From a virus (lineage: Duplodnaviria > Caudoviricetes): DNA of 64,000 nt. Position 1 is the stretch's first letter. The number at the start of each line of letters is the position of its first letter. The stretch spans positions 1 through 64,000 of IMG/VR virus record IMGVR_UViG_3300009095_000010; one strand, 5' to 3'. The position numbers were made by a program, and so were the translations under genes. A model generated the notes under the pieces. That model searched no databases. It was given only the letters and a program-made list of their open reading frames with translations, and was not told the DNA's origin. Positions 1 to 64,000 of the stretch are shown piece after piece.

Positions 1-1617
1 ATGATCATCATCACTGAGCCCTGTAAGGGCTCCGTGATCTGTAACTACAGAATCTGAAATATTTCCTAAAGCCTCATCAATTTGATAGAGGTGTTCCCCT
101 ATCAAATTGTTAATTGGAGAATTGTAGTTACTAGGAGAATATGTTAGAGAAACATTATAACCATCAATCTCATCAGCTCCACCAGACTCGTGTCTGGTGG
201 AGTGAGATTGTATTGTAACGCCATTAATTGTGGTAACGTTAGTAATATTATCGGAATCATCAATGATGATTCCGGAATTTTGAATTGTATAACCATCAGT
301 TCCTGACCATCGAACAATTGCGTTATCAGTTGTAGATGACGGCCCAGTTACTGTTCCGGAACCTCCCCCAACAATCAGGGAATTCAACATCTCTAAAGCA
401 TCAGAAACAGTAACTCCTGAAATAGCTGATACATTTGTTATTTCATCTGAATCATAATCTCCAGATACAGCTACAATAACTCCTGTTCTTCCAAACACAG
501 AGTTTACAGTATTTGCTTGAGCCCCAACTTCAATAGATTCAAGTTTAGAATATCCATCAGAACTAAAAAAACCATCTTGTAAAGCAGTTGCAACATCATG
601 AAGAGAACCACCACCAAGATTACCGTGTTGAGAATCCGAAGCTAAAACACCAATACGAATATCATTTGAACTTATAACTATAGATCCATCAGCGTGTGGT
701 GTTACATTTAATGTAATATCCGTTGAAAGATCTCCACCTCCAGTAAGACCATTTCCAGCTATTACTTGTCTTGTTTCATAAACATAACCATCTGTAATGT
801 TATTTAAATCTAACCAAATTAAACCACCAGATCCATTTGGTCTTAAAACAAAATTTGAATTTGTTTCTAATGTAGAAAGGTTCTCAATTTGAATCTCATC
901 AACTCCACCAGACTCGTGTCTGGTGGAGTGAGATGATATATCCACACCATCAACAGTACCAACGTTAATAATGTTATTAGTTCCTAAATCAAGACTACCA
1001 GACAAAGCCCTAGTGCCTGATACTAATAAATACTGGGTGTGGTCGTCGTCTGCAAGACCTATTAATGCACCGTGATCCGTTACGACAGATGAGGCGATAA
1101 CGTTTAACTCATCATCAATTTGAAATAAGTGTTCGCCAAGTATATTATTTAATGGCGCATCATAATTCATAGGAGCATATGTAACCGCAATATTATAACC
1201 ATCAATCTCGTCCGCTCCTCCATTTTCATGTCGTAAAGCGTGATTTTCAATAATTACACCATTAATTGAAATAACTCCAGTAATATTATTAGAGTTATCA
1301 ATTATAATACTAGAATCTTGGATGTTATATCCATCCGTTCCATCCCATCTTACTATTGAATTATCTGTCGTAGAAGAAGGTCCGCTAACATTTCCAGAAC
1401 CACTTCCGCCGCCAGACCCAAAAATTTGCCATGTTGGGCCCAAAGGATCTAAAAGTATGTATAGGTTATCTGTATCTAGATCTCTGGCTATTTTATTTCT
1501 ATCTTCTGTGGTAAAGCCTGTAGCCGCAAGCCTTTCTGTTGGATCTGTATATTCATAAGCAACAGCACCATGAATACCATCAGCCACAGTTTGTTTTTTA
1601 TGCAATGGATTTGGCAT
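1..1617 (-). CDS. Tail/capsid fibre-like structural protein, 3'-partial (runs off the window; missing from the ORF track)
   Basis: Hand translation from ATG at 1617 (MPNPLHKKQTVADGIHG...) is open to base 1 (539 codons). It is G/S/T/N/D-rich with fibre-type motifs (AGNGLTGGGDLS, VNSVFGRTG, DHGALxGLxDDDH) and an internal duplication with a 1038-nt (346-aa) period. Confidence 0.8.
   Translation of the reverse strand, partial: MPNPLHKKQTVADGIHGAVAYEYTDPTERLAATGFTTEDRNKIARDLDTDNLYILLDPLGPTWQIFGSGGGSGSGNVSGPSSTTDNSIVRWDGTDGYNIQDSSIIIDNSNNITGVISINGVIIENHALRHENGGADEIDGYNIAVTYAPMNYDAPLNNILGEHLFQIDDELNVIASSVVTDHGALIGLADDDHTQYLLVSGTRALSGSLDLGTNNIINVGTVDGVDISSHSTRHESGGVDEIQIENLSTLETNSNFVLRPNGSGGLIWLDLNNITDGYVYETRQVIAGNGLTGGGDLSTDITLNVTPHADGSIVISSNDIRIGVLASDSQHGNLGGGSLHDVATALQDGFFSSDGYSKLESIEVGAQANTVNSVFGRTGVIVAVSGDYDSDEITNVSAISGVTVSDALEMLNSLIVGGGSGTVTGPSSTTDNAIVRWSGTDGYTIQNSGIIIDDSDNITNVTTINGVTIQSHSTRHESGGADEIDGYNVSLTYSPSNYNSPINNLIGEHLYQIDEALGNISDSVVTDHGALTGLSDDDH
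177..934. repeat. Exact 32-nt direct repeat (177-208, 903-934) containing a perfect 11-bp inverted repeat
   Basis: ctccaccagac-tcgt-gtctggtggag-tgagat occurs twice; it encodes part of SHSTRHESGG on the - strand. Confidence 0.9.
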
Positions 1618-1640
1618 ACTCAAATGACAAAATATTAGCC

Positions 1641-2225
1641 TTATTCATCACTATAAACTAAAAGATACCCGGCATCATTTACTAACCACCCCTGAATAGT
1701 TGTTATTGGCAATGCTCTTTGAAATGTAGTTCCATTGATGGAAAACAAAACCTGACCAACAAGAGTAGCTGCTGGCGTTCCGTACCCATCAGTAACAGCC
1801 TGGTCGAGATCCTCTAATACTTGTTGTAAATTAGAGGATATTGAAACAGTAAGATTTCTAGGATCAACACCCACCTTGGTAGCTCCGGCTGGGTGGTACA
1901 AATTTCCATACCCATCTACAGAGTTAGGAATGGCCCCTACTACCCTAAAAGTATCAGCAGGGTCTACTATTTCCTCTACGGTATAAACACCCGCAGCGGC
2001 TCCTGAGAGTATCTCAAAAGTATCCCCAACCTGAACTGGCTCATCAATATTATTGAGCCTGTCCAAAACAGTTGGGGTAGCGATAACAACATTACGAGAA
2101 GAGGATGTTGTAGATACCAAGCCAACAACTCTGTATGGATTTGTGTACCCATCAGAGGCAAGCTCTATAGCATCAACAAACTCTTCATCAACAACATCTG
2201 TTCTAGAAATTTTGTTTGACATCAT
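1641..2225 (-). CDS. Virion structural protein (hypothetical)
   Basis: 194-aa ORF, beta-rich composition, three DGY motifs, in the structural cluster. Confidence 0.6.
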   Translation of the reverse strand: MMSNKISRTDVVDEEFVDAIELASDGYTNPYRVVGLVSTTSSSRNVVIATPTVLDRLNNIDEPVQVGDTFEILSGAAAGVYTVEEIVDPADTFRVVGAIPNSVDGYGNLYHPAGATKVGVDPRNLTVSISSNLQQVLEDLDQAVTDGYGTPAATLVGQVLFSINGTTFQRALPITTIQGWLVNDAGYLLVYSDE

Positions 2226-2247
2226 TAAGATGTCAATTTCTTAGTAG

Positions 2248-2688
2248 TTATTTACGAAGAGCTTTCTTCCTCGCTTTTGTAGTTTGCTTCTCTTTTTCAG
2301 CCTGCTTTGCAGCTATAGCTGCAACAGCTGCGATCTCTTCCTCAGAAAGATCGTCCTTTTTATCATGTTCAACAATATCCTCTTTAGGATTTTCAACAAC
2401 TTCTTGTTGTTGTAGCTTTCTGATAATAGAACCAAAAACTGTATAAACTAGGTTTTGAGTTGTTTGAAAGGATGTAGCTTGAGCATCCGCCCGAGCAGCT
2501 TCTCTTTCATATTGATGTTTCAGTTGAAGGCAGCGTTGTCTTTGCTCTTCGGCTTCATTCAATATCGAAATTAATGTAAGTTCAAAGATGGATTTTTGAT
2601 CGCCAGTAAGTATTCCAGCTATCGCCGCCTCTCTAAACTTGTTCCGTAAATCAATAAGTACTTGTGCAGGGTCTTTTGCTTTATCCAT
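2248..2688 (-). CDS. Hypothetical coiled-coil protein
   Basis: Helical E/Q/K-rich ORF; probable start MDKAK at 2688 overlaps the upstream gene end. Confidence 0.6.
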   Translation of the reverse strand: MDKAKDPAQVLIDLRNKFREAAIAGILTGDQKSIFELTLISILNEAEEQRQRCLQLKHQYEREAARADAQATSFQTTQNLVYTVFGSIIRKLQQQEVVENPKEDIVEHDKKDDLSEEEIAAVAAIAAKQAEKEKQTTKARKKALRK

Positions 2689-2914
2689 TTCTTTCTCTTT
2701 GTTTTTTAATTCTAGCTGCGTAATTGACAATTATCAAACAGGGTTCGCAAATAATTTTGCCCTGTCCTTTTCCTCTAATCTTCCAAAAACGGATTGGTTG
2801 AGGTTCAGAATCTGGTCCATATCTTTTAAATAGCTTTGGTGCGATGTGTCCACATTCGCACCAAAGATCTTCTGGGGTTTCTATTTGTTGAAATTCTATA
2901 TCAGCTATCAACAT
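2681..2914 (-). CDS. Small Cys-containing (possible Zn-binding) hypothetical protein
   Basis: CECGH ... CEPC motifs; tightly packed with neighbours. Confidence 0.55.
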   Translation of the reverse strand: MLIADIEFQQIETPEDLWCECGHIAPKLFKRYGPDSEPQPIRFWKIRGKGQGKIICEPCLIIVNYAARIKKQRERNG

Positions 2915-2920
2915 ATCAGA

Positions 2921-4414
2921 TCATATAACGGTGAAATAATTCACATGATCGCCGGCCTTCCACTTAATATATGGAGTGATTGATGTTGTAGATGTTTCCT
3001 CATAATCATTACCATCAACAATACTTCCAGGATCTTGAAGCTGACCTCTCCAGAATACCCAGAGGTATCTGCCATTATCAGTACCATCAATACCATAACT
3101 TAAACCACCTGGAAGTACATGCTGCGTTCCAGCTGTAACCTGAGCGCTCAATCTTTCAATTGTTCTCGTAATACCACTAGAAGAGGCAACTGCATTAGAA
3201 AGCTCTTGAAGAGATTGCGTTATTGTATAACCATCTGTTAGAATTGGGCCTGTGTAATCTCTGCTTCCAATCTGAGCATTTAATGTATTTAAGGCCTCTA
3301 CAACAGATGGTGTTACGTCTGGTAAGTTGTAGAATGGGTAATACATTCCAGTATTGGTAAGTAAACCAGCAAGGTCTGTATCGTCAGGGCTAGCTCCGAT
3401 AATTTGTAGAATATTATCTATATCCTGAGACAATCCAGCATCTGCAACCAAACCATTTACAAGGGTTGTTCTAAATGCAGTATCGGACGCAGAACTGAGA
3501 CAAGATCTATATGGGTAGTAAACATCAACAACTGTTGGTTGACCATCCTCCCACGTATAAGCAACAGAGTTTGCAAGAGGCTCATCAATCGGTACAGATC
3601 TAAGCTCCACCTCTACAGAATCCGGAGATGTTGAACCTCCAGCTCGGGTGCGTCCAAAAATTCTATTTCCAGCATTAATACCAGAGATAACCAAAAGCCC
3701 TTGTTGATAACCATCAGCAATCAATTCTACATAAGTAGACTCGTCATTACCAACGTCATAACCATCATAAATAGGAACACCAGTTACATCAACGGCATCA
3801 GCATGTTTTAGCTGGTCAACTGCATTGAGTGTAACAAATGTATAACCGTCAACAAAGTCAACGTTTTCAAATTTTCTAGTAAAAACAAATGATTTTGCAT
3901 CAAGCGTATTACCGGCAATATTTAAAAGATTTGCCGGTACTGGTGTTATTTGATCTGTACACCTGTAATATGTTGGAACGTCAGCATCATAAGCAACACC
4001 TTTGATAGCTGCACGATCTGTTCTGTGATAGTTGTGATCATCTTCTGCTGAATATGGTGCTCTTTGAGTCCAATCGATTGTACCGTTATTTGCATCACCA
4101 CCAACACCAGAAGCATTTAGTACAACAACAGTATTTGGATCGATGTACTGAGTTACCAAAAAGGTACCGTTGTTTCCTGCGCTAGCCGCTCCAGAAATTG
4201 TAATGAAAGTGTTAATACTTTCGGCTGTCATGCCGGTCAAACCACCAACCGTCATATCTGGAGCAGTACCAGTGATTGTTGCGGCTGTACCTGTCTGGCC
4301 GGTTATTGCTCTTCCGAGCATCAATGATTCTTCTACTGTATTAAGACCATCAGTCTGAAAAAGTGTTCCAGCAATGTCTAAAGCTTGATCGATTAGGTTG
4401 TCGAGTGTTGTCAT
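2921..4414 (-). CDS. Virion structural protein (outer capsid/neck/tail, beta-rich)
   Basis: 497 aa, T/G/D-rich, four DGY motifs; C-terminal VFWRGQLQ...DYEET segment resembles the C-terminus of the 4424-5044 protein. Confidence 0.65.
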   Translation of the reverse strand: MTTLDNLIDQALDIAGTLFQTDGLNTVEESLMLGRAITGQTGTAATITGTAPDMTVGGLTGMTAESINTFITISGAASAGNNGTFLVTQYIDPNTVVVLNASGVGGDANNGTIDWTQRAPYSAEDDHNYHRTDRAAIKGVAYDADVPTYYRCTDQITPVPANLLNIAGNTLDAKSFVFTRKFENVDFVDGYTFVTLNAVDQLKHADAVDVTGVPIYDGYDVGNDESTYVELIADGYQQGLLVISGINAGNRIFGRTRAGGSTSPDSVEVELRSVPIDEPLANSVAYTWEDGQPTVVDVYYPYRSCLSSASDTAFRTTLVNGLVADAGLSQDIDNILQIIGASPDDTDLAGLLTNTGMYYPFYNLPDVTPSVVEALNTLNAQIGSRDYTGPILTDGYTITQSLQELSNAVASSSGITRTIERLSAQVTAGTQHVLPGGLSYGIDGTDNGRYLWVFWRGQLQDPGSIVDGNDYEETSTTSITPYIKWKAGDHVNYFTVI

Positions 4415-4423
4415 TATTTATCC

Positions 4424-5044
4424 TTAGGTTTCTACTACGTAGTCTGCTACAAGTACGCTTCTTGGTTTTGGTGAAAAGCAAAGAATAATTGTATCGTATC
4501 CTGTTCCCGGACCACCGCTTTCAGATACATAATAATCAATAGTTTCAACTAAATCCCTACCGTTATGTCTAATTAGTATTCGAAATTCATTATTACCGAA
4601 CGTTCCGTTGATAAAATTTTCCGGTGTGGTAAATACCCTGTTAGAATTATTCTTGGTACCAATAAGAGAAATCTGCTGCTTGAAGTAAAATGGCATATAC
4701 CCATCACCACCTCCGCCGCCAGAGTTGACAACCTCTAAGCCTTTCATAATTCCAACAGATTCTAAAAACGCTTTCTGGCATTCATCAAATTGCAACAAAT
4801 CAATATTTGAATCTACTACAATAGCTTCCCCTGCACGAAGCTTTGTAAGAAGCTCGCCTTTGAGAAGTGCATGTCGAATATCAGCTTCTGAAACGTATGG
4901 AATATCCATCAAATCACGTTCCAATCCGTTCTTGATAGGATAATCAAATATCTTGATCCTTTTCCCATCAGGGGCTATATTCTTCACAACAAATACTGTT
5001 GGACATTTTTTCTGAAACCAAGTTTCAAAACCTACAGCTGGCAT
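4424..5044 (-). CDS. Virion structural protein (hypothetical)
   Basis: 206 aa; two domains joined by a GGGGGDGY linker; C-terminal GTKNNSNRVFTTP...NGRDL...DY segment typical of phage structural beta-domains. Confidence 0.6.
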   Translation of the reverse strand: MPAVGFETWFQKKCPTVFVVKNIAPDGKRIKIFDYPIKNGLERDLMDIPYVSEADIRHALLKGELLTKLRAGEAIVVDSNIDLLQFDECQKAFLESVGIMKGLEVVNSGGGGGDGYMPFYFKQQISLIGTKNNSNRVFTTPENFINGTFGNNEFRILIRHNGRDLVETIDYYVSESGGPGTGYDTIILCFSPKPRSVLVADYVVET

Positions 5045-5051
5045 TCAAACC

Positions 5052-5825
5052 TCAATCTACAACATTTTCGGTTATTTTAATTGTAATAGTTCTTTCAACA
5101 GTTCGCTCACCATCTCTTCTTAGATTTTCACCACCAAAAATTGCATTAACAATAGACTCTTGTGTCGTCTTTGTCAGTGAATCTTTGACTAGTTGTTTAG
5201 GCTCATCCTCGTTCGCCCCTACCTCTTTGAGGTAGTTTGCTCTACCAACCAAATCTTCATCCTTCTTGATGATGCATTCAGATATTTTATCTTCAGAGTA
5301 TTTCTCCAAATTCTCCATAGATAATCTGTATCTAGCAAATATAAGCTGCTCTAAATAAGAAATTTGTGGGCGAAAAATATCAAGATCAGACTCCTTGACC
5401 CTTAGAATTCTAAATACATTATCATAGAGCTGTCTTGCGTAACTCTCAAACCACTCAGGTTCCTTACCAAGTTTCTTCTTAAGGTCCGTTAAAACTCTCG
5501 CTAATTTAGCAAATGCCTTGAGCTTTGATTCATCATCTTTATCAATGAACTCATCTGAACGATGCCAGTATTGAAGGTTCTTTCTTGGGTTTCTAGAACT
5601 TTCCTGATCAACCCTGCGGGTATCGAAAGCAAACTTTGTAATTGGTCCTGGAAGAACTTTCTCAAAAGCCGCAATTCTTGCCGACTGCTCCACACCCCTA
5701 TCCTCAGCTCTAGAAATAATAGAGTAAGTTCTAGATGCAGGCGCAGAACCAGTCTTTACACAATCAACATAGTCAGATGCAATCTTCTCGATTACTTTTA
5801 TTTTTGCGTCAATTGGTAAACTCAC
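5052..5825 (-). CDS. Hypothetical head-associated protein
   Basis: 257 aa with GGAG Shine-Dalgarno; immediately downstream of the capsid gene; carries a KIAS motif. Confidence 0.6.
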   Translation of the reverse strand: MSLPIDAKIKVIEKIASDYVDCVKTGSAPASRTYSIISRAEDRGVEQSARIAAFEKVLPGPITKFAFDTRRVDQESSRNPRKNLQYWHRSDEFIDKDDESKLKAFAKLARVLTDLKKKLGKEPEWFESYARQLYDNVFRILRVKESDLDIFRPQISYLEQLIFARYRLSMENLEKYSEDKISECIIKKDEDLVGRANYLKEVGANEDEPKQLVKDSLTKTTQESIVNAIFGGENLRRDGERTVERTITIKITENVVD

Positions 5826-5874
5826 AATTCTCCATATAACCCAAGCAGATACAAAGTAATGCTTAAGAATGCAT

Positions 5875-5903
5875 AAAAAAGGGGTAGCGAAAATCGCTAC
5901 CCC
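5875..5903 (-). terminator. Rho-independent terminator after the major capsid gene
   Basis: Perfect 10-bp stem GGGGTAGCGA/TCGCTACCCC followed by T6 on the - strand. Confidence 0.9.
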
Positions 5904-5928
5904 AATTTATCTATCTACCGAGTTGGAC

Positions 5929-6939
5929 TTAGCCAGCTACAACGCTCTTACGAGCTGCTGCAACACCGCGTGGGTTCACGATACCGATACCGATTTCCTC
6001 GGACACAACCCATCCAAGCTTGAGCTGCTTTGGCTCGTCTGCTGGGATAACTTCGATGTCCTGACGGATTGGCATAACACCAACGAACTCTGGGTCTGCT
6101 GCACCGTAAACGGTTCCTGGAGGAACGATCTTGGAAACCATGATGTCTGCGCCCCAGATGTGAGCGTAAAGACCGGTCTGGAGAATCTCACGCTGTGTAA
6201 CAGGATCGATCTCACCGCCGCCAGGTCCCTGACCACCGCCGGATCCCCAGTTGAGGATGTCGGTGAACTCAGTGATGTTCATGAAGTACTTCGTTGTTAC
6301 AAGGTCCCAACGATCAATCTGAGCCTTGATCTCAACGAGGTCTCTCTTGAGAAGACCACCATCAGAGATGTCCTGAAGAACGTTCTCAACAGATGCAGCA
6401 GCATCAACAGCAGCGAAGATGTTTGCATCTTCCTGTGCCATAAGCTCTTGGCGAGCTTTCTGCACTGCACGGTCGATTACGTTGAATCGACGACGACGTA
6501 CCTCAGAGATACGAACGGTTGGGTTGGAGTAAAGTTCGAATGTTGGAACTACGATTCTATCACCGAATACACGGGATTCACCGCCTGTACCGTTAGAAGA
6601 AATAACAGTAGCAGCAACATCGATATCTCTCTCGTACTTAGGATCAACACCCTGTGGGAGCGCGTCAACTACCAAAAGTCTACGTGCAATTCCTTGGTAG
6701 TCCAAGTTACGACGAATTGGGTTTGCCATTGCCTGAGCAAGAGCAAGCTTTCCTTCCTGTGTCATGATAGCGCGAGCAATCAACTCGTCGCGCTTCTCAT
6801 CGTTCAGCCCTGGCTGTCCAGCAAGTGCTGTGTTAGATGGCTGATTCTCTTCGAGAATCGAAGCGTATCTTACTAGTGTGTTCAATGCATCCTTTACGGA
6901 TGTGGCGTTCATTTCGCCCTGTGTAGTGAACAAAGACAT
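5929..6939 (-). CDS. Major capsid protein (HK97 fold)
   Basis: 336 aa; LAQAMANPIRRNLDY, FELYSNP, AQEDANIF, GLYAHIWGADI and EEIGIGIVNPRG motifs typical of large-phage MCPs; strong codon bias, GGAG SD and its own terminator. Confidence 0.9.
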   Translation of the reverse strand: MSLFTTQGEMNATSVKDALNTLVRYASILEENQPSNTALAGQPGLNDEKRDELIARAIMTQEGKLALAQAMANPIRRNLDYQGIARRLLVVDALPQGVDPKYERDIDVAATVISSNGTGGESRVFGDRIVVPTFELYSNPTVRISEVRRRRFNVIDRAVQKARQELMAQEDANIFAAVDAAASVENVLQDISDGGLLKRDLVEIKAQIDRWDLVTTKYFMNITEFTDILNWGSGGGQGPGGGEIDPVTQREILQTGLYAHIWGADIMVSKIVPPGTVYGAADPEFVGVMPIRQDIEVIPADEPKQLKLGWVVSEEIGIGIVNPRGVAAARKSVVAG

Positions 6940-6999
6940 AAATTATCTCCTATTTATTGTTTGTGTGTAAGGAACCAAAATCCATCAGTTCCTATAGCG

Positions 7000-7029
7000 A
7001 AGCCGAGGCCGCGAAAGCCGCCCCGGCTC
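7000..7029 (-). promoter_or_regulatory. GC-rich intercistronic hairpin without U-tract, upstream of the capsid gene
   Basis: - strand GAGCCGGGGC-GGC-TTTC-GCG-GCCTCGGCTT forms a long stem. Confidence 0.55.
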
Positions 7030-7040
7030 CTTCAATCAGC

Positions 7041-7739
7041 TTATGACTGAGATGGTGGGTTGAAGTGAATCAACGCGCGCTTGAATGCGTTAGCTTGTGG
7101 CTGTCCCTGACCAACTGGAGAGTTAGCTGCGGAAACCAAGCTTACTGGGGTTGTTACAAGAGATCCGCCCTTGTAAGGCTCGAAGTTCATGAAGTAACCA
7201 ACCTTTACGTTCTCGAATGCAGAAGCGCTATCTGGTGTCAAAAGACCTGCGTCAGTTGCGTACAGAGGATCTGCGATAGAGAGAGTTGAGTTAGTTGGAA
7301 CAAGACCTGTAGAAGCGGTCGTGTCTACTGCATCGAGCGTAACTGCATAGGTTCCTGGCTTGTCCCAAAGGGTAAGCTTTCCAGAGCCTGTTGCTGAGTG
7401 AGGTCCGAGAACCTGTCCGTTGTAAGTACCAACACCGTCAGAAATCTGACCAGCTACACCGCCGATTACAGAACCGAAAAGAGTTCCGTATCCTGTGATA
7501 CCATCATCAACAAGGAAAAGTGGACGAGCGCCAGTTGCGAGCTGAGTGGTAACTGTTGGACGCATTGTTCCAACATATCCATCAGATGGCAGTGCTGTCT
7601 TGTCTGTTCCACCAAATCTCTTTGCTGTTACACCAACGATTGTTGCTACCTCACCACCTTTTACAGTGAGATAAATTCCATCATATCCATCAAATTGTCC
7701 AAGCGGGTTAATGCCTGGCTGTACTAGTTCTAAAGCCAT
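7041..7739 (-). CDS. Capsid cement/decoration protein
   Basis: 232 aa directly upstream of the MCP; high-expression codon bias; LYATDAGLLT segment typical of beta-tulip cement proteins; similar to the 15208-15900 and 14685-15086 proteins. Confidence 0.7.
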   Translation of the reverse strand: MALELVQPGINPLGQFDGYDGIYLTVKGGEVATIVGVTAKRFGGTDKTALPSDGYVGTMRPTVTTQLATGARPLFLVDDGITGYGTLFGSVIGGVAGQISDGVGTYNGQVLGPHSATGSGKLTLWDKPGTYAVTLDAVDTTASTGLVPTNSTLSIADPLYATDAGLLTPDSASAFENVKVGYFMNFEPYKGGSLVTTPVSLVSAANSPVGQGQPQANAFKRALIHFNPPSQS

Positions 7740-7911
7740 AGTATATCCTTTTGTACCTATAACGAGGTACCCGTATTAGTCTTACATCTAACAGGTCTTA
7801 CAAATAAATGCTCTTGTAGTAGTAGATAAGATTATTTTTTTACAGAATCTATCAAATTAAATAATCTCTTCATTCTAGAATCTATATTTCCTGCCATTTC
7901 TGGCTGATTTT

Positions 7912-8352
7912 CTATTTCTTCATTCTCAATTTTTTCTTCAGAATTTTCTTGAAGATCATGTTTTTTTGTGGTGCCGGGTTGTTCCAGTTCCCCTGATTTT
8001 GATTTTTACTAGGAGACCACTCATCTGAGTTGGCATCATCTTGAGATATAAACATCTGATCGAAGTATGTCCCACCCCTATTTTCATCCGGTGGACCCAA
8101 TGCATCCAATGTTGCTTGACCTTCTTTGTGCAAATCTAACAAATGCATTGCCTCTTTGGCATCTTCAATAGTAGTGTTAATTTTATCGTTGCTCCAAATC
8201 ATTCCCTTGGCCACAGGAACGCGCTTGGCTATGTATGAATCGAAGGAAGAAATAGCTCTCTTAAAGTCATCATCCATCTCACTAGAGAGAATGTCTCCAG
8301 TATACAAATCTTGTTCGCTCAAATATTTCTTCCACTTGAGAACATTAGTCAT
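7912..8352 (-). CDS. Hypothetical protein
   Basis: 146-aa ORF with basic C-terminus and GAGG SD. Confidence 0.55.
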   Translation of the reverse strand: MTNVLKWKKYLSEQDLYTGDILSSEMDDDFKRAISSFDSYIAKRVPVAKGMIWSNDKINTTIEDAKEAMHLLDLHKEGQATLDALGPPDENRGGTYFDQMFISQDDANSDEWSPSKNQNQGNWNNPAPQKNMIFKKILKKKLRMKK

Positions 8353-8358
8353 AGACCC

Positions 8359-9726
8359 TCACTCCCATGCGGGTAGGTCTAAGAAACCTTCGGGGCGAGT
8401 TCTTGCCGCTCCCGGCGTTGGTTCTTGAGATGCCCATGGAGCATTAGATTTTGGAAGTTGTGTAGTAAATTGCGGAGCCTGGCCCTGTTGTGTATTTTGA
8501 GCGACAGGTATTGGTTGTGTTGTAAACTGAACCTGCTGAGTAGCAACCTGCTGCTCCTGAGCCTTCTCTGCTTCGTGCTGTTCCATTTTGGATTCAGCCT
8601 CCTGCATCATACTTATCATTCCAGCTTTATCCTGCTTGATCGCTCCTAACAAGCCACCCTCATGTTGAGATTCATTTTCGCCAGGACCACCAATAAAACC
8701 CATAAATGAATCAGTTATGTTTCTATTTCCCCAAAGAGCATCAATTAGCTGAGTTGGATCTGATTGCATAATATCTGGAAGATACTTCTGAAACTGTTTG
8801 AGCTTTGCAAACCAATTAGAACTTTCTTCCTTATTTGCCAAATTATCCTGCTTGATTACCGTAACCCATTGAGGTATTGCACTCTCAACTTTTGTAAGCT
8901 GCTCTACGTAAGCATTAACCTGATTAGCAATAGAATCTGCTTTTGCTTTTTGCTTTTCTGTAAATTCAGCAGCATCATTTACTGATTTGACATTAAGCAA
9001 ATCACCTTTGAGAGAATAAATGCTTTCAGCCATCTGCTTGAGCTTTTCAACATCCCTTTTGATTGTTGAAGCATAAGGACGGCTAGAAAGATCAGATAAC
9101 TCATCAAGAACTATATTTGAATTGGCATATACGTTCTGAGCTGTAGTACCACCATAAAAAAAGTGATAAGTAGCAGCGAGCAACGCTGCGCCACCAGCAA
9201 CTCCAGCAACAAACACTGGAGCAACAGCTTCTTTAGTTATCTCATATTTTTTTTTTAGATCACCATTAACCAATCTCTCTGTGCAAGAATCAGCGAGAGA
9301 CATTAGTTCATCTTCTTCTTTGTGATCTAATGTAAAAGCAACTGAAGTAAGTGTCTTTACCAAATCACCCTTAGCTGCAACATAACGATGCTGTGTTAGA
9401 TGACCATTTGGCATCTTAAGAGCAATATACGCCATCATATCTTGACGCTGCTGTACATTCTCAATCACTGCGTTCATTGCATCGTAAGTACGCCCAACAA
9501 TTGCGGTCTCTGGGTGTGCAATCTCAATGATGCTCTTGTGCCCGTTCTGAGCCTCAAAGTCTGGCTCAATACCATAGAGCAAACGAATTGCATCATTAGA
9601 TAATGAATCATAACGCGCAGGCATCTTGGAAGGATCTTCTTGCTCACGCTCTTCGTCCTCAGCCAAAGAAACAAGTCCCTGAGCGACAGCTATTTTTTCG
9701 AACTCATCCCAAATATCACTACTCAT
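8359..9726 (-). CDS. Putative internal virion/ejection protein
   Basis: 455 aa; N-terminal module shared with the 12473 ORF; hydrophobic segment VAPVFVAGVAGGAALLAATY directly after KEA; coiled-coil body. Confidence 0.6.
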   Translation of the reverse strand: MSSDIWDEFEKIAVAQGLVSLAEDEEREQEDPSKMPARYDSLSNDAIRLLYGIEPDFEAQNGHKSIIEIAHPETAIVGRTYDAMNAVIENVQQRQDMMAYIALKMPNGHLTQHRYVAAKGDLVKTLTSVAFTLDHKEEDELMSLADSCTERLVNGDLKKKYEITKEAVAPVFVAGVAGGAALLAATYHFFYGGTTAQNVYANSNIVLDELSDLSSRPYASTIKRDVEKLKQMAESIYSLKGDLLNVKSVNDAAEFTEKQKAKADSIANQVNAYVEQLTKVESAIPQWVTVIKQDNLANKEESSNWFAKLKQFQKYLPDIMQSDPTQLIDALWGNRNITDSFMGFIGGPGENESQHEGGLLGAIKQDKAGMISMMQEAESKMEQHEAEKAQEQQVATQQVQFTTQPIPVAQNTQQGQAPQFTTQLPKSNAPWASQEPTPGAARTRPEGFLDLPAWE

Positions 9727-10706
9727 TGCGTTCCTTTTTGAATCTCTTTAAAGACATCATTCATAAAGAGAGATAAAATATCGTTCCTAGTCTTGTATGG
9801 TTGTGGTATGGACATCTGACTTGTGCCCGGTGTCCAATTACGAGAGATTCCTCTGACGGCTTGCCAAAAAGAAGGTACCTTCACAATAATGTCTTGATAT
9901 TGGTAAAGATCTGGATAAGCTTCAGATATCCATTGCAAAAGTCTTTCGTGAGGTTGTTGACCATCAAGAACCTCAATCCACAAATCTTCTGTATTTGGCC
10001 TGTAATTGTACATTGCAGACTGATTAGGACCTGTATTAAATGTTGGCTGTCCTGTTGTATATCCACCTTGCGGAGCTTGCGCTGGGGCTTTTTGTCCAGG
10101 CTCAAAGCCCAAGGCTTTTGTAACAGTTCCTCCAACGGCTAGCATTCCGGCTGACAACAGTATAGTTTTTACAAACCAAGCAATAATTCCAACCAACAAA
10201 GATCCTCTTCTCTTTGGTGAAATAAAGCTAAACATTCTTACCAAAGGGGATTCATTTCCTTTTGGGACCGCTAATTTTTCTATCTCATAGAGAGGGCTTA
10301 ATAATGATGCAGTAGTTGTTTCCCCAACGCTTGATTTTGCTGCCTCATTAACTGTTTCAGGTGGAACCGGCTGACCAGATTCTAATAAGGGACTTACCGC
10401 TCCCATGATTCGTTGAAAAACATTATAGATATCCACGCCAAACAACTGTCCAGCTGTTACAATCATGCCGAGCAACGGATGCAGTCTGAAGAACGTTGCA
10501 GGCGCAAGTAAATTAACAAGAGTTCTGGTGATACCACCAGAATCTTGTCCATGAATCTGTGAACCTACATACGATTTGATAGAGTCTGCTATACCACTTA
10601 GAACAGATGAAAGCTGTGCCTCTTTGACAATGTCATCTTTTCCAATACCTGCGAATACCCTCTCTATCAAAAACGTATCGGCAATATATTCAATATCACC
10701 ATTCAT
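9723..10706 (-). CDS. Putative ejection protein with hydrophobic (membrane) segments
   Basis: 327 aa; LLVGIIAWFVKTILLSAGMLAVGG hydrophobic stretch; VKEAQ motif near residue 30. Confidence 0.6.
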   Translation of the reverse strand: MNGDIEYIADTFLIERVFAGIGKDDIVKEAQLSSVLSGIADSIKSYVGSQIHGQDSGGITRTLVNLLAPATFFRLHPLLGMIVTAGQLFGVDIYNVFQRIMGAVSPLLESGQPVPPETVNEAAKSSVGETTTASLLSPLYEIEKLAVPKGNESPLVRMFSFISPKRRGSLLVGIIAWFVKTILLSAGMLAVGGTVTKALGFEPGQKAPAQAPQGGYTTGQPTFNTGPNQSAMYNYRPNTEDLWIEVLDGQQPHERLLQWISEAYPDLYQYQDIIVKVPSFWQAVRGISRNWTPGTSQMSIPQPYKTRNDILSLFMNDVFKEIQKGTQ

Positions 10707-10715
10707 ACATCTCCA

Positions 10716-12473
10716 TTATCTGTACTTTCCACGGCCGGGGCGTCCAGAATTTACACGAGCAACTTCATCAGCCATGTTTCTCTGTGCGTCAGCAATCATA
10801 GAACGAATGTAAGCGTTCCAACGACTCAATATAGTTTGCTGAGATCTCATGACAGAATCTCTTGCATCACGAGGCATTTCAGACTCAGCAATATCAAACT
10901 GCCAGTATCTAAACATTTCGTTAACCACTCTGCGAACATTAGATGCCCACTCAGGGAATAAACGAAGCTGCTCTGTTTGTGTTGGAGCGTTAATGTATTG
11001 AGTAGCGATATCACTCCAAACCCCAGATCTCCATTCTCTCATATCAAGGCTGGGAAGTTCATTACCCTTTGTCATTGATGCTAGATTGAGAATAGATTCT
11101 TGCTCTGCTTTGAAACCATCAATCTTATTTAAAGCATCAAGTGGCATATAGTTGTCCATTGGACCACGCTCATTCTTTGTATACGTTCCACCGGGAACTG
11201 TATAAGCACCACCGCCAGGGCCACGCTCACCTCTTCGGCGAGCAGCTCCACCACCAGATTCACTCAAATCTCCGCGCAGAGAATTCATGAAAATTTCAAG
11301 AGTGACAACTGGTTTCTCTTGCATGTTGCGATCTTCAAGTTCTTTTAGAATACTCTTTCTAACAGAAGCCCACTGGGCATGAAGATTACGAACAGCTCCC
11401 ATGTAATATTTAGCCGCTTCCATATCTCTTGCACCAACAACACGGCTCTGATCAAGGGGGTATGGTTCTGATTTTTCATATCCACGATTAATTTGCTCAA
11501 AAACCATACGAGCACGTCGATGGAACCAATTAAGCATATCTTCAATCACATTAAAGCAAACACCATTCTCTGGAGCTTCCTCAACAGGCTTTACCTCTTC
11601 AGTGGTTTGAGTTGCTGGAGGAGTCTCTTGTGCTAATCTAAAAATAGATCCTTCAAGAACCTCTCTTGCAAATTTCTCAATAGAACTCTCTGGTAGCGCA
11701 GCGAATTGAAATCTCTCTCTACCCTGAGCTTTTGCTTCAGGCTCTTCTTTCTTAGCGGTTTCTAAAGGCTTACAATCTGTATATCTAATACCCTGAATGA
11801 GATAAAAGAAAGAAGTAATATCCTTTACGTCTCCAGCAGTAACGGGATAGCTTCCGTAATAATCTGGCCATGGATTTTGACCAACCATAGTGTTATCCAA
11901 ACTTTCAGAAACTTTATCTAGTATGTAACCAGCTCCACCACGCTGTGTTACTTCTTGAGGTGAAGAGCGTCCAAGCTCTACAAATAACCTTCCCAGGTTT
12001 GTGAGATTATCATTAGCCATCTTGATAACCTCATCATCACTCATTTCTTCATATGGCTTTTCGCCATTACCAGGCTGAATCACAACATTCTTAATTCCAG
12101 CCTTCTTTATAAAATCTGCAATTTTTTGTAGAGAACCTTTAGTATTACCACCCCAAAGACCATCATATGATCCGGTCATACCACCACCTGAGGTTGCGCC
12201 CCAGGAACGTGAGTCCTGCATAATTACATCAGCAGTAATATCTGGGTTGTTCAACTTAGTTGCCGCTTTCTGCGCAACATCAGCCATAGCAAGCTCTTCT
12301 TCAAGCCTACCCATAACTCGCTGCATCGAACGAACAGCTTCAACCTGTTTTTCAGAAACATTAGAAGAACCTGATGGCGCGACACCTCCACCACTTGGAC
12401 GAACGCGAGCCGCACCGCCACCAGAAGATGGAGCTTGACCTTTGTCTTTTTGATATATTCCTCTAAGACTCAT
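10716..12473 (-). CDS. Putative internal virion protein with peptidoglycan-binding-like motif
   Basis: 585 aa; VRSMQ...YDGLWGGNT resembles the PG_binding_1 DGxxGxxT signature; FRLAQ motif. Confidence 0.55.
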   Translation of the reverse strand: MSLRGIYQKDKGQAPSSGGGAARVRPSGGGVAPSGSSNVSEKQVEAVRSMQRVMGRLEEELAMADVAQKAATKLNNPDITADVIMQDSRSWGATSGGGMTGSYDGLWGGNTKGSLQKIADFIKKAGIKNVVIQPGNGEKPYEEMSDDEVIKMANDNLTNLGRLFVELGRSSPQEVTQRGGAGYILDKVSESLDNTMVGQNPWPDYYGSYPVTAGDVKDITSFFYLIQGIRYTDCKPLETAKKEEPEAKAQGRERFQFAALPESSIEKFAREVLEGSIFRLAQETPPATQTTEEVKPVEEAPENGVCFNVIEDMLNWFHRRARMVFEQINRGYEKSEPYPLDQSRVVGARDMEAAKYYMGAVRNLHAQWASVRKSILKELEDRNMQEKPVVTLEIFMNSLRGDLSESGGGAARRRGERGPGGGAYTVPGGTYTKNERGPMDNYMPLDALNKIDGFKAEQESILNLASMTKGNELPSLDMREWRSGVWSDIATQYINAPTQTEQLRLFPEWASNVRRVVNEMFRYWQFDIAESEMPRDARDSVMRSQQTILSRWNAYIRSMIADAQRNMADEVARVNSGRPGRGKYR

Positions 12474-14263
12474 TATTTCCTCTTAGCTGCGGCGCTAGTA
12501 ATATCTCTCTTGACATCTTCAAGAAGACCGATTGTATCTTTATCAAGATCATCATATACTTTGTAGTCACCAAACTCTTTTAGACCATCAAGAAGATATT
12601 TAACATTACCAACACCATATCTATCTTTGATGATGTTTGACATTTTTTCAGCGGCTGAAATAGTTTGATCTGCATCAATTCCATAGTTCTTCTTTGCCTC
12701 TTCTAGCTGCGCCTTGATTGATGCTAGCCTTCCAAGAGTTGCGCGAACACGATCAACATCAATATCACTCATCAACTTCACAGACTTCTTAGCTTGTTCA
12801 ACAAGCCTATCTGTAGCGTCTGACAACCCCTTTACAGCACCAGCAAGCTGACCCGCCTCTGTACCCTTACCAAATCCCTGAAGGATTCTTGCAGGCCACA
12901 TAACTCTATCCGTAAGACCAGACGTATCTCTCTTAACTCTATTTGCAAAAGCAAGAGTTTCTTCTGGTGTCTTGGTCTCTATATTGGTAAGAGAAGTAAT
13001 GAACTCCGCAACCCTTGCAGCATCTGCTTGATAGAAAGATAGTTGACGAGCTGCGTCAGATACAGCCTGAAAAGCTGCGCTTTGTGCTTGTCCAAACTGA
13101 GAAGCATACTGAGGAGCAAGATCCTTAGCTTTCTGATCCCACTCTTGCTGACGAACCTTTTGAGCTTCAGCTGTTTGTTGTTGAACTTGAACAGGATTGT
13201 AAGCAAAATGTTGAGCAACTTTTGGAATACCATTTACATAATTATCTTTCTTTGTTCTGATGTTTTCGTAAATAGTATTTTGAACAGCTGTAGGATCAGT
13301 TGGTGGCTTTCCACCGAAAAGACTCTTTACCAAAGAACCATAGTTTACTACTGCTTCAGCCCTATTACTGGTTAACATATTGAATAATGCTGATCCGTGA
13401 CCATCACCATGAAGATATGTTCCAGAACCATCTTGGCCGAGTACTTTAGAGAAGTTCAACTCCTGTGATGCTGCCATAGATAATAGATTAGCTATTCCAG
13501 CCAAAAACTTCTTCACAACATTTATGTCATATGTTGGAATTTGTGCCACATCTCCTTCGCCTTGAGCGGGGAGTTGAGCGGTAACTATCTTTGCAATCTC
13601 AGACAGAGAAGCACTCTTTGGTAACATACCAGTTGGCTGTTTAAGAGTCACTGCAAGAATCTTCTCGGCGGCACTTTGAATAGTCTCGAACGTGCCCAGG
13701 TCACTAACCCCAACAATGTTCACATCACCGTCTCTGTGAGCAAAGTTAATAAAGTCAATGTTCTTCTCCTGAGTCACTCCATAAAAAGGGGAGGCTGCCT
13801 CTTTGGCAAGTTTGCCAGTAGGATTTTTTGTAGCTACATCATGAGTTTTCTTTTGTGTACTAAAAATAGTTTCAATCTTTCCAAGATCATCCTTGGCAGG
13901 CACAACTTCAAAATCTGATTCTTTCTCACGAAATGAAAATTCAGGATTGTCAGTTTTAATGTTGTAGTAATCTGTCTCTGCAATCTTGTATTCAACTAGT
14001 TTCTGCTCAAGGTCTTCAGCCTGAGATACAAAACCTTTTCTACGCAAAGCAAAAGCCAATCGAGCAATATCCTGAGTCAAATCATCAGATGGTGTTGCGT
14101 CAATTGGTTTATTAATTTTTTGATGTTGAGAAACCTTTGCAGCAGCTGCTGCTACAATTTCTTCTGGAGTTGGATCGAAGTGTCCCTTACGAACAGCGTG
14201 ACGCTCAAGCTCACGGTAGACCTCAGATGAGTACAAGTTATTTGTATACTTTTGAACAACCAT
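12473..14263 (-). CDS. Putative internal virion protein
   Basis: Probable start MVVQKY at 14263 (GAGGA SD); duplicated N-terminal element (LGKIETIFS...KNPTGKL / LGTFETIQS...KQPTGML); helical C-terminus. Confidence 0.6.
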   Translation of the reverse strand: MVVQKYTNNLYSSEVYRELERHAVRKGHFDPTPEEIVAAAAAKVSQHQKINKPIDATPSDDLTQDIARLAFALRRKGFVSQAEDLEQKLVEYKIAETDYYNIKTDNPEFSFREKESDFEVVPAKDDLGKIETIFSTQKKTHDVATKNPTGKLAKEAASPFYGVTQEKNIDFINFAHRDGDVNIVGVSDLGTFETIQSAAEKILAVTLKQPTGMLPKSASLSEIAKIVTAQLPAQGEGDVAQIPTYDINVVKKFLAGIANLLSMAASQELNFSKVLGQDGSGTYLHGDGHGSALFNMLTSNRAEAVVNYGSLVKSLFGGKPPTDPTAVQNTIYENIRTKKDNYVNGIPKVAQHFAYNPVQVQQQTAEAQKVRQQEWDQKAKDLAPQYASQFGQAQSAAFQAVSDAARQLSFYQADAARVAEFITSLTNIETKTPEETLAFANRVKRDTSGLTDRVMWPARILQGFGKGTEAGQLAGAVKGLSDATDRLVEQAKKSVKLMSDIDVDRVRATLGRLASIKAQLEEAKKNYGIDADQTISAAEKMSNIIKDRYGVGNVKYLLDGLKEFGDYKVYDDLDKDTIGLLEDVKRDITSAAAKRK

Positions 14264-14264
14264 T

Positions 14265-14534
14265 TTAATCCTCAAGGTCCAGTAGTTCAAGACCGCGCAA
14301 AAAGTTAGGATCTACTCCACTCTTCAATTCCGGATGCTCATCTAACTGATTCGCCACCTTCTTTAAATAAGCTTTCAGCTTTGGATTGCCCGCAACCTTT
14401 TCTCTGAATGCTTCGAGTTCAGAGAGAACCAGATTCTCTCTATCAAGTGCCTCTTCGAGAGCGCACTTTTCCCTTAGACGTTCACGAGCAAGCTCAGCCT
14501 GGGAGTAATTTCTCCATACCTCAGAACTGTTCAT
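14265..14534 (-). CDS. Small hypothetical protein
   Basis: Probable start MNSSEVWRNY; resembles LYSSEVYREL at the start of the adjacent ORF. Confidence 0.55.
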   Translation of the reverse strand: MNSSEVWRNYSQAELARERLREKCALEEALDRENLVLSELEAFREKVAGNPKLKAYLKKVANQLDEHPELKSGVDPNFLRGLELLDLED

Positions 14535-14658
14535 TACCCTTGTCGTCTGGTGATCTGTAAAAAAGTCCTTCCAAACCTCATCAATCATAGGTGACACCTT
14601 TGCTAGCTAGAGCCGAAAACCTACTTTTATACCTTGATAGTGATAGGTGTACAGCTAT

Positions 14659-14686
14659 ATAAAAGGGATGCAAAAATACATCCCTT
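14659..14686 (-). terminator. Putative intrinsic terminator
   Basis: AAGGGATG/CATCCCTT stem followed by T-rich sequence on the - strand at the end of the 14685 ORF. Confidence 0.55.
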
Positions 14687-15086
14687 ATATCCACAAAATT
14701 TGCATATATCTATTACCATCATCAGCTGGAGTGATCACCTTTCCCAAAACAATAGAATTTTCAAAAGGCTTTACATTTGTAAGAACACCTCTCTTATCAC
14801 AATAAAGAGAGTTCCCTGTTTGTATATTATTCTTTCTATCAAACTTTAAAATATCAGCAATCATTCTTTGAGGATATACTCTAACAATTTTTTTGTAATC
14901 AATAGAAGTTCCACCAATACATCTATTTCCGGCAATTCCTAAAGGATCATATCCATCACAAATATCAACTACCAAATTATCTTCATATGTTATTATTTTA
15001 ACTATATGGCCTGGAGTGATTTTTATTCCAGGTTTTATTGGTAGCCTTACAGGCTCTAAACTGATAGCTTCTATTAATTTAAACAT
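14685..15086 (-). CDS. Capsid cement-like paralogue (AT-rich, divergent)
   Basis: 133 aa; aligns by eye with 15208-15900 (PGHIVKI...CDGYDPLGI...LYCDKRGVLT...LGKVITP vs PGMVGQL...SDGRAPFGI...LFVSETGRFT...VAMVTGP). Confidence 0.6.
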   Translation of the reverse strand: MFKLIEAISLEPVRLPIKPGIKITPGHIVKIITYEDNLVVDICDGYDPLGIAGNRCIGGTSIDYKKIVRVYPQRMIADILKFDRKNNIQTGNSLYCDKRGVLTNVKPFENSIVLGKVITPADDGNRYMQILWI

Positions 15087-15121
15087 TATAAGTAACCTTA
15101 TTACCTTTTTTATATTGGTAA

Positions 15122-15211
15122 TAGTTTCTAAACTTAAACAATCTTTTTGAGCTTTATTTTTTCCTTTAATTCTTTACATGTACTACATTTCTTTATAATA
15201 TTTAATTTCAC
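15122..15211 (-). pseudogene. Possible remnant of an HNH-endonuclease-type zinc-finger N-terminus
   Basis: GTG AAA TTA...: MKLNIIKKCSTCKELKE then NKAQKDCLS in another frame; very AT-rich and truncated. Confidence 0.3.
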
Positions 15212-15900
15212 AAATACATTAATTCTAACGTACCGAAAGCGGCTGTGGGTGGTCCAGTTACCATTGCCACACCCGGATAATCTTCACTTGGTTGAGACGT
15301 TGTGAATCTTCCAGTTTCTGAAACGAATAATAAAGAGTTTAATGGATATCTTTGATTAGTTTCATACATATCTGTTTGGAATATTCCACGCTGAAACCAG
15401 ATAGTTACCTTTCCAGAACCTACCGTTGAATCATCACCAGAAACATTTGGTATCTGGTATGTATAACTCACTACTGTTCTAATTGAGTCCGGTATTCCAT
15501 CACCATCCAAATCAAAGTTCAATGGTGTTCCCGCTGGAAAAACAATAACTCCGTTTCTTGGAATTAGAGCAACATCCACGGGGGATGTGATAAATGAAGA
15601 AGGAATTACATTTGGGTTTCTCAGTTCCCATTTAACATCTACCGGAGTAACAAGCTGACCATTGTGATCAATAGCTGGTGCTGGAGCAATAACCTCTTCA
15701 TCAATAGATGGAGCTGAAAAAGCTCTTGTTTTGAAATCATCAATAATTCCAAAAGGCGCTCGCCCATCACTAACACCACAAACAAGGTTATTTCCCCTGA
15801 GATACAATTGACCGACCATTCCTGGCTCGAACTCAGCAGTAGGATCTACAGGATAGGATACTGGAATTGCATTTCCTATTTGTACTATTTTTAATGTCAT
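15208..15900 (-). CDS. Capsid cement/decoration-like protein
   Basis: 230 aa; DDSTVGSGKVTIW parallels HSATGSGKLTLW of 7041-7739; contains DLDGDGIPD (Ca-binding-like loop). Confidence 0.65.
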   Translation of the reverse strand: MTLKIVQIGNAIPVSYPVDPTAEFEPGMVGQLYLRGNNLVCGVSDGRAPFGIIDDFKTRAFSAPSIDEEVIAPAPAIDHNGQLVTPVDVKWELRNPNVIPSSFITSPVDVALIPRNGVIVFPAGTPLNFDLDGDGIPDSIRTVVSYTYQIPNVSGDDSTVGSGKVTIWFQRGIFQTDMYETNQRYPLNSLLFVSETGRFTTSQPSEDYPGVAMVTGPPTAAFGTLELMYL

Positions 15901-15934
15901 ATTTCACCTAAGCACTGTGCTTCAATAGTTGATA

Positions 15935-15966
15935 TAACAAAGCCCCAGTAATATTTACCAGGGCTA
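15935..15966 (-). terminator. Putative intrinsic terminator
   Basis: - strand AGCCCTGGTAA-ATA-TTACTGGGGCT followed by TTGTTAT. Confidence 0.6.
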
Positions 15967-15991
15967 TGTTGTTTTGGCTTATTTTTCTAGT

Positions 15992-16450
15992 TTATAGAGA
16001 CATTAAGTAACTCTTCATGCTTGCACGAACCTCTGGTTCAGCAACCATTGAAGCTACAGCGTCTGCAATAGCAGGCCAATTTTCAGCAGAAGCCCAAGCT
16101 TCTCCATCGCCTCCAGCTTTTACCCAATCAGCAAATGTCTTTGCGTCATAAGGAACTTCTGAGCTTTCCTTGTATTTTTCATTTACAAGAAAGTCGTAGA
16201 AAGCTGGCGCTTTCCTCTGTAAAGCAGATCCAACGTTCATTGCGTCAACTGGTACATGACCCATCTGAGCAACCTTGAGAACAGCATGGTAAGATGCCGC
16301 TGCGGCTGCTTTCGCGATGTCTTGTACAGATGGCTCAGAACTGAACTTTGTTCCAGCAACCTTCCTCGTAGGTGCACCAATCACTGCCTGGTAAACAGAC
16401 AATGCCGCTGCCTTTGCAGCTCTCTTTGCAATTTGTTCTCTCTTTGTCAT
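15992..16450 (-). CDS. Hypothetical head protein (Ala-rich)
   Basis: Start MTKREQ with GGAGGA SD; internal repeat AKAAA..Y.AV; LKVAQ motif. Confidence 0.65.
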   Translation of the reverse strand: MTKREQIAKRAAKAAALSVYQAVIGAPTRKVAGTKFSSEPSVQDIAKAAAAASYHAVLKVAQMGHVPVDAMNVGSALQRKAPAFYDFLVNEKYKESSEVPYDAKTFADWVKAGGDGEAWASAENWPAIADAVASMVAEPEVRASMKSYLMSL

Positions 16451-16469
16451 TGTAAATCCTCCGAATAAT

Positions 16470-16808
16470 TTATTCACTATCTTCAACCCCGTCCCCAGAG
16501 AGATCTATTCCTTCTAAATCTTCAGGGCTGAATCCGAAAAACATGAAAACCTTTTTAACTTCATCTTTGTTAGATTTCTTACTTTGTGGCTTTTTACCTT
16601 CAGCAAGTGACATCATCACTGCTGTAACTTCTTTCGCTCGCTCCGTTCGACCACAGCTTTCAAAACTTTGTGCCGCAGCATTAAGTTCTTCCATAGCTTG
16701 GAGAATCGAGAGACTATCGTGTTGCTCTTCTTGAACTACAGCATCAAGCTCTGCTTTCTGCATTCCCTCAAAAAGTTCTTGTTCAAAAGATGCTTGTTTC
16801 CAAATCAT
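16470..16808 (-). CDS. Hypothetical head protein
   Basis: 112 aa; begins MIWKQAS; contains the shared helical-hairpin module. Confidence 0.6.
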   Translation of the reverse strand: MIWKQASFEQELFEGMQKAELDAVVQEEQHDSLSILQAMEELNAAAQSFESCGRTERAKEVTAVMMSLAEGKKPQSKKSNKDEVKKVFMFFGFSPEDLEGIDLSGDGVEDSE

Positions 16809-17035
16809 AACTCTACCTCTATAGCACTCTCATCAGTATTTTCTGCTTTTTTAATTATTGCAGAAATAGCGGCAGAGTGAGATTTAAAACCAACATTCTC
16901 AAGAAGATTACGAGCTTTGGAGAGATGCTGTATGGCATCATTAGCGCCCAATGACTTCTTGAGGTTTTTACTCAACAAGAAATCCATTTCACGCTCAATA
17001 TCTGTTGCAAATTTTTTCATAGACATCATCTCCAA
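16805..17035 (-). CDS. Hypothetical head protein
   Basis: ~72-76 aa; MKKFAT leader; LSKARNLLENVG...AAI module. Confidence 0.6.
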   Translation of the reverse strand: MEMMSMKKFATDIEREMDFLLSKNLKKSLGANDAIQHLSKARNLLENVGFKSHSAAISAIIKKAENTDESAIEVEL

Positions 17036-17072
17036 AACTCTTGCCTTTTACATTCATTAACTTCTAACTGCT

Positions 17073-18056
17073 TTATGCCAAAGAACGCTTAGCCTTTTTT
17101 AGCTCAAGAGCAAGTTTCTGAAGAGATGTTAGTTTCTTACCAGCAAGAGATTTGTATTTAATAACATCATCTTCCTCATCCATTTTAGATCTTACATCAT
17201 CAGGATTCATTAAAGATACGAATGAAAACTCATCGGGCATATCACCCTCATCTTCTTTGTGAAGAGCAGAAAGAAGCGATTCGATATCATCTTCGTCAAA
17301 ATCGGGCTCGTCTGGACCATCTCCACCAAGCGTTTCAGTAACAGACTCGTGTTCTGGATGAGAAGGATCAACTACCTTATCTATCAATGAGTTGTACCAA
17401 TCACTGGCATCATCTTCGTCTTCGCCATCATCTGCTTCAAGAATTCCGCACATTGGATCGCCAGGAAGGCACTTCTTTTTGTCGTCCGCACTGGCGACAT
17501 CGTCCTTATCTTCCTCGTCATCCTCGTCATCCTCGTCGTCATCATCCTTCTTTTTAGCGAAAGGATTCTTTTTCTTATCCTTATCGTCTTTGTCATCATC
17601 CTTCTTGTCTTCTTTATCGTCATCATCCTTGTCTTTCTTATCGGATGCCATATCACAATCTGCTGTGCCGCTTAGCTCACCAGTTGGCATTGCACCTTTA
17701 ACAAGAGCTTCAAGAGCTTTGAAAACAAAAGAAGCTGCCTTCTCAATTCTAGGGTCGGTTTCCTTATCTAGAGTTTCAGAAATTTTAGCAAGACCGATTA
17801 CACAAGCCTGAAATTTATTCATAGCTTTTGCTTTCTTGCCCTTCTTGTCTTCTTTCTTTTCCTCTTTCTTTTCCTCTTTCTTTCCTTTACCCTTCTTTTT
17901 CTTATCACATTCGCATGGATCGCAATCACAGTCTTTGCAAGATTTCTTCTTTGCAGCAGTCTTGGTCAACTGAGTTTGTGGCTTTGCGAAAACAGCCTGA
18001 TAGGATGAGCTGTTCATGATACCATTCATAGTTGTAGCAATATCAATTTTCGACAT
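17073..18056 (-). CDS. Highly charged low-complexity protein (scaffold/core-like)
   Basis: 327 aa with K/E and D/K runs, CKDCDCDPCEC motif, KTAA and KAAS motifs; directly downstream of the protease-scaffold gene. Confidence 0.65.
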   Translation of the reverse strand: MSKIDIATTMNGIMNSSSYQAVFAKPQTQLTKTAAKKKSCKDCDCDPCECDKKKKGKGKKEEKKEEKKEDKKGKKAKAMNKFQACVIGLAKISETLDKETDPRIEKAASFVFKALEALVKGAMPTGELSGTADCDMASDKKDKDDDDKEDKKDDDKDDKDKKKNPFAKKKDDDDEDDEDDEEDKDDVASADDKKKCLPGDPMCGILEADDGEDEDDASDWYNSLIDKVVDPSHPEHESVTETLGGDGPDEPDFDEDDIESLLSALHKEDEGDMPDEFSFVSLMNPDDVRSKMDEEDDVIKYKSLAGKKLTSLQKLALELKKAKRSLA

Positions 18057-18067
18057 AATAAACCCCT

Positions 18068-18099
18068 TTAAAGAGGCGGGGCATTAGCCCCGCCACCTC
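18068..18099 (-). terminator. Strong hairpin after the protease-scaffold gene (weak terminator or stabiliser)
   Basis: GGCGGGGC-TAAT-GCCCCGCC stem followed by only TCTTT. Confidence 0.55.
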
Positions 18100-18106
18100 A
18101 ATTAAC

Positions 18107-21100
18107 TTAGAACTTAAGTCCTTTCTTGTTGAAGTAATCATCAAAGAAGCCCCTGATGTCTGATCCACCAGACTTCTGGAATTCAGAAGCAGATGGCAGA
18201 ATTACCTGACCGGACTCAAGAAGCCCTACTGTTGGTACGGAAGCTTTCTTGGACATTGACGGCTGCTTATCGAGCATTCTCTTGAATGAATCAAAACCAG
18301 CATCATTCCACTTCATGATATCACCAACTTGTGAATCAACCTGCGCCTCAGAAATAAGACCCTTAGAAACCATCTGGTTAGCAAGCTCATAAGCTCTCTT
18401 TACCTGACCTTTGTAAGAATTTAAATCCTCAGCCTGCTTTGCCTGTGTATGCTCTTGTGTAAGCTTGGTTGCAAACTCTGAAGACTCAGAATCTTTTGCC
18501 TCGCCCCACATTGCCTTCCAGTACTTGACAGCATCTGGATCAACATTGTGTGATACAAGCTGATCAACATCCTCTGCACGCATGCGACCTTCAGAAACAA
18601 GTCTCTGAATCATCTCTGCCTGCTTGCGAACGCGAGGAGCCATGTTTGCCAGATCCATCATAGAATCTTTTAGGTCCTTGTATACATGGAACGCGGAACC
18701 TGGAACTGTTGGTTTTACATCCAAATTACCTGCGTTGAAAGCATCAACACTTCCGCCTGGGTGAGCCTGATCGGATAGATCGTTGAACCCAAGAAGACCC
18801 TGCTGAGCCAGCTTGACACGAGCTGCTGCTCGTTCTGCCTTACTTGCAACGACTTTACCGTCTTTTAGCTCTCCCACCTTATCTCCTGATTCTGTTACAA
18901 CATCCAAGTCATCTGTATCTTCATCGGATGCTTTTTTAGCCTTTTTGTCCTCTTTGTCTTTCTTCTCGTCCTTCTTATCTTTCTTCTCTTCTTTCTTGTC
19001 CTTTTTATCATCTTTCTTTTCTTCTTCTTTCTTTGCCTTCTTGGCAAGGGACTCAACAAAAGCAGAGATTTCACTCTCAATATTGGAAGCGGTTGCTACC
19101 TTCTTTGGAGCGCTCTTATTTGTAGACGCACGCTTCTCAAGCTCTGCTGTTGCGTAAGCATACTTCACAACAGAATCCATAAGCTTGTTTGTATCGCTCA
19201 GCATTGCACGAGCATCCTTCACAGCATCAATTGTGAGGCTATTTACAGAGTCACGCTGCTCTTCTGTCAAAGAAGCATAAGCCTCTTTGTAAACTCTCTT
19301 TGCTGCTTTGAGTTCATGAACATGCTTTGCAAGAGTGATGATAGTCTCTTTAATTCCATCCTGAAGCATTGCATTTACACGCTTGCGCATACCCTGAAGC
19401 TGTGCAGCACTCTTTGGAAGCTCTCCGCCAGGAGCGAACTCCTCATCACCAGCAGGAGCAACACCTTCCAAATCTCCTGCGTCTTCAGCAACAGGACCAC
19501 TGACCTTGTCACGAAGATCGCTAAGCTTTCCTTCCATCTCATCAATAAGAGACTCAAGATCTTCAACGATTTCATCTGGCTCGCCAACTCCACCACCTAC
19601 ATCTTCTGGTGGCTCAAGAGCATCCATACCCGCTGGAGGTGCGGCGTCCATTGCTGGAGCAGCCGGAGGTGCAGCTGGCATTGGAGCCTGTGCGCTCTTT
19701 AGAAGGGCAGAAGCTGTTGCATGGAAACCCTCGCTCTGAATTCTGTTCAGAAGAGACTTACCAAAACGCTCTGTTGCCACAGCATCATATAGGGAGTCAG
19801 CATTACCTTTGGTAATCTGATCTACTGTTGCTGCGAGAATTGGCTTCTCATTTGCAAGAACAACCCAACGAGAAGCTGATCTGTCAATTCGACCATCTGG
19901 CTGTGCAACCTTCTCAAAACGAGCACGGAGAGATGCACGAGAAAGCATTTCCTTGGTCTTCATATCATCGCCATACAGACCCTCTACATCACCTACACCT
20001 GGGAAAGGTGCTGGTCCGTGAAGATTCTTATCATCAAGACGAGCCTTTTCATTCAAAGGATCTGGTTTGTATGTTGTTTGACCTGGCTTTGGATCTTCCG
20101 TTCCCAAGAGGTAAGCCTCTTTCTTGTTCTGCTTGAGCTGCTCTTTTGCTTTCTTGAGAGCTGCTTCGCGGAACATTGCGCGTTCGTGCTCACTAGCAAG
20201 ACGCTGCAAATCCTTCTTTGTCTGCTCGTCACCTGGGTAAGATCCTTCAATATCACCCACACCTGGGAAAGGTGATGGTCCATGTAGGTTCTTGTCCATC
20301 ATACGGGCCTTCTCATTCAAAGGATCGACTGGGTACTGTTTCTGTCCCGGTTTTGGTTCCTCTGTGCCTAGATAATATGCTTCTTTTGTCGTCATGGTTG
20401 GTTCCTCATTACTTGTAGAAAGTCTATGTAGATTCTCCTGTAGGCTAGCTAGTTTCGTTTGTGCTCCCAAAATTGCCCTTTGAAGCTCTGAGGCATAAGT
20501 TGGGAACGCCTCAGGAGCATTTACCTGTGTCGATGAATTGTGGCTAACCTCGCTCTCCATCGACCATCTTGAGTGAGTCGGACCAACCGCATCACTCTCA
20601 TCATTTTTATCACTAGCTATCTCACCGGCAATTGACTGAATTCTCTCGGTAAGACTCGTTAGGTCTTTCTTGATAGATTCCAAATCTTGCGTAGAAACTT
20701 CTTTGGCTGCTTCTTTGAGTTGCAAATAATCCGAAAGCAATGCTGCTGCCTTCTCTATATCAGAGGCAATAATATGCTTTACCTTTGCTTTCGGATCTGC
20801 TCCGGAAACAACCAGAGAAAGTTCAATTGGAGATAGATCTAGGTTAATTTCGCCATAACAGCTCTTGGCTCTCATGTGATGGCAGAAATCCCTCTCGGTT
20901 CTAGCAACTGTGTGACAGTCTGTACAAACAGCACGACCAACAGCAGTACCCATAGATACATTGTTGGCCACTCCAGTTTTAACCTTGTCAGCAAGATCTC
21001 CGTAATTCTTCGCATCCAGTGCGCACAAAGCTATAACTCTTTTGCGCCTGTCATCGTAAACGGTATCTACAATAACGCCTCGAATTTTATCAACCGATTG

Positions 21101-21508
21101 AGATTGATGATCGAGGCATAGTGGGCGACCAACCCAATTCTTGTAAGCTACCTTTAATTCTGACTCTGGAAAGATGTCACGATTGTTATTTCTATAAGGT
21201 TGGATGCGCGGATCATTGCATGTCCACTTTATACCCTCGCCTACCTTCTCCCAGGTGGCAGAAACATCTTCACCATTTGATAGCTTTTTTGGAGTGCCAT
21301 CATCGTTAATGCATGAAGCTTCCGCTGCGTGCATCATAACACAAGTAAAATACAAAAAGTCTTTTGCCTGAGGAGCAATAACCTTTAACTCCTGAGCAAA
21401 CTTACGCATGCGGTTTTCAATGTTCAAATCAAAATCACCAGCAAGCTTATCTATTGGCTGTATATCTTCTGGTCTAATAGAAACTGCTTCACCTAATTTG
21501 ATTAGCAT
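18107..21508 (-). CDS. Prohead protease fused to a long scaffold protein
   Basis: N-terminal HK97/herpes-type serine protease features (LCLDH...IRGVIVD...VSMG...PIELSLV) with a CxxC...CxH Zn insert; then ~850 aa of coiled-coil, repeat and charged sequence. Confidence 0.8.
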   Translation of the reverse strand: MLIKLGEAVSIRPEDIQPIDKLAGDFDLNIENRMRKFAQELKVIAPQAKDFLYFTCVMMHAAEASCINDDGTPKKLSNGEDVSATWEKVGEGIKWTCNDPRIQPYRNNNRDIFPESELKVAYKNWVGRPLCLDHQSQSVDKIRGVIVDTVYDDRRKRVIALCALDAKNYGDLADKVKTGVANNVSMGTAVGRAVCTDCHTVARTERDFCHHMRAKSCYGEINLDLSPIELSLVVSGADPKAKVKHIIASDIEKAAALLSDYLQLKEAAKEVSTQDLESIKKDLTSLTERIQSIAGEIASDKNDESDAVGPTHSRWSMESEVSHNSSTQVNAPEAFPTYASELQRAILGAQTKLASLQENLHRLSTSNEEPTMTTKEAYYLGTEEPKPGQKQYPVDPLNEKARMMDKNLHGPSPFPGVGDIEGSYPGDEQTKKDLQRLASEHERAMFREAALKKAKEQLKQNKKEAYLLGTEDPKPGQTTYKPDPLNEKARLDDKNLHGPAPFPGVGDVEGLYGDDMKTKEMLSRASLRARFEKVAQPDGRIDRSASRWVVLANEKPILAATVDQITKGNADSLYDAVATERFGKSLLNRIQSEGFHATASALLKSAQAPMPAAPPAAPAMDAAPPAGMDALEPPEDVGGGVGEPDEIVEDLESLIDEMEGKLSDLRDKVSGPVAEDAGDLEGVAPAGDEEFAPGGELPKSAAQLQGMRKRVNAMLQDGIKETIITLAKHVHELKAAKRVYKEAYASLTEEQRDSVNSLTIDAVKDARAMLSDTNKLMDSVVKYAYATAELEKRASTNKSAPKKVATASNIESEISAFVESLAKKAKKEEEKKDDKKDKKEEKKDKKDEKKDKEDKKAKKASDEDTDDLDVVTESGDKVGELKDGKVVASKAERAAARVKLAQQGLLGFNDLSDQAHPGGSVDAFNAGNLDVKPTVPGSAFHVYKDLKDSMMDLANMAPRVRKQAEMIQRLVSEGRMRAEDVDQLVSHNVDPDAVKYWKAMWGEAKDSESSEFATKLTQEHTQAKQAEDLNSYKGQVKRAYELANQMVSKGLISEAQVDSQVGDIMKWNDAGFDSFKRMLDKQPSMSKKASVPTVGLLESGQVILPSASEFQKSGGSDIRGFFDDYFNKKGLKF

Positions 21509-21669
21509 TAGTTCTCCGTTTTATCCTGTGTTGACTTGGAACCATTACTGACAAGTTCCTTTGCCTTATCTAGAGCTGTAGCGAGAACACTCGGACGGCT
21601 CTTTTCACTCTTGACCTCTTCTGGGTCAACGACATTAAGAATTTCTGCATCACCTGTTTTTATTAGCAT
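21508..21669 (-). CDS. 53-aa protein whose N-terminus resembles that of the protease (not in ORF track)
   Basis: GGAG SD, ATG at 21669: MLIKTGDAEILNVVDPEEV...KTEN*; its TAA overlaps the protease ATG (TAATG). Confidence 0.7.
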   Translation of the reverse strand: MLIKTGDAEILNVVDPEEVKSEKSRPSVLATALDKAKELVSNGSKSTQDKTEN

Positions 21670-21686
21670 GTCATCTCCAAACTATC

Positions 21687-22310
21687 TTACATGTTTTGTA
21701 ACGCCTTCTGTCTCTCTTTGAATAACTGAACTACAAGAGGTGAGCTTTCCTGAAGGGGTTCATCATTATCTGAAAGATCTTTCGCCCAATCTTTTGCCAA
21801 AATATTACTGTCTATATGATCCATAACCCTATCAGTAATTAATTGACGCATCTGGCTGACCTGTTTCTTAATAGAGTCAATTGTAGAGATCAGATAATTA
21901 CGAAATTCCTGGCTACTTAGATTCGAAAATATTGACACAAATGTATCAATATATTTTTCAAGTTCTCTAATCGAACCAATAAAAGAGTTCATAAGCTCTT
22001 CTGTAGCTGTATCCGTGCTAAATTCGTTCATCAACGATATGGTTTGGTATGACTTTTTTGTGATGTCTTCGAACTTCTTTTTGACCTGATCCCTATATTC
22101 TCGGAACGTTTTTCTGTATTCAGTTACCATTTCCATATCCACATTTTGATATTTGGAAAAAGGAACATAAATAAGATCAAGGTATTCAATAGCTTCCTGC
22201 ATCATAACAACGAGCTGCTCAAGATACTCTTCCGCCTTTTCCGCAACTCTTTTCTCAGAGTCAGGTACATCAAAGTTCATTTGTATTGAATAAGCTTTTT
22301 TATCAACCAT
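21687..22310 (-). CDS. Hypothetical helical head protein
   Basis: 207 aa; starts MVDKKAY. Confidence 0.65.
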   Translation of the reverse strand: MVDKKAYSIQMNFDVPDSEKRVAEKAEEYLEQLVVMMQEAIEYLDLIYVPFSKYQNVDMEMVTEYRKTFREYRDQVKKKFEDITKKSYQTISLMNEFSTDTATEELMNSFIGSIRELEKYIDTFVSIFSNLSSQEFRNYLISTIDSIKKQVSQMRQLITDRVMDHIDSNILAKDWAKDLSDNDEPLQESSPLVVQLFKERQKALQNM

Positions 22311-22338
22311 AGTATAACACTATACCTGTTTATTCATA

Positions 22339-23385
22339 TCAAACTTGACCCTGCCCAGAATAAGGGAGCTGGACCACTCCGGCTGCCCCGTCAGGCATGC
22401 CCCCAATCCCAGAACCAGAACCGGGATAAGCGAACGTATAATCTGTTGATGTATCTCTCATACCAACATCAACCATATGATTAACATCATCTTCCTCTTT
22501 AATGTTAACAAGTATATTCGGATCTATTACCAAATAAAGACCACCCCTTAAAGCAGCCGCATCAATATCTTTTGTTAATACTTCATGTATCAACCTTTCA
22601 TTTACATGCTTATCAAATCTTTCCAATACAGACCCAGATATTATCGATGCTGAGAAAAGCCTACCACCTTCGTCTGTTGGGTGAAGATTTGCTTGTTCTG
22701 GTGAGGCCCACCAATAAACATTAGGCATCAGGATTTTGGACGATTTGCACCTACAAAAAATACGATTGGAAGCAATTCGACTCAACTGAGAGAACTCTAT
22801 ATCAGCATGTGGAGGCCCGTCTAAGTGTAATTGATATGATTGTGAATAATCATTCATACCGGTTCCAACCGGACCAAAAGAATTCTCATCCCTAGTTTGA
22901 GTAACAATATCCATTATATTGTTAGTATCTTCTTTGTATTCCTTACTAAAATCATATACAGCTTTGTAATATGTCTCTGCGACATCCCGAGGAAGGCCCA
23001 AACCCATTCCAAATTCAGAAGCTTCTTTGATGGCTTTTTTCAAAGGCCAACCATTATAAATACGAAACATCGCAACCGTCATCCCAGTACGATCCTTTCC
23101 ATGCTTACAATGAACATAGGTAGGCCCATCGTGAAGTAATGTAGGTAATATCCTCTTTTTAAGAGCTGCTATCTTTGGATCGTTTCCCTTCCCAAGTCCC
23201 CAAATAATGTGATTGATACCAAGCTCTTTACAAATAGGATCTATATCCTCTCCAATATCCTGATCGAGAGAAACAATCTTTTTGATGCCGTATGCTTTAT
23301 TTAAAAGCTGCACCTCTCGTTGGGTAGGCTCACCTCCACGATACAACCCATCTACAACCTTGGCGAATCTATCAGGCATCACCAT
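22339..23385 (-). CDS. Protein tyrosine/dual-specificity phosphatase with C-terminal extra domain
   Basis: LYRGGEP, KKIVSL and the catalytic CX5R loop YVHCKHGKDRTG; additional ~190-aa C-terminal region. Confidence 0.85.
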   Translation of the reverse strand: MVMPDRFAKVVDGLYRGGEPTQREVQLLNKAYGIKKIVSLDQDIGEDIDPICKELGINHIIWGLGKGNDPKIAALKKRILPTLLHDGPTYVHCKHGKDRTGMTVAMFRIYNGWPLKKAIKEASEFGMGLGLPRDVAETYYKAVYDFSKEYKEDTNNIMDIVTQTRDENSFGPVGTGMNDYSQSYQLHLDGPPHADIEFSQLSRIASNRIFCRCKSSKILMPNVYWWASPEQANLHPTDEGGRLFSASIISGSVLERFDKHVNERLIHEVLTKDIDAAALRGGLYLVIDPNILVNIKEEDDVNHMVDVGMRDTSTDYTFAYPGSGSGIGGMPDGAAGVVQLPYSGQGQV

Positions 23386-23677
23386 CCTTGTAATCAATGG
23401 CTTTCATAGCAACCGTAAGAGCAACCTCCGCCGGATCATCAATATCCTCTATAAGAGCTTCATCAAAAGCATTTTTGAATTCTTTTTGAAATGTCAGGCG
23501 GCGTTCATCATCACCCTTTCTGAGCTTTCTCATAATATATGAATAGCTCAGATCAACCCGAGGGTTCTCGGTATCTGTAGCTGCTGCATAAGCCATAAGC
23601 ATCTTTTTGGTAAGCCTATCATTACCAAGCATTCTTAGGTCTTTGCAGAGCGCTGCCAATTCCTTTTCTACACTCAT
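23372..23677 (-). CDS. Hypothetical head protein
   Basis: 101 aa; N-terminal LAALCKDLRMLG helical module; coupled overlaps on both sides. Confidence 0.6.
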   Translation of the reverse strand: MSVEKELAALCKDLRMLGNDRLTKKMLMAYAAATDTENPRVDLSYSYIMRKLRKGDDERRLTFQKEFKNAFDEALIEDIDDPAEVALTVAMKAIDYKDGDA

Positions 23678-23988
23678 TTATTATTTCCCTGGAACAGGTG
23701 TGTTATTTGTGAGTTTCCATTTTTTTCTACTATTGCAATAATTCCCCAACAATTAACCATAACCTCTCTCACATATGAATTGGATGGTGTTTTAATTTCG
23801 CACTCAAGAAATAACACCATACCTTTTGCGGAAAGAACCTTTCCTTCCAAATACATTTTTTGTTCAATATCAAAATCAGAATAGTGTGTGGAACCCGCCG
23901 TTTCTCCAAAATATATCTGAATGTACTTTCCGAGATATTTTTCAGCAATAGCTTGAGCTATTGTATATTCATGATCAGCTACACCCAT
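23674..23988 (-). CDS. Small beta-barrel (possibly Sm-like) hypothetical protein
   Basis: YLGKYIQIY...LEGKVLSAKGMVLFLE...VMVNCWGIIAIV pattern. Confidence 0.45.
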   Translation of the reverse strand: MGVADHEYTIAQAIAEKYLGKYIQIYFGETAGSTHYSDFDIEQKMYLEGKVLSAKGMVLFLECEIKTPSNSYVREVMVNCWGIIAIVEKNGNSQITHLFQGNNK

Positions 23989-23991
23989 ACA

Positions 23992-25473
23992 TTATCTCCA
24001 ATAATCAAAAGCAACCTTTCTAAAGCTATCATCTAGAACTTTTGATTCTGCAAGAGCTAAAGATGATTTTCCAGGAAGTACATCCACGTCAACACCAACT
24101 CCAAAAGAATGTACAAACTTATCAGCTAAATACGTAGATATGCCTTGTACAGCTGGAACGCTAGCCACCTTAGAGCCCAATACAGAAACCTGTACCTGAA
24201 CCTCATCACCCTCGTTTCGAACAGAGCTTTCAGCATCTATCTCTTGACGAAGAGCGCTTGAAAGAACTTTTGCAAAACGTACCTTATGATGAAACGTTTG
24301 ACCACTCACAGTAATGACAACATCCGTCTTTGGTAATGTTTTTTCTAATATTGCTTTTCTAATAATCTTAGAAAGAGGACCACTAGCAAAAATACCAATA
24401 TCATCAACCTCACCCTCATCTTTTTGTAGTTCTGGCGGCTTAGGTTGTGGCTCGGGTTCAGGTACTGGTTGTTCTATTTTTGGTTGATTGACAGATTGAG
24501 CTAGCTCAATCAATTGCGCAGATGATTCTGGAGTTGGCTCGATCATATCTACCTTTCCTAATCGAAGGTCATGTGAGCGCCTATTACCGGTAACTGAAAC
24601 AGACATGTCTGTAAGTTCAATTTTACCAAGAGATAGGTCTATACTTCTATCTCCTATTGGAAATGATACTTTTGGACAATACACACGAATCATCATCTCA
24701 TTTGATGGTCTGTGAGTTACTTGCTTAGAGACATCTGGAAAGTCAGCATAGATAAATATAGAGTCATTAAGTATGCTGTACTTTAAATTGTTGATGAATT
24801 CATCAATACCAGAAACAACCAACTGTTTAGATTGTTCTGTAGTAAAATACTTTGAAAACATCTTTGCCAAATTTACAGCTAAGATATTTTTAACAGTACT
24901 TGATTCTCTAATGTTGTTTGGGGAATATTTTCTAAACCAAGGTATTGATGTTATTGGAACCTCAACATTCTTTCGAATTGGAACCTGCTCCTTGAAATCA
25001 TCTGGCAAAAGATCCCATAGAGCTTTCATCAACTCCTGGCTCTGACCGTATCCTTTTGTGGTCCACTCAAGATCTCTTTTTGAAAGATTATGGCCATTCT
25101 CGTCAACATATGATACTGGAATTAATGCATCTACATCTTGAACCTTACGACGGAACTTTCCCATCTTATCAGTTACATTTGTAATAGTAGTTGGCATCTG
25201 ACCAGAAAGTCTAGCTACAGTATCTGGATCTTGACTCTTGAATGCTTTCTCTAAATCTTGTAGATTTCTAATTAAGTCAGATAGCGGACTTTCAAGCTCA
25301 TTATACACATCTTCAAGCTCTTCTTGTTGTTGAGCAAACTCTGGATTGAATTTAGCTTTCCACCAATTCTTGATGCGCTTAACGACACCAGCAACACGAA
25401 CAAAATTCTGCTCATTGCCTTGAATTTCAAGAGCAGCTGTTCTTAGTATTTGGTAATCATTATCATCAAACAT
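23992..25473 (-). CDS. Hypothetical head protein
   Basis: 493-aa ORF; LRTAA, VRVAG and RKVAF motifs. Confidence 0.6.
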   Translation of the reverse strand: MFDDNDYQILRTAALEIQGNEQNFVRVAGVVKRIKNWWKAKFNPEFAQQQEELEDVYNELESPLSDLIRNLQDLEKAFKSQDPDTVARLSGQMPTTITNVTDKMGKFRRKVQDVDALIPVSYVDENGHNLSKRDLEWTTKGYGQSQELMKALWDLLPDDFKEQVPIRKNVEVPITSIPWFRKYSPNNIRESSTVKNILAVNLAKMFSKYFTTEQSKQLVVSGIDEFINNLKYSILNDSIFIYADFPDVSKQVTHRPSNEMMIRVYCPKVSFPIGDRSIDLSLGKIELTDMSVSVTGNRRSHDLRLGKVDMIEPTPESSAQLIELAQSVNQPKIEQPVPEPEPQPKPPELQKDEGEVDDIGIFASGPLSKIIRKAILEKTLPKTDVVITVSGQTFHHKVRFAKVLSSALRQEIDAESSVRNEGDEVQVQVSVLGSKVASVPAVQGISTYLADKFVHSFGVGVDVDVLPGKSSLALAESKVLDDSFRKVAFDYWR

Positions 25474-25477
25474 AAAA

Positions 25478-26683
25478 TCACTTAGTCAAAGATTGTGCAA
25501 GTTCAAGAATTCTTGTGCTAGCTACTTCAGCTCCAAAGTCATCACAAATTTCAGAAGCTCTTGCTAACAAAGCAATAGCTACACCCCTCTGACCAGAAGC
25601 CAAAGAAACCTTTGAACGATCTATAAGATTAACAATTTCGGAAGCTGCAACATGCTGCTGTTCAAGCTCTTCCTCTGTTTGTGGTTGAGAAAAATCAAAT
25701 GACAACTGTTGAGATTCTGGTTGAGAGAAATCAAACGATTCCTGTTGAGGAACCATATCCGGATCAACAACTAAGTCATCAGTTCCAACCTCAATATCTC
25801 CAGGTGCTTCTGAAGAAGTTTCTGATTGAACTTCTTGCACTTCCTCTTTAGGCCTCTCCTCTTCTTTAGGAGGTACTTCAGGAATAATATGGGAAAAGTG
25901 TTCTTTATAAAGACTTGATAATGTTTGAACTTCTTGATCAAACATATTCTTTGCTTTATTAGCCTCGTCGATATAAGTGCTAAAATCAGTTCTACTTGCA
26001 TCTAGTTTATCAAAGACATTCTTGATGGATGCGTAGGCTCTCTCGGCAATTCGCATAGCTTGACGCGCAGCCTCTCTTTGTTTGTGGGCTTTATTTCTAA
26101 AAACCCTATCCATAAGATCAACTTTCATTCCTTCAAAAGAAGGAATATTTTCTTTGATCCATTGAACAGGCCCAGCCTCACTAATCAATTCAGCCTTTGT
26201 AATTAGATCTGCATCTGGTACCGCAGCTGCATACAAAAGCATTTCCATCTTTGCGGCTTTAGGAAATTGAATCTTGTCCTTCAAAGGCTTCTGTTTTCCA
26301 AGAGCCTGATCCATCTCTCTAACCTGAGAGGGTAAAAGCTCTGTCTTCCCATACTGCTCTTTGAGATACTTTTCTTTGAGTCTATTAAGAGAATCAACCT
26401 GATCAAAAACACCATCAATAGAGCTTACAATTTTCCATGCATAGTAAACAACAGAAGGAAACTTACGTTGCTTCATAGCCATACGAGCCTCATGAACAAG
26501 TTCGCGAAGCTCATCTTTTTGACCTAGAGCCTTTTCACGCATAGAAGAATCAATAACTTCGATTTCATCGAACATCTCTCTGTATTCTTCAGACCCATAG
26601 TATCTAGCGTACTCCATGGGATTGATGGATCTTCCAATCTGCCTTACAACAGATCTTCTCTGTGCATATTTATCGGTACTCAT
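25478..26683 (-). CDS. Hypothetical head protein downstream of portal
   Basis: 401 aa; starts MSTDKYAQ; helical, with an SFDFSQP repeat. Confidence 0.6.
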   Translation of the reverse strand: MSTDKYAQRRSVVRQIGRSINPMEYARYYGSEEYREMFDEIEVIDSSMREKALGQKDELRELVHEARMAMKQRKFPSVVYYAWKIVSSIDGVFDQVDSLNRLKEKYLKEQYGKTELLPSQVREMDQALGKQKPLKDKIQFPKAAKMEMLLYAAAVPDADLITKAELISEAGPVQWIKENIPSFEGMKVDLMDRVFRNKAHKQREAARQAMRIAERAYASIKNVFDKLDASRTDFSTYIDEANKAKNMFDQEVQTLSSLYKEHFSHIIPEVPPKEEERPKEEVQEVQSETSSEAPGDIEVGTDDLVVDPDMVPQQESFDFSQPESQQLSFDFSQPQTEEELEQQHVAASEIVNLIDRSKVSLASGQRGVAIALLARASEICDDFGAEVASTRILELAQSLTK

Positions 26684-26725
26684 AAACTCTCCAGTGTCTA
26701 TCTAAGAAGTCAAAATATGCGCTGC

Positions 26726-28687
26726 TTATGGAGCCGGAGGCGCTTGTGGTTTTGGACCACCGCCACCACCAATTGGCGATGGTGGTGGCGCTCCTGGTAA
26801 CTTCAGACCGCCACCACCAATTGGCGATGGTGGTGGCGGTGGTGGTAACTTCAGACCGCCACCACCTGGACCCGGACCCATTGGCCCACCCGGAAGACCG
26901 CCCGCTGGAGCCCCTCCTGATTGATCAAGAGGCTCATATGGGCTCTGTCCTGGTACTGGTTCATCAGCAACCTCCTCAATCTCATCGCCCGGTCCAAGAG
27001 ATTTAAGTTCATGAATACTGTACCTTGACATTGCCATAATTTCACGAGTACGAATAGCATCTTGAATATCTTCGTAACGAATCTTTCTCTGTTCTTCCTC
27101 ATATTCTAAACCAAGAGAACGATACAAAGTTTGAATAGAAACTCTTTTCTGTACACCCTCACCTTGAGAAAGATTTACCATGTTATTGATGTAAGAATCC
27201 ATGTCGAATAGAGACATGTGGTTCCAATCAACTTCAGGAACAATCAATTGCTTCTCACCATCAACGTACTCATAGAAGTCATTAATCTGTGAAATTGGAG
27301 CAAAAATTTTACGCTTCAACCAGCTCGTCATCATCTGACGGAACTGCATATACCTTTGACGCAAAACATCGAGAGCAACAGAACCTGTCGCGTACGTTGT
27401 GTCCGAACCATCCATGATAACTGATGGTACCATGAGACCAATGTAAATCTCTTTGATAAGCTGCTGTACATCATTAGAGGTATCATAAATACCCTGACCA
27501 TAACCAACACGATCTACTGTTACAGCATCATGAGTAAAAATCTTGAAATCCTTATCATACTGAGCTTCCTCGAAAACATTTCTCCAATGCTCCAGATCTA
27601 TTGGTGATGGACGAAACTCTTGGTTACCAATCTTTACCAAAGTAAGAGGGTTAACCATGTTATCTGCCTGTGCATACTTAGATTCGCGCAATTTATCCCA
27701 CAACATCAAAGCTCGGAAACAAGACACAATCAAACCTGTTCCTCGAATCTCATAAGGGGAAATTCTTCTTGCCATATGATGAACATAGAAGTTATTGAGT
27801 GGAATATTCTCATTGCGAAGAACATGCTCCACAATGCTTGGATCTAATTGCTTTCTTTGCTGGATATCAGATGGTTGATTGCCATTGACAACTCTTCTAA
27901 GGTTCTCATCCGGCCTCAAGGAAATGATTGGCTCAGCAGCAATAACAGAACGCTGAACGTTTACATAGTCTGGGTTTAGAATCATAAGACGAGACCACTT
28001 ACCCTTAGACTCATCAAGTTCAGCATAAATGAAAGCCTCTCCAAGAATCCAAAACTCTTGCGCCGCAAGAACTGCCATATTCATCAAATCAATTTCTTCA
28101 ATCATTTGAGAGAAAAACTTTTCCACTTTAGGATTCTTTGATTTGATATTTAGTTTTGCAATTGGATATGTTGAATGAAGTGTAATTGCATTATGTACAA
28201 TTGGATTTAGTGCAAAGAATGATCTTGACCACGCATTGATTGTGGGTCTGTCACGAGGTAGGTTGAGGTTTGAGTTCAACCATAGAGGTGAGTACACCTC
28301 TGGTAACTGTCGAGAAGAATCATTCGAGCCTCTCCAACCAGACCCTCCAGAAGATACGTTTCCAACACCAGAGGCCATTTTATAAAGACCCTTGCCATTG
28401 TGAGATACAACACCAGCTTGTGTTTGTATCATTCGTATCTTTCCCTTATCACTCTGAGAATTACTTGAGTACCCAGAGCCTTGCTCTCGGAACTCACCAG
28501 CTTCTAATTGAAGCTCCATGATTTCTCTGCGCTCATCTGATACAGCTCTAGCCATTCGGTTTGTGACCTCAGGAGTTCCAGCTATTGCCGCTCTCTTCTT
28601 GATCAACTCCTCTGCACGAGCACGTCTATTTCTGTTTTGTTCTAACAGCTCTTCAGCTCGTGTTTTATCATTGTTGATATCTACCAT
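26726..28687 (-). CDS. Portal protein
   Basis: Directly downstream of TerL; NPIVHNAI...EFWILGEAF...ILNPDYV...RGTGLI...IYIGLMVPS...LKRKIFAPI portal-type motifs; Pro/Gly-rich C-tail. Confidence 0.85.
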   Translation of the reverse strand: MVDINNDKTRAEELLEQNRNRRARAEELIKKRAAIAGTPEVTNRMARAVSDERREIMELQLEAGEFREQGSGYSSNSQSDKGKIRMIQTQAGVVSHNGKGLYKMASGVGNVSSGGSGWRGSNDSSRQLPEVYSPLWLNSNLNLPRDRPTINAWSRSFFALNPIVHNAITLHSTYPIAKLNIKSKNPKVEKFFSQMIEEIDLMNMAVLAAQEFWILGEAFIYAELDESKGKWSRLMILNPDYVNVQRSVIAAEPIISLRPDENLRRVVNGNQPSDIQQRKQLDPSIVEHVLRNENIPLNNFYVHHMARRISPYEIRGTGLIVSCFRALMLWDKLRESKYAQADNMVNPLTLVKIGNQEFRPSPIDLEHWRNVFEEAQYDKDFKIFTHDAVTVDRVGYGQGIYDTSNDVQQLIKEIYIGLMVPSVIMDGSDTTYATGSVALDVLRQRYMQFRQMMTSWLKRKIFAPISQINDFYEYVDGEKQLIVPEVDWNHMSLFDMDSYINNMVNLSQGEGVQKRVSIQTLYRSLGLEYEEEQRKIRYEDIQDAIRTREIMAMSRYSIHELKSLGPGDEIEEVADEPVPGQSPYEPLDQSGGAPAGGLPGGPMGPGPGGGGLKLPPPPPPSPIGGGGLKLPGAPPPSPIGGGGGPKPQAPPAP

Positions 28688-28701
28688 TATTGTTCCCTAT
28701 A

Positions 28702-31611
28702 TCATCCACGACCGTTCATTCTAGGAATATATCCAATTACAGCCTGAATAGGTTTAGCTTCTTGTGCTATTTCATATTTCATATGAAGTGGGTTGGTAAT
28801 AGAGAAACCCTGAGTAACATCAAACTTCCAAGCAAGATAAGCGTTCAAAAGAGCCATAAGACCATCGTTTGCCCCAGAACCTTTAACATATTTCTTGAGA
28901 GGCTCACCAGACTTATCCTTGGTAACTTTAATATCCATAGAGGCACAATGCTCAATAAGCCACTCAAGTCTGTGTAAGCTTCCTCCTGGGAACTTAATTC
29001 TGCCCTCTTTTAGTAATCCAAGAATTTCTGATATGTAATAATCTTTCTCAAATACAATTGTCTTTGGCCACTCATCTCTTGAGTATTTTATATGTCCAAC
29101 TACTCTATGAGATGAACGAGATGCTAAGAACTTTTCATCATATGTTCTTTGTAGTCTGTGTGTAAGATCGTAAGCATCACCAATATCTCCAACTGCTAGA
29201 GTTAGATTGTAACGTCTAAACATTTCCTCAACAGTACTCTCTTTGTAGTTTGGATCTGGCTTCTTAAGACGTGTTGCAAATTCAACATTGAAGATATTAC
29301 CTTCCACTGTAAGAATTACAGCGCAGGAATAAGAACCTTTCTTACCCCCACCGCGTCCAAGCATCTGTTCCAAAGCTCCTCTTTGACCCCAGTCGAATCC
29401 ACCGTAAACGCGCTTGTTCTGTTCCGGCATGATGTATTTCTGCATCAAACGACCTTTATCAATACACTTCTCTCTAATCTCCTCAGAGGAAATCGTACCA
29501 CCCTCACCATCATAAAACTCACCCAGAACTTCATTCATATAAATGCGTTCTGTATTAATTGGGTTGCGTTCTGGCTTTGCTTTATCAATGGTCTCTCTCA
29601 TAAAACCTGGGATATACAACTGGTTGATATGATAACCAACAAAGTCTGACTTCTCAGGATCATTGAGTGGTATCCACTTTCCACGCTCTTGCGCTTCAAG
29701 CTTATCCTGCTCACAACCACACTCTGTACACTTTACTGTTTGTCCATAAATCCAAACATCCTCCCATCTCACATCTGGACGATAAAGAGGGAAGTACTTT
29801 CCACAACTTTCACATCGCAAATGGAAATAGTTCTGGCTTGAATTCTGCCACATTTCCCAGTATGATCCGCCCTTGGTTTTAGGAGTTCCAAAATAAACCT
29901 GAACACCTTCACCACGAGCACCATATCTTGACTGTGCAAGAATCTTTGTAACAGCACCGATGGCAATATCAGGCATATCCTGAACCTCATCAAACAGTGC
30001 TCCATCTACTGTATTATGTGTTGGAATAAATGATCTTGTAACTAAATACAAATGAGATGGTGAATCAACAGTGATACATCTCATAGGTTTTGGTTCTATT
30101 AATTCTATATTTTTAATAAATCTTTTATTTGATTTTGTAAGTTTTACTTTCAAATTCTGTAACTTACGATTCAATTTAAAAACTGGAAGTGTTGTATAAA
30201 ATTGTAATGAATACTTATCTTGATATCTTACATTATATCTCCAAGACTCTTTTTTATACAATGAAGTTTTTATTCCAAGTGAGTGTACAAGTTCTTGAAC
30301 ATCTTTGATTAGATTATATCTATCTTCACATTGTACAAATTCACATCTTCCATCTTTATTACAGCAACCATCCGAATCCATAAGTCCTTGAAGTAAATCT
30401 AATCTCTGATTAAAGGAACCCTCAAGGTATTGTCTTGGTATTCTTTTATTATAAAAACCTTTACCTTCTTTTTTTAACTTCTTACCAGGATTATATACAA
30501 GCCCTAACTTAGTTAATGCTGTTGTAAGTCCAATAACTCTATATGAATTAGATTTTGAAATACCAAAATTAGATTTATGATTTACAGATGATTCAATTAA
30601 CCTATGATCAAAATCACTAAGAACTTCAATATCTGCTGTTTCTATTCTTCCGTACCTATCACCATCTCCAAGCCATAATCCCAGTAAATAAGGATCTAAA
30701 TCAAAATCTTTTTTAGAATACTGAATAGGTCCACAAAGAGGTATTGAGTGATTAGACTCACCAGCACATTTAATTGTATCAAGAATTTCTTTTGTATTTC
30801 TAATACCTAACGGCTTGCAATTCTTTCTTTCATATTTTGTATGTGTTCCCCACAAATGCTCAGCACAAGCATCTATCTGAGTACCATCATCAAATGTAAC
30901 TCTATAAGATTCTGGTGATTCATTTATAGGATGAAGTTTAGTAACATTACAAATGTTACCATTCTCATCAAACAACTGATCTCCCTTTTTTAAATCTTTA
31001 AGTTTAATAAAACCATTTGGTGTTGGTAATTCAGTTTCTAAACATAATTGACGACCACGAATACGGTCACCGTCTAGACCAGTAGACTCAATCCATATCT
31101 GATTACCTTGCAAGAACTTCTTGAAATGCATGGAGTTGTTTGATGGATTCGCAGAATCCAATCTAGCTTCCATGAATGACTTTGGAAGTCCATTAGACTT
31201 CAATGTTCCGGCAACCGGTCTTGCCTGACCAAGAATCGGATCAAGCTTATCCTTTGTATACGCTGCCGCTAAAGACAACGTAGGGAATAAATGAATCAAC
31301 CGCATGGGAGGTCTCTCATTGTTTCCAAAGAGTCCGCATGCGGTGAAGTAACACTCAAGAGCTGCTGCCATTGTTGTGGCCCCAACCTGACGGCCCTTTA
31401 CCAAAACAACTGGCTTTGCATCAGGCTCAATTGCCTTTAGCCCTATGTATCTATATATGTCAGCAAATGGTTTGTATCCCGTGCCCTCAAGCTGAAGTGG
31501 TTTACCATCTACCATCAAGTATTTCGCGCAGAAATATACAGGATCCACCCGCATAATACCGTCGCGAAATTGATTGAATAAATTCGAAAATCCAGAATCT
31601 CCTGGTCTCAT
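28702..31611 (-). CDS. terL: Terminase large subunit (lambda gpA-like) containing an intein
   Basis: Walker A region VKGRQVGATT, Walker B ALFDEVQD, GTPK coupling motif, CxxC/CxxC Zn motif, nuclease GFDWG; 623-aa extein after removing the intein. Confidence 0.9.
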   Translation of the reverse strand: MRPGDSGFSNLFNQFRDGIMRVDPVYFCAKYLMVDGKPLQLEGTGYKPFADIYRYIGLKAIEPDAKPVVLVKGRQVGATTMAAALECYFTACGLFGNNERPPMRLIHLFPTLSLAAAYTKDKLDPILGQARPVAGTLKSNGLPKSFMEARLDSANPSNNSMHFKKFLQGNQIWIESTGLDGDRIRGRQLCLETELPTPNGFIKLKDLKKGDQLFDENGNICNVTKLHPINESPESYRVTFDDGTQIDACAEHLWGTHTKYERKNCKPLGIRNTKEILDTIKCAGESNHSIPLCGPIQYSKKDFDLDPYLLGLWLGDGDRYGRIETADIEVLSDFDHRLIESSVNHKSNFGISKSNSYRVIGLTTALTKLGLVYNPGKKLKKEGKGFYNKRIPRQYLEGSFNQRLDLLQGLMDSDGCCNKDGRCEFVQCEDRYNLIKDVQELVHSLGIKTSLYKKESWRYNVRYQDKYSLQFYTTLPVFKLNRKLQNLKVKLTKSNKRFIKNIELIEPKPMRCITVDSPSHLYLVTRSFIPTHNTVDGALFDEVQDMPDIAIGAVTKILAQSRYGARGEGVQVYFGTPKTKGGSYWEMWQNSSQNYFHLRCESCGKYFPLYRPDVRWEDVWIYGQTVKCTECGCEQDKLEAQERGKWIPLNDPEKSDFVGYHINQLYIPGFMRETIDKAKPERNPINTERIYMNEVLGEFYDGEGGTISSEEIREKCIDKGRLMQKYIMPEQNKRVYGGFDWGQRGALEQMLGRGGGKKGSYSCAVILTVEGNIFNVEFATRLKKPDPNYKESTVEEMFRRYNLTLAVGDIGDAYDLTHRLQRTYDEKFLASRSSHRVVGHIKYSRDEWPKTIVFEKDYYISEILGLLKEGRIKFPGGSLHRLEWLIEHCASMDIKVTKDKSGEPLKKYVKGSGANDGLMALLNAYLAWKFDVTQGFSITNPLHMKYEIAQEAKPIQAVIGYIPRMNGRG
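30013..31050 (-). mobile_element. Class-3-type intein (346 aa) with LAGLIDADG homing endonuclease
   Basis: Begins QLCLETELPTPNG, block B ACAEHLW, LAGLIDADG motifs LLGLWLGDG and LLQGLMDSDG, block F MRCITVD, ends PTHN|T; AT-richer than the flanks. Confidence 0.9.
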
Positions 31612-31680
31612 AATGCCTCATTTGTCAAATAGAGTATGCCTATATCTCTATTAAATATTAACAAATGAGTAGAAATCTAA

Positions 31681-32642
31681 TTAAAACATACCTTTATCAG
31701 GCACAAGTAGTGTAAAAGGATCTCTATTTGAGTCTTTTTCTCCAGAATAATCTATCTGAGTACCTACTCCACGCCCAATTTGAGATGGTGTATGATCTCT
31801 TACATCAGACTTATCAATTAGTAATTGATTGATCCACTGTAAGAATTCTTTATTAAAAGCAACATCTTGAGAGATACCATCTCTTGAAAATGTTTCTACT
31901 AAAGAATGTATAAGAGCTGGAACTTGAATACCATGATTTGTATCAATCATGTTTACAATAAAGTGTTCTACAGCTGGATTGTTTCTAACCAACTCTGGTT
32001 TTCCCTCGTCATTTGCTTTGGCCTCCAATTGATTTTCTTTTGGATTCCATTCAACTAGAGCTACGTCAGGTTCAGTTAGAGTTTTTTTTTTAGATCGAAA
32101 GCCATATCAAGATCAGGAACAGACATGTCATCCTTATCTTCTTTTGGAGATAGGAACATCTCTATAATATCAGATAAGCTTTCCTTATCATCTTCAGTAT
32201 CCGCAACATCAGCTTCATCTTCATCATCAGCATTAGATGCATCTGCACATTCAGCACAGTCTGCATTACCGCAATCTTCATGATCGCCAGCCTGAACAAT
32301 AACAGAAGCAAGAGCAGCCTTCTGCTCTTCAGTCTGTGCTTTTAGATACTGAGACAGACCTGTGCGCTCCTGGTAATCCTTTACCGCCTCTTCAACAGAA
32401 GAGAACTTTGGCTTGGGTCCAGAAACAATAGCAGACATCATCTCATAAACAGATGGCCCAATATTGCGGTCACGAGAAACTTCGACAGCAGTCTTGGATG
32501 CGTTTTTGATTTGATTATCAAACTTAGAAGCCTGTTCCTCAACAGCCATCTTTTCTGCAAGCGAATCCAACCAACTAACACGTTTGTTTGGTTCACGACT
32601 AATCTCATCGGTTCTATAAAATGAATTATACTTGTTTCTCAT
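31681..32642 (-). CDS. Hypothetical protein, probably expressed as one chain through a -1 shift at an A10 run (ORFs 32076-32642 and 31681-32091)
   Basis: Start MRNKY at 32642 (AGGA SD). Frame 0 ends GAT CTA AAA AAA AAA CTC TAA; the -1 frame reads KTLTEPDVALVEWNPKENQLEAKAND into the 31681 ORF. Confidence 0.65.
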
Positions 32643-32643
32643 A

Positions 32644-33495
32644 TTATCCTCTGTACTGAGCTGACCAATCAAAGTTATCGTTACGCCAAATCTCAACTGG
32701 TGTACCTGGAGGATATCCGCGATCCTGCATCATTGGGTAACCCATATCAGCGAGAAGCTGTGAAAGCTCGGCCTGTTCACGCTTGTCTAAACTATATTCC
32801 TCAACCTGACGATGATACATATCTTCGATATCATGACCGGCCGAAACCATTCCATTGATACAAACACGAGCAATACGTGAAATCAAAAGAGGAACGGTAA
32901 TAGTAATTCCATTGATTCTTGTAGCCTTTTGAGCGTTCTTTACAAGACCAGATTCCTCTGCCCAAGACTTGGATTTCTTACCCTTCTTGAACTTCTCTGT
33001 CCTGATCTTTTCTAGACGATCAATCAAACGTTCCAGACCATTTTCAATTTGCTCTCTTGCCTTCTCAGCTTGAGCCGAATCAATTTGATTCTTGTAGTCT
33101 GTACGCATTGCTTTTGTAATCTCTTTATCCAAAGCCTCAAAATAAGAGATGGCTTTTTCTAAACCAGTAGAGTCATAACCAGAGTGCTTAGGAATGTTAT
33201 CGAACATTTTCTGAAGCCAAGCAAGGAAGCCAGAAGGTTCCCACCTCCACATGTCAGGCTCGTCAGCATCAACCTCTACAGCTTGATCTTCATCGTTGGT
33301 TACAATGATTTCTTTTGCATCCGGAGCGCCTGGAATATCATCAAGAAAAAAGACAATTTCATCTGGTTCGTCACTAGATACTTCTATGTTATCACCAACC
33401 TCAAGAGGTGGAAATTCACCATCCATTACAGGCAGCAAAAACTCCCCGAGATTCAAATCTCCTATATCTGTATTCTGCGCATGTTTCTCTACCAT
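32644..33495 (-). CDS. Hypothetical head protein
   Basis: 283 aa; starts MVEKHAQ; internal VKNAQ. Confidence 0.65.
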   Translation of the reverse strand: MVEKHAQNTDIGDLNLGEFLLPVMDGEFPPLEVGDNIEVSSDEPDEIVFFLDDIPGAPDAKEIIVTNDEDQAVEVDADEPDMWRWEPSGFLAWLQKMFDNIPKHSGYDSTGLEKAISYFEALDKEITKAMRTDYKNQIDSAQAEKAREQIENGLERLIDRLEKIRTEKFKKGKKSKSWAEESGLVKNAQKATRINGITITVPLLISRIARVCINGMVSAGHDIEDMYHRQVEEYSLDKREQAELSQLLADMGYPMMQDRGYPPGTPVEIWRNDNFDWSAQYRG

Positions 33496-33519
33496 ACAAC
33501 CTCAATGTTGTTACAATAC

Positions 33520-34053
33520 TTATTCCGAAGTATTCGTATATTTTGGGCCTTTTACAATTTCATCTGCGGCCATTTTGATAAACTCAGCTATTGCTGCACC
33601 TTGTAATGAATATGTTCCGAAATAAAGATTCCTACTAACATTATAATCGGAATAGAATCCAACAGGATATGTATATAACCCATTGATTGAATCTGTGAAA
33701 ACCTTCGCGTAAAATGGGGATGTATTCAATGATTGAGCCGGGCCCTGGCCGGGAGCTGTATCATTATAGTTACACTCAACAGCCTCTTTTTCCTGAAGGA
33801 TATGTCCAGCATAGGGACATACCGAGGGCTCCTCAGTAGACCTGAGAAGATTCCAAGCCAGCAATTTAGTATTCGCAGAACCAATCTGCTCCTTCTCTTC
33901 ATCAGAAGCTTCTTCGCCCATAATATCCAGTGGAGCCATTCTTTCCACGTTCTTTCCCGCATACCTACAACCAAAAGGAATAGGTAGACCGAAAGGACAA
34001 GGAGAATCATTGTTCTTACGAATCTCTGCTAGCTTGAGATGAACCTTGGTCAT
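33520..34053 (-). CDS. Cys-containing hypothetical protein
   Basis: CPFGLPIPFGC...CPYA...VEC motif; 177 aa. Confidence 0.6.
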   Translation of the reverse strand: MTKVHLKLAEIRKNNDSPCPFGLPIPFGCRYAGKNVERMAPLDIMGEEASDEEKEQIGSANTKLLAWNLLRSTEEPSVCPYAGHILQEKEAVECNYNDTAPGQGPAQSLNTSPFYAKVFTDSINGLYTYPVGFYSDYNVSRNLYFGTYSLQGAAIAEFIKMAADEIVKGPKYTNTSE

Positions 34054-34391
34054 TTCTTTGAGGCCTCAAAAAACACAGATGAAAATCTAGAAATCAAATC
34101 AATCTTACTCTCTGCGTACGTCTGAGTCTGAGAATTTCTATCAAGCTTCTCATTCTCTTTTTTCTTCTTGTTACGAAAGTCTTTTACAGATTTATACTTA
34201 TCCATACGGCCATGATACAAGCCCCCACCAGGAGATATCTCACTTGCCTCTTCGTTTGTATAATCATAGTTCCTAAAAAGAACATGCTTTCTAGTATCTC
34301 TATCCTGCCTCTCTTTTGGAGTGGCTGTATCTTTTTGTCCCTCGTCCTTATCAGGATCAGAGGTTCCTTGATAATAAGCTTTCTTTGTCAT
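34050..34391 (-). CDS. Hypothetical head protein
   Basis: 113 aa; starts MTKKAYYQGT, similar to the scaffold repeat TTKEAYYLGT. Confidence 0.6.
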   Translation of the reverse strand: MTKKAYYQGTSDPDKDEGQKDTATPKERQDRDTRKHVLFRNYDYTNEEASEISPGGGLYHGRMDKYKSVKDFRNKKKKENEKLDRNSQTQTYAESKIDLISRFSSVFFEASKK

Positions 34392-35128
34392 AAAACGCCT
34401 CTTTGTTGTTGTAGAATTTTAGGAATCGCTACAACATTCCAAAGATTCATAGAGTTCATAAGAGCAATTGTTTTCTGCGGATCTTCCCTAGTAGCATCCG
34501 CAAGTTTTCTTCTAGCAAAACCAGCACTCACATCTTGTTTGATTTTATCAGGATGATTTCTAACCCACACAATAATATCCTTCTCTACCGCAAACCCAAG
34601 CTTTGCAGCTAGGTACACAACACGAACAACCCTTTTAGGATCATCTCTTAGAGTAATTCTTGGAGGTAGTGGGGTTCGAAGAATCTTTCTGGAAATATCA
34701 TCCAAAGCCAAACCTGTTGGGTCCACAATTTTTCTTAAATTCAAAGGAAGAATAAGAGTATTGCAAGTAAAGTCTCTACTAAATAACTCTCTCTGCATCT
34801 CTGTTGGTTCTTTTATACCAGCTTTGTTTAGAAAGTAGTCTACATCAGGAGAGTTATAATTAGATGAGAAATCATATTTGATACCCTCAATGTATAACTG
34901 AAAGTGACCATCAGGCATACGCATGGGGTTTATCTGAAAATGATTTGCACAAATCTCAGCAAGTTTATGAATAGAGTCATCACCTGATGTCAAATCCACA
35001 TCATTGATTTTTTCAATCCTATTCATAATTTTGTCGCGCGGAAGCCCACCTACTATATAGGGTTCAGAAAGGCTGTTATCTACAGCTAGCCTTTTGATTT
35101 GTAGAAGGGTATCCTTGAGAGTTCCCAT
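34388..35128 (-). CDS. tRNA nucleotidyltransferase (CCA-adding)/poly(A) polymerase family, compact
   Basis: YIVGGLPRD...DVD (motif A), SRDFTCN (motif B), DPTG, DDPKR (motif D); no HD domain. Confidence 0.85.
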   Translation of the reverse strand: MGTLKDTLLQIKRLAVDNSLSEPYIVGGLPRDKIMNRIEKINDVDLTSGDDSIHKLAEICANHFQINPMRMPDGHFQLYIEGIKYDFSSNYNSPDVDYFLNKAGIKEPTEMQRELFSRDFTCNTLILPLNLRKIVDPTGLALDDISRKILRTPLPPRITLRDDPKRVVRVVYLAAKLGFAVEKDIIVWVRNHPDKIKQDVSAGFARRKLADATREDPQKTIALMNSMNLWNVVAIPKILQQQRGVL

Positions 35129-35131
35129 CTA

Positions 35132-37099
35132 TCACCTTGTCTGAATTGCTGGTTGTTTTTCTACGCGAGAGACAGGTTCCCTAATCTCAACCTCTGGTAC
35201 CTTTCCATCTGCGACAGGAGCTGTGTTAGGACCCGATTGACCTTGCTGCATCTTTGCAAGATCTTTCTGCTTACGCATTTCCTTACGTTGCTCTTCCTGG
35301 TCCTCTTCTTGTTGCAGCCTATTTCTAATACCAGCTGTAGCTGGGTTGTCTTGCCTTGGAGTATCAACCCACTCTGTAGCTGAAGGAACATTAACAGAAC
35401 CCTTGAGCTTACCAAGAATCTCTTCTAGACGATTGCCAATATACTGATTACCCTCAAGAGCCTTACCCATTGCTTCACCGAGCTGTGGGAAGAATGAAGC
35501 AAGTCCTAGACGGTCCATCATAATATCAAGGAATGCTAACTGTCTTGATATTTCACGTTGGTTGTAAATACTAACTAGCATCTCTAGTCTGCGAATAACA
35601 TTTTGAACTGTGATGCTATTTAGAGCCGCATCAATTACTTCATCTGTGTTGTCGTTAGGAATGACCTGTCCTTCTGGACCGTCAATCTCTACGCTTGCCG
35701 GCTTCGCAGGAGCTGCTGGCTTTAGCGGCTGCTGTCTTGGAGGTAGCTGAGCTTGCTTCCAAATACCCGAACCGATTTTGAGGTATTCATCAAAAGCAGA
35801 TGCAGCTTTACCATCTTCAGATAGTTCTGGTTCTTGAACTTCCTCTGAAACCGCAACCTCTGGTGCTGGTGAAGGAACTGGAGCCGGTTGTACTTGGTTT
35901 TGTGCCTCCTCTTGTTCCAACTTCTCTCTCTCTTCTGGAGTATCATCCTTGTCATTGACACCACGCTTGAGATTATCAAAGAACTCTCTGAGAAGTTCTT
36001 CTGTCTCCTTCTTATCTCCGGAAGGTGCTGGAGTTAGAGAATCCCCACCAGAATCATCTGTTGGACCACCAAACAACCCACCAGCGCCTCCGCCTGGAGG
36101 TGCTCCTAGTGGAGGAAGCTGAGCAATCTTGAAAAAGAAACCAGCAGCTTTATTCTTTCCCTGGAACCTAAGCTGGTTCGCTGTTCTAAAAATATGATCT
36201 TCAAATAGTGATGACTTTACAGTTAGTTTGTTTGCAGTCTGAATTCTTCTCTTCAAATCCTGTAGAAGCTTCAGCATCAACTCTTGATCTTCACCAGCAA
36301 ACAATTGACCGTCCATAGATGCAAGCATTTTCTCTGCGGAGTTCAAACGAGAAATAATCTTGGATCTCTGTGTCTCAATCTTATCACGCACATCACTAAC
36401 ATCGTTTGTAGATTGCGGAAGATTCTGTGGAAGTCCCGGAGGAACTCTGTTGTAACCAAAACCAGAAGGAGCTGGTAGGACAGCTTTCAAAGAATTCGCT
36501 GGCACCCCAGCCAACATCAATTCAGAATTGAATGAAGCTAGCTTTGGATATTTCTCTGGTGTTTTTTCTTTGTAGAATTTTACCCACTGATCATAATCCA
36601 TTTTTTCCCTTTTATCCCACGAACCCAAAACAATCTGTCGAGCCTCCTGCTCTGAATGACCTTTTGCTACCAATGAGTATATCTTATGAGTAGCAGATAC
36701 CCATCTGGTCAGGTCATATCTAGGAAGCTCTAGACGGCTGTTTGGTTGCGGGTAGGCAATTTTAGGTCTAATATCAAAAGGCATCATCTTCTTTAATGCC
36801 AAATCAATAGCTTCTATTAGCCCTAAAAGTGTATCTATTGGTATTTTTTCTTTGTTTCTAAACACTTCCGCAGCTATTGCTAGAGCGGTTTTATTATTTA
36901 GTACTATATCAAATATAGATTTAGCTACCTGTGGAACATGGTTTAATATCATGAAGAATTTGTTTTGGTCTTCATCATTATCAACACCAACAGATGACAT
37001 CGTCATATATTCTGATTCAAGATCTTTCTTAATATTATCTGGTAAGAGATCACAATAACTTGAATCTAATTGATTCTGAAGATGTTTACTCATCGTCAT
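35132..37099 (-). CDS. Large hypothetical head protein
   Basis: Probable start at 37099 (GGAGG SD); domains separated by KIAY, KLAS, KIAQ and KQAQ plus Pro-rich linkers. Confidence 0.65.
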   Translation of the reverse strand: MTMSKHLQNQLDSSYCDLLPDNIKKDLESEYMTMSSVGVDNDEDQNKFFMILNHVPQVAKSIFDIVLNNKTALAIAAEVFRNKEKIPIDTLLGLIEAIDLALKKMMPFDIRPKIAYPQPNSRLELPRYDLTRWVSATHKIYSLVAKGHSEQEARQIVLGSWDKREKMDYDQWVKFYKEKTPEKYPKLASFNSELMLAGVPANSLKAVLPAPSGFGYNRVPPGLPQNLPQSTNDVSDVRDKIETQRSKIISRLNSAEKMLASMDGQLFAGEDQELMLKLLQDLKRRIQTANKLTVKSSLFEDHIFRTANQLRFQGKNKAAGFFFKIAQLPPLGAPPGGGAGGLFGGPTDDSGGDSLTPAPSGDKKETEELLREFFDNLKRGVNDKDDTPEEREKLEQEEAQNQVQPAPVPSPAPEVAVSEEVQEPELSEDGKAASAFDEYLKIGSGIWKQAQLPPRQQPLKPAAPAKPASVEIDGPEGQVIPNDNTDEVIDAALNSITVQNVIRRLEMLVSIYNQREISRQLAFLDIMMDRLGLASFFPQLGEAMGKALEGNQYIGNRLEEILGKLKGSVNVPSATEWVDTPRQDNPATAGIRNRLQQEEDQEEQRKEMRKQKDLAKMQQGQSGPNTAPVADGKVPEVEIREPVSRVEKQPAIQTR

Positions 37100-37880
37100 T
37101 GTTATCCTCCTCTTCATCAAAGACTTCTTCAGAAACCTCTCTATCAAAATCCTCAACCTTTTCATTGAGTTTAGCTAAAGATTCTTTTTCTCTTGTAATC
37201 TCTTTTTGTGTTGGTACAGGATTTATATCTTTAGGATTCAACCTTTGCATCTCTTCATTTAATAAGTCCATAAACAAAGAGGTATAATCCGGACCAAGAC
37301 GTTCAAGTACTCGGCGGATTGCTTCTTGAAAAGCAACGGATTGCTGCTCAACCATTTGAACAGTGTACGTGTGCTCTATACGTACATCAGGACGATCATT
37401 CTTGATCTTGTCCGCCTTCTCCAAAGCGGCCATTAAGAGTTCCATGTACTTTGTGAATATATAATCTGCCTTTCGAGTATCTTCAGGATCACCCTGAATC
37501 ATATCGAAAATCTGCTCAGCTCTCGTTTCAAGAATTGTAATAACGTTATTCAGTCTTTCTATGTAGTTAATCTCTTTATTAACTCCATCCAGAACACGTT
37601 CTTTCCAAGCACGATTGTCAAGAAGTGATTCCTTGATTTGCTTATCAAGTTTTGAATCTGTATCACGCTGAACAATTTTCTTTACGTAACCATGATGATC
37701 TGCATACGTATCCAAAAACTCCTGCAACGTTGTTGCAGGAATTCTTAGATGATTCTCGTCTGGTCCGGGGTATTTGTCCTTTAGATATTTAGATACGAGT
37801 TTAGAACTATCTCCGCTTACTAGCTTCGATATAATAGTTTCCTTCTCTGGATGATCTATAATTTTCTTGAAATCGGACAT
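37086..37880 (-). CDS. Hypothetical protein, possible terminase small subunit
   Basis: N-terminal HTH-like DHPEKETIISKLVSG...VSKYL, helical core and acidic tail; position in the packaging region only. Confidence 0.35.
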   Translation of the reverse strand: MSDFKKIIDHPEKETIISKLVSGDSSKLVSKYLKDKYPGPDENHLRIPATTLQEFLDTYADHHGYVKKIVQRDTDSKLDKQIKESLLDNRAWKERVLDGVNKEINYIERLNNVITILETRAEQIFDMIQGDPEDTRKADYIFTKYMELLMAALEKADKIKNDRPDVRIEHTYTVQMVEQQSVAFQEAIRRVLERLGPDYTSLFMDLLNEEMQRLNPKDINPVPTQKEITREKESLAKLNEKVEDFDREVSEEVFDEEEDNNDDE

Positions 37881-37898
37881 TCATTGCCTTCTCTTAGA

Positions 37899-40800
37899 TT
37901 ACTGCATATCTGTCATGGACCTAAGACCAATCAAATCTTGATAAGGGTTCTTCCTTCCTTTCTGCTTTAAAATATCTGCCGTACTCTTGTTACCAATGAG
38001 TTCTTTATTTGGTGGGAAGAATCCTTCGGCTTCCATTGCTTCATCAATCTTTTTATTTGACTCAACCTGACGCGCCATAGATTCACGAACCCTATCTATA
38101 AAGAACTCTATAACTCCTGGCTTGATTTGTGCTCCTGGATACTTTTCAGAAACAACACTCATAACATCTTCTGCTGACTTTCCTTTGAGAGCCATGCTCC
38201 AAATCATACCCTGTAGATTCTTATTTGACTTCATCCATGAAATGATTGGCTTTAGGTATTCTACAGATATTGCTCGCCCAACTCCATTGGTTGCTGGGTT
38301 AGACATAACATCAATAATGTTATCATCTCTAACTCCATTACCAACCAGGTCAGCAATCTTAACCTTTACAGCATCAGATACATAAGGCATATCCTCTGGC
38401 TCACTAACAGTTATTTGAGCAAATTCTTTAGGAATCTCTGTACGCTCAAACGGATTCTGTTTCTTTGCATTTACATATGCTCTTAGGTATTCCTCAGGAT
38501 TTGTAAATAGAGTCTTAAAGTTTCCTGTATCTACAATAGGATCTGTTGAGTACTCAAGCGCTTTGCCTTTGTACTTACCATCTTCGCCTTTTCCAAGAGA
38601 CTTCCAAACACCATCCATTGAAGAGATAAGGTTATTGATACTTACCCTTCCTGCAATTACCTTCGCACTTGGAGGAACAAAGCCACGGTCTTTCATAAAC
38701 TCATCACGCTCTGGTGAATTCAAATCAGTTGGCCACTTAGAACCCTCTGACATTTCCAAGTCAGGTGGGAACTCTTTGTAAGCCTCAACCAAAGCTTCCA
38801 TATATGGCTGGCCCATATCCCAGATTGGAATAAGCTCTTCACCATTTTCATCTGTTGGAATATCAATCAATTTCTTTGGTGCTTCGTTCTTTTTCCTGAG
38901 TTCATTCTTTTTTCGTTCTTGCTTTACAACCGATGTCTTCTTTCCAAGACTCTCAAGCTTCTCGGCAAAATCTGTCAGTGTAGGAATTTCTTCTTTGAAA
39001 AATGAAGGAAGATTATTCTGTGTCAAAGCTCTATCGATTGTATTCTTGAATACAGCTGTACGTATATCTTTTAACATGTTTTCAGCTTCACGCGCTGAAC
39101 CAGATGATAGAACATAAGATCTCATCTTTGACATAACGTCTTCAGACAATGTATACTTTTCAATCTTTTCTTTGTACATCTTCAAAAGAATTGGATCTTC
39201 TGATTGTATCAAATCGCTAATATAGATAGCTTCGCTCTTGAGTTTTTCACCCTCTTCTCCACCAAGATTTTCTGCATACCTAAGTTTCTCATCTGCATCA
39301 CGAGTAGCGAAAACCTCAGCCAACATCATTGGATACTTCTCAAGAATTGCCGGCGTTTTCTCTTTCAAAAAGAACATTGTCTTTAGCTTCTCTTGAACAG
39401 GCAATGGAAGCTTATTGAATTGTGGCATTTCTTTTGTTGTACCAAACTCAAACTTATTGAACAGAGTTTTATACTTAGCAAACTGCTCTGGCCACATCTT
39501 AGCTATTTCACCATCAATCTTTTCAGCAGCTTCGTCTGTAATATTTACACCAGTACTTTCCATGTACTTAGGCCAGTTGACAACACTATTCTTAGTTGTT
39601 GGCTCACCTTCGAAACTTGCAACTTCATTTGGAGATGGCTCTTCGATCTTGCCAAGTTCTTCTACCTTTTCATGGACAGATTTCTTGTGCTTGTTCTTGT
39701 ACTCAAAAACATCTTTGTTAGTTACATAACCAAACTCTGTTGGTTTATAACCAGCATCATCACCCTCTGGAATGTCAGCCTTTTCATAAGCACCAACAAA
39801 ACCATTGTTCTTCATGATTTGGTTGATTCTTTCCATAGTCATAAGAAGCTTTTGCTTCTCTGTGTACTTCGGAGTTCCATCGCTGTTCTCTTTATTCAAC
39901 AGACGCATGAAGCTCCATCCTTTCTTCTTATCCATTACCTCTTCGAGAGCCATATCATATGCGCTACCCCAAAGACCTGGATTAGAAAATGGTGTTACAG
40001 GGCCTGTCTTTGGCTCCACTTCCTTCTTTAGAAATGATGGCTTAGACTCTGGCTTTACAGCTTCCTCAACCTTTGGCTCTTGAACTTCAGGAGCAGGTTG
40101 GACTTGTGGTGCCTTTGGAGAAAGGAAAGATGGAAAACCTGTTGGAGCCGGAGATATCTCTGGCTGAACGGCTAATTCCAAACCAGACTCCTGTGGTTCG
40201 TCCAGTTCGAGTTCAATATCTAAATTAGGATCTCCCTCAAATTCAAACTCTCTCAACTGACTTTCTTTTAGAATTTTAGCTAGAGAGTTGAGTTTAGAAT
40301 TTTTTTTTAATGGGCTAGAACTTCTAGCTACTTTTGCAAGTTGATTCTTATCAACCCCCATCCTAGCTAAAGCTTTGAGATGAGTAGATACCAAATCATC
40401 CCAACCTAGAGATCTTAGTTGAGGAAGAATGATCTCTTTAGCAATCTTTAATTCATCGCCAGGGTTATCAAACTTTGTTACAAAGTCAGAAGAAAGAACG
40501 TACTTGATTTGATAGTCATCAAGCCCTGCTTTTTTTGCTTTTGCAACGGCCCCTTTTAGCAGATGCGGGGCAAGCTCCTGTATGGTGCTCAACGCAACTG
40601 CAATGTTACTTGCCCCTTGTGCTTTTTTTAGATTACCAAAATTATCACCAGCTGCCTTTAGAATCTGATCTACCTTATCGCTAGATGCTCCCTTGTATTG
40701 ATCTAAAGAGTCTACAAGAATGTTAGCAACTTCTGTTGTTGATAGACCATCATCATAAGCGCAATCAAGCGCTCCTTCCAAAAGATCAGGAGCTGCATCG

Positions 40801-41609
40801 CGGCAAACCTGAATTGCTGCTGCAATCTGCTCGCCCATTGCATACTTCTTGAGGTGATTGAAATCATCACTAGCAAATCTATTGTTGATAGACTCACGAG
40901 TCTCAAACAAAGAAGCTCCCTGATTTCGAACATCACCGAAATCTCTTGTCTGATATTCTACAGCTCCACCAGGAACTTCATTACCCTTCTGTGTTTTGTA
41001 TCCAGCTTTGTAATCATAAATGATACCAGTCACAATATCCTGATAAACATGATCAGTGATACGTGTCATCTGTCCGCCTGGACGATCTGGTGGGTAACGT
41101 GTCTGAAGAGGTGCCTCAAGAGGAACATACTTCTTTACTTGCTGAGCCACTGCCTTTGCTTGCTCTTTCTGATTGTGCATAGCCGCATGAGCCTGAGCAG
41201 GCTTCTGATAAGCTTCCTCCCTTCTTAGCCTACGACGTTCTTCACGAAGACGAGTAATCTCATCATCATAAACTTTTCTAGATTCTAAAGCAGCAGTCTT
41301 TGGAGCTGCAATCGAAAGTAGAAGTTCGTCCAGAACAGATGCCTGCTTCTTGAGTAGCGGATCACCACTCTCATCAAAAGCAGAAGCGAGAGCAGCTATC
41401 TCATTGAGCTGCTGCTCAGTGATACTAAACTCTGCATGCTTATCCATGTCATCGGCAACTTCCTCCAATAACGTAGATGCAGCAGCAATTGCAGTAGCTA
41501 CTTTTTCAAAAACCTCTGGTCCTTTGCTTGAAGCTCGAACAAGCAAATCATCAGAGTTCTTCTCTAGTCTAGAAGCTAGAACTCTCAAATCTATTGAAAC
41601 AGACATCAT
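37899..41609 (-). CDS. Large hypothetical (putative internal head) protein
   Basis: 1236 aa; helical-hairpin module, internal repeat IAxAxxxxxxxAPxLLxGA, several KxA motifs in the N-terminal third. Confidence 0.65.
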   Translation of the reverse strand: MMSVSIDLRVLASRLEKNSDDLLVRASSKGPEVFEKVATAIAAASTLLEEVADDMDKHAEFSITEQQLNEIAALASAFDESGDPLLKKQASVLDELLLSIAAPKTAALESRKVYDDEITRLREERRRLRREEAYQKPAQAHAAMHNQKEQAKAVAQQVKKYVPLEAPLQTRYPPDRPGGQMTRITDHVYQDIVTGIIYDYKAGYKTQKGNEVPGGAVEYQTRDFGDVRNQGASLFETRESINNRFASDDFNHLKKYAMGEQIAAAIQVCRDAAPDLLEGALDCAYDDGLSTTEVANILVDSLDQYKGASSDKVDQILKAAGDNFGNLKKAQGASNIAVALSTIQELAPHLLKGAVAKAKKAGLDDYQIKYVLSSDFVTKFDNPGDELKIAKEIILPQLRSLGWDDLVSTHLKALARMGVDKNQLAKVARSSSPLKKNSKLNSLAKILKESQLREFEFEGDPNLDIELELDEPQESGLELAVQPEISPAPTGFPSFLSPKAPQVQPAPEVQEPKVEEAVKPESKPSFLKKEVEPKTGPVTPFSNPGLWGSAYDMALEEVMDKKKGWSFMRLLNKENSDGTPKYTEKQKLLMTMERINQIMKNNGFVGAYEKADIPEGDDAGYKPTEFGYVTNKDVFEYKNKHKKSVHEKVEELGKIEEPSPNEVASFEGEPTTKNSVVNWPKYMESTGVNITDEAAEKIDGEIAKMWPEQFAKYKTLFNKFEFGTTKEMPQFNKLPLPVQEKLKTMFFLKEKTPAILEKYPMMLAEVFATRDADEKLRYAENLGGEEGEKLKSEAIYISDLIQSEDPILLKMYKEKIEKYTLSEDVMSKMRSYVLSSGSAREAENMLKDIRTAVFKNTIDRALTQNNLPSFFKEEIPTLTDFAEKLESLGKKTSVVKQERKKNELRKKNEAPKKLIDIPTDENGEELIPIWDMGQPYMEALVEAYKEFPPDLEMSEGSKWPTDLNSPERDEFMKDRGFVPPSAKVIAGRVSINNLISSMDGVWKSLGKGEDGKYKGKALEYSTDPIVDTGNFKTLFTNPEEYLRAYVNAKKQNPFERTEIPKEFAQITVSEPEDMPYVSDAVKVKIADLVGNGVRDDNIIDVMSNPATNGVGRAISVEYLKPIISWMKSNKNLQGMIWSMALKGKSAEDVMSVVSEKYPGAQIKPGVIEFFIDRVRESMARQVESNKKIDEAMEAEGFFPPNKELIGNKSTADILKQKGRKNPYQDLIGLRSMTDMQ

Positions 41610-41614
41610 TCTCC

Positions 41615-43150
41615 TTATGCGCCTTCTGGAAAGAAAATCTTATGAGTCATGAACTGTGGTGTGTCATGAACTGGTTGAGAAGCTAGACGCCGCATTGATT
41701 GATGCTCACTCTCATAAGGGTCTTGCTTGCCAGTCTCACAACCCATGTTCATCATCATATGAGCAATAGCAACTCTTTGTGCGTGTGGGTCAACCTCACC
41801 AAGAACATTGATTGCATCCTCAGCTCTGAGATAATTACCCTCAGCAACAGACTCTTTCACAACGTCAAGAAGCTCGGTTGGCTTCATTCCGTAGCAAGGA
41901 GATGCAGTTGCAAGCGCTCTCTTGTTTCCACCCAGGCCAGATTTTACAACCTCATCGATTGCACTCTTGCTAAATGCAGTTACCGCATCGTTAGCAAAAA
42001 CAACCTTTGGTGGCAGAATCATATTGCCAGTAACTTCAACAGGTACCTTGAGCCCAGTTCCAACACCGATAGCTACGGCATAGAAAACCTTACCCTCTTC
42101 AACGTCTGCAACCTTGACCTGTACTGAGCCATAGCCCATCTCAGAAAACTTGCGAACAAGCATAGAGCGGCCAGCCTCAACGACGCGGTCACCATGAATG
42201 AATCTTGCTATACCATCTGGCTTACCAAGAGTTTCAGCAAACTTGCTTTCTTCTGTGGCTGCCATCTTTGGCAGCTGAATATCAGCATGTGGATCTTCCA
42301 TCTGTGCATAGAGCAAAGAATTCTGATCGATTGCTGGTGTTCCAGTTTCAGAAGCGACCTTGATAGCTGCAAGCTCTACTTCGTTGACGATACTCTCTGA
42401 GCCCTTCTTGACACGTTCAAGCACATCGAGAAGTCTAGAACCATCTACACGGAAGGACTTTCCAGCTGTATTTATAATGTGTTTCTGGTAGGCTTGCTTA
42501 CCAAGATCCTCAAAGCCCGCTCTAGAAAGGAAGAGACTTGGAAGAATGGCCTTACCTTCTCTCAACTCTACAGGGATAAGAGCAAAAGCTGTTCCTTTTG
42601 GGGTTTCGTGAGAAGCCTGGACAATGATCAGATCTTGGCGACCGGCAAATGTAGTGATGTCCTTTGGCTCAATTCCAATTCCAATTAGCTGAGCATAAGC
42701 AGCTCTTTGTGCTTTTTGTGAATCAGTTGCACTGTAAATCTGCTCTCTAGGGGTTGCTGCAAAAGCACCACTTAGTGCATTAGAAAGAATTGGGTCTGCA
42801 AATTTAGCGTAGTCCCGATCCAGAGGCATTCCTTCATTGGAGTCACGAACAAATGTCTGTGGCTTGCGTTCAGCTTGCTTACCAAGCTCTTCAGCAAAAA
42901 CAGAAGAGAGCTTTGAATGAGACGCGCTGAATCGCTCAACAACCTGACGAAGCTCATCTTTGGAGATGAATGTTTGGTTAGAAGCCATCTTTGTTAGGAC
43001 CTGAGATGCGTTGATAAGAGCCGTATCTGTTGGTCTGGCTTGTGCTTCACGACGTGCCTTTGCAGCAACAATAGGAAGGGCAAGCTTTTCGTTTGCTTCG
43101 ACAGCAGCCGCTGCCTTTTGAATCAATGAACTAATCTCTTGAATATCCAT
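41615..43150 (-). CDS. Hypothetical virion protein with two similar alpha/beta domains
   Basis: Probable start MDIQEI at 43150; LIPVELREGKAILP and LKVPVEVTGNMILP repeats. Confidence 0.65.
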   Translation of the reverse strand: MDIQEISSLIQKAAAAVEANEKLALPIVAAKARREAQARPTDTALINASQVLTKMASNQTFISKDELRQVVERFSASHSKLSSVFAEELGKQAERKPQTFVRDSNEGMPLDRDYAKFADPILSNALSGAFAATPREQIYSATDSQKAQRAAYAQLIGIGIEPKDITTFAGRQDLIIVQASHETPKGTAFALIPVELREGKAILPSLFLSRAGFEDLGKQAYQKHIINTAGKSFRVDGSRLLDVLERVKKGSESIVNEVELAAIKVASETGTPAIDQNSLLYAQMEDPHADIQLPKMAATEESKFAETLGKPDGIARFIHGDRVVEAGRSMLVRKFSEMGYGSVQVKVADVEEGKVFYAVAIGVGTGLKVPVEVTGNMILPPKVVFANDAVTAFSKSAIDEVVKSGLGGNKRALATASPCYGMKPTELLDVVKESVAEGNYLRAEDAINVLGEVDPHAQRVAIAHMMMNMGCETGKQDPYESEHQSMRRLASQPVHDTPQFMTHKIFFPEGA

Positions 43151-43160
43151 AACTTTTCCC

Positions 43161-43853
43161 TTATTTCCCACGCTTGATGTTTGTGTTTGCAGCATTAGCA
43201 ACCAATTGCTTTATGACCCCTTCAAGCTTGGCTCTTGATATCTGCTTCTCATCATAAAGATTTAATAACTCTGATACCATGCTATCCACCTCCGCATCGT
43301 CATAATCCATATTATGATTAGGTGCTTCTTGAGGAATTTCATGATCTTCATAAGCCTCAATACCATTAAAGTCAGCAACCTTCCTTAGCTCAGGAAAGCG
43401 CTGACAAATAAGTTCACGAGAACGACCCGCCACCTTGGAGAATATTTCTTTCTGAAGAGACTCATCATTTGCCAATTTCTTTGGTAACCACCTACGTGCA
43501 ATATTGAATTCAGTTTCCGGAATACCCATATCACTAGAAGACAGAGAAACAAGAGGTTCGCCTTTGTAATAAATGTGCATAGCACTCTTATCCGGAAGCG
43601 CATCCCAATCATTCTTTTCATTATTAGACTCTACAGCAAGACCGCCGTCCTCTCCATATAGAGCTACAATAACAGGACCATCGGAACCATCTTGAATCTT
43701 CCATAGCTGCTCGGTGTCTTCGTTATCTCTAAAACGAACTAGGTCATAAGCAACCTTTTCAATACGATTCTGAACATCTGCTAGACGATACGAGCGCTGA
43801 GGAAGTAACGTCTGAGAAAGATTATCAAAGTTAACTGTGAACTTATCCTTCAT
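43161..43853 (-). CDS. Hypothetical protein, first gene of the morphogenesis unit
   Basis: 230 aa; GGAG SD; follows a terminator; EKVAY and RKVAD motifs. Confidence 0.65.
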   Translation of the reverse strand: MKDKFTVNFDNLSQTLLPQRSYRLADVQNRIEKVAYDLVRFRDNEDTEQLWKIQDGSDGPVIVALYGEDGGLAVESNNEKNDWDALPDKSAMHIYYKGEPLVSLSSSDMGIPETEFNIARRWLPKKLANDESLQKEIFSKVAGRSRELICQRFPELRKVADFNGIEAYEDHEIPQEAPNHNMDYDDAEVDSMVSELLNLYDEKQISRAKLEGVIKQLVANAANTNIKRGK

Positions 43854-43921
43854 TGATTCTCCAAATTATTTATAGGGGTTGGCAAGCGTCTGCGCTAAAA
43901 TGATGCAAAAGTAGTGATAGA

Positions 43922-43960
43922 ACAAAAACAAAAGCCCACAGCACAAAATGCGTGGGTCTT
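43922..43960 (-). terminator. Intrinsic terminator separating the replication and morphogenesis modules
   Basis: - strand AAGACCCACGCA-TTTTG-TGCTGTGGGCTT followed by TTGTTTTTG. Confidence 0.75.
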
Positions 43961-43986
43961 TTCATTCCGCGCATACGAGCCAAGTC

Positions 43987-44424
43987 TCAATTATATAGAG
44001 CATGTATCTCAGCTATCTGCGCAATTATTGCCTGTATCTGGGGATCTTTATCTGCCAATCGTCTGAGTTTTTTCTTCGCACCGCCGTATATCTTTTTACC
44101 ATTTCGGTAATCACAATTACCATTTACGGACTTAGTAATAGAGCTTTGGTTTACATTTAACTGTTTAGCTATTTCTATCTGGGTGTATCCCCTAGCTAAA
44201 AGTTCAATAACCTGGAACTGGCGCTCAGTGAGGTGTTCTTTAGCTAATCTCCAAAATTCAAGCTTTAAATCATCTCTAAGGTCTAAAAGCTTTTCTCTAT
44301 CTTCTGGATTGTAATTTTCAACAAGCCCTTGAGCTTCTGAGAATTCAGCCATCATCTCACTTGAATATGGCTGTTCTGTATATAAATACTGGTATCCATT
44401 TGAACGATTAGATTTTTTTCCCAT
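43987..44424 (-). CDS. Sigma70 region-4/LuxR-type HTH transcription regulator
   Basis: LTERQFQVIELLARGYTQIEIAKQLNVNQSSITKSV. Confidence 0.8.
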   Translation of the reverse strand: MGKKSNRSNGYQYLYTEQPYSSEMMAEFSEAQGLVENYNPEDREKLLDLRDDLKLEFWRLAKEHLTERQFQVIELLARGYTQIEIAKQLNVNQSSITKSVNGNCDYRNGKKIYGGAKKKLRRLADKDPQIQAIIAQIAEIHALYN

Positions 44425-45226
44425 TCATTTCTCCGAAACTCTTCATTCTATCTATAACATACTTTACGTATGTTTTATCTTTAGAGTCTCGAAAAAATTC
44501 ATCAATATCTTTAAAGCCTTCAGGTGGGCTAATAACTTTTATATTTACGTAGTCTTTATACCTATCTTTTATTCTTTTCTTAGCTTTTTGACCAGCCTCA
44601 TCATTATCGTACATCAAGAAAATATTATTTGTATACCTATGTAGTTGAAACATTTGATATCTAGACAGATTAGCCCAACCAAAAGCAACAGTGTTCTTGA
44701 TTCCATGAGCATGCATAGAGATGCAATCAAACTGACCCTCAACCCCTATGACAAAATCGTTTTTAAGAATATCATTCTTAGCCTTATCCAAACCATAAAC
44801 GTACAACTCTTTCCGGCACCCAGCAGAGTACTTATACTTAGGAATCATATTCTCCTGACGCTCCTCTTCGGAAAGAAGACACCGTCCCAGAATAGCTACA
44901 ATATCTTGATGAGCATTACAAAAAGGCATTATTAAATTGTGCTCTGAGAAGTGCCCATGAGGAGCTGTGTCACCAAAGAACTTTGGGTAATAAAGATTCA
45001 TTAGCTTCAGCTCTTCTTTCTTTACCATTGAGGTAAGTTCTTTAAGAGCATCATCCTGAGGAAAGTATCCAAACCTCCACAGAATTTGATCATCCTTACT
45101 GAGGCGGGAATCTAGGTATCTTCTGGCTTTGGCCGCATGCTTAGATGTCAACAACAAATGTTGACATGCCTTCAGAATGTTTTTAAGTGACTTTTGTGTC
45201 TTTTTATGTTCCTGAAACGAGTTCAT
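44408..45226 (-). CDS. dnaG: DNA primase (DnaG catalytic core/Toprim, no N-terminal Zn domain)
   Basis: ARRYLDSR, LIMPF...ILGR, PKYKYS, LYVYGLD, VEGQFD, YDNDEAG and KDIDEF motifs. Confidence 0.88.
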   Translation of the reverse strand: MNSFQEHKKTQKSLKNILKACQHLLLTSKHAAKARRYLDSRLSKDDQILWRFGYFPQDDALKELTSMVKKEELKLMNLYYPKFFGDTAPHGHFSEHNLIMPFCNAHQDIVAILGRCLLSEEERQENMIPKYKYSAGCRKELYVYGLDKAKNDILKNDFVIGVEGQFDCISMHAHGIKNTVAFGWANLSRYQMFQLHRYTNNIFLMYDNDEAGQKAKKRIKDRYKDYVNIKVISPPEGFKDIDEFFRDSKDKTYVKYVIDRMKSFGEMNGKKI

Positions 45227-45579
45227 TGTCCATTAGCTCTCCGCTGAGCTTGAAGGTTCACCTTAATCATCTGAGCAAAAGGTTTCGCCAGATTATCAAT
45301 TGGTTTCTCACAAAATGAGCACACCAAAGTGTTTCCTTCCTTATCCAATGACGGAGGCCCTTCCTTCTTACAATGGTTACATGTAACTGACCATGCAAGT
45401 TTCTTCTTCTCATTTCGTCTTACTTGTCCATTTGAAACAAGCTGACGCCTCATGAAAATAGAAATATTACCTACCGGCTTTGCACATTCTGTACAATACG
45501 CCGTCAAAGATTCTTTATCGACAACTGGCCGCATTTCTTTTCCGCAGCCTTTATTGTCACAAAATGATCTGAAATCCAC
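45223..45579 (-). CDS. Double zinc-ribbon protein
   Basis: CDNKGC, CTEC, CNHC and CSFC; overlaps the primase start (ATGA). Confidence 0.7.
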   Translation of the reverse strand: MDFRSFCDNKGCGKEMRPVVDKESLTAYCTECAKPVGNISIFMRRQLVSNGQVRRNEKKKLAWSVTCNHCKKEGPPSLDKEGNTLVCSFCEKPIDNLAKPFAQMIKVNLQAQRRANGQ

Positions 45580-45587
45580 TATATCTC

Positions 45588-46604
45588 CTAATCTTGTTTA
45601 CTTGAGATTTCTTCTTGGTTAGTTTGCTCCAAAACATTTATAATGTCATCTATATTTTCTGGATAGTTAACATTGATTAAAAATGAATGAACACCGTATG
45701 GTGGAACGCCAAATCCAGCAACCCTAACAGTATCTCTATGTTTTGTTCTTGGTTTGAACGAAAGAGTCTTCTCGCCCTTTATCGTTCTCAATTTCTTTTT
45801 GGTTCCTTTTAGAGCTTCCAATAAGCTAAGCTCAACTACTGATATAACATCCTTGCCATTCAATTGCATCTCTGTATCTGGTACAACGGAAATAATAACA
45901 GAAACATTACCAGAGACGTACTTTGAAAGATAGTTTCCCTTTCCTTTCAGGGAAAGCCTTGTTCCACTTTCTGCTCCCGGAGGGATTGCTACACTTACTT
46001 TTGTAGTGCTTTTTACCGATCCCGTACCATAACAAACTGTACAATTTACATTGACAGCATTGTATCCTGTGCCACTACATGATGTGCACGGCAGTTCACG
46101 ACCATCGCTCCCATATTTTCTCTTTCCATGCCCACTACACTTTTGGCACATAGTTTTATTCTCTGATATCTTTCCATCATCACAAGAATCACATTTAACA
46201 AATCTTTCAAAAGCAACTTCTTTTCGACCTCCTAAGACAGAGGTTTCAAAAGAAACCTCAACAGAAACTACAACTGGTGGAGGTCCAGCTTGTCTTGGCG
46301 TTCCAAAAGGATCTTTACCCCCAAAATTAACATTGAATACATCATTCATACGACGACGTAATTCGTCTGCTAAATGATCTCCATGATCATAATTATCATG
46401 GAATGGATTTGATGATGTACTTGATCCGTATTTTTCTAGGAACTGAAATGCTTCATTGATTTGTTTGAATTTTAATTCAGCTCCATCTGATTTGTTTTTA
46501 TCAGGATGATAAAGAACAGCTGCTTTTTTAAAAGCTTTCTTTATCTCATCCTTTGACGCTCCTAACGGAACACCTAGAATATTACACGCCTCATGAGTGT
46601 TCAT
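45588..46604 (-). CDS. dnaJ: DnaJ (Hsp40) co-chaperone
   Basis: J domain with HPD, four CxxC(xGxG) repeats and the C-terminal domain (IPPG...LEALKG). Confidence 0.92.
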   Translation of the reverse strand: MNTHEACNILGVPLGASKDEIKKAFKKAAVLYHPDKNKSDGAELKFKQINEAFQFLEKYGSSTSSNPFHDNYDHGDHLADELRRRMNDVFNVNFGGKDPFGTPRQAGPPPVVVSVEVSFETSVLGGRKEVAFERFVKCDSCDDGKISENKTMCQKCSGHGKRKYGSDGRELPCTSCSGTGYNAVNVNCTVCYGTGSVKSTTKVSVAIPPGAESGTRLSLKGKGNYLSKYVSGNVSVIISVVPDTEMQLNGKDVISVVELSLLEALKGTKKKLRTIKGEKTLSFKPRTKHRDTVRVAGFGVPPYGVHSFLINVNYPENIDDIINVLEQTNQEEISSKQD

Positions 46605-46639
46605 ATCTTCCTATCATATCTAAAGAGCAGCGACCTCGA

Positions 46640-47821
46640 CTAGTAAAAGGTTGGTTCCACTTTATACTTTGAAAACAATAGTTCCAATTTCCGTGAGAAC
46701 CGTTTGGTGTAAGGAGGTACCTTCTGCTTTCCATCAATTACTTTTACCAATTTGTTATAAGATGATTTCATCAATCTTGGAGATTTTGGCTTTTCACTTG
46801 GATGTATATATCTTGTTCTTGATTCAAGTATATAATCAGCTATATTCCTAAGAACATTTGGACCATCAGAATAATCAATATTATTACGAGAAAAATTATT
46901 TTCAATTACACCAACAATTCGATTACATGTATTACATAAAGTTCCACGAACAAGACCACTACCAAAATGTTTTTTAGAGTGATAGTGATCAAGTGTTGGC
47001 ATAACAACTAATCTTTTACAAACAGGACACAAACCACTTTGCTTTTCTAATAATGAATTTCTTATAAATTGAACTTGAGAATGTAAAAGTTGATAATACC
47101 CATCATATTCATACAATTCTCTTCTACCACAAAAATCAATATCTCTTGGTAAGAAAAACCTTTTACTTTTATTATCTTGTTTAAATTGTCTTTCTAAAAT
47201 AGCAGATTCTAAATTAGTTGTATGAATTTCATCAATAACATCAAATTCAAAATCTGTATATTTTGAAAAATCATATCTCTGATATGATGTCAAAGAGGTA
47301 ATTCCTATTTTAATAAATTCAATTTTTGTTTGTTTATGTATTACTTTCAGTTTATAAAAAATACCAGGTTCCTGTCCTTTAGGGTTTTCTGTATAAAACT
47401 TAACAAAATCAAACCCAGAAATATCTTCTTTAATACATCCTGGACAAATTAAATTTTGACCATAAAGAACTTTTTTTGCCTGTATTAAAAATTCTCCATG
47501 CTTTGAACAAATTACAATTATTTCATTTCTAATATTTTCAAACTTTGATTTAGAAAAATCCATAAATGGATGTTTTGTTTGTGCTTTCAAACAAAATTCT
47601 TCTTTTGTAAGATTTTTATTTCTATAACAAACAGGACAAGAGTGACCTTTAGAACTTGATCTTATAAATGAAGATGGTTGAACTTCAAATAATATATTAT
47701 GATCTTTACATTTAATTTTAACTTTATGATAACTGTCTATATAAACAGTTTCACTATAATCAAATCTTCCAGGATATTTTCGTTCAGATTCCTGTACCCA
47801 AGCTTCAGTATTCCAAATCAT
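46640..47821 (-). CDS. Free-standing endonuclease: repeated Zn modules, GIY-YIG-like segment and endonuclease VII domain
   Basis: FDYS...IKCxxH...CPxC repeats, GIFY...IKIGIT, then QSGLCPVC...LDHYH...VRGTLCNTCN; markedly AT-rich. Confidence 0.75.
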   Translation of the reverse strand: MIWNTEAWVQESERKYPGRFDYSETVYIDSYHKVKIKCKDHNILFEVQPSSFIRSSSKGHSCPVCYRNKNLTKEEFCLKAQTKHPFMDFSKSKFENIRNEIIVICSKHGEFLIQAKKVLYGQNLICPGCIKEDISGFDFVKFYTENPKGQEPGIFYKLKVIHKQTKIEFIKIGITSLTSYQRYDFSKYTDFEFDVIDEIHTTNLESAILERQFKQDNKSKRFFLPRDIDFCGRRELYEYDGYYQLLHSQVQFIRNSLLEKQSGLCPVCKRLVVMPTLDHYHSKKHFGSGLVRGTLCNTCNRIVGVIENNFSRNNIDYSDGPNVLRNIADYILESRTRYIHPSEKPKSPRLMKSSYNKLVKVIDGKQKVPPYTKRFSRKLELLFSKYKVEPTFY

Positions 47822-47835
47822 AATATCAAATATAT

Positions 47836-47879
47836 CAAAACAAAAAGAAGGGAAGAGTTTCTAAGAAACTCTTCCCTTC
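47836..47879 (-). terminator. Rho-independent terminator after SSB
   Basis: Perfect 15-bp stem GAAGGGAAGAGTTTC/GAAACTCTTCCCTTC followed by TTTTTGTTTT. Confidence 0.9.
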
Positions 47880-47903
47880 AAAGCTAAGTAAAGAAAGCTG
47901 TGA

Positions 47904-48659
47904 TTACTCGTTTACAGCTGTATCTGTTTCTTCAGAATCCGCTGGACGCTGAAAAGAGTAATCGTCCTCTGCCGGCTCCTCCAGATCAGCCGAAGCGGCT
48001 GCTGTAGTAGTGACTGCGGAGGTTCCGTCCCATCCAAGCGCACGAAGACGCTTCTCAACAGTTTCAGGCTTTGGGCAAACAATCTGCCTGTTGATTATTT
48101 TATCGAGCACATCCTCTCCACCGATATCCGCAATCAGTGCAAGATCTGCCTCTGACATTGGATCGGTATCGTCAGCAACAACACTGTAGAAACCAGTGGC
48201 TGTTTTGCTCTTTGGATCAAACTTAATGGAGATATCAAAATCACGAGGTGTGACTTTTTTTCCTTCTGGACGCTTTGAATTCTTAACCTCCAGGTTGGTC
48301 TCAACCTGTTCAGCAGTCAGCTGGCTAAGATCAAGGATCTTGAGCCCGCCATCTGCACGGTCAATTACAACAACCATGTGACGCTCCTTACCCTCTTTGC
48401 CAAGATACTTCTTGACTGGGCAGTCCTCACCATAGGTGGGCCATGCGGTGCGAATACGGTCGCCATAACTTCTCTTGGAGCTTGGTCCCTTCCAACGAAC
48501 TTGGAAATAAGTTCCGATGTTTGAAACAATTCGAACGTTGTTGATTCCAGGCTGAAGCTTCATGAAGTCCAGTTTTGGAAGATCATCATCGTACTGACGC
48601 TTCTGTTTTGGGCTTGCGCCCCATGCTCTAATTCCTACTGATGATGTATTGTTACTCAT
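47904..48659 (-). CDS. Single-stranded DNA-binding protein (gp32-like)
   Basis: FMKLQPGINNVRI...CPV...VIDRADG...DFDISI; acidic C-tail; next to RecA. Confidence 0.7.
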   Translation of the reverse strand: MSNNTSSVGIRAWGASPKQKRQYDDDLPKLDFMKLQPGINNVRIVSNIGTYFQVRWKGPSSKRSYGDRIRTAWPTYGEDCPVKKYLGKEGKERHMVVVIDRADGGLKILDLSQLTAEQVETNLEVKNSKRPEGKKVTPRDFDISIKFDPKSKTATGFYSVVADDTDPMSEADLALIADIGGEDVLDKIINRQIVCPKPETVEKRLRALGWDGTSAVTTTAAASADLEEPAEDDYSFQRPADSEETDTAVNE

Positions 48660-48966
48660 ATTTTTCTCCTTGCGGTTTTTGGTATGTTGTGTTCTCTATG
48701 CGAATTATATTGTGCCACGGAATGATTCGGTTAACCGATTTTGGTTCCGTCTTTGCACTATTTGTTGTTGCATAAGGATCTTTTAATAATTGACCCGCTT
48801 GTGTTTTTGTTAATTGAAATCCCCTAAATTCAAGGGTGGCAGGGCCTTGATTCAAGGCCCTAGTTTTATAGTAAACTATGCCATCCTTTTCAGTAGAGTC
48901 ATTCGCTACTATTAGATATATCGGCTTACTATCAGATGGTTGCGATACTGGGGGTATTCCTACCAT
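48652..48966 (-). CDS. Hypothetical protein
   Basis: 104-aa ORF packed between RecA and SSB. Confidence 0.6.
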   Translation of the reverse strand: MVGIPPVSQPSDSKPIYLIVANDSTEKDGIVYYKTRALNQGPATLEFRGFQLTKTQAGQLLKDPYATTNSAKTEPKSVNRIIPWHNIIRIENTTYQKPQGEKYE

Positions 48967-48967
48967 T

Positions 48968-49939
48968 TTATTCCTCGTCTAACCCTTCGAGATCAGGGTC
49001 ATTTTTCTTAGTTTCTGAAGCAAGCTCAATACCAGAGGCGGTAACAACAAGATCCAATTCGGCTACACAATCATCACCTCCGAAAAGGTGATTCTTTTTA
49101 ACCCTTGCAACGGTCGTAATTCCGTACTTGATTTTCTGCTTGTTCCTAGTACGTGTGAGCGTAGCCTTCCTCGACATTTCTAAAATAAGGGAGCTAAGAT
49201 ATTCTAGTTCAGCTCCTCCTTTTTGCTTGAATCCAACAGAACCAATGTTGGCATACACCTGATTAATACATAGAACTCCAATGGTATAATTTCCATTAGT
49301 ATCTCTGAACTTTTCTATTAGTTGATTGAATCTACGAATGCCCCAGGAAACTTCCTTTGCTGTAACGCCTGGCTGCTTACTATAATCATCATTCTCTTCA
49401 TCTTCTGCGGAGTTAATAGAAGCTCCAACAGAGTCCCAAACAATGAGAATCTTTTGTTCAGGATTCATCTCTTTCGCTGCTTTGACATACGCAACAACCT
49501 GCTGAACACCTTCAAGGATGTTTCGGCTGGGAGCTACGGCCAATTGTGCAGGATCTCCACCCATGCGATCTCTATATCGCGCTGAATCGAACTTACCCTC
49601 GGAGTCCCAAAGGATAACCAGCACGCCTTGATCTTGTGCGGCCTTCATGACTAACATAGATGCAGTACTCTTTCCAGAGTCTGGTTTGCCAGCTATTTGA
49701 AAGATACGTCCAAAAGCAACGCCAAGAATACCCGTCAGCGGCTTCCAAAACTTATTAATTTCTGAAGAGCTGATGTAATCCTTTGGATCTTCTGAAAGAA
49801 CAATCTCATCACCTCTTCTCATACGAGCTGCGATGGCAGATTTTTTCTTATCAAATCGACCCTGTGCCTTAGCTACAAGCTCTGCAATATTTATTGTTGA
49901 TGATGCAGCTTCTTCTGCTGTTAATTTCTTCGATGGCAT
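48968..49939 (-). CDS. recA: RecA/UvsX-like recombinase
   Basis: Walker A GKPDSGKST, WDSEG, IVWDSV, CINQ, GGAELEY and VKKNH motifs. Confidence 0.88.
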   Translation of the reverse strand: MPSKKLTAEEAASSTINIAELVAKAQGRFDKKKSAIAARMRRGDEIVLSEDPKDYISSSEINKFWKPLTGILGVAFGRIFQIAGKPDSGKSTASMLVMKAAQDQGVLVILWDSEGKFDSARYRDRMGGDPAQLAVAPSRNILEGVQQVVAYVKAAKEMNPEQKILIVWDSVGASINSAEDEENDDYSKQPGVTAKEVSWGIRRFNQLIEKFRDTNGNYTIGVLCINQVYANIGSVGFKQKGGAELEYLSSLILEMSRKATLTRTRNKQKIKYGITTVARVKKNHLFGGDDCVAELDLVVTASGIELASETKKNDPDLEGLDEE

Positions 49940-50376
49940 TATACTCCTTTTTTAATCGACCGGAAAGTAAGGTGCGCTTCCTTGAGTAGAGCGTGAATGT
50001 TTGCCAAATGCTTATAATCTCGTTCGGCTATGTTTTGCTCTTGGGTGATGCGCTTTACTTCTGAGTCTATGGCTATGAGTTGTGATAGTGCACTTTCTGT
50101 TACCTTCTTTCCATCCGGTGGATTGGTCTTCAGGTTCGAGTAAGCTGTTGCCTTAGCAAAGTCTATATCACGCTTTAAAGCTCTTGACTTTAAATCAAAA
50201 GATGCAAGATCTGAAAGTAAAGCTGCCTGCGCCAGTAGGCATGAAGCAGCCACGCTATGTGCCTCATCCTCATCAAAGGTACCATTAGATAATGAGTCTA
50301 ATTGTTTCAACACCTTATGATACTTCTCTTCAAAGCCAGTTAAAAAATCATTTGTATTCTCATTTGGTTCCGTCAT
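49939..50376 (-). CDS. Helical protein, possible UvsY-like recombination mediator
   Basis: 145 aa coiled-coil with KKVTESAL...IDSEV; directly upstream of RecA. Confidence 0.45.
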   Translation of the reverse strand: MTEPNENTNDFLTGFEEKYHKVLKQLDSLSNGTFDEDEAHSVAASCLLAQAALLSDLASFDLKSRALKRDIDFAKATAYSNLKTNPPDGKKVTESALSQLIAIDSEVKRITQEQNIAERDYKHLANIHALLKEAHLTFRSIKKGV

Positions 50377-50791
50377 TATTCTCGCTCCTCTTGGAGTTTC
50401 CTTTTACAGAATTACCCTTGAGGTACTCGACTTCTTCTTTCAATAACTTAACCTTTTCTTGTAGAGAATCAAACTCTTTAAACTTATCTTTGAATTTTTC
50501 CTCTGCTTCAGATACAAGAGAATGAATCTGATCTTGAGCAAGTCTCAACTGCTGATTGACTTGTAGAGATATAAGAAAAGTAAAAACCTCTAATGAGGAA
50601 TATTTTTTATGAGGTGGCTTAACAAAAACAATAATACCATCCTCGTTTGTCTCAAAATGATCTTGAAAAAGATCTTTGCCCTGAAAATTAGGACGATCAT
50701 ACCCTTTACAAATATCGTTATAAAAACGAAATTCATCAGGTGTCATTAAAACTTTTTTATGGTCTATAATCCTAACAGTAGCCTTACTCAC
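50360..50791 (-). CDS. Hypothetical protein
   Basis: 143-aa ORF with a C-terminal coiled coil. Confidence 0.6.
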   Translation of the reverse strand: MSKATVRIIDHKKVLMTPDEFRFYNDICKGYDRPNFQGKDLFQDHFETNEDGIIVFVKPPHKKYSSLEVFTFLISLQVNQQLRLAQDQIHSLVSEAEEKFKDKFKEFDSLQEKVKLLKEEVEYLKGNSVKGNSKRSENNDGTK

Positions 50792-51027
50792 TCAGACCTC
50801 TTAAAGATTCCCTTTCCCGCATTGAAATTTTCCTGAGCCCTTTCTTGTTTATACTTCTCTCTCATTACCTCATATGATTCCTGAGCATCAATTTTCTTCT
50901 GATCCTCCTCTTCATATTCTGCAACAACTTCTTCAAGCTCATCTTCGGTAATACCTTTAGACGCAAGTTTTTGAAGCTCTTCAAATTCTTTATTATCTAT
51001 TCCCTGACTAGATCTAATAACAACCAT
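50788..51027 (-). CDS. Hypothetical acidic protein
   Basis: 79-aa ORF; C-terminus GKGIFKR resembles GAGLFRR of the upstream ORF. Confidence 0.55.
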   Translation of the reverse strand: MVVIRSSQGIDNKEFEELQKLASKGITEDELEEVVAEYEEEDQKKIDAQESYEVMREKYKQERAQENFNAGKGIFKRSE

Positions 51028-51030
51028 TAC

Positions 51031-51765
51031 TCACCTTCTAAATAATCCAGCTCCGCCACCAGTAATAGCATCTTGCGCTTTTAGTTTTTTGAATCTATCT
51101 CTCTGTAAATACTTTACCCCCTCTTGTGTTTGTGATAGAAGAATCTCTTCCTTGAGAGGTGTATCACCACCTTGTGACATCAGGTTAACAACCTCTCTAG
51201 GATCTATCGCTTGAGAAAGATCTGTAATTCCACCAACTGGATTGGATGCAAATGGATTTAAACCAGCAGCAGAAAGCTCCATGAGAGCTTTCTGGTCTTC
51301 TACATCTGGCATTGCTTTGGTTGTTGTATCATCCCCATAAGGATCGCCAGCATCGTGTATCATAGAAGCAAGCTCTGCTATCTTTCCATTTCCAGAATGC
51401 TTGAGCTTGGCTAGCTGCTCACCGCGAGCAACTAGATTGCCAGCATTGTTTCTCTTAATAAACTCATTATATGTAGGATCCACCTTGAGATTAGATTCAT
51501 CAATATGACCACCGCCCCCACCTTTACGATGGAACTTCTCAACGGGATCCGCAGTCCCCATCTTCTGAAACCTATAGTTAGATATAAGCCAACCAGCAAC
51601 GCCTTGAGGATCGTTAGGCATCTTCTGCATTGCTTCGGCTAACTCCTTCAAGAGAGTTTGTGTAGACTCTCCCATTATTTCCCCGCCGCATCCGGGACAT
51701 TCATTCCGCTGAATTGCATTTACCCACTCTGGAGGGATATTTGCACCACAAGACATACATCTCAT
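51031..51765 (-). CDS. Zinc-ribbon hypothetical protein
   Basis: MRCMSCG...CPGCG N-terminus. Confidence 0.65.
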   Translation of the reverse strand: MRCMSCGANIPPEWVNAIQRNECPGCGGEIMGESTQTLLKELAEAMQKMPNDPQGVAGWLISNYRFQKMGTADPVEKFHRKGGGGGHIDESNLKVDPTYNEFIKRNNAGNLVARGEQLAKLKHSGNGKIAELASMIHDAGDPYGDDTTTKAMPDVEDQKALMELSAAGLNPFASNPVGGITDLSQAIDPREVVNLMSQGGDTPLKEEILLSQTQEGVKYLQRDRFKKLKAQDAITGGGAGLFRR

Positions 51766-51767
51766 AA

Positions 51768-53237
51768 TTATCCTATTTTATTTACTTGGAAACTGCAATC
51801 TTCTATATCAGGATCTTCTATAGATGAAAAACCATTATCTAAAGCTTCATCTTCAAGTTCCATCAATAACTCTTCTTTATTTAGAGTAGAAAGATCCTTT
51901 ATCTTTGTTGCCCTGGGCATCTTAACCTTTTTAGAAGATCTATCCTCCGGAAGACTTGGAGGCGCTTTGTAATCCAATATATCAGAAAGAACAAAAGATG
52001 TTGAATGTTCATTTTCCCATTGAAATGAACCAAGGAAACGAATAGCAATACCAGGCTCAATAGACTGCTTTCCATTGGAGAGTTCCTTTTCAATCCTGGT
52101 CTTCATGCCATCCCAAGCTTCTGGAAAACAAAGCATCGCCGCCTCATCTCCCCAAGGATCCTGAAGGGTAAGGCGAGCCATCTCTTGACCAAAGATAGGT
52201 GAGTCTTCTTTTTTTACTATAAAAGAAAAGACCGATGTCACCACCGCTTCAATGGGTCGGATCTTTTGGTTACCAAGATAGTGTGTATTTGCTTTTCGGT
52301 TTGTGCGCTCATCATCGCTTTTAAGTTCCCAGGGAAACATCTGCTGCAATGCCGCAAATGGTATTGTCTTGTTCTTGTCGAAGAATTTCGGGTACCGGTC
52401 GAATGTATTTCCACTTATTCCCTCACCCATATAGAAATCTTCTAGAGCAAAGAGTTCTTGTATGGTCCATGGCGTCTCTACCGGGAAAGGATATTGAAAC
52501 TGAGCAACATGATCTTTGACCCGCTGATCTTCCGGGTTAAGCTTTGGAGGATTGTGTCGGCCGTTTGAATTATACCAAAACATCCCAAGCTCATCCTCAC
52601 CCTTCTTATAACCATTTACCGCAGCCCATTCTTTGGTAATCTGACGTTCAAGACGACCCATATGATTTCTCAATTTGGCTCTGTAGTCTGATGCGTAATG
52701 AAACATTTGTTTCCGATCCATCTGAAACGAATCAAGCGAGCCAGATGCCGCCATGGCTTGAATACTAGGAGAGCGAACCTTCCTAGAATCAGTTCTATAA
52801 ATTAGATCTTGAAAAGAAACAAATGGACGTTTGTCTATCAATTCTGGAATTGCATCCTGCCCCATATACTTCAAAGAGTCTAAACCTGTCATTAGAGTAT
52901 TATCATCAACAATCTTCCATGATAAAGATGACGTGTTCAAATCGGGAGGAACAATCCTAACCTTCTTATTTCGAATCTCGGCTTTGATCTTGAGGATATT
53001 ATCTTTGGATGCCTTAGCATTCGAACGAACTTCGGATATCAAGTTCGCGACCAGGAACTCAATGGAATAATTAGCTTTGAGATAAGCTGTATGAAATGAA
53101 ATCATCGAATATAGAGTAGCGTGTGAGTTGCTCGTTAACATTCCATTGCTAAGGTAATATTGATGATCAGGATGCCTAACTTCAAGATCATATGTCTGAG
53201 CCTTTCCTATTGGAGTAACCGATTTGATGTTAGTCAT
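51768..53237 (-). CDS. dnaE: DNA polymerase III alpha, C-terminal half, fused to split intein IntC (37 aa)
   Basis: MTNIKSV...TYDLEV...YYLSNGMLTSN|SHATLY...YLKANY...PPDLN; HhH and OB-fold regions. Confidence 0.92.
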   Translation of the reverse strand: MTNIKSVTPIGKAQTYDLEVRHPDHQYYLSNGMLTSNSHATLYSMISFHTAYLKANYSIEFLVANLISEVRSNAKASKDNILKIKAEIRNKKVRIVPPDLNTSSLSWKIVDDNTLMTGLDSLKYMGQDAIPELIDKRPFVSFQDLIYRTDSRKVRSPSIQAMAASGSLDSFQMDRKQMFHYASDYRAKLRNHMGRLERQITKEWAAVNGYKKGEDELGMFWYNSNGRHNPPKLNPEDQRVKDHVAQFQYPFPVETPWTIQELFALEDFYMGEGISGNTFDRYPKFFDKNKTIPFAALQQMFPWELKSDDERTNRKANTHYLGNQKIRPIEAVVTSVFSFIVKKEDSPIFGQEMARLTLQDPWGDEAAMLCFPEAWDGMKTRIEKELSNGKQSIEPGIAIRFLGSFQWENEHSTSFVLSDILDYKAPPSLPEDRSSKKVKMPRATKIKDLSTLNKEELLMELEDEALDNGFSSIEDPDIEDCSFQVNKIG

Positions 53238-53386
53238 ATATTCCTTGGATCAAATAACTTTACATCATTGATGGCCTCGATTTTAAACAACTCACGCTGA
53301 TATGGAGTTTCAAAATTTACTGTAAACTTTTTATTTAGGCCGCACACATTTTCAAGAACAACTTCTTTTCTTTTATATTTAGTCAT
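53234..53386 (-). CDS. 50-aa ORF inside the dnaE split (not in ORF track)
   Basis: MTKYKRKEVVLENVCG...FDPRNI*; overlaps both neighbours; bounded by an 11-nt direct repeat. Confidence 0.5.
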   Translation of the reverse strand: MTKYKRKEVVLENVCGLNKKFTVNFETPYQRELFKIEAINDVKLFDPRNI

Positions 53387-54410
53387 ATAGCTCACCTATT
53401 TTATAAACCCCTCGTTTAGGATTGTTCAATATTTCAAACACTTTTTCCATACATTCTTTATTGAATCCATAATCAGACTTGCGATACGAAAATTGATCAT
53501 AAGATACTCGTATCAATATCCATCCGTGTCTTATAATATGCTCATCTAACAAACGATCCTTTTCTTGTACTGCTTCGAGCTGATTCAAGCCAGTTTGTTT
53601 AAAATGCAGTGGTCCATCAAACTCAACGTAAACCCGCTTAGACTTATCACCAATATCAACCTGTTTACGTTTCGACTTTGAAATAAACAATTCTGATTTA
53701 ACTATTTGATTTTGTTTAAAACTATAACCGTTTACATCTTTTAATAAATCAAACAACAATAGTTCTGGCTTACTTTTCCAAGAATCTTTCATTTGAAAGG
53801 TACATTTTTCATAAAACTCATCTGGATTTTCATCACGCCATTTCTTCAAATTAGCCGCGCGTTTCTCTTGAATATCTTTTCGAGCTGATGTTTTCTTTGC
53901 AGTATCAGATGCCTTTTGACGCATTGCATCTGTCTTATTCACATCAGACATCACCTGTGCTCGACGCTTTCGATCATCAGGAGAAGATAAAATGGATTCT
54001 CGAACAGCCTTACCCATTCGTTCTTTATAATCGGTTAGATCATCTCCACGTTCATTTGCTCGCGTAATCCAATTACCATTATCTTTTGCTGTTGATTCAT
54101 ATTTCAATCTCGAAGATTCACAGAGAACTTCACCATCATATTCTTCAGGTTGTACTCCATGAACCTCTCGCAAATGAGAAGCCAATCTCTTGGCGTGCCA
54201 CCCACATATCTTGCAAACTACAAAATCTTTACCTTCTGGTAAAAGATCATACTTAACCTTGCAATCTGTGATATGACTATCGGCTTTACTCAGGCCCCAG
54301 AAGTTCTTGTGACATCGCTTACAACAATAGACAGTCCGTCCTTTAGAATCTGATGTAACGGCAACATCTCTCCCGTCTCTATAGTTCTGAACTTGTGATT
54401 CATTGTGCAT
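53379..54410 (-). CDS. Free-standing homing endonuclease (Zn fingers, NUMOD-like repeats, Vsr/DUF559-type nuclease)
   Basis: CKRC and CKICG...HLREVH fingers; SKPE...VDIG...YVEFDGPLH...KDRLLD...GWILIRV. Confidence 0.8.
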   Translation of the reverse strand: MHNESQVQNYRDGRDVAVTSDSKGRTVYCCKRCHKNFWGLSKADSHITDCKVKYDLLPEGKDFVVCKICGWHAKRLASHLREVHGVQPEEYDGEVLCESSRLKYESTAKDNGNWITRANERGDDLTDYKERMGKAVRESILSSPDDRKRRAQVMSDVNKTDAMRQKASDTAKKTSARKDIQEKRAANLKKWRDENPDEFYEKCTFQMKDSWKSKPELLLFDLLKDVNGYSFKQNQIVKSELFISKSKRKQVDIGDKSKRVYVEFDGPLHFKQTGLNQLEAVQEKDRLLDEHIIRHGWILIRVSYDQFSYRKSDYGFNKECMEKVFEILNNPKRGVYKIGELYD

Positions 54411-57034
54411 TTTACTCTCTCTCCAGTTTCAAGCTCAACCTCAACCACATCAAGCTCCCCATGATCATGATTACCAATCACTTCAATGTAGATATCCTGT
54501 CCAGTACCTTCGTCCCTAGAGCGGACGAACTCCCCATGTTGAATATCTTGAATTGGCTTGGTTGTTAGGTAAGATCCTTCTGGAGTGTATATATCAATGG
54601 GTTCTAAAAAGTACAAACAACGATTGAACCCATAGCCGCCGAACTGCGCAATAGTCTCATCCCAAACTCTTGTTGCAGTTTCTTCTGTGAGGCCCTTGTT
54701 CTTCACTGCCCCTTCAATGAATTCCTCTCTCCACTTCGCAACCTTCTCTGGATTCTTACCTTTCTCTTTGGTAAGTTTACGAAGCTTATCCGCATCGTGG
54801 AGATCCCATCCAGCAACATCTTGTGCCAGATACATTAAACTCTCTTCATACAAACCATATCCATACGTTGAGGCAAAAGCACGATGAAGAGTTGGATGCA
54901 TCAAAGATATCTTCTCATCTCCATTACGAACTTTGAGAAGATCAGGAATCGTATCTTTTGCTGCCGGACGCACAAGAGCAGAGACCAGGGCGATATCCTC
55001 TACCGATCTTGGCTTCACTTTCTTACAAACAGGAACAGCAGTGGATCCAAGTTGGAACACACCAAAGGTATCACCTTCACCAATAAGATGATAAGTCTTA
55101 TCATCAACAACTTCGTAATCGAAGGGCTCTCCTGGTAACGTCTTTCCCGTTTCCAAGATAAGCTTATATGTTTCACCAATAATGTCTAAAGTCTCCAAGC
55201 CAAGAGTATCAATCTTGACCAGACCATTTTCTTCAGCAAGTTCCTTGTCGTACTCCAGAACAAGCGCACCGTTTGCGTCACGACGAAGTGGAACCAATCC
55301 CTCTAAAGGCCTTTTAGAAACAACAATACCACCAGCGTGAGTTGACCACGCTCTTGGTAAACCACAAAGGTCCGCATACTCTTCAAGCTCTGGATATTGC
55401 TTTGCGTATTCTGCAAAGAGAGGAGCGTCCGTCAGAGCTTTCTTGATAGACTTTACATCATCAGGAAGTGAGTCTGCAATGTTGTTTCCAATCTCAGCAG
55501 CAACAGATCTTCCTTGACCACCAAATTCAAATACGCGAGCAATGTCTCTTGCATACACCTTCGGTGTGATGGTGTTGATATTAGAAACGTGAGCTACGTT
55601 TCCTTCACCATACTTGGAACGTAAGTAATCATGAAGCTTCGCTCTTCCTGATGGAGCAATATCATTATCAATATCCGGAAAGGCTTCTTTGTACTTGTTC
55701 AAGAAGCGAGCAAAGATAAGACCATAACGCTTGGGATATGCTTGGTGAATTCCGTTGACGTACGCCGTAAGAGAACCACCAACCGAACCACGACCAGGTC
55801 CGATGGCAATCATATTCTTTCGACACCAGTTGAGGAAGTCAGCGGTGATGAGCATGTAAGAGCTGAAGTTTCTGTACTCAAGAACGTCGAACTCTTCGAG
55901 CATTTGCTCTACACACTCATCGTAATCATCCTCTGGAACTTTTCCCTTTTCAATTTTCTTTTCTAGACCCTCAAGTGATCGATACCTATAAAACAAAGCA
56001 TCGTCTGCAATTTGGTCATCCATCACTTTGGTGGTTTTGAAACCCGTCTGACTAGCTCTCCACTTTTCAAAGTCAAGATAGTCTGGTTCGTCTTTATAGG
56101 GAAACTCGGGAAGCTGAGATTTTTCTCCAGTGCTTATCGCAGGATCAATCCAGTTAGGTTCTTCACACTGGTCTGCATAATACACAGTGTTTTCAAATAA
56201 AGATTCAACAAACTCTTCGCCCCACATTTTGATATGACGTTCAAAGTGTTGGTAAACCTGATCGGAGTTCTTGACATAGAACTCGTGCTTGTCATAACGC
56301 AAACGATTACCAGAAGTAATGGGCTGACCCGAGCCAATGCAAAGATAAGCATCATGTCTCTTATGGTCTTCCTTCTTGAGGTAATGAGCATCAGTAGCAA
56401 CTATACAACGTATACCAAGCTTCTGACCAATACTCTTGAGAGCCATATTGATCTTCTGCTGATTGACCGGACCAGAATACGGAGAATTTCTTCTTTGAAG
56501 ATTATGAGGCTGAAGCTCTAGAGCGAAGTTATCACCAAAGATGGTCTGCAATCTTTTGACCGCCTCTTCTGCTTCTTGTGGTTGATCGTTCATAATATAC
56601 TGGGAAACTAATCCGTTTCCACAAGCAGATGTACAAATCAAACCATCACTGAATTCTTCAAGCATCTTCCAATCCACACGCGGGACTGCTTTCTTGAAGA
56701 CTACAGAATACTTATCAAACCCTCTCTTGTTTAGCTTGAGAAGATTCTCATACCCAACAGCGTTCTTTGCTAAGAACACAAGATGACGGAAGTTTGAATC
56801 TTCTGCGTCATCAGAGTCATCTACGAAGTAACACTCACAACCAGCAATGAGTTTAATTTCGGCTTTCTTAGCTGCTTTAAAAGCCTCCCACACAGCAGAT
56901 AAAGAGCCGTGGTCTGTGATGGCCACGGCTGTCTGCCCAGCATCTTTGGTTGCTGAAATTAGATCTTTTGGAGAGATGATGGAATCTCCAATAGAACCGG
57001 TCGTATGGTTATGCAGACTTACGTATTTTCTCAC
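54290..57034 (-). CDS. dnaE: DNA polymerase III alpha, N-terminal half, fused to split intein IntN (109 aa)
   Basis: PHP domain (SLHNHT, AITDHG), GPGRGSVGGS, FPDIDND, HAGG, KIDTLGL; ends GYGFNR|CLYF...CTMNHKF...; probable GTG start at 57034. Confidence 0.93.
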   Translation of the reverse strand: MRKYVSLHNHTTGSIGDSIISPKDLISATKDAGQTAVAITDHGSLSAVWEAFKAAKKAEIKLIAGCECYFVDDSDDAEDSNFRHLVFLAKNAVGYENLLKLNKRGFDKYSVVFKKAVPRVDWKMLEEFSDGLICTSACGNGLVSQYIMNDQPQEAEEAVKRLQTIFGDNFALELQPHNLQRRNSPYSGPVNQQKINMALKSIGQKLGIRCIVATDAHYLKKEDHKRHDAYLCIGSGQPITSGNRLRYDKHEFYVKNSDQVYQHFERHIKMWGEEFVESLFENTVYYADQCEEPNWIDPAISTGEKSQLPEFPYKDEPDYLDFEKWRASQTGFKTTKVMDDQIADDALFYRYRSLEGLEKKIEKGKVPEDDYDECVEQMLEEFDVLEYRNFSSYMLITADFLNWCRKNMIAIGPGRGSVGGSLTAYVNGIHQAYPKRYGLIFARFLNKYKEAFPDIDNDIAPSGRAKLHDYLRSKYGEGNVAHVSNINTITPKVYARDIARVFEFGGQGRSVAAEIGNNIADSLPDDVKSIKKALTDAPLFAEYAKQYPELEEYADLCGLPRAWSTHAGGIVVSKRPLEGLVPLRRDANGALVLEYDKELAEENGLVKIDTLGLETLDIIGETYKLILETGKTLPGEPFDYEVVDDKTYHLIGEGDTFGVFQLGSTAVPVCKKVKPRSVEDIALVSALVRPAAKDTIPDLLKVRNGDEKISLMHPTLHRAFASTYGYGLYEESLMYLAQDVAGWDLHDADKLRKLTKEKGKNPEKVAKWREEFIEGAVKNKGLTEETATRVWDETIAQFGGYGFNRCLYFLEPIDIYTPEGSYLTTKPIQDIQHGEFVRSRDEGTGQDIYIEVIGNHDHGELDVVEVELETGERVKCTMNHKFRTIETGEMLPLHQILKDGLSIVVSDVTRTSGA

Positions 57035-57395
57035 TAAGCACCTCATTAAGTAGATAGCTTGTCGCTATTCCCTTTGCCCAGTGATAAGTAGAATCCGAAC
57101 CCGAAACCCTCGACACCAAATCGGTATACATCTCAGCATCTGTTTCAACATCTAAATTGCAAACGATGATTAACAATCCTGCCAATACGATATCACACTC
57201 TGAATTATCTTCTTCTAGAAGGCTAACGCATTGGTTATGAAAAAACTTAGATGACTTCTTGCCATTCCTAACCAGCATAGTTATTGCAGGAAAGTCTTCA
57301 TGCGATCTTACAAAGCGTACAATACTAGAAAGTGTGGTTGGATCAAAGACATCCAAGTCTTCCATTAAGTTTTCTAAGTGATAAGCTATTCTCAT
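57009..57395 (-). CDS. Hypothetical protein
   Basis: 128-aa ORF with GGAG SD. Confidence 0.55.
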   Translation of the reverse strand: MRIAYHLENLMEDLDVFDPTTLSSIVRFVRSHEDFPAITMLVRNGKKSSKFFHNQCVSLLEEDNSECDIVLAGLLIIVCNLDVETDAEMYTDLVSRVSGSDSTYHWAKGIATSYLLNEVLSEKIRKSA

Positions 57396-57686
57396 TTACT
57401 CTCCGTTTGTTTGTTCAAATATCTTAAATGTATTCTCTAAGTTATCAACGAGCTGAGAGCAATTTGCGGAACCGCCACACCGAACCTGGACCCTAGCAGA
57501 TCCAAATGGTCCAGATGCGGTAAGTCCATCTTTCTGAACAAAGAAAACACCAACGCGAGTATAGTTTTCGGTTGTCCTATAACCAGCCTGTTTGAATGTC
57601 GCCAAAGACGTTTTGGAAAGGGGTACATCCAACTCAAAGACATACCCCTTTCCACCACAACAAGATTTAATCAACTGTCGCTTCAT
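57396..57686 (-). CDS. Hypothetical protein
   Basis: 96 aa with KSCCGG and RCGGSANC. Confidence 0.55.
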   Translation of the reverse strand: MKRQLIKSCCGGKGYVFELDVPLSKTSLATFKQAGYRTTENYTRVGVFFVQKDGLTASGPFGSARVQVRCGGSANCSQLVDNLENTFKIFEQTNGE

Positions 57687-58017
57687 CGTCTGTTCCTGTT
57701 GCTTTTTTCACAACAACACCACGAGAGTTCATTAGATAAACACAAAAATCTACCTTTGCCTTCTCGGCAGCAATTGTATCAGTGAAGAAGCTCTTATACT
57801 CTTTCAGTTCATCTTGAAGAGATTTTAGCTTAGCATCATTCCTCATATCAAATGATGTGTTTGACATGTTACGAACAGCTTTTATAAGATCTCTTTCAAG
57901 TTCATCTGTTTGTTTACCCTGTGCTGCATCTCTCCAAGTCTCAGATAAAAGATTCCAAGACTTATCGGGAAAACCATCAGGTGATGTTGATTTTGATTTA
58001 CGCGCTTTACGAGCCAT
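57667..58017 (-). CDS. Hypothetical coiled-coil protein
   Basis: 116-aa ORF with a basic N-terminus. Confidence 0.6.
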   Translation of the reverse strand: MARKARKSKSTSPDGFPDKSWNLLSETWRDAAQGKQTDELERDLIKAVRNMSNTSFDMRNDAKLKSLQDELKEYKSFFTDTIAAEKAKVDFCVYLMNSRGVVVKKATGTDDEATVD

Positions 58018-58032
58018 ATGTTTTCAATTTCC

Positions 58033-59316
58033 TTACTCAATAACTGTTGCTTGATCTGTAATCCACTGTAAAGTGAACTCATCTTTTATTGAATTGATCA
58101 AGCTAACAATATACGGTCTAGCTTGTGGGTTGTTGATAATTGCAGGATTCTGTCCTTGCGCTTGAAGATGTTGCACCAAATGATTTTGAGCTTCACCATC
58201 ATTCAAAACAGAATCTGGTTCACCTTCACGAACACTGTCAAGAATCAAGGACAGCCGAGTATTTTTCTCGGCTTGTTCCGAAATTCTATTCTTCTCAGTT
58301 TCATCAAGATCTTTGAAGAGCAAACCTGATTGCATAGCAATGTTTCGAGCTTCGCTTTCAACAATGAAATCTGGAACCTTGAATTTATTCGCTTCAACAA
58401 GCCTGATAGCAATTTGATTTCTTTTTTCCTGTTGAGCTGTTTTCTGAATAGAAGCCTTAGAAATTGTTCTAAGTTTATCCATCATCTCTTTCAAGCTATC
58501 AACGCCCATCATTTTTAGAAAGTCTTCATTAACAGGATGTGGCTTACGCTTCGTTCCCATATGAATAGTTACTGAAAATTTTGCTTGCTTCCCGAGCAGG
58601 GTATCGGGACCAGACTCAAACTTGAAATCAAACTCTTTTGTCTCTCCTGCCCTCATTCCTAAAAGATTGTCATCCCAACCACTCCAGCGGTCAGAGCCGA
58701 CCTGATACATCTCTCCCTCTACCAAAGATCCATCAAACGTTTCTCCTTCAATGGTTGCTTCAAATGACAGCGTGAGCTGATCCCCAATTTCAACAATATC
58801 ATCTTCTTCATATGGCTCTGTCTCACCAACACGAAGTCTTAGATTGAAAAGAGATTTTTCTGCAAGAGCTTCCTCATCAAGAGGACCAGTATCAGGTTTT
58901 GGAATCTCAAACCTCAAATCAGAAAGCTCAAACTCTGGTTTCTTTGTCAGTTCAACATCACATGAAAAAACATTTCCTTTGATTGAAATGTTACTGAAAG
59001 ATGGCTGACCAATTGGTTTGATATCTGTTTCAAAAACAATATCATCAATTGCCGCAGTTGCCATTTCACGAGCAATGAATTGATTAATTTGCGGACGAAG
59101 TCGAACTTTGATTGCACTATCAGGAGCTTTTCCTTTTCTAAATCCTGGTATTTGAATATTACGAAGATTAGATACAGCCTCTTCAAGTTTTTGACTTACA
59201 ATATCCGGATCTCCAATATAATGAACCTTTAGTTTGCAATAATCAGGCTCTTCAATATTTAAGATTGGATATTCTAATGTTTCTTTTTCTTCTTTTATAT
59301 TTGGCGCTTCATTCAT
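58033..59316 (-). CDS. tig: Trigger factor (ribosome-associated chaperone/PPIase)
   Basis: Ribosome-binding signature IPGFRKGKAP, FKBP-type middle domain (GDQLTLSFEATIEGETFDG...LLGMRAGE) and C-terminal VPDFIVESE; full 427-aa length. Confidence 0.9.
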   Translation of the reverse strand: MNEAPNIKEEKETLEYPILNIEEPDYCKLKVHYIGDPDIVSQKLEEAVSNLRNIQIPGFRKGKAPDSAIKVRLRPQINQFIAREMATAAIDDIVFETDIKPIGQPSFSNISIKGNVFSCDVELTKKPEFELSDLRFEIPKPDTGPLDEEALAEKSLFNLRLRVGETEPYEEDDIVEIGDQLTLSFEATIEGETFDGSLVEGEMYQVGSDRWSGWDDNLLGMRAGETKEFDFKFESGPDTLLGKQAKFSVTIHMGTKRKPHPVNEDFLKMMGVDSLKEMMDKLRTISKASIQKTAQQEKRNQIAIRLVEANKFKVPDFIVESEARNIAMQSGLLFKDLDETEKNRISEQAEKNTRLSLILDSVREGEPDSVLNDGEAQNHLVQHLQAQGQNPAIINNPQARPYIVSLINSIKDEFTLQWITDQATVIE

Positions 59317-59319
59317 GAC

Positions 59320-60162
59320 TTACCACTTCCTTACTCCAACAACTGGCTTTACTGCTTTTTGTTTCAACTTACCCTTCTTTATCAAGAAGTTCTTTCCCTC
59401 TTTACAATGATCTAAATAATCACAGTACATACAAAGGAACTGAGGGTTTGGTCTCCAAAGCTTTTCTTCACCAATTTGAGATGCATACCTCAAAAACTTC
59501 TCGGCCACAGACATGATTTCATCTCTTGTATATTCCTGTGTGATATAATCAAACGAATGTCGCAAAAGAATAAATGAAGCTCTTATCTTTTTTATTGATT
59601 CATCCTCAAGACATAAAGCATAGCAATATGTAATTAGTTGAAAGAAATCTTTCAGATACTTAGGATCCTTTGTCGTTTTATAATCTGCAACATGAATCAA
59701 CCCATCTGGATCAATCTGAATGCGGTCAATGAACCCATTGAGCAGAACAGTGTTGTTAATGTTGATGTAGAAAGGTTTCTCTACCTCAAGAACGTTTGGA
59801 AGACCTTCTTCTTCTAAAATCTGCTCATACTCATCTACAATACTCTGGGCTTCTTTATATTGTAAGCCGGTCATCTGATCGTTGTATTCTTCATAGGCAG
59901 CATCCCACGCATCAGAAAGAGCCAGCTTCCAGTCCTCTGCGCGAGACGGGTTGTTCAACAAGTCACGATGAAAATTTTCTAGAACTTGATGCAAGTACTT
60001 TCCGAAAATGTGAAAGTCCCGATCAATCCTTGGTAACTTGTCAATGTAACAAAACTTGAACTTCGCCTTACAATCATCAAACGTTTTCGACTTGCTGACA
60101 GATAGAGTGATGTCAACATTCGACATGTCTCTTTCAGGCAAGAGACTTGCTGTTATATTCAT
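59320..60162 (-). CDS. Cas4/AddB-like PD-(D/E)XK exonuclease
   Basis: LSVS...C, GKYLH, GFIDRI...DYKT, QLITY and C-terminal CMYCDYLDHC (Fe-S-type Cys set). Confidence 0.85.
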   Translation of the reverse strand: MNITASLLPERDMSNVDITLSVSKSKTFDDCKAKFKFCYIDKLPRIDRDFHIFGKYLHQVLENFHRDLLNNPSRAEDWKLALSDAWDAAYEEYNDQMTGLQYKEAQSIVDEYEQILEEEGLPNVLEVEKPFYININNTVLLNGFIDRIQIDPDGLIHVADYKTTKDPKYLKDFFQLITYCYALCLEDESIKKIRASFILLRHSFDYITQEYTRDEIMSVAEKFLRYASQIGEEKLWRPNPQFLCMYCDYLDHCKEGKNFLIKKGKLKQKAVKPVVGVRKW

Positions 60163-60172
60163 ATTCTAATCC

Positions 60173-61159
60173 TTAAATAAGATGCCGATACTTAAACGGT
60201 ATCCACTTAAAGACCATACCAACGCCCTCTCCACGACTCGACCTTGTTACAATACCAGACATGTTTACTGTAGGATTCATTGAAGGAGAATAAGGTTCTT
60301 TAGATATAATCCAACGAGCTACACGGTTATCATAGTAATAGTAAGTCAATGAATTATCTGTTGGGTTGAAATGCGCTTTAAGAAAACCACCTTGAGGCGT
60401 AATGGTATCAACGTTCGTTAGGAGGGTTCCGTCTCTTGCCCTTGCAGGATCCTCAAGATCAAAGTATGGTCTATTGATTTTAGGAATATCAGGATCGTAT
60501 TGTTCTTCTCTTGAGTCTTGAAAAATAACAAGTGCTCTAGGATCAAACAAAGGACCAGCTGCATTTGTTGAAATGGTTTGTGTGTTGTCGTTTCTAGGCT
60601 TTACCCACAACACACGAGCTGGAAGAGTTCCCAAACCTCTTCCCATTTGTCCTATCTGATCGGTTTCTGAAAATAGAACTTGATATTTTTCATTTGGGTT
60701 TTGGTATCCAGCATATCCATCAAAACCATCATAGCCCGTTGGAACTCTTGGTCCTTGCTGGTTGTCAACAACCTGACCGGCTGTGTTACCAAAACGTTGT
60801 CCTGGACTGAATGCTTCTGCGGGCGAACCAAAAGGATAGGTTGCCTTTCCTGCGACATTATCAAGACCGTAAACTTTATCGTGTGGGTGTCTTCCAGGAA
60901 CAATATTTGTTTTGTACTGCTGGGAAATAACAGGTGATGTATCTACACCATCAGTTGCAAATGCTTTTAATACGACACTGCCACTATTAGTTGGCATCTC
61001 TATTGGGCCAACAGCAACAGATGATGATATTGAAGGATCTGATCCATCAAGAGTATAAAAAATCGTTGCTGGTACATTAGAATCAAGAGTAACGTTTGAA
61101 GGTATTCCAGCTAATAATTGCAGCGGCGATTCTTTTATTGTAATTGTAATTGTAGCCAT
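60173..61159 (-). CDS. Protein with chitobiase/Fn3-associated N-terminal domain; probable virion component
   Basis: ATIFYTLDGSDPS...VLKAFATDG motif; contains YDGFDGY. Confidence 0.6.
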   Translation of the reverse strand: MATITITIKESPLQLLAGIPSNVTLDSNVPATIFYTLDGSDPSISSSVAVGPIEMPTNSGSVVLKAFATDGVDTSPVISQQYKTNIVPGRHPHDKVYGLDNVAGKATYPFGSPAEAFSPGQRFGNTAGQVVDNQQGPRVPTGYDGFDGYAGYQNPNEKYQVLFSETDQIGQMGRGLGTLPARVLWVKPRNDNTQTISTNAAGPLFDPRALVIFQDSREEQYDPDIPKINRPYFDLEDPARARDGTLLTNVDTITPQGGFLKAHFNPTDNSLTYYYYDNRVARWIISKEPYSPSMNPTVNMSGIVTRSSRGEGVGMVFKWIPFKYRHLI

Positions 61160-61179
61160 GTACTTTAAATAAGCAATTA

Positions 61180-61491
61180 TTAGTGAACTATATCCAGAAA
61201 CCTTTTATTATTTTTGTAGTTCTTGTTCTTTCTTTTACTTTCTCGATAAATACAATGAGCTGCCCTTCGCAAAATTCTTCCTATAACGAAGTAGTTGCGA
61301 TTACCTGTGGTACGAAACAAAGCAAAAAATGCCTCGGATTGATCAAGCATCATCTCTTCAGGGTACTCAAGGTGTTTACGAGCTAACACGCCAGTTCTGA
61401 GAATGTGCTTGAAAAATTTCTCCGCCCCAACATCTTTAAGTAAGGTTTCGTACTCTTCTCGAATACGTTTGGTAACTCTCATAAGCATCAA
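61180..61491 (-). CDS. Hypothetical basic protein
   Basis: ~100-aa ORF with GGAG upstream. Confidence 0.55.
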   Translation of the reverse strand: MMLMRVTKRIREEYETLLKDVGAEKFFKHILRTGVLARKHLEYPEEMMLDQSEAFFALFRTTGNRNYFVIGRILRRAAHCIYRESKRKNKNYKNNKRFLDIVH

Positions 61492-61534
61492 CTGGTTACT
61501 TACTCTCCTATGCTGATACCAATTGATGCCTATT

Positions 61535-61696
61535 TAGTTTATTTCAAAACGGTTTCTTTTTCTATCTAACCATATAATTCTAAACAATAAGTAGCTCGAT
61601 CAATCAAACAACCATCAGCAGCTAACATTCCAGCCCAATAAAATGAAAGCTCATTATCTTTTGAAAAGAAAGATTCATTGAATGGTATTTTTTCAT
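61535..61696 (-). pseudogene. Remnant of a LAGLIDADG homing endonuclease
   Basis: ATG at 61696 (MKKYH) is one base out of frame with FNESFFSKDNELSFYWAGMLAADGCL, the typical first LAGLIDADG helix; a stop follows within ~12 codons. Confidence 0.7.
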
Positions 61697-62358
61697 AGTG
61701 AGTTAGCAAACCTATCAATAATACTTTGTAAGTCATCAAGTGTTCCTGTATTCTGAACAACAAGATCAAACTGGTCGTCTGGTATTGATTCCATTTCAAT
61801 TTCAGATTGATGCTTTCCAAAATCGCCTTGTAATCCAGCCCCAGGGCGAATCACTCGTACCAATTTACCACCAGCTTCTTTGATGAATTGAATTTCGTTT
61901 TTGAAACGAACATCAGCAATTACAACAGCTTTAACTTGCTCAGGGAATCCTTCGACTGTTTCAAACTCACCTTGTGGGTATTGTGAAATGTAAGGCTGCA
62001 ATCCAATAGATGGGGAGTAACACCACTCTTTCTTTGTTGTCAGAAGCACTGTTGAAATCTTAATTGCATACCGAATCCAAACATCATAATCCAAGGCGCG
62101 ACCACCCTCGGTACCAAGATGTTGTAATACTTTCCTTGCTGTAAGGAACTCGTCCCCAATTGGATACCTTTCATCTGGTCTGTTTCTATTTTCACTCGAA
62201 CCCCAGAGCTGTTCATCTGAAAAATCCCAAAGCTCTTTTGAAAATCGTTTGATGGGATCAGCTAGAGAAATCTTTATGAATCCATCTTTAGCCAATAACA
62301 TATCAGCTGCCGTGTCTTTACCCGAACCGGCTTGTCCGCTTATACCAATAATATTCAT
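61693..62358 (-). CDS. Deoxynucleoside monophosphate kinase
   Basis: IIGISGQAGSGKDT, LADPIK, RKVLQHLGTE, IADVRFKNE, HQSE and NTGTLDDL. Confidence 0.9.
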   Translation of the reverse strand: MNIIGISGQAGSGKDTAADMLLAKDGFIKISLADPIKRFSKELWDFSDEQLWGSSENRNRPDERYPIGDEFLTARKVLQHLGTEGGRALDYDVWIRYAIKISTVLLTTKKEWCYSPSIGLQPYISQYPQGEFETVEGFPEQVKAVVIADVRFKNEIQFIKEAGGKLVRVIRPGAGLQGDFGKHQSEIEMESIPDDQFDLVVQNTGTLDDLQSIIDRFANSL

Positions 62359-62402
62359 ATTACACCTACCTTGACGGCACGCTAAACCCCTGACGCTCTT
62401 TT

Positions 62403-62995
62403 TTAGAAATCCTTATACCTATGCGGTAACTCATTGATAAATATCCAGTGTGCAGATGCATATCCAAAATCACCTACAGGTGCTTTAGCAACCTCTTCTC
62501 CAGTAGCAAAACCACAGAATGAATATGTTCTATCATCCCAAAACTTAACTGCGGCATACTGATCTAGTTTTTTGAATTCACTAATCTTTACCAACATTCT
62601 ACAACGCTGTACATTACTATCTGGTGGAATGGCTTTAATCTCAATACTCTCTCCACACACCTCGGCATCCCAATCTGGAAGTTCAGATATATTTTCAGTA
62701 TAAAGTGGTACAAACTTAGACCACCTTTCTAATCCAATCTCTTTTACGCGCTCTCGAAATGCTATTTGTCCCAACGATCCGAAAATTTCATCAGCATATT
62801 CACCCTTGTTTGGGTCATACCAATGTTTTTTGACCCAAACCCTGCATGAAATTGTCTTCGGGCTTTCGCAGTTTCAATTGCTTCTTCAAACCAAATATCT
62901 TTGATAGTATGAATCAGAAATTTTTTACCCCTATAAACTATAAGATCCTGAACAAACGTTGGATTATATCTTTCATAGCTTTGTAATTCAGACAC
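62403..62995 (-). CDS. PD-(D/E)XK-fold protein interrupted by a -1 frameshift at A AAA AAC
   Basis: GTG start at 62995 (VSELQ...GFGSKN); the -1 frame continues HWYDPNKGEYADEIFGSLGQIAF...PDWD...IEIKA. Confidence 0.55.
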
Positions 62996-63728
62996 TTTTC
63001 TCTCTTTGAAAATTCCAATCACGCCAGCCGCCGTATCTAATTCGAGTGCTAAGAACACTTTCGATAAGCTCACCAACACCATCTGGAATACTTCTAGCAG
63101 GACCAGAGTAGCTATAAGTTCCATCCACTCCACAGTCCCAAGAGTTTTCTCCTTTACCCTGATGTGGGATTGGTTCCTCTAACTCAATGTCTATGCTCTT
63201 TTGAACCTTAGAAAACCATCTTGGACGAGACCAAGTATCCAAACACAGTTTAGCTTTAGCTTTGTAAGAACGCTCAGGCATAGGAACCTCTACATCCCTG
63301 GACTCAAGAACTTGTCGAGAGTACTTTGGCTTACCCAGCAGACCATCAATTACATTGATTGTAGTTGACCACCACTTAGGATCGTTTGAATCCCACTCCA
63401 TAGGATCTTTCCAAAGGTCAATCCAAATAGATCCGTCATGGACAGCGACACCTATGGTGCGTCCATTTCCATAACGTCTTTCTTTTCTTTTTGTTTTTTT
63501 CTGTATGAAATTAGATAGTTTGTAATTCTCATACGACAAATACAAACTAAACAAACCAACACCTACAGAAAACTGAACAGCCTCATCATGTGTACCAAGC
63601 TCAACTCTAAGCTGATAATTACCAGAAGGTACAGCCCACTCAGCTCTGAAAGAGCCCAACCAACATCTTCCGTGTTCCAAGTACTTCTTAGGAGTACTAT
63701 CATTTAAATCTTGATAATGAAATCTCAT
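62988..63728 (-). CDS. Hypothetical Trp-rich phage protein
   Basis: ~246-aa ORF; probable start MRFHY. Confidence 0.6.
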   Translation of the reverse strand: MRFHYQDLNDSTPKKYLEHGRCWLGSFRAEWAVPSGNYQLRVELGTHDEAVQFSVGVGLFSLYLSYENYKLSNFIQKKTKRKERRYGNGRTIGVAVHDGSIWIDLWKDPMEWDSNDPKWWSTTINVIDGLLGKPKYSRQVLESRDVEVPMPERSYKAKAKLCLDTWSRPRWFSKVQKSIDIELEEPIPHQGKGENSWDCGVDGTYSYSGPARSIPDGVGELIESVLSTRIRYGGWRDWNFQREKSV

Positions 63729-63729
63729 A

Positions 63730-63999
63730 TTACCACGTTCCAACTAATCTTGCTTCTGCTCCATCCTCTCCTTCTTCTACAAGGATTGCATGAGAGAACT
63801 TATCTTTTAAATCTTTGTTGTGCGTAATTACAAATATAGTAAAATCTTTTTGCCATTTACGTATGGCATCTGCGAACGCATCAACACCAGCATCATCTAG
63901 ATGAGAATCTACCTCATCAAACTCAAGCATACGAATATCAATACCTAGACGTTTCTGAATCACACGCGCAGTGCCTCGCTTAAAAGCAAGAGCAATATA
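63730..63999 (-). CDS. SbcC/Rad50-like ABC ATPase, C-terminal part (5'-partial)
   Basis: YIALAF...LEFDEVDSHLD (Walker B/D-loop) and VITH (H-switch). Confidence 0.8.
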   Translation of the reverse strand, partial: YIALAFKRGTARVIQKRLGIDIRMLEFDEVDSHLDDAGVDAFADAIRKWQKDFTIFVITHNKDLKDKFSHAILVEEGEDGAEARLVGTW

Positions 64000-64000
64000 T

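Follow-up and report, generated by a model that had tools for sequence, protein, structure and literature searches.

The window analysed here, a stretch of 64,000 nucleotides, comes from an uncultured megaphage resembling phage G and comprises its head-morphogenesis module; the head proteins carry a Lys-x-Ala motif that probably marks, judging from the protein sequences, where the phage's own prohead protease cuts many head proteins made as precursors. Lys-x-Ala specificity of this protease is a well-supported and directly testable prediction.

The strict site K-x-A-[Q/S/Y], written K.A[QSY], was counted in the 35 proteins of the head module (positions 5052-43853) and, as controls, in the non-head proteins of the same 124-kb contig (about 25,700 aa). 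The head proteins held 45 sites compared to 11.6 expected (an approximately four-fold excess; z=10), and the excess was restricted to them: 13 sites were found in the non-head proteins against 17 expected, with 0 against 0.6 in region 1-5050, 4 against 4.4 in region 43987-64000 and 9 against 12 in the remaining 64-124 kb. The enrichment predicted for 5052-43853 relative to 43987-64000 and to shuffled sequences was thus observed, and the estimate of about 20 matches in the protease-scaffold against roughly 3 expected was close to our recount of 21 [KR].A[QSYA] motifs against 4.3 (z=8.3; 2000 composition-preserving shuffles). This broader motif occurred 76 times in the whole head module against 29.8 expected (z=8.9) and 18 times in the non-head ORFs of the window against 13.2, while removal of the protease ORF left 31 strict sites in the head module against 10 expected. 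An unbiased scan of all gapped tri- and tetrapeptide patterns ranked K.A. second in the head module, with K.AS, K.AQ and K.AY all within the top 20, and none of these four patterns was in the non-head list. The excess was also directional; the forward motif stood at 45 against 11.1 (z=10.8) under local shuffling in 15-aa windows, whereas within the head module the reverse [QSY]A.K showed no excess (7 against 11 expected) and A.K[QSY], KA.[QSY], K..A[QSY], KA[QSY] and K.[QSY]A were all at expectation. Since reversed and permuted motifs were at expectation, composition or helicity is not the cause of the excess. All motif strings quoted in the original prediction were present in the ORFs to which they had been assigned, but its figure of about 25 proteins was an over-count, because only 19 of the 35 head proteins have at least one strict site (8.5 expected by chance). 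Chance would account for roughly one in four of the strict matches, and several are not conserved.

The motif had been proposed as [K/R]-x-A↓[Q/S/Y/A] (the arrow marks the candidate scissile bond), of which Lys at P3 and Gln, Ser or Tyr at P1' held up. R.A[QSY] was not enriched in the head module (10 against 7 expected), indicating that P3 is Lys and not Lys or Arg, and P1' Ala or Gly showed only mild enrichment (24 against 13). The motif extends to a hydrophobic P5, as [ILVFMY].K.A[QSY] occurred 27 times in the head module against 3.2 expected (z=14), with no excess in the non-head proteins (6 against 5.3). Conservation among homologues was position-specific. In the protease-scaffold it was 0.86 at P3, 0.82 at P1 and 0.68 at P1', compared to 0.56 at P2, 0.56 at P4 and 0.43 at P2', and the motif Lys was more conserved than other Lys residues (0.86 against 0.58, p=0.001). 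For the other head proteins the values were 0.65 (P3), 0.71 (P1) and 0.59 (P1') compared to 0.40 (P2) and 0.42 (P4), with p=0.0015 for the motif Lys and p=0.005 for the motif Ala. The constraint was thus measured twice, independently, in the protease-scaffold and in the other head proteins. The anticipated conservation was seen at P3, P1 and P1' over P2 and P4, and P5 was held as well. About half of the individual sites listed are either expected by chance or unconserved, such as K-K-A-S at 858 of the scaffold, positions 453 and 488 of the 35132 ORF and, in four related genomes, three of the four strict sites of ORF 37899-41609. Homologues have Gly or Ser at P1 in some places, with the Lys displaced by one register, as at columns 849 and 16470; hence, the K-x-A rule is not strict. 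The alternating P5/P3/P1 pattern would suit a substrate bound as an extended strand. The motif alone does not fix which bond is cut; from the sequence pattern we infer a cut after Ala.

The signal was densest in the protease-scaffold fusion (Table 1), which had 14 strict sites against 1.7 expected, with P1 at aa 38, 121, 354, 377, 465, 535, 606, 743, 784, 794, 860, 901, 1039 and 1089, and 9-14 sites in each of its homologues. Two of its K-E-A-Y sites stem from an internal tandem duplication of approximately 88 aa. The protease domain, correctly predicted along with a Ser in V-S-M-G, has the assemblin/gp21 fold; the best Foldseek match was T4 gp21 (5jbl, probability 1.0), and structural alignment with VIA-align gave Z 9.6 to gp21 (132 aa, 3.0 Å) and Z 7-9.5 to herpesvirus proteases. 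By analogy with this family, His134 and Ser185 are the putative catalytic residues. The K-F-A↓Q site (aa 36-39) was kept in 6 of 8 close homologues and, in the alignment with phage G gp19, falls opposite V-K-T-A↓A, and K36 was near-invariant among distant homologues. P2 varied among E, N, T and R at scaffold sites 354 and 377 in the eight homologues, and was also variable at the C-terminal sites 1039 and 1089. Ahead of K-E-A↓Y (P1 377), codon 372 may be a nested start of the scaffold (GAGGA-N7-ATG). One conserved match, K-V-A-Y (P1 121), falls within the folded protease domain, where its role is probably structural and not that of a cleavage site.

Among the other head proteins, the MCP has a candidate site at which L-[VA]-K-Y-A-[A/S] occurs in almost every one of 80 homologues. 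The portal site was retained in 3 of 4 related genomes and aligns with R-K-M-A↓S of phage G portal gp14. Short leaders ending in the motif, as described for several neighbouring genes, were indeed a feature of the head module: K.A[QSY] was present in the first 9 residues of 5 of the 35 head proteins and 0 of 122 others (Fisher p=4e-4), and 8 of 31 sites fell in the first 40 aa. Homologues of ORF 25478-26683 share only 24-41% identity overall, yet K-E-A-Q is kept, whereas the leader of ORF 34050-34391 was only partly conserved (MKRKAY and VKKQSY in homologues). Gly may be tolerated as P1 in ORF 16470-16808, because its homologues mostly read K-x-G-S. To our knowledge, no propeptide documented for a prohead protease is as short as these leaders of 5-7 residues; T4 gp24 and internal proteins lose about 10 residues. 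In the 677-aa protein the conserved sites were K-I-A↓Y (P1 137), K-L-A (P1 210), K-I-A↓Q (P1 348) and K-Q-A↓Q (P1 472), and all six of its sites were in segments to which an AF2 model of poor quality (mean pLDDT 49) assigns low pLDDT. Large internal proteins may, as was proposed, be made as polyproteins, a reading based on sites in the low-confidence linkers of this model.

Table 1. Features of the proposed head-maturation system in the window.
Feature	Position	Strand	Comment
Protease-scaffold fusion, 1133 aa	18107..21508	-	phrog_18299 head maturation protease, E 2.5e-15, aa 114-215
Protease catalytic domain, aa ~39-250, assemblin/T4 gp21 fold	20759..21394	-	AF2 model, core pLDDT 85-94
Candidate catalytic His134 codon (P-L-C-L-D-H)	21107..21109	-	Kept in at least 90% of 25 aligned homologues
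Candidate catalytic Ser185 codon (V-S-M-G)	20954..20956	-	Invariant, 25/25 aligned homologues
K-F-A↓Q, aa 36-39, candidate N-terminal propeptide release site	21392..21403	-	Abuts start of protease fold
Scaffold sites K-L-A↓S (P1 354), K-E-A↓Y (P1 377)	20375..20455	-	Both kept in 8/8 homologues
C-terminal scaffold sites K-R-A↓Y (P1 1039), K-K-A↓S (P1 1089)	18239..18400	-	Both in 8/8 homologues
MCP N-terminal candidate R-Y-A↓S, aa 24-27 of ORF 5929-6939	6859..6870	-	
Portal candidate Y-K-M-A↓S, P1 aa 105 of ORF 26726-28687	28370..28381	-	Directly upstream of conserved portal core
Leader M-S-T-D-K-Y-A↓Q, ORF 25478-26683	26660..26671	-	K-E-A-Q in 8/8 homologues
Leader M-V-D-K-K-A↓Y, ORF 21687-22310	22290..22301	-	[KR]-x-A-Y in 7/8 homologues
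Leader M-V-E-K-H-A↓Q, ORF 32644-33495	33475..33486	-	K-x-A-[Q/Y] in 4/4 related genomes
Leader M-T-K-K-A↓Y-Y-Q-G-T, ORF 34050-34391	34374..34385	-	Similar to scaffold-repeat start
Leader M-I-W-K-Q-A↓S, ORF 16470-16808	16788..16799	-	Homologues mostly K-x-G-S
677-aa head protein, unknown family, six strict sites	35132..37165	-	Four sites conserved
528-aa head protein, L-T-K-M-A↓S (P1 73), A-I-K-V-A↓S (P1 283)	41615..43201	-	Both in 4/4 related genomes
L-K-K-Q-A↓S (P1 aa 90), 1236-aa ORF 37899-41609	41337..41348	-	Identical, 4/4 related genomes

The motif recurred throughout the clade. Four related genomes had 20-36 sites against 8-9 expected, about half of them at alignment columns lacking a strict site in the window. 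In 42 divergent relative loci, with proteases 47-62% identical, 597 forward and 190 reverse matches were found; in 40 of these loci the P5-extended motif occurred 320 times against 63 expected, and N-terminal leaders stood at 34 of 636 compared to 0 for the reverse control. The homologues are related and their motif counts are not independent. The closest cultured relative is phage G (Donellivirus gee; MCP 54%, protease 28% identical), whose head module, like that of the window, shows a directional K-x-A-[S/A] excess, with 20 K.A[SA] motifs in gp2-28 against 4.9 expected and 11 outside gp2-28 against 8.6. Sites homologous to those of the window are in protease gp19 and portal gp14. In contrast to the fusion in the window, gp19 is a stand-alone protease of 300 aa with separate gp20 and gp21; the MCP gp27 lacks the 41-residue N-terminal segment bearing the candidate site and begins 15 aa downstream of the site segment, and at P1' Ser or Ala predominates in place of the Ser, Gln or Tyr of the window. 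A zinc peptidase, gp2, is encoded beside the head genes of phage G. No published cleavage motif of phage G, and no mature N-terminus, processed peptide or gel shift, was found in the literature covered, which excludes the virion mass spectrometry study of Gonzalez et al. 2020.

We infer both the cleavage at the motif and its catalysis by this protease, as well as which individual sites are used. The recognition element of the protease would span five to six residues, hydrophobic(P5)-x-Lys(P3)-x-Ala(P1) with Ser, Gln or Tyr (more rarely Ala or Gly) at P1', and the cut would fall after Ala inside the assembled prohead. There the protease would detach from its N-terminal segment of 38 residues and from the scaffold, break the scaffold down into pieces of about 10-140 residues able to leave the shell, and trim a 26-residue propeptide off the MCP (at R-Y-A↓S) and about 105 residues off the portal, while some ten more internal head proteins would lose leaders of 5-7 residues or longer N-terminal or linker segments. 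The original prediction of a prohead protease cutting after Ala thus fits the computational evidence, with Lys alone rather than Lys or Arg at P3 and with a presumptive scissile bond.

A non-proteolytic docking motif, which would bind the scaffold, the inner surface of the MCP or the portal and target cargo uncut into the prohead, would likewise be head-specific, directional and conserved, and the very short leaders look like targeting tags, the T4 capsid-targeting sequence being such an N-terminal tag. However, docking requires neither 14 copies across the scaffold itself nor placement on both sides of the protease fold in the present phage and in phage G, and the alternating P5/P3/P1 pattern with a P1' preference would be typical of protease subsites; we therefore consider this explanation rather unlikely, although docking and cleavage are not exclusive, since the T4 targeting sequence ends in a protease site. 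It is quite improbable that the sites are real but cut by a protease of the host or by another one of the phage. The precedent is the host protease Prp, which trims short N-terminal leaders from capsid and scaffold proteins of staphylococcal phage 80alpha and whose substrates the present leaders recall, and gp2 of phage G adjoins head genes. Nevertheless, the motif travels with the protease-scaffold gene in 42 divergent phages with probably varied hosts, brackets the catalytic domain in the very protein where it is densest, and is unlike the hydrophobic Prp site, where Phe-Phe precedes Ala; the head module of the window showed no second protease.

That composition, helical periodicity, repeats and shared ancestry, combined with a post-hoc motif definition, created a pattern without function is very improbable. 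The motif was originally picked by eye, the duplicated K-E-A-Y sites have a third similar module opening ORF 34050, and related homologues give non-independent counts; still, this explanation is largely refuted by the unbiased scan, which recovers the same pattern, by the flat non-head proteins of the same genome, by the flat reverse, permuted and local-shuffle controls, and by the turnover of sites between genomes while the excess persists. Moreover, P3 and P1 are held while P2 and P4 vary freely, and phage G shows the signal at only 28% protease identity. We give similarly little credence to the conserved Lys being the target of a covalent head modification or cross-link (e.g., the isopeptide of the HK97 capsid), with its flanks as recognition context. 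Lys is the most specifically required residue and Arg is not accepted, but no enzyme for such a modification was identified in the module, and a cross-link is ill-suited to sites 5-7 residues from the start or to a scaffold that must exit the capsid.

Regarding cleavage by the phage's own protease, HK97 gp4, lambda C-Nu3 and P2 gpO (MEROPS S78, S49 and relatives) are head-maturation serine proteases that, like the present one, are encoded between portal and MCP, several of them as fusions with the scaffold or with nested scaffold genes, and these phages process few substrates; we know of no K-x-A rule among them. Pfam S78 or S77 models gave no sequence match to the present protease even at E<=10. 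T4 gp21, which has the same fold and is the best structural match, phiKZ gp175 and SPN3US gp245 each act as the one head protease, with a three- to five-residue motif, on MCP, portal and scaffold as well as on many internal head proteins; what they remove is mostly N-terminal propeptides, which contain redundant sites (PMC9026906, PMC10052503). Site placement in the present phage matches these substrates, with the highest density in the scaffold, sites on either side of the protease fold and at the N-termini of MCP and portal, and an N-terminal skew (PMC9026906, PMC10052503). Those proteases cleave after Glu (T4 L/I-x-E, phiKZ S/A-x-E, SPN3US A-x-E; PMC9026906, PMC7411985), whereas the present motif has P1 Ala, P3 Lys and informative P5 and P1', and the present protease is fused to a scaffold of about 880 aa. 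The three Glu motifs were not enriched in the present phage, Pfam models of these families did not match its protease, and no description of a Lys-x-Ala head-protease specificity was found in the literature for any phage.

The fold is also similar to that of herpesvirus assemblin (pUL26/UL26.5; MEROPS S21), for which the cleavage consensus is (V/L/I)-x-A↓S. Assemblin cleaves after Ala and before Ser, and P1 is likewise Ala here; [VLI]-x-A-S was not enriched in the present phage, where the determinant is instead P3 Lys with a hydrophobic P5, and P1' is also Gln or Tyr. Assemblin lies N-terminal to the scaffold, is released by autoproteolysis and has a nested in-frame scaffold gene, and PrV assemblin ends in Ala225 (PMC4498786); the start at codon 372 is the candidate counterpart of the nested gene. 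The P1 Ala common to both may be either ancestral or convergent. Whereas herpesviruses have 2-3 sites in one polyprotein, the present phage has dozens of candidate sites in about 20 proteins.

The strict motif K.A[QSY] (K-x-A-[Q/S/Y], with Lys at P3 and a presumed cut, shown here as an arrow, after the Ala at P1) occurred 45 times in the proteins of the head module (5052-43853) compared to 11.6 expected occurrences (z=10), and it was still found 31 times versus 10 expected when the protease ORF was left out. The original prediction had proposed the wider form [KR].A[QSYA] as a head-maturation code in about 25 proteins and had named enrichment over shuffled sequences as a check. All strings it quoted were found in the sequence, 76 matches were counted in the head module versus 29.8 in shuffles, and the about 20 matches claimed for the protease-scaffold, a single ORF of 1133 aa, came to 21 versus 4.3 in composition-preserving shuffles. 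The excess was indeed restricted to the head, as K.A[QSY] had 13 matches versus about 17 expected in the remaining proteins of the contig (about 25,700 aa). The number of proteins was set too high, however, since a strict site was present in 19 of 35 head proteins compared to 8.5 expected, indicating that a good number of the proteins originally counted are chance matches.

An unbiased scan of all gapped tri- and tetrapeptide patterns, independent of the motif originally proposed, ranked K.A. second in the head module and placed K.AS, K.AQ and K.AY within the top twenty, while all four were absent from the non-head list. As a direction control we shuffled within 15-residue windows, thereby preserving local composition, and obtained 45 matches versus 11.1 expected (z=10.8). 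The reversed motif [QSY]A.K showed no excess in the head module (7 versus 11), and A.K[QSY], KA.[QSY], K..A[QSY], KA[QSY] and K.[QSY]A were each at expectation there, thus excluding composition, helical periodicity and low complexity as causes. Arg, previously offered as an alternative at P3, was not enriched (10 versus 7). At P1', Ala/Gly was mildly enriched (24 versus 13), and in the head-module test none of Glu/Asp, Lys/Arg, Thr/Asn or hydrophobic residues was enriched at this position, nor was Gly or Ser at P1. A hydrophobic residue at P5 contributed, as [ILVFMY].K.A[QSY] was found 27 times versus 3.2 (z=14) in the head module compared to 6 versus 5.3 expected outside it. Together, the enrichment tests at P5, P3, P1 and P1' give a working motif of hydrophobic-x-Lys-x-Ala followed by Ser, Gln or Tyr.

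We rejected the motif as a piece of a longer shared module, as the 45 site contexts were heterogeneous; the sole longer context shared among them was K-x-A-Y-[YL]-[LQ]-G-T, with three occurrences. An internal tandem duplication of ~88 aa accounts for two K-E-A-Y sites of the scaffold. Its copies start with K-E-A-Y-[YL]-L-G-T-E-[ED]-P-K-P-G-Q and contain D-P-L-N-E-K-A-R...F-P-G-V-G-D, and ORF 34050-34391 opens with a similar K-K-A-Y-Y-Q-G-T-S-D-P. This repeat may be an MCP- or portal-binding module.

Positional conservation in homologous genomes, another check named with the original prediction, was found as well, P3, P1 and P1' being held above P2 and P4. Eleven protease-scaffold homologues (61-71% identity) carried 9-14 strict sites each versus about 1.6 expected, and in an alignment of nine sequences the identity to the window residue was 0.86 at P3, 0.82 at P1 and 0.68 at P1', compared to 0.56 at P2, 0.56 at P4 and 0.43 at P2'. 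The motif Lys was conserved at 0.86 versus 0.58 for the other 100 Lys (p=0.001), and the scaffold sites with P1 at 354, 377, 1039 and 1089 were kept in all homologues while P2 varied freely. The other head proteins independently gave a like picture when compared to four related genomes (P3 0.65, P1 0.71 and P1' 0.59, versus P2 0.40 and P4 0.42), the motif Lys and Ala exceeding the remaining Lys (0.65 versus 0.45, p=0.0015) and Ala (0.71 versus 0.53, p=0.005). The non-protease head proteins of these four genomes had 20-36 sites per genome versus 8-9 expected, and about half of the sites fell at columns lacking a strict match in the window, indicating that the excess is maintained through turnover and not merely inherited.

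Viral contigs were scanned with a profile built on the protease alignment, which yielded 80 loci; 42 of them, with a protease identity of 47-62%, were analysed. The protease ORF was a fusion of about 1120-1290 aa in 40 of the 42, those where it could be measured. Forward K.A[QSY] was found 597 times in the 42 loci compared to 190 for the reversed motif and exceeded it in 41 of them, with one tie; after K-x-A, the P1' preferences were Q (2.4x), S (1.8x), W (1.7x) and Y (1.5x). In 40 of these loci, the P5-extended motif had 320 matches versus 63 expected and 78 for its reverse, and the motif lay within the first nine residues of 34 of 636 ORFs compared to 0 for the reversed control. Phage G, which infects Bacillus/Lysinibacillus and is the nearest cultured relative (MCP identity 54%, protease 28%), showed 20 K.A[SA] matches versus 4.9 in gp2-gp28 (z=7), with the reversed motif at expectation, compared to 11 versus 8.6 elsewhere (about 20,000 aa). 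Several small head-module proteins from its 3934-12203 region (gp5, gp9, gp12, gp13, gp17 and gp20) have a basic R-L-[IK]-K-like N-terminus, perhaps a distinct leader or targeting element common to them. In two related phages the protease-scaffold gene encodes 1492 aa (vs ~1133) and is interrupted, directly before the catalytic domain, by an intein that includes a LAGLIDADG homing endonuclease (L008:9886-11028 (+), same place in L012; Intein_splicing E 1.4e-13, LAGLIDADG_3 E 2e-14). For a head-maturation protease gene this seems unusual.

The motif was found within the first nine residues of five head proteins compared to 0 of 122 other ORFs (Fisher p=4e-4), and a purine-rich ribosome-binding site precedes most of the five starts. 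This bears out the leaders ending in the motif that had been predicted, apart from M-K-K-F-A↓T of ORF 16805, which is weak. The leader of ORF 25478-26683 appears as K-E-A-Q in 8 of 8 homologues at an overall identity of just 24-41%, those of ORFs 21687 and 32644 are likewise kept, and in the relatives of ORF 16470 P1 is mostly Gly. MCP residues 22-27 read L-[VA]-K-Y-A-[A/S] in nearly all of 80 homologues, with Arg at P3 in the window, whereas the phage G MCP is without this N-terminal segment and starts 15 residues downstream. The portal site Y-K-M-A↓S (residue 105), immediately upstream of the conserved core, has its aligned counterpart R-K-M-A↓S (aa 57) in phage G gp14. The protease site R-K-F-A↓Q (residue 38) directly precedes the modelled fold; its counterpart in the alignment is V-K-T-A↓A (aa 45) of phage G gp19, a protein with further sites, K-V-A↓S (aa 250) and K-I-A↓S (aa 276), immediately after its catalytic domain. 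Non-scaffold sites were skewed toward the N-terminal tenth of proteins.

Sites at domain borders had been proposed for ORF 35132-37165, a head protein of 677 aa. All six of its sites fell in low-confidence, mostly non-helical segments of the AF2 model; this model, built from a five-sequence alignment, is poor (pLDDT 49), 56% of the protein is likewise of low confidence (chance about 0.03), and the position of five of the six sites outside helices is not significant, so that the proposal is weakly supported. The homologue of this ORF in one related genome (L095, G005:C1:42594-44537) has a single in-frame TAG inside the match; an error in sequencing, a disrupted gene and a recoded stop are all conceivable.

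The protease-scaffold matches the PHROG family phrog_18299, 'head maturation protease' (E 2.5e-15). Its first 330 residues had no S77, S78, S21 or U35 match in Pfam at E<=10, and searching PDB by sequence gave no genuine match; both returned spurious coiled-coil matches only, so that PHROGs and the fold are the basis for assigning the family. The AF2 model of aa 1-330 has a core pLDDT of 85-94, with the protease fold at aa ~39-250. Foldseek placed T4 gp21 (5jbl) on top (probability 1.0, E 9.5e-4), the next eight different proteins being herpesvirus proteases, and VIA-align gave Z 9.6 for T4 gp21 (132 aa, 3.0 A), 9.5 for VZV, 9.0 for PRV and 7-9.5 for herpesvirus assemblins overall. These Z values are moderate, yet one family occupies the top 34 rows. 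Since the modelled fold matches T4 gp21 and the assemblins while no Pfam match was obtained, the window protease is, as predicted from structure, a divergent member of the assemblin-fold prohead proteases. Among 25 homologues of the N-terminal 330 residues (40-82% identity), His134 (Asp-His) was present in at least 90% and Ser185 (V-S-M-G) in 100%, in agreement with the Ser of VSMG originally named as the candidate catalytic residue; His134/Ser185 is the predicted catalytic pair, for which the counterpart in T4 gp21 would be His85/Ser140. A complex prediction for protease aa 39-250 with MCP residues 1-50 (score 0.01, mark 0.32) counts neither way. A Cys cluster (C195, C198 and C209, then His/Cys) that follows the catalytic Ser before the fold ends is invariant in all 25 homologues, as well as in phage G gp19, and may be a zinc-binding insertion; we know of none in T4 gp21 or assemblin.

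The window covers the first 64 kb of its parent contig, which is 124,337 bp with a CheckV completeness of about 29%, corresponding to a genome of roughly 430 kb, and its relatives in IMG/VR comprise more than 230 MCP loci and about 300 protease loci on contigs of up to 480 kb. Nearly all window genes are on the minus strand, in the order TerL, portal, protease-scaffold and MCP, so that the protease-scaffold gene sits between those of the portal and the MCP. When 20 further ORFs (19 from the head module) were compared to PHROGs, almost nothing matched beyond the head-decoration and nucleotidyltransferase-like entries of the table. The terminase intein carries a LAGLIDADG endonuclease (Pfam LAGLIDADG_3 and Hom_end, aa ~391-464), and several relatives align to the terminase from residue ~534 onward only. 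The unbiased scan also returned the tripeptide D-G-Y in non-head ORFs (16 versus 1.6 expected), mainly in putative outer virion or fibre proteins at the window start (1-5044 and scattered).

Features of the head module and the evidence for each
Feature	Position	Strand	Evidence or sequence
MCP	5929-6939	-	PHROG profile, E 1e-78
Weak head-decoration match	7041-7739		PHROG
Head-maturation protease domain, residues ~107-215 of 1133-aa ORF	18107-21508	-	PHROG profile
Scaffold tandem duplication, aa ~375-535	19901-20386	-	
Candidate nested scaffold start	20393-20412	-	GAGGA-N7-ATG
Cys cluster, protease aa 195-209	20882-20926	-	
Portal	26726-28687	-	PHROG profile
Large terminase (TerL), intein-containing, 969 aa	28702-31611	-	PHROG profile
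Nucleotidyltransferase-like match	34388-35128		PHROG
N-terminal leaders, five head proteins			M-V-D-K-K-A↓Y; M-S-T-D-K-Y-A↓Q; M-V-E-K-H-A↓Q; M-T-K-K-A↓Y; M-I-W-K-Q-A↓S

The analysis shows a motif that is real, under constraint and specific to head proteins, and from its statistics and conservation we infer that it is probably the cleavage signal of the fused protease. The enzyme would co-assemble with the scaffold inside the prohead, bind its substrate in an extended, strand-like form in which the side chains at P5, P3 and P1 all face the same way, and cut after Ala. By doing so it would free itself and fragment the scaffold, trim the MCP and the portal, and strip internal proteins of short leaders or of longer segments at the N-terminus or in linkers. 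A signal for docking or targeting alone would suit the N-terminal leaders, but neither the 14 scaffold copies nor the sites bracketing the protease fold agree with such a role, which we regard as distinctly improbable. It is very unlikely that a different protease cuts the motif, given that motif and fusion gene occur together from phage to phage. That the excess is a statistical artefact is excluded by the controls and hardly conceivable, and there is next to no likelihood that the Lys is a modification site, a reading without a supporting enzyme.

Prohead proteases determine which parts of dozens of virion proteins reach the mature particle, and to our knowledge their specificities are known for a handful of cultured phages only. 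Every giant-phage specificity that we found described in the literature cuts after Glu. If the cleavage reading is true, the Lys(P3)/Ala(P1) rule would allow the boundaries of mature virion and ejection proteins to be annotated in hundreds of uncultured megaphage genomes, and roughly 20 window proteins of unknown family would be flagged as head-internal cargo. Relative to the literature found, the Lys-x-Ala specificity is probably what is new, an assemblin-fold prohead protease with many head substrates being already known. In that literature we found neither a Lys-x-Ala specificity for a prohead protease nor a cleavage motif for phage G or its relatives, and an earlier description in phage G virion mass spectrometry is possible. 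Since the signal also occurs in phage G, a cultured phage is immediately available for testing the prediction.

The cleavage consensus of herpesvirus assemblin is (V/L/I)-x-A↓S. The corresponding [VLI].AS was not enriched in the window (11 versus 13.6 expected), and the enriched motif has only the P1 Ala and, partly, the P1' Ser in common with the assemblin site, limiting the likeness to P1, P1' and the gene layout. As in herpesvirus UL26, the window protease is N-terminal to the scaffold in one ORF, the scaffold part being helical or disordered. An in-frame ATG at codon 372 is a candidate for a nested start that would yield a free scaffold of 762 aa, resembling lambda C/Nu3 and herpesvirus UL26.5; 7 of 9 aligned homologues share this Met. 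If the Lys(P3)/Ala(P1) rule holds, no phage described so far would come closer to the Ala↓Ser specificity of assemblin and the UL26/UL26.5 layout. Read jointly, an extreme N-terminal hydrophobic-x-Lys-x-Ala (M-T-K-K-A↓Y, M-V-E-K-H-A↓Q) might be a minimal combined capsid-targeting and cleavage tag setting the head-loaded, head-processed proteins across the megaphage clade, with P1-Ala/P1'-Ser, the protease-scaffold fusion and the nested scaffold gene being ancestral with assemblin and not convergent; we consider this rather unlikely. Assemblin itself is made as a fusion to its scaffold and released autoproteolytically, a scaffold gene is nested within its own, and cleavage gives it an Ala as last residue (PMC4498786).

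Glu-type motifs are very frequent, making enrichment a weak test for them, and in the window head proteins none stood out ([LI].E 139 versus 129, [SAG].E 188 versus 203 and A.E 91 versus 79). The processing of scaffold, MCP, portal and internal head proteins by one protease is documented for T4, phiKZ and SPN3US (PMC9026906, PMC10052503, PMC7411985). The process proposed here mirrors that of these phages but differs in its recognition code, as the T4 (L/I-x-E) and phiKZ/SPN3US (S/A/G-x-E) codes are Glu-based, unlike the Lys-x-Ala of the window.
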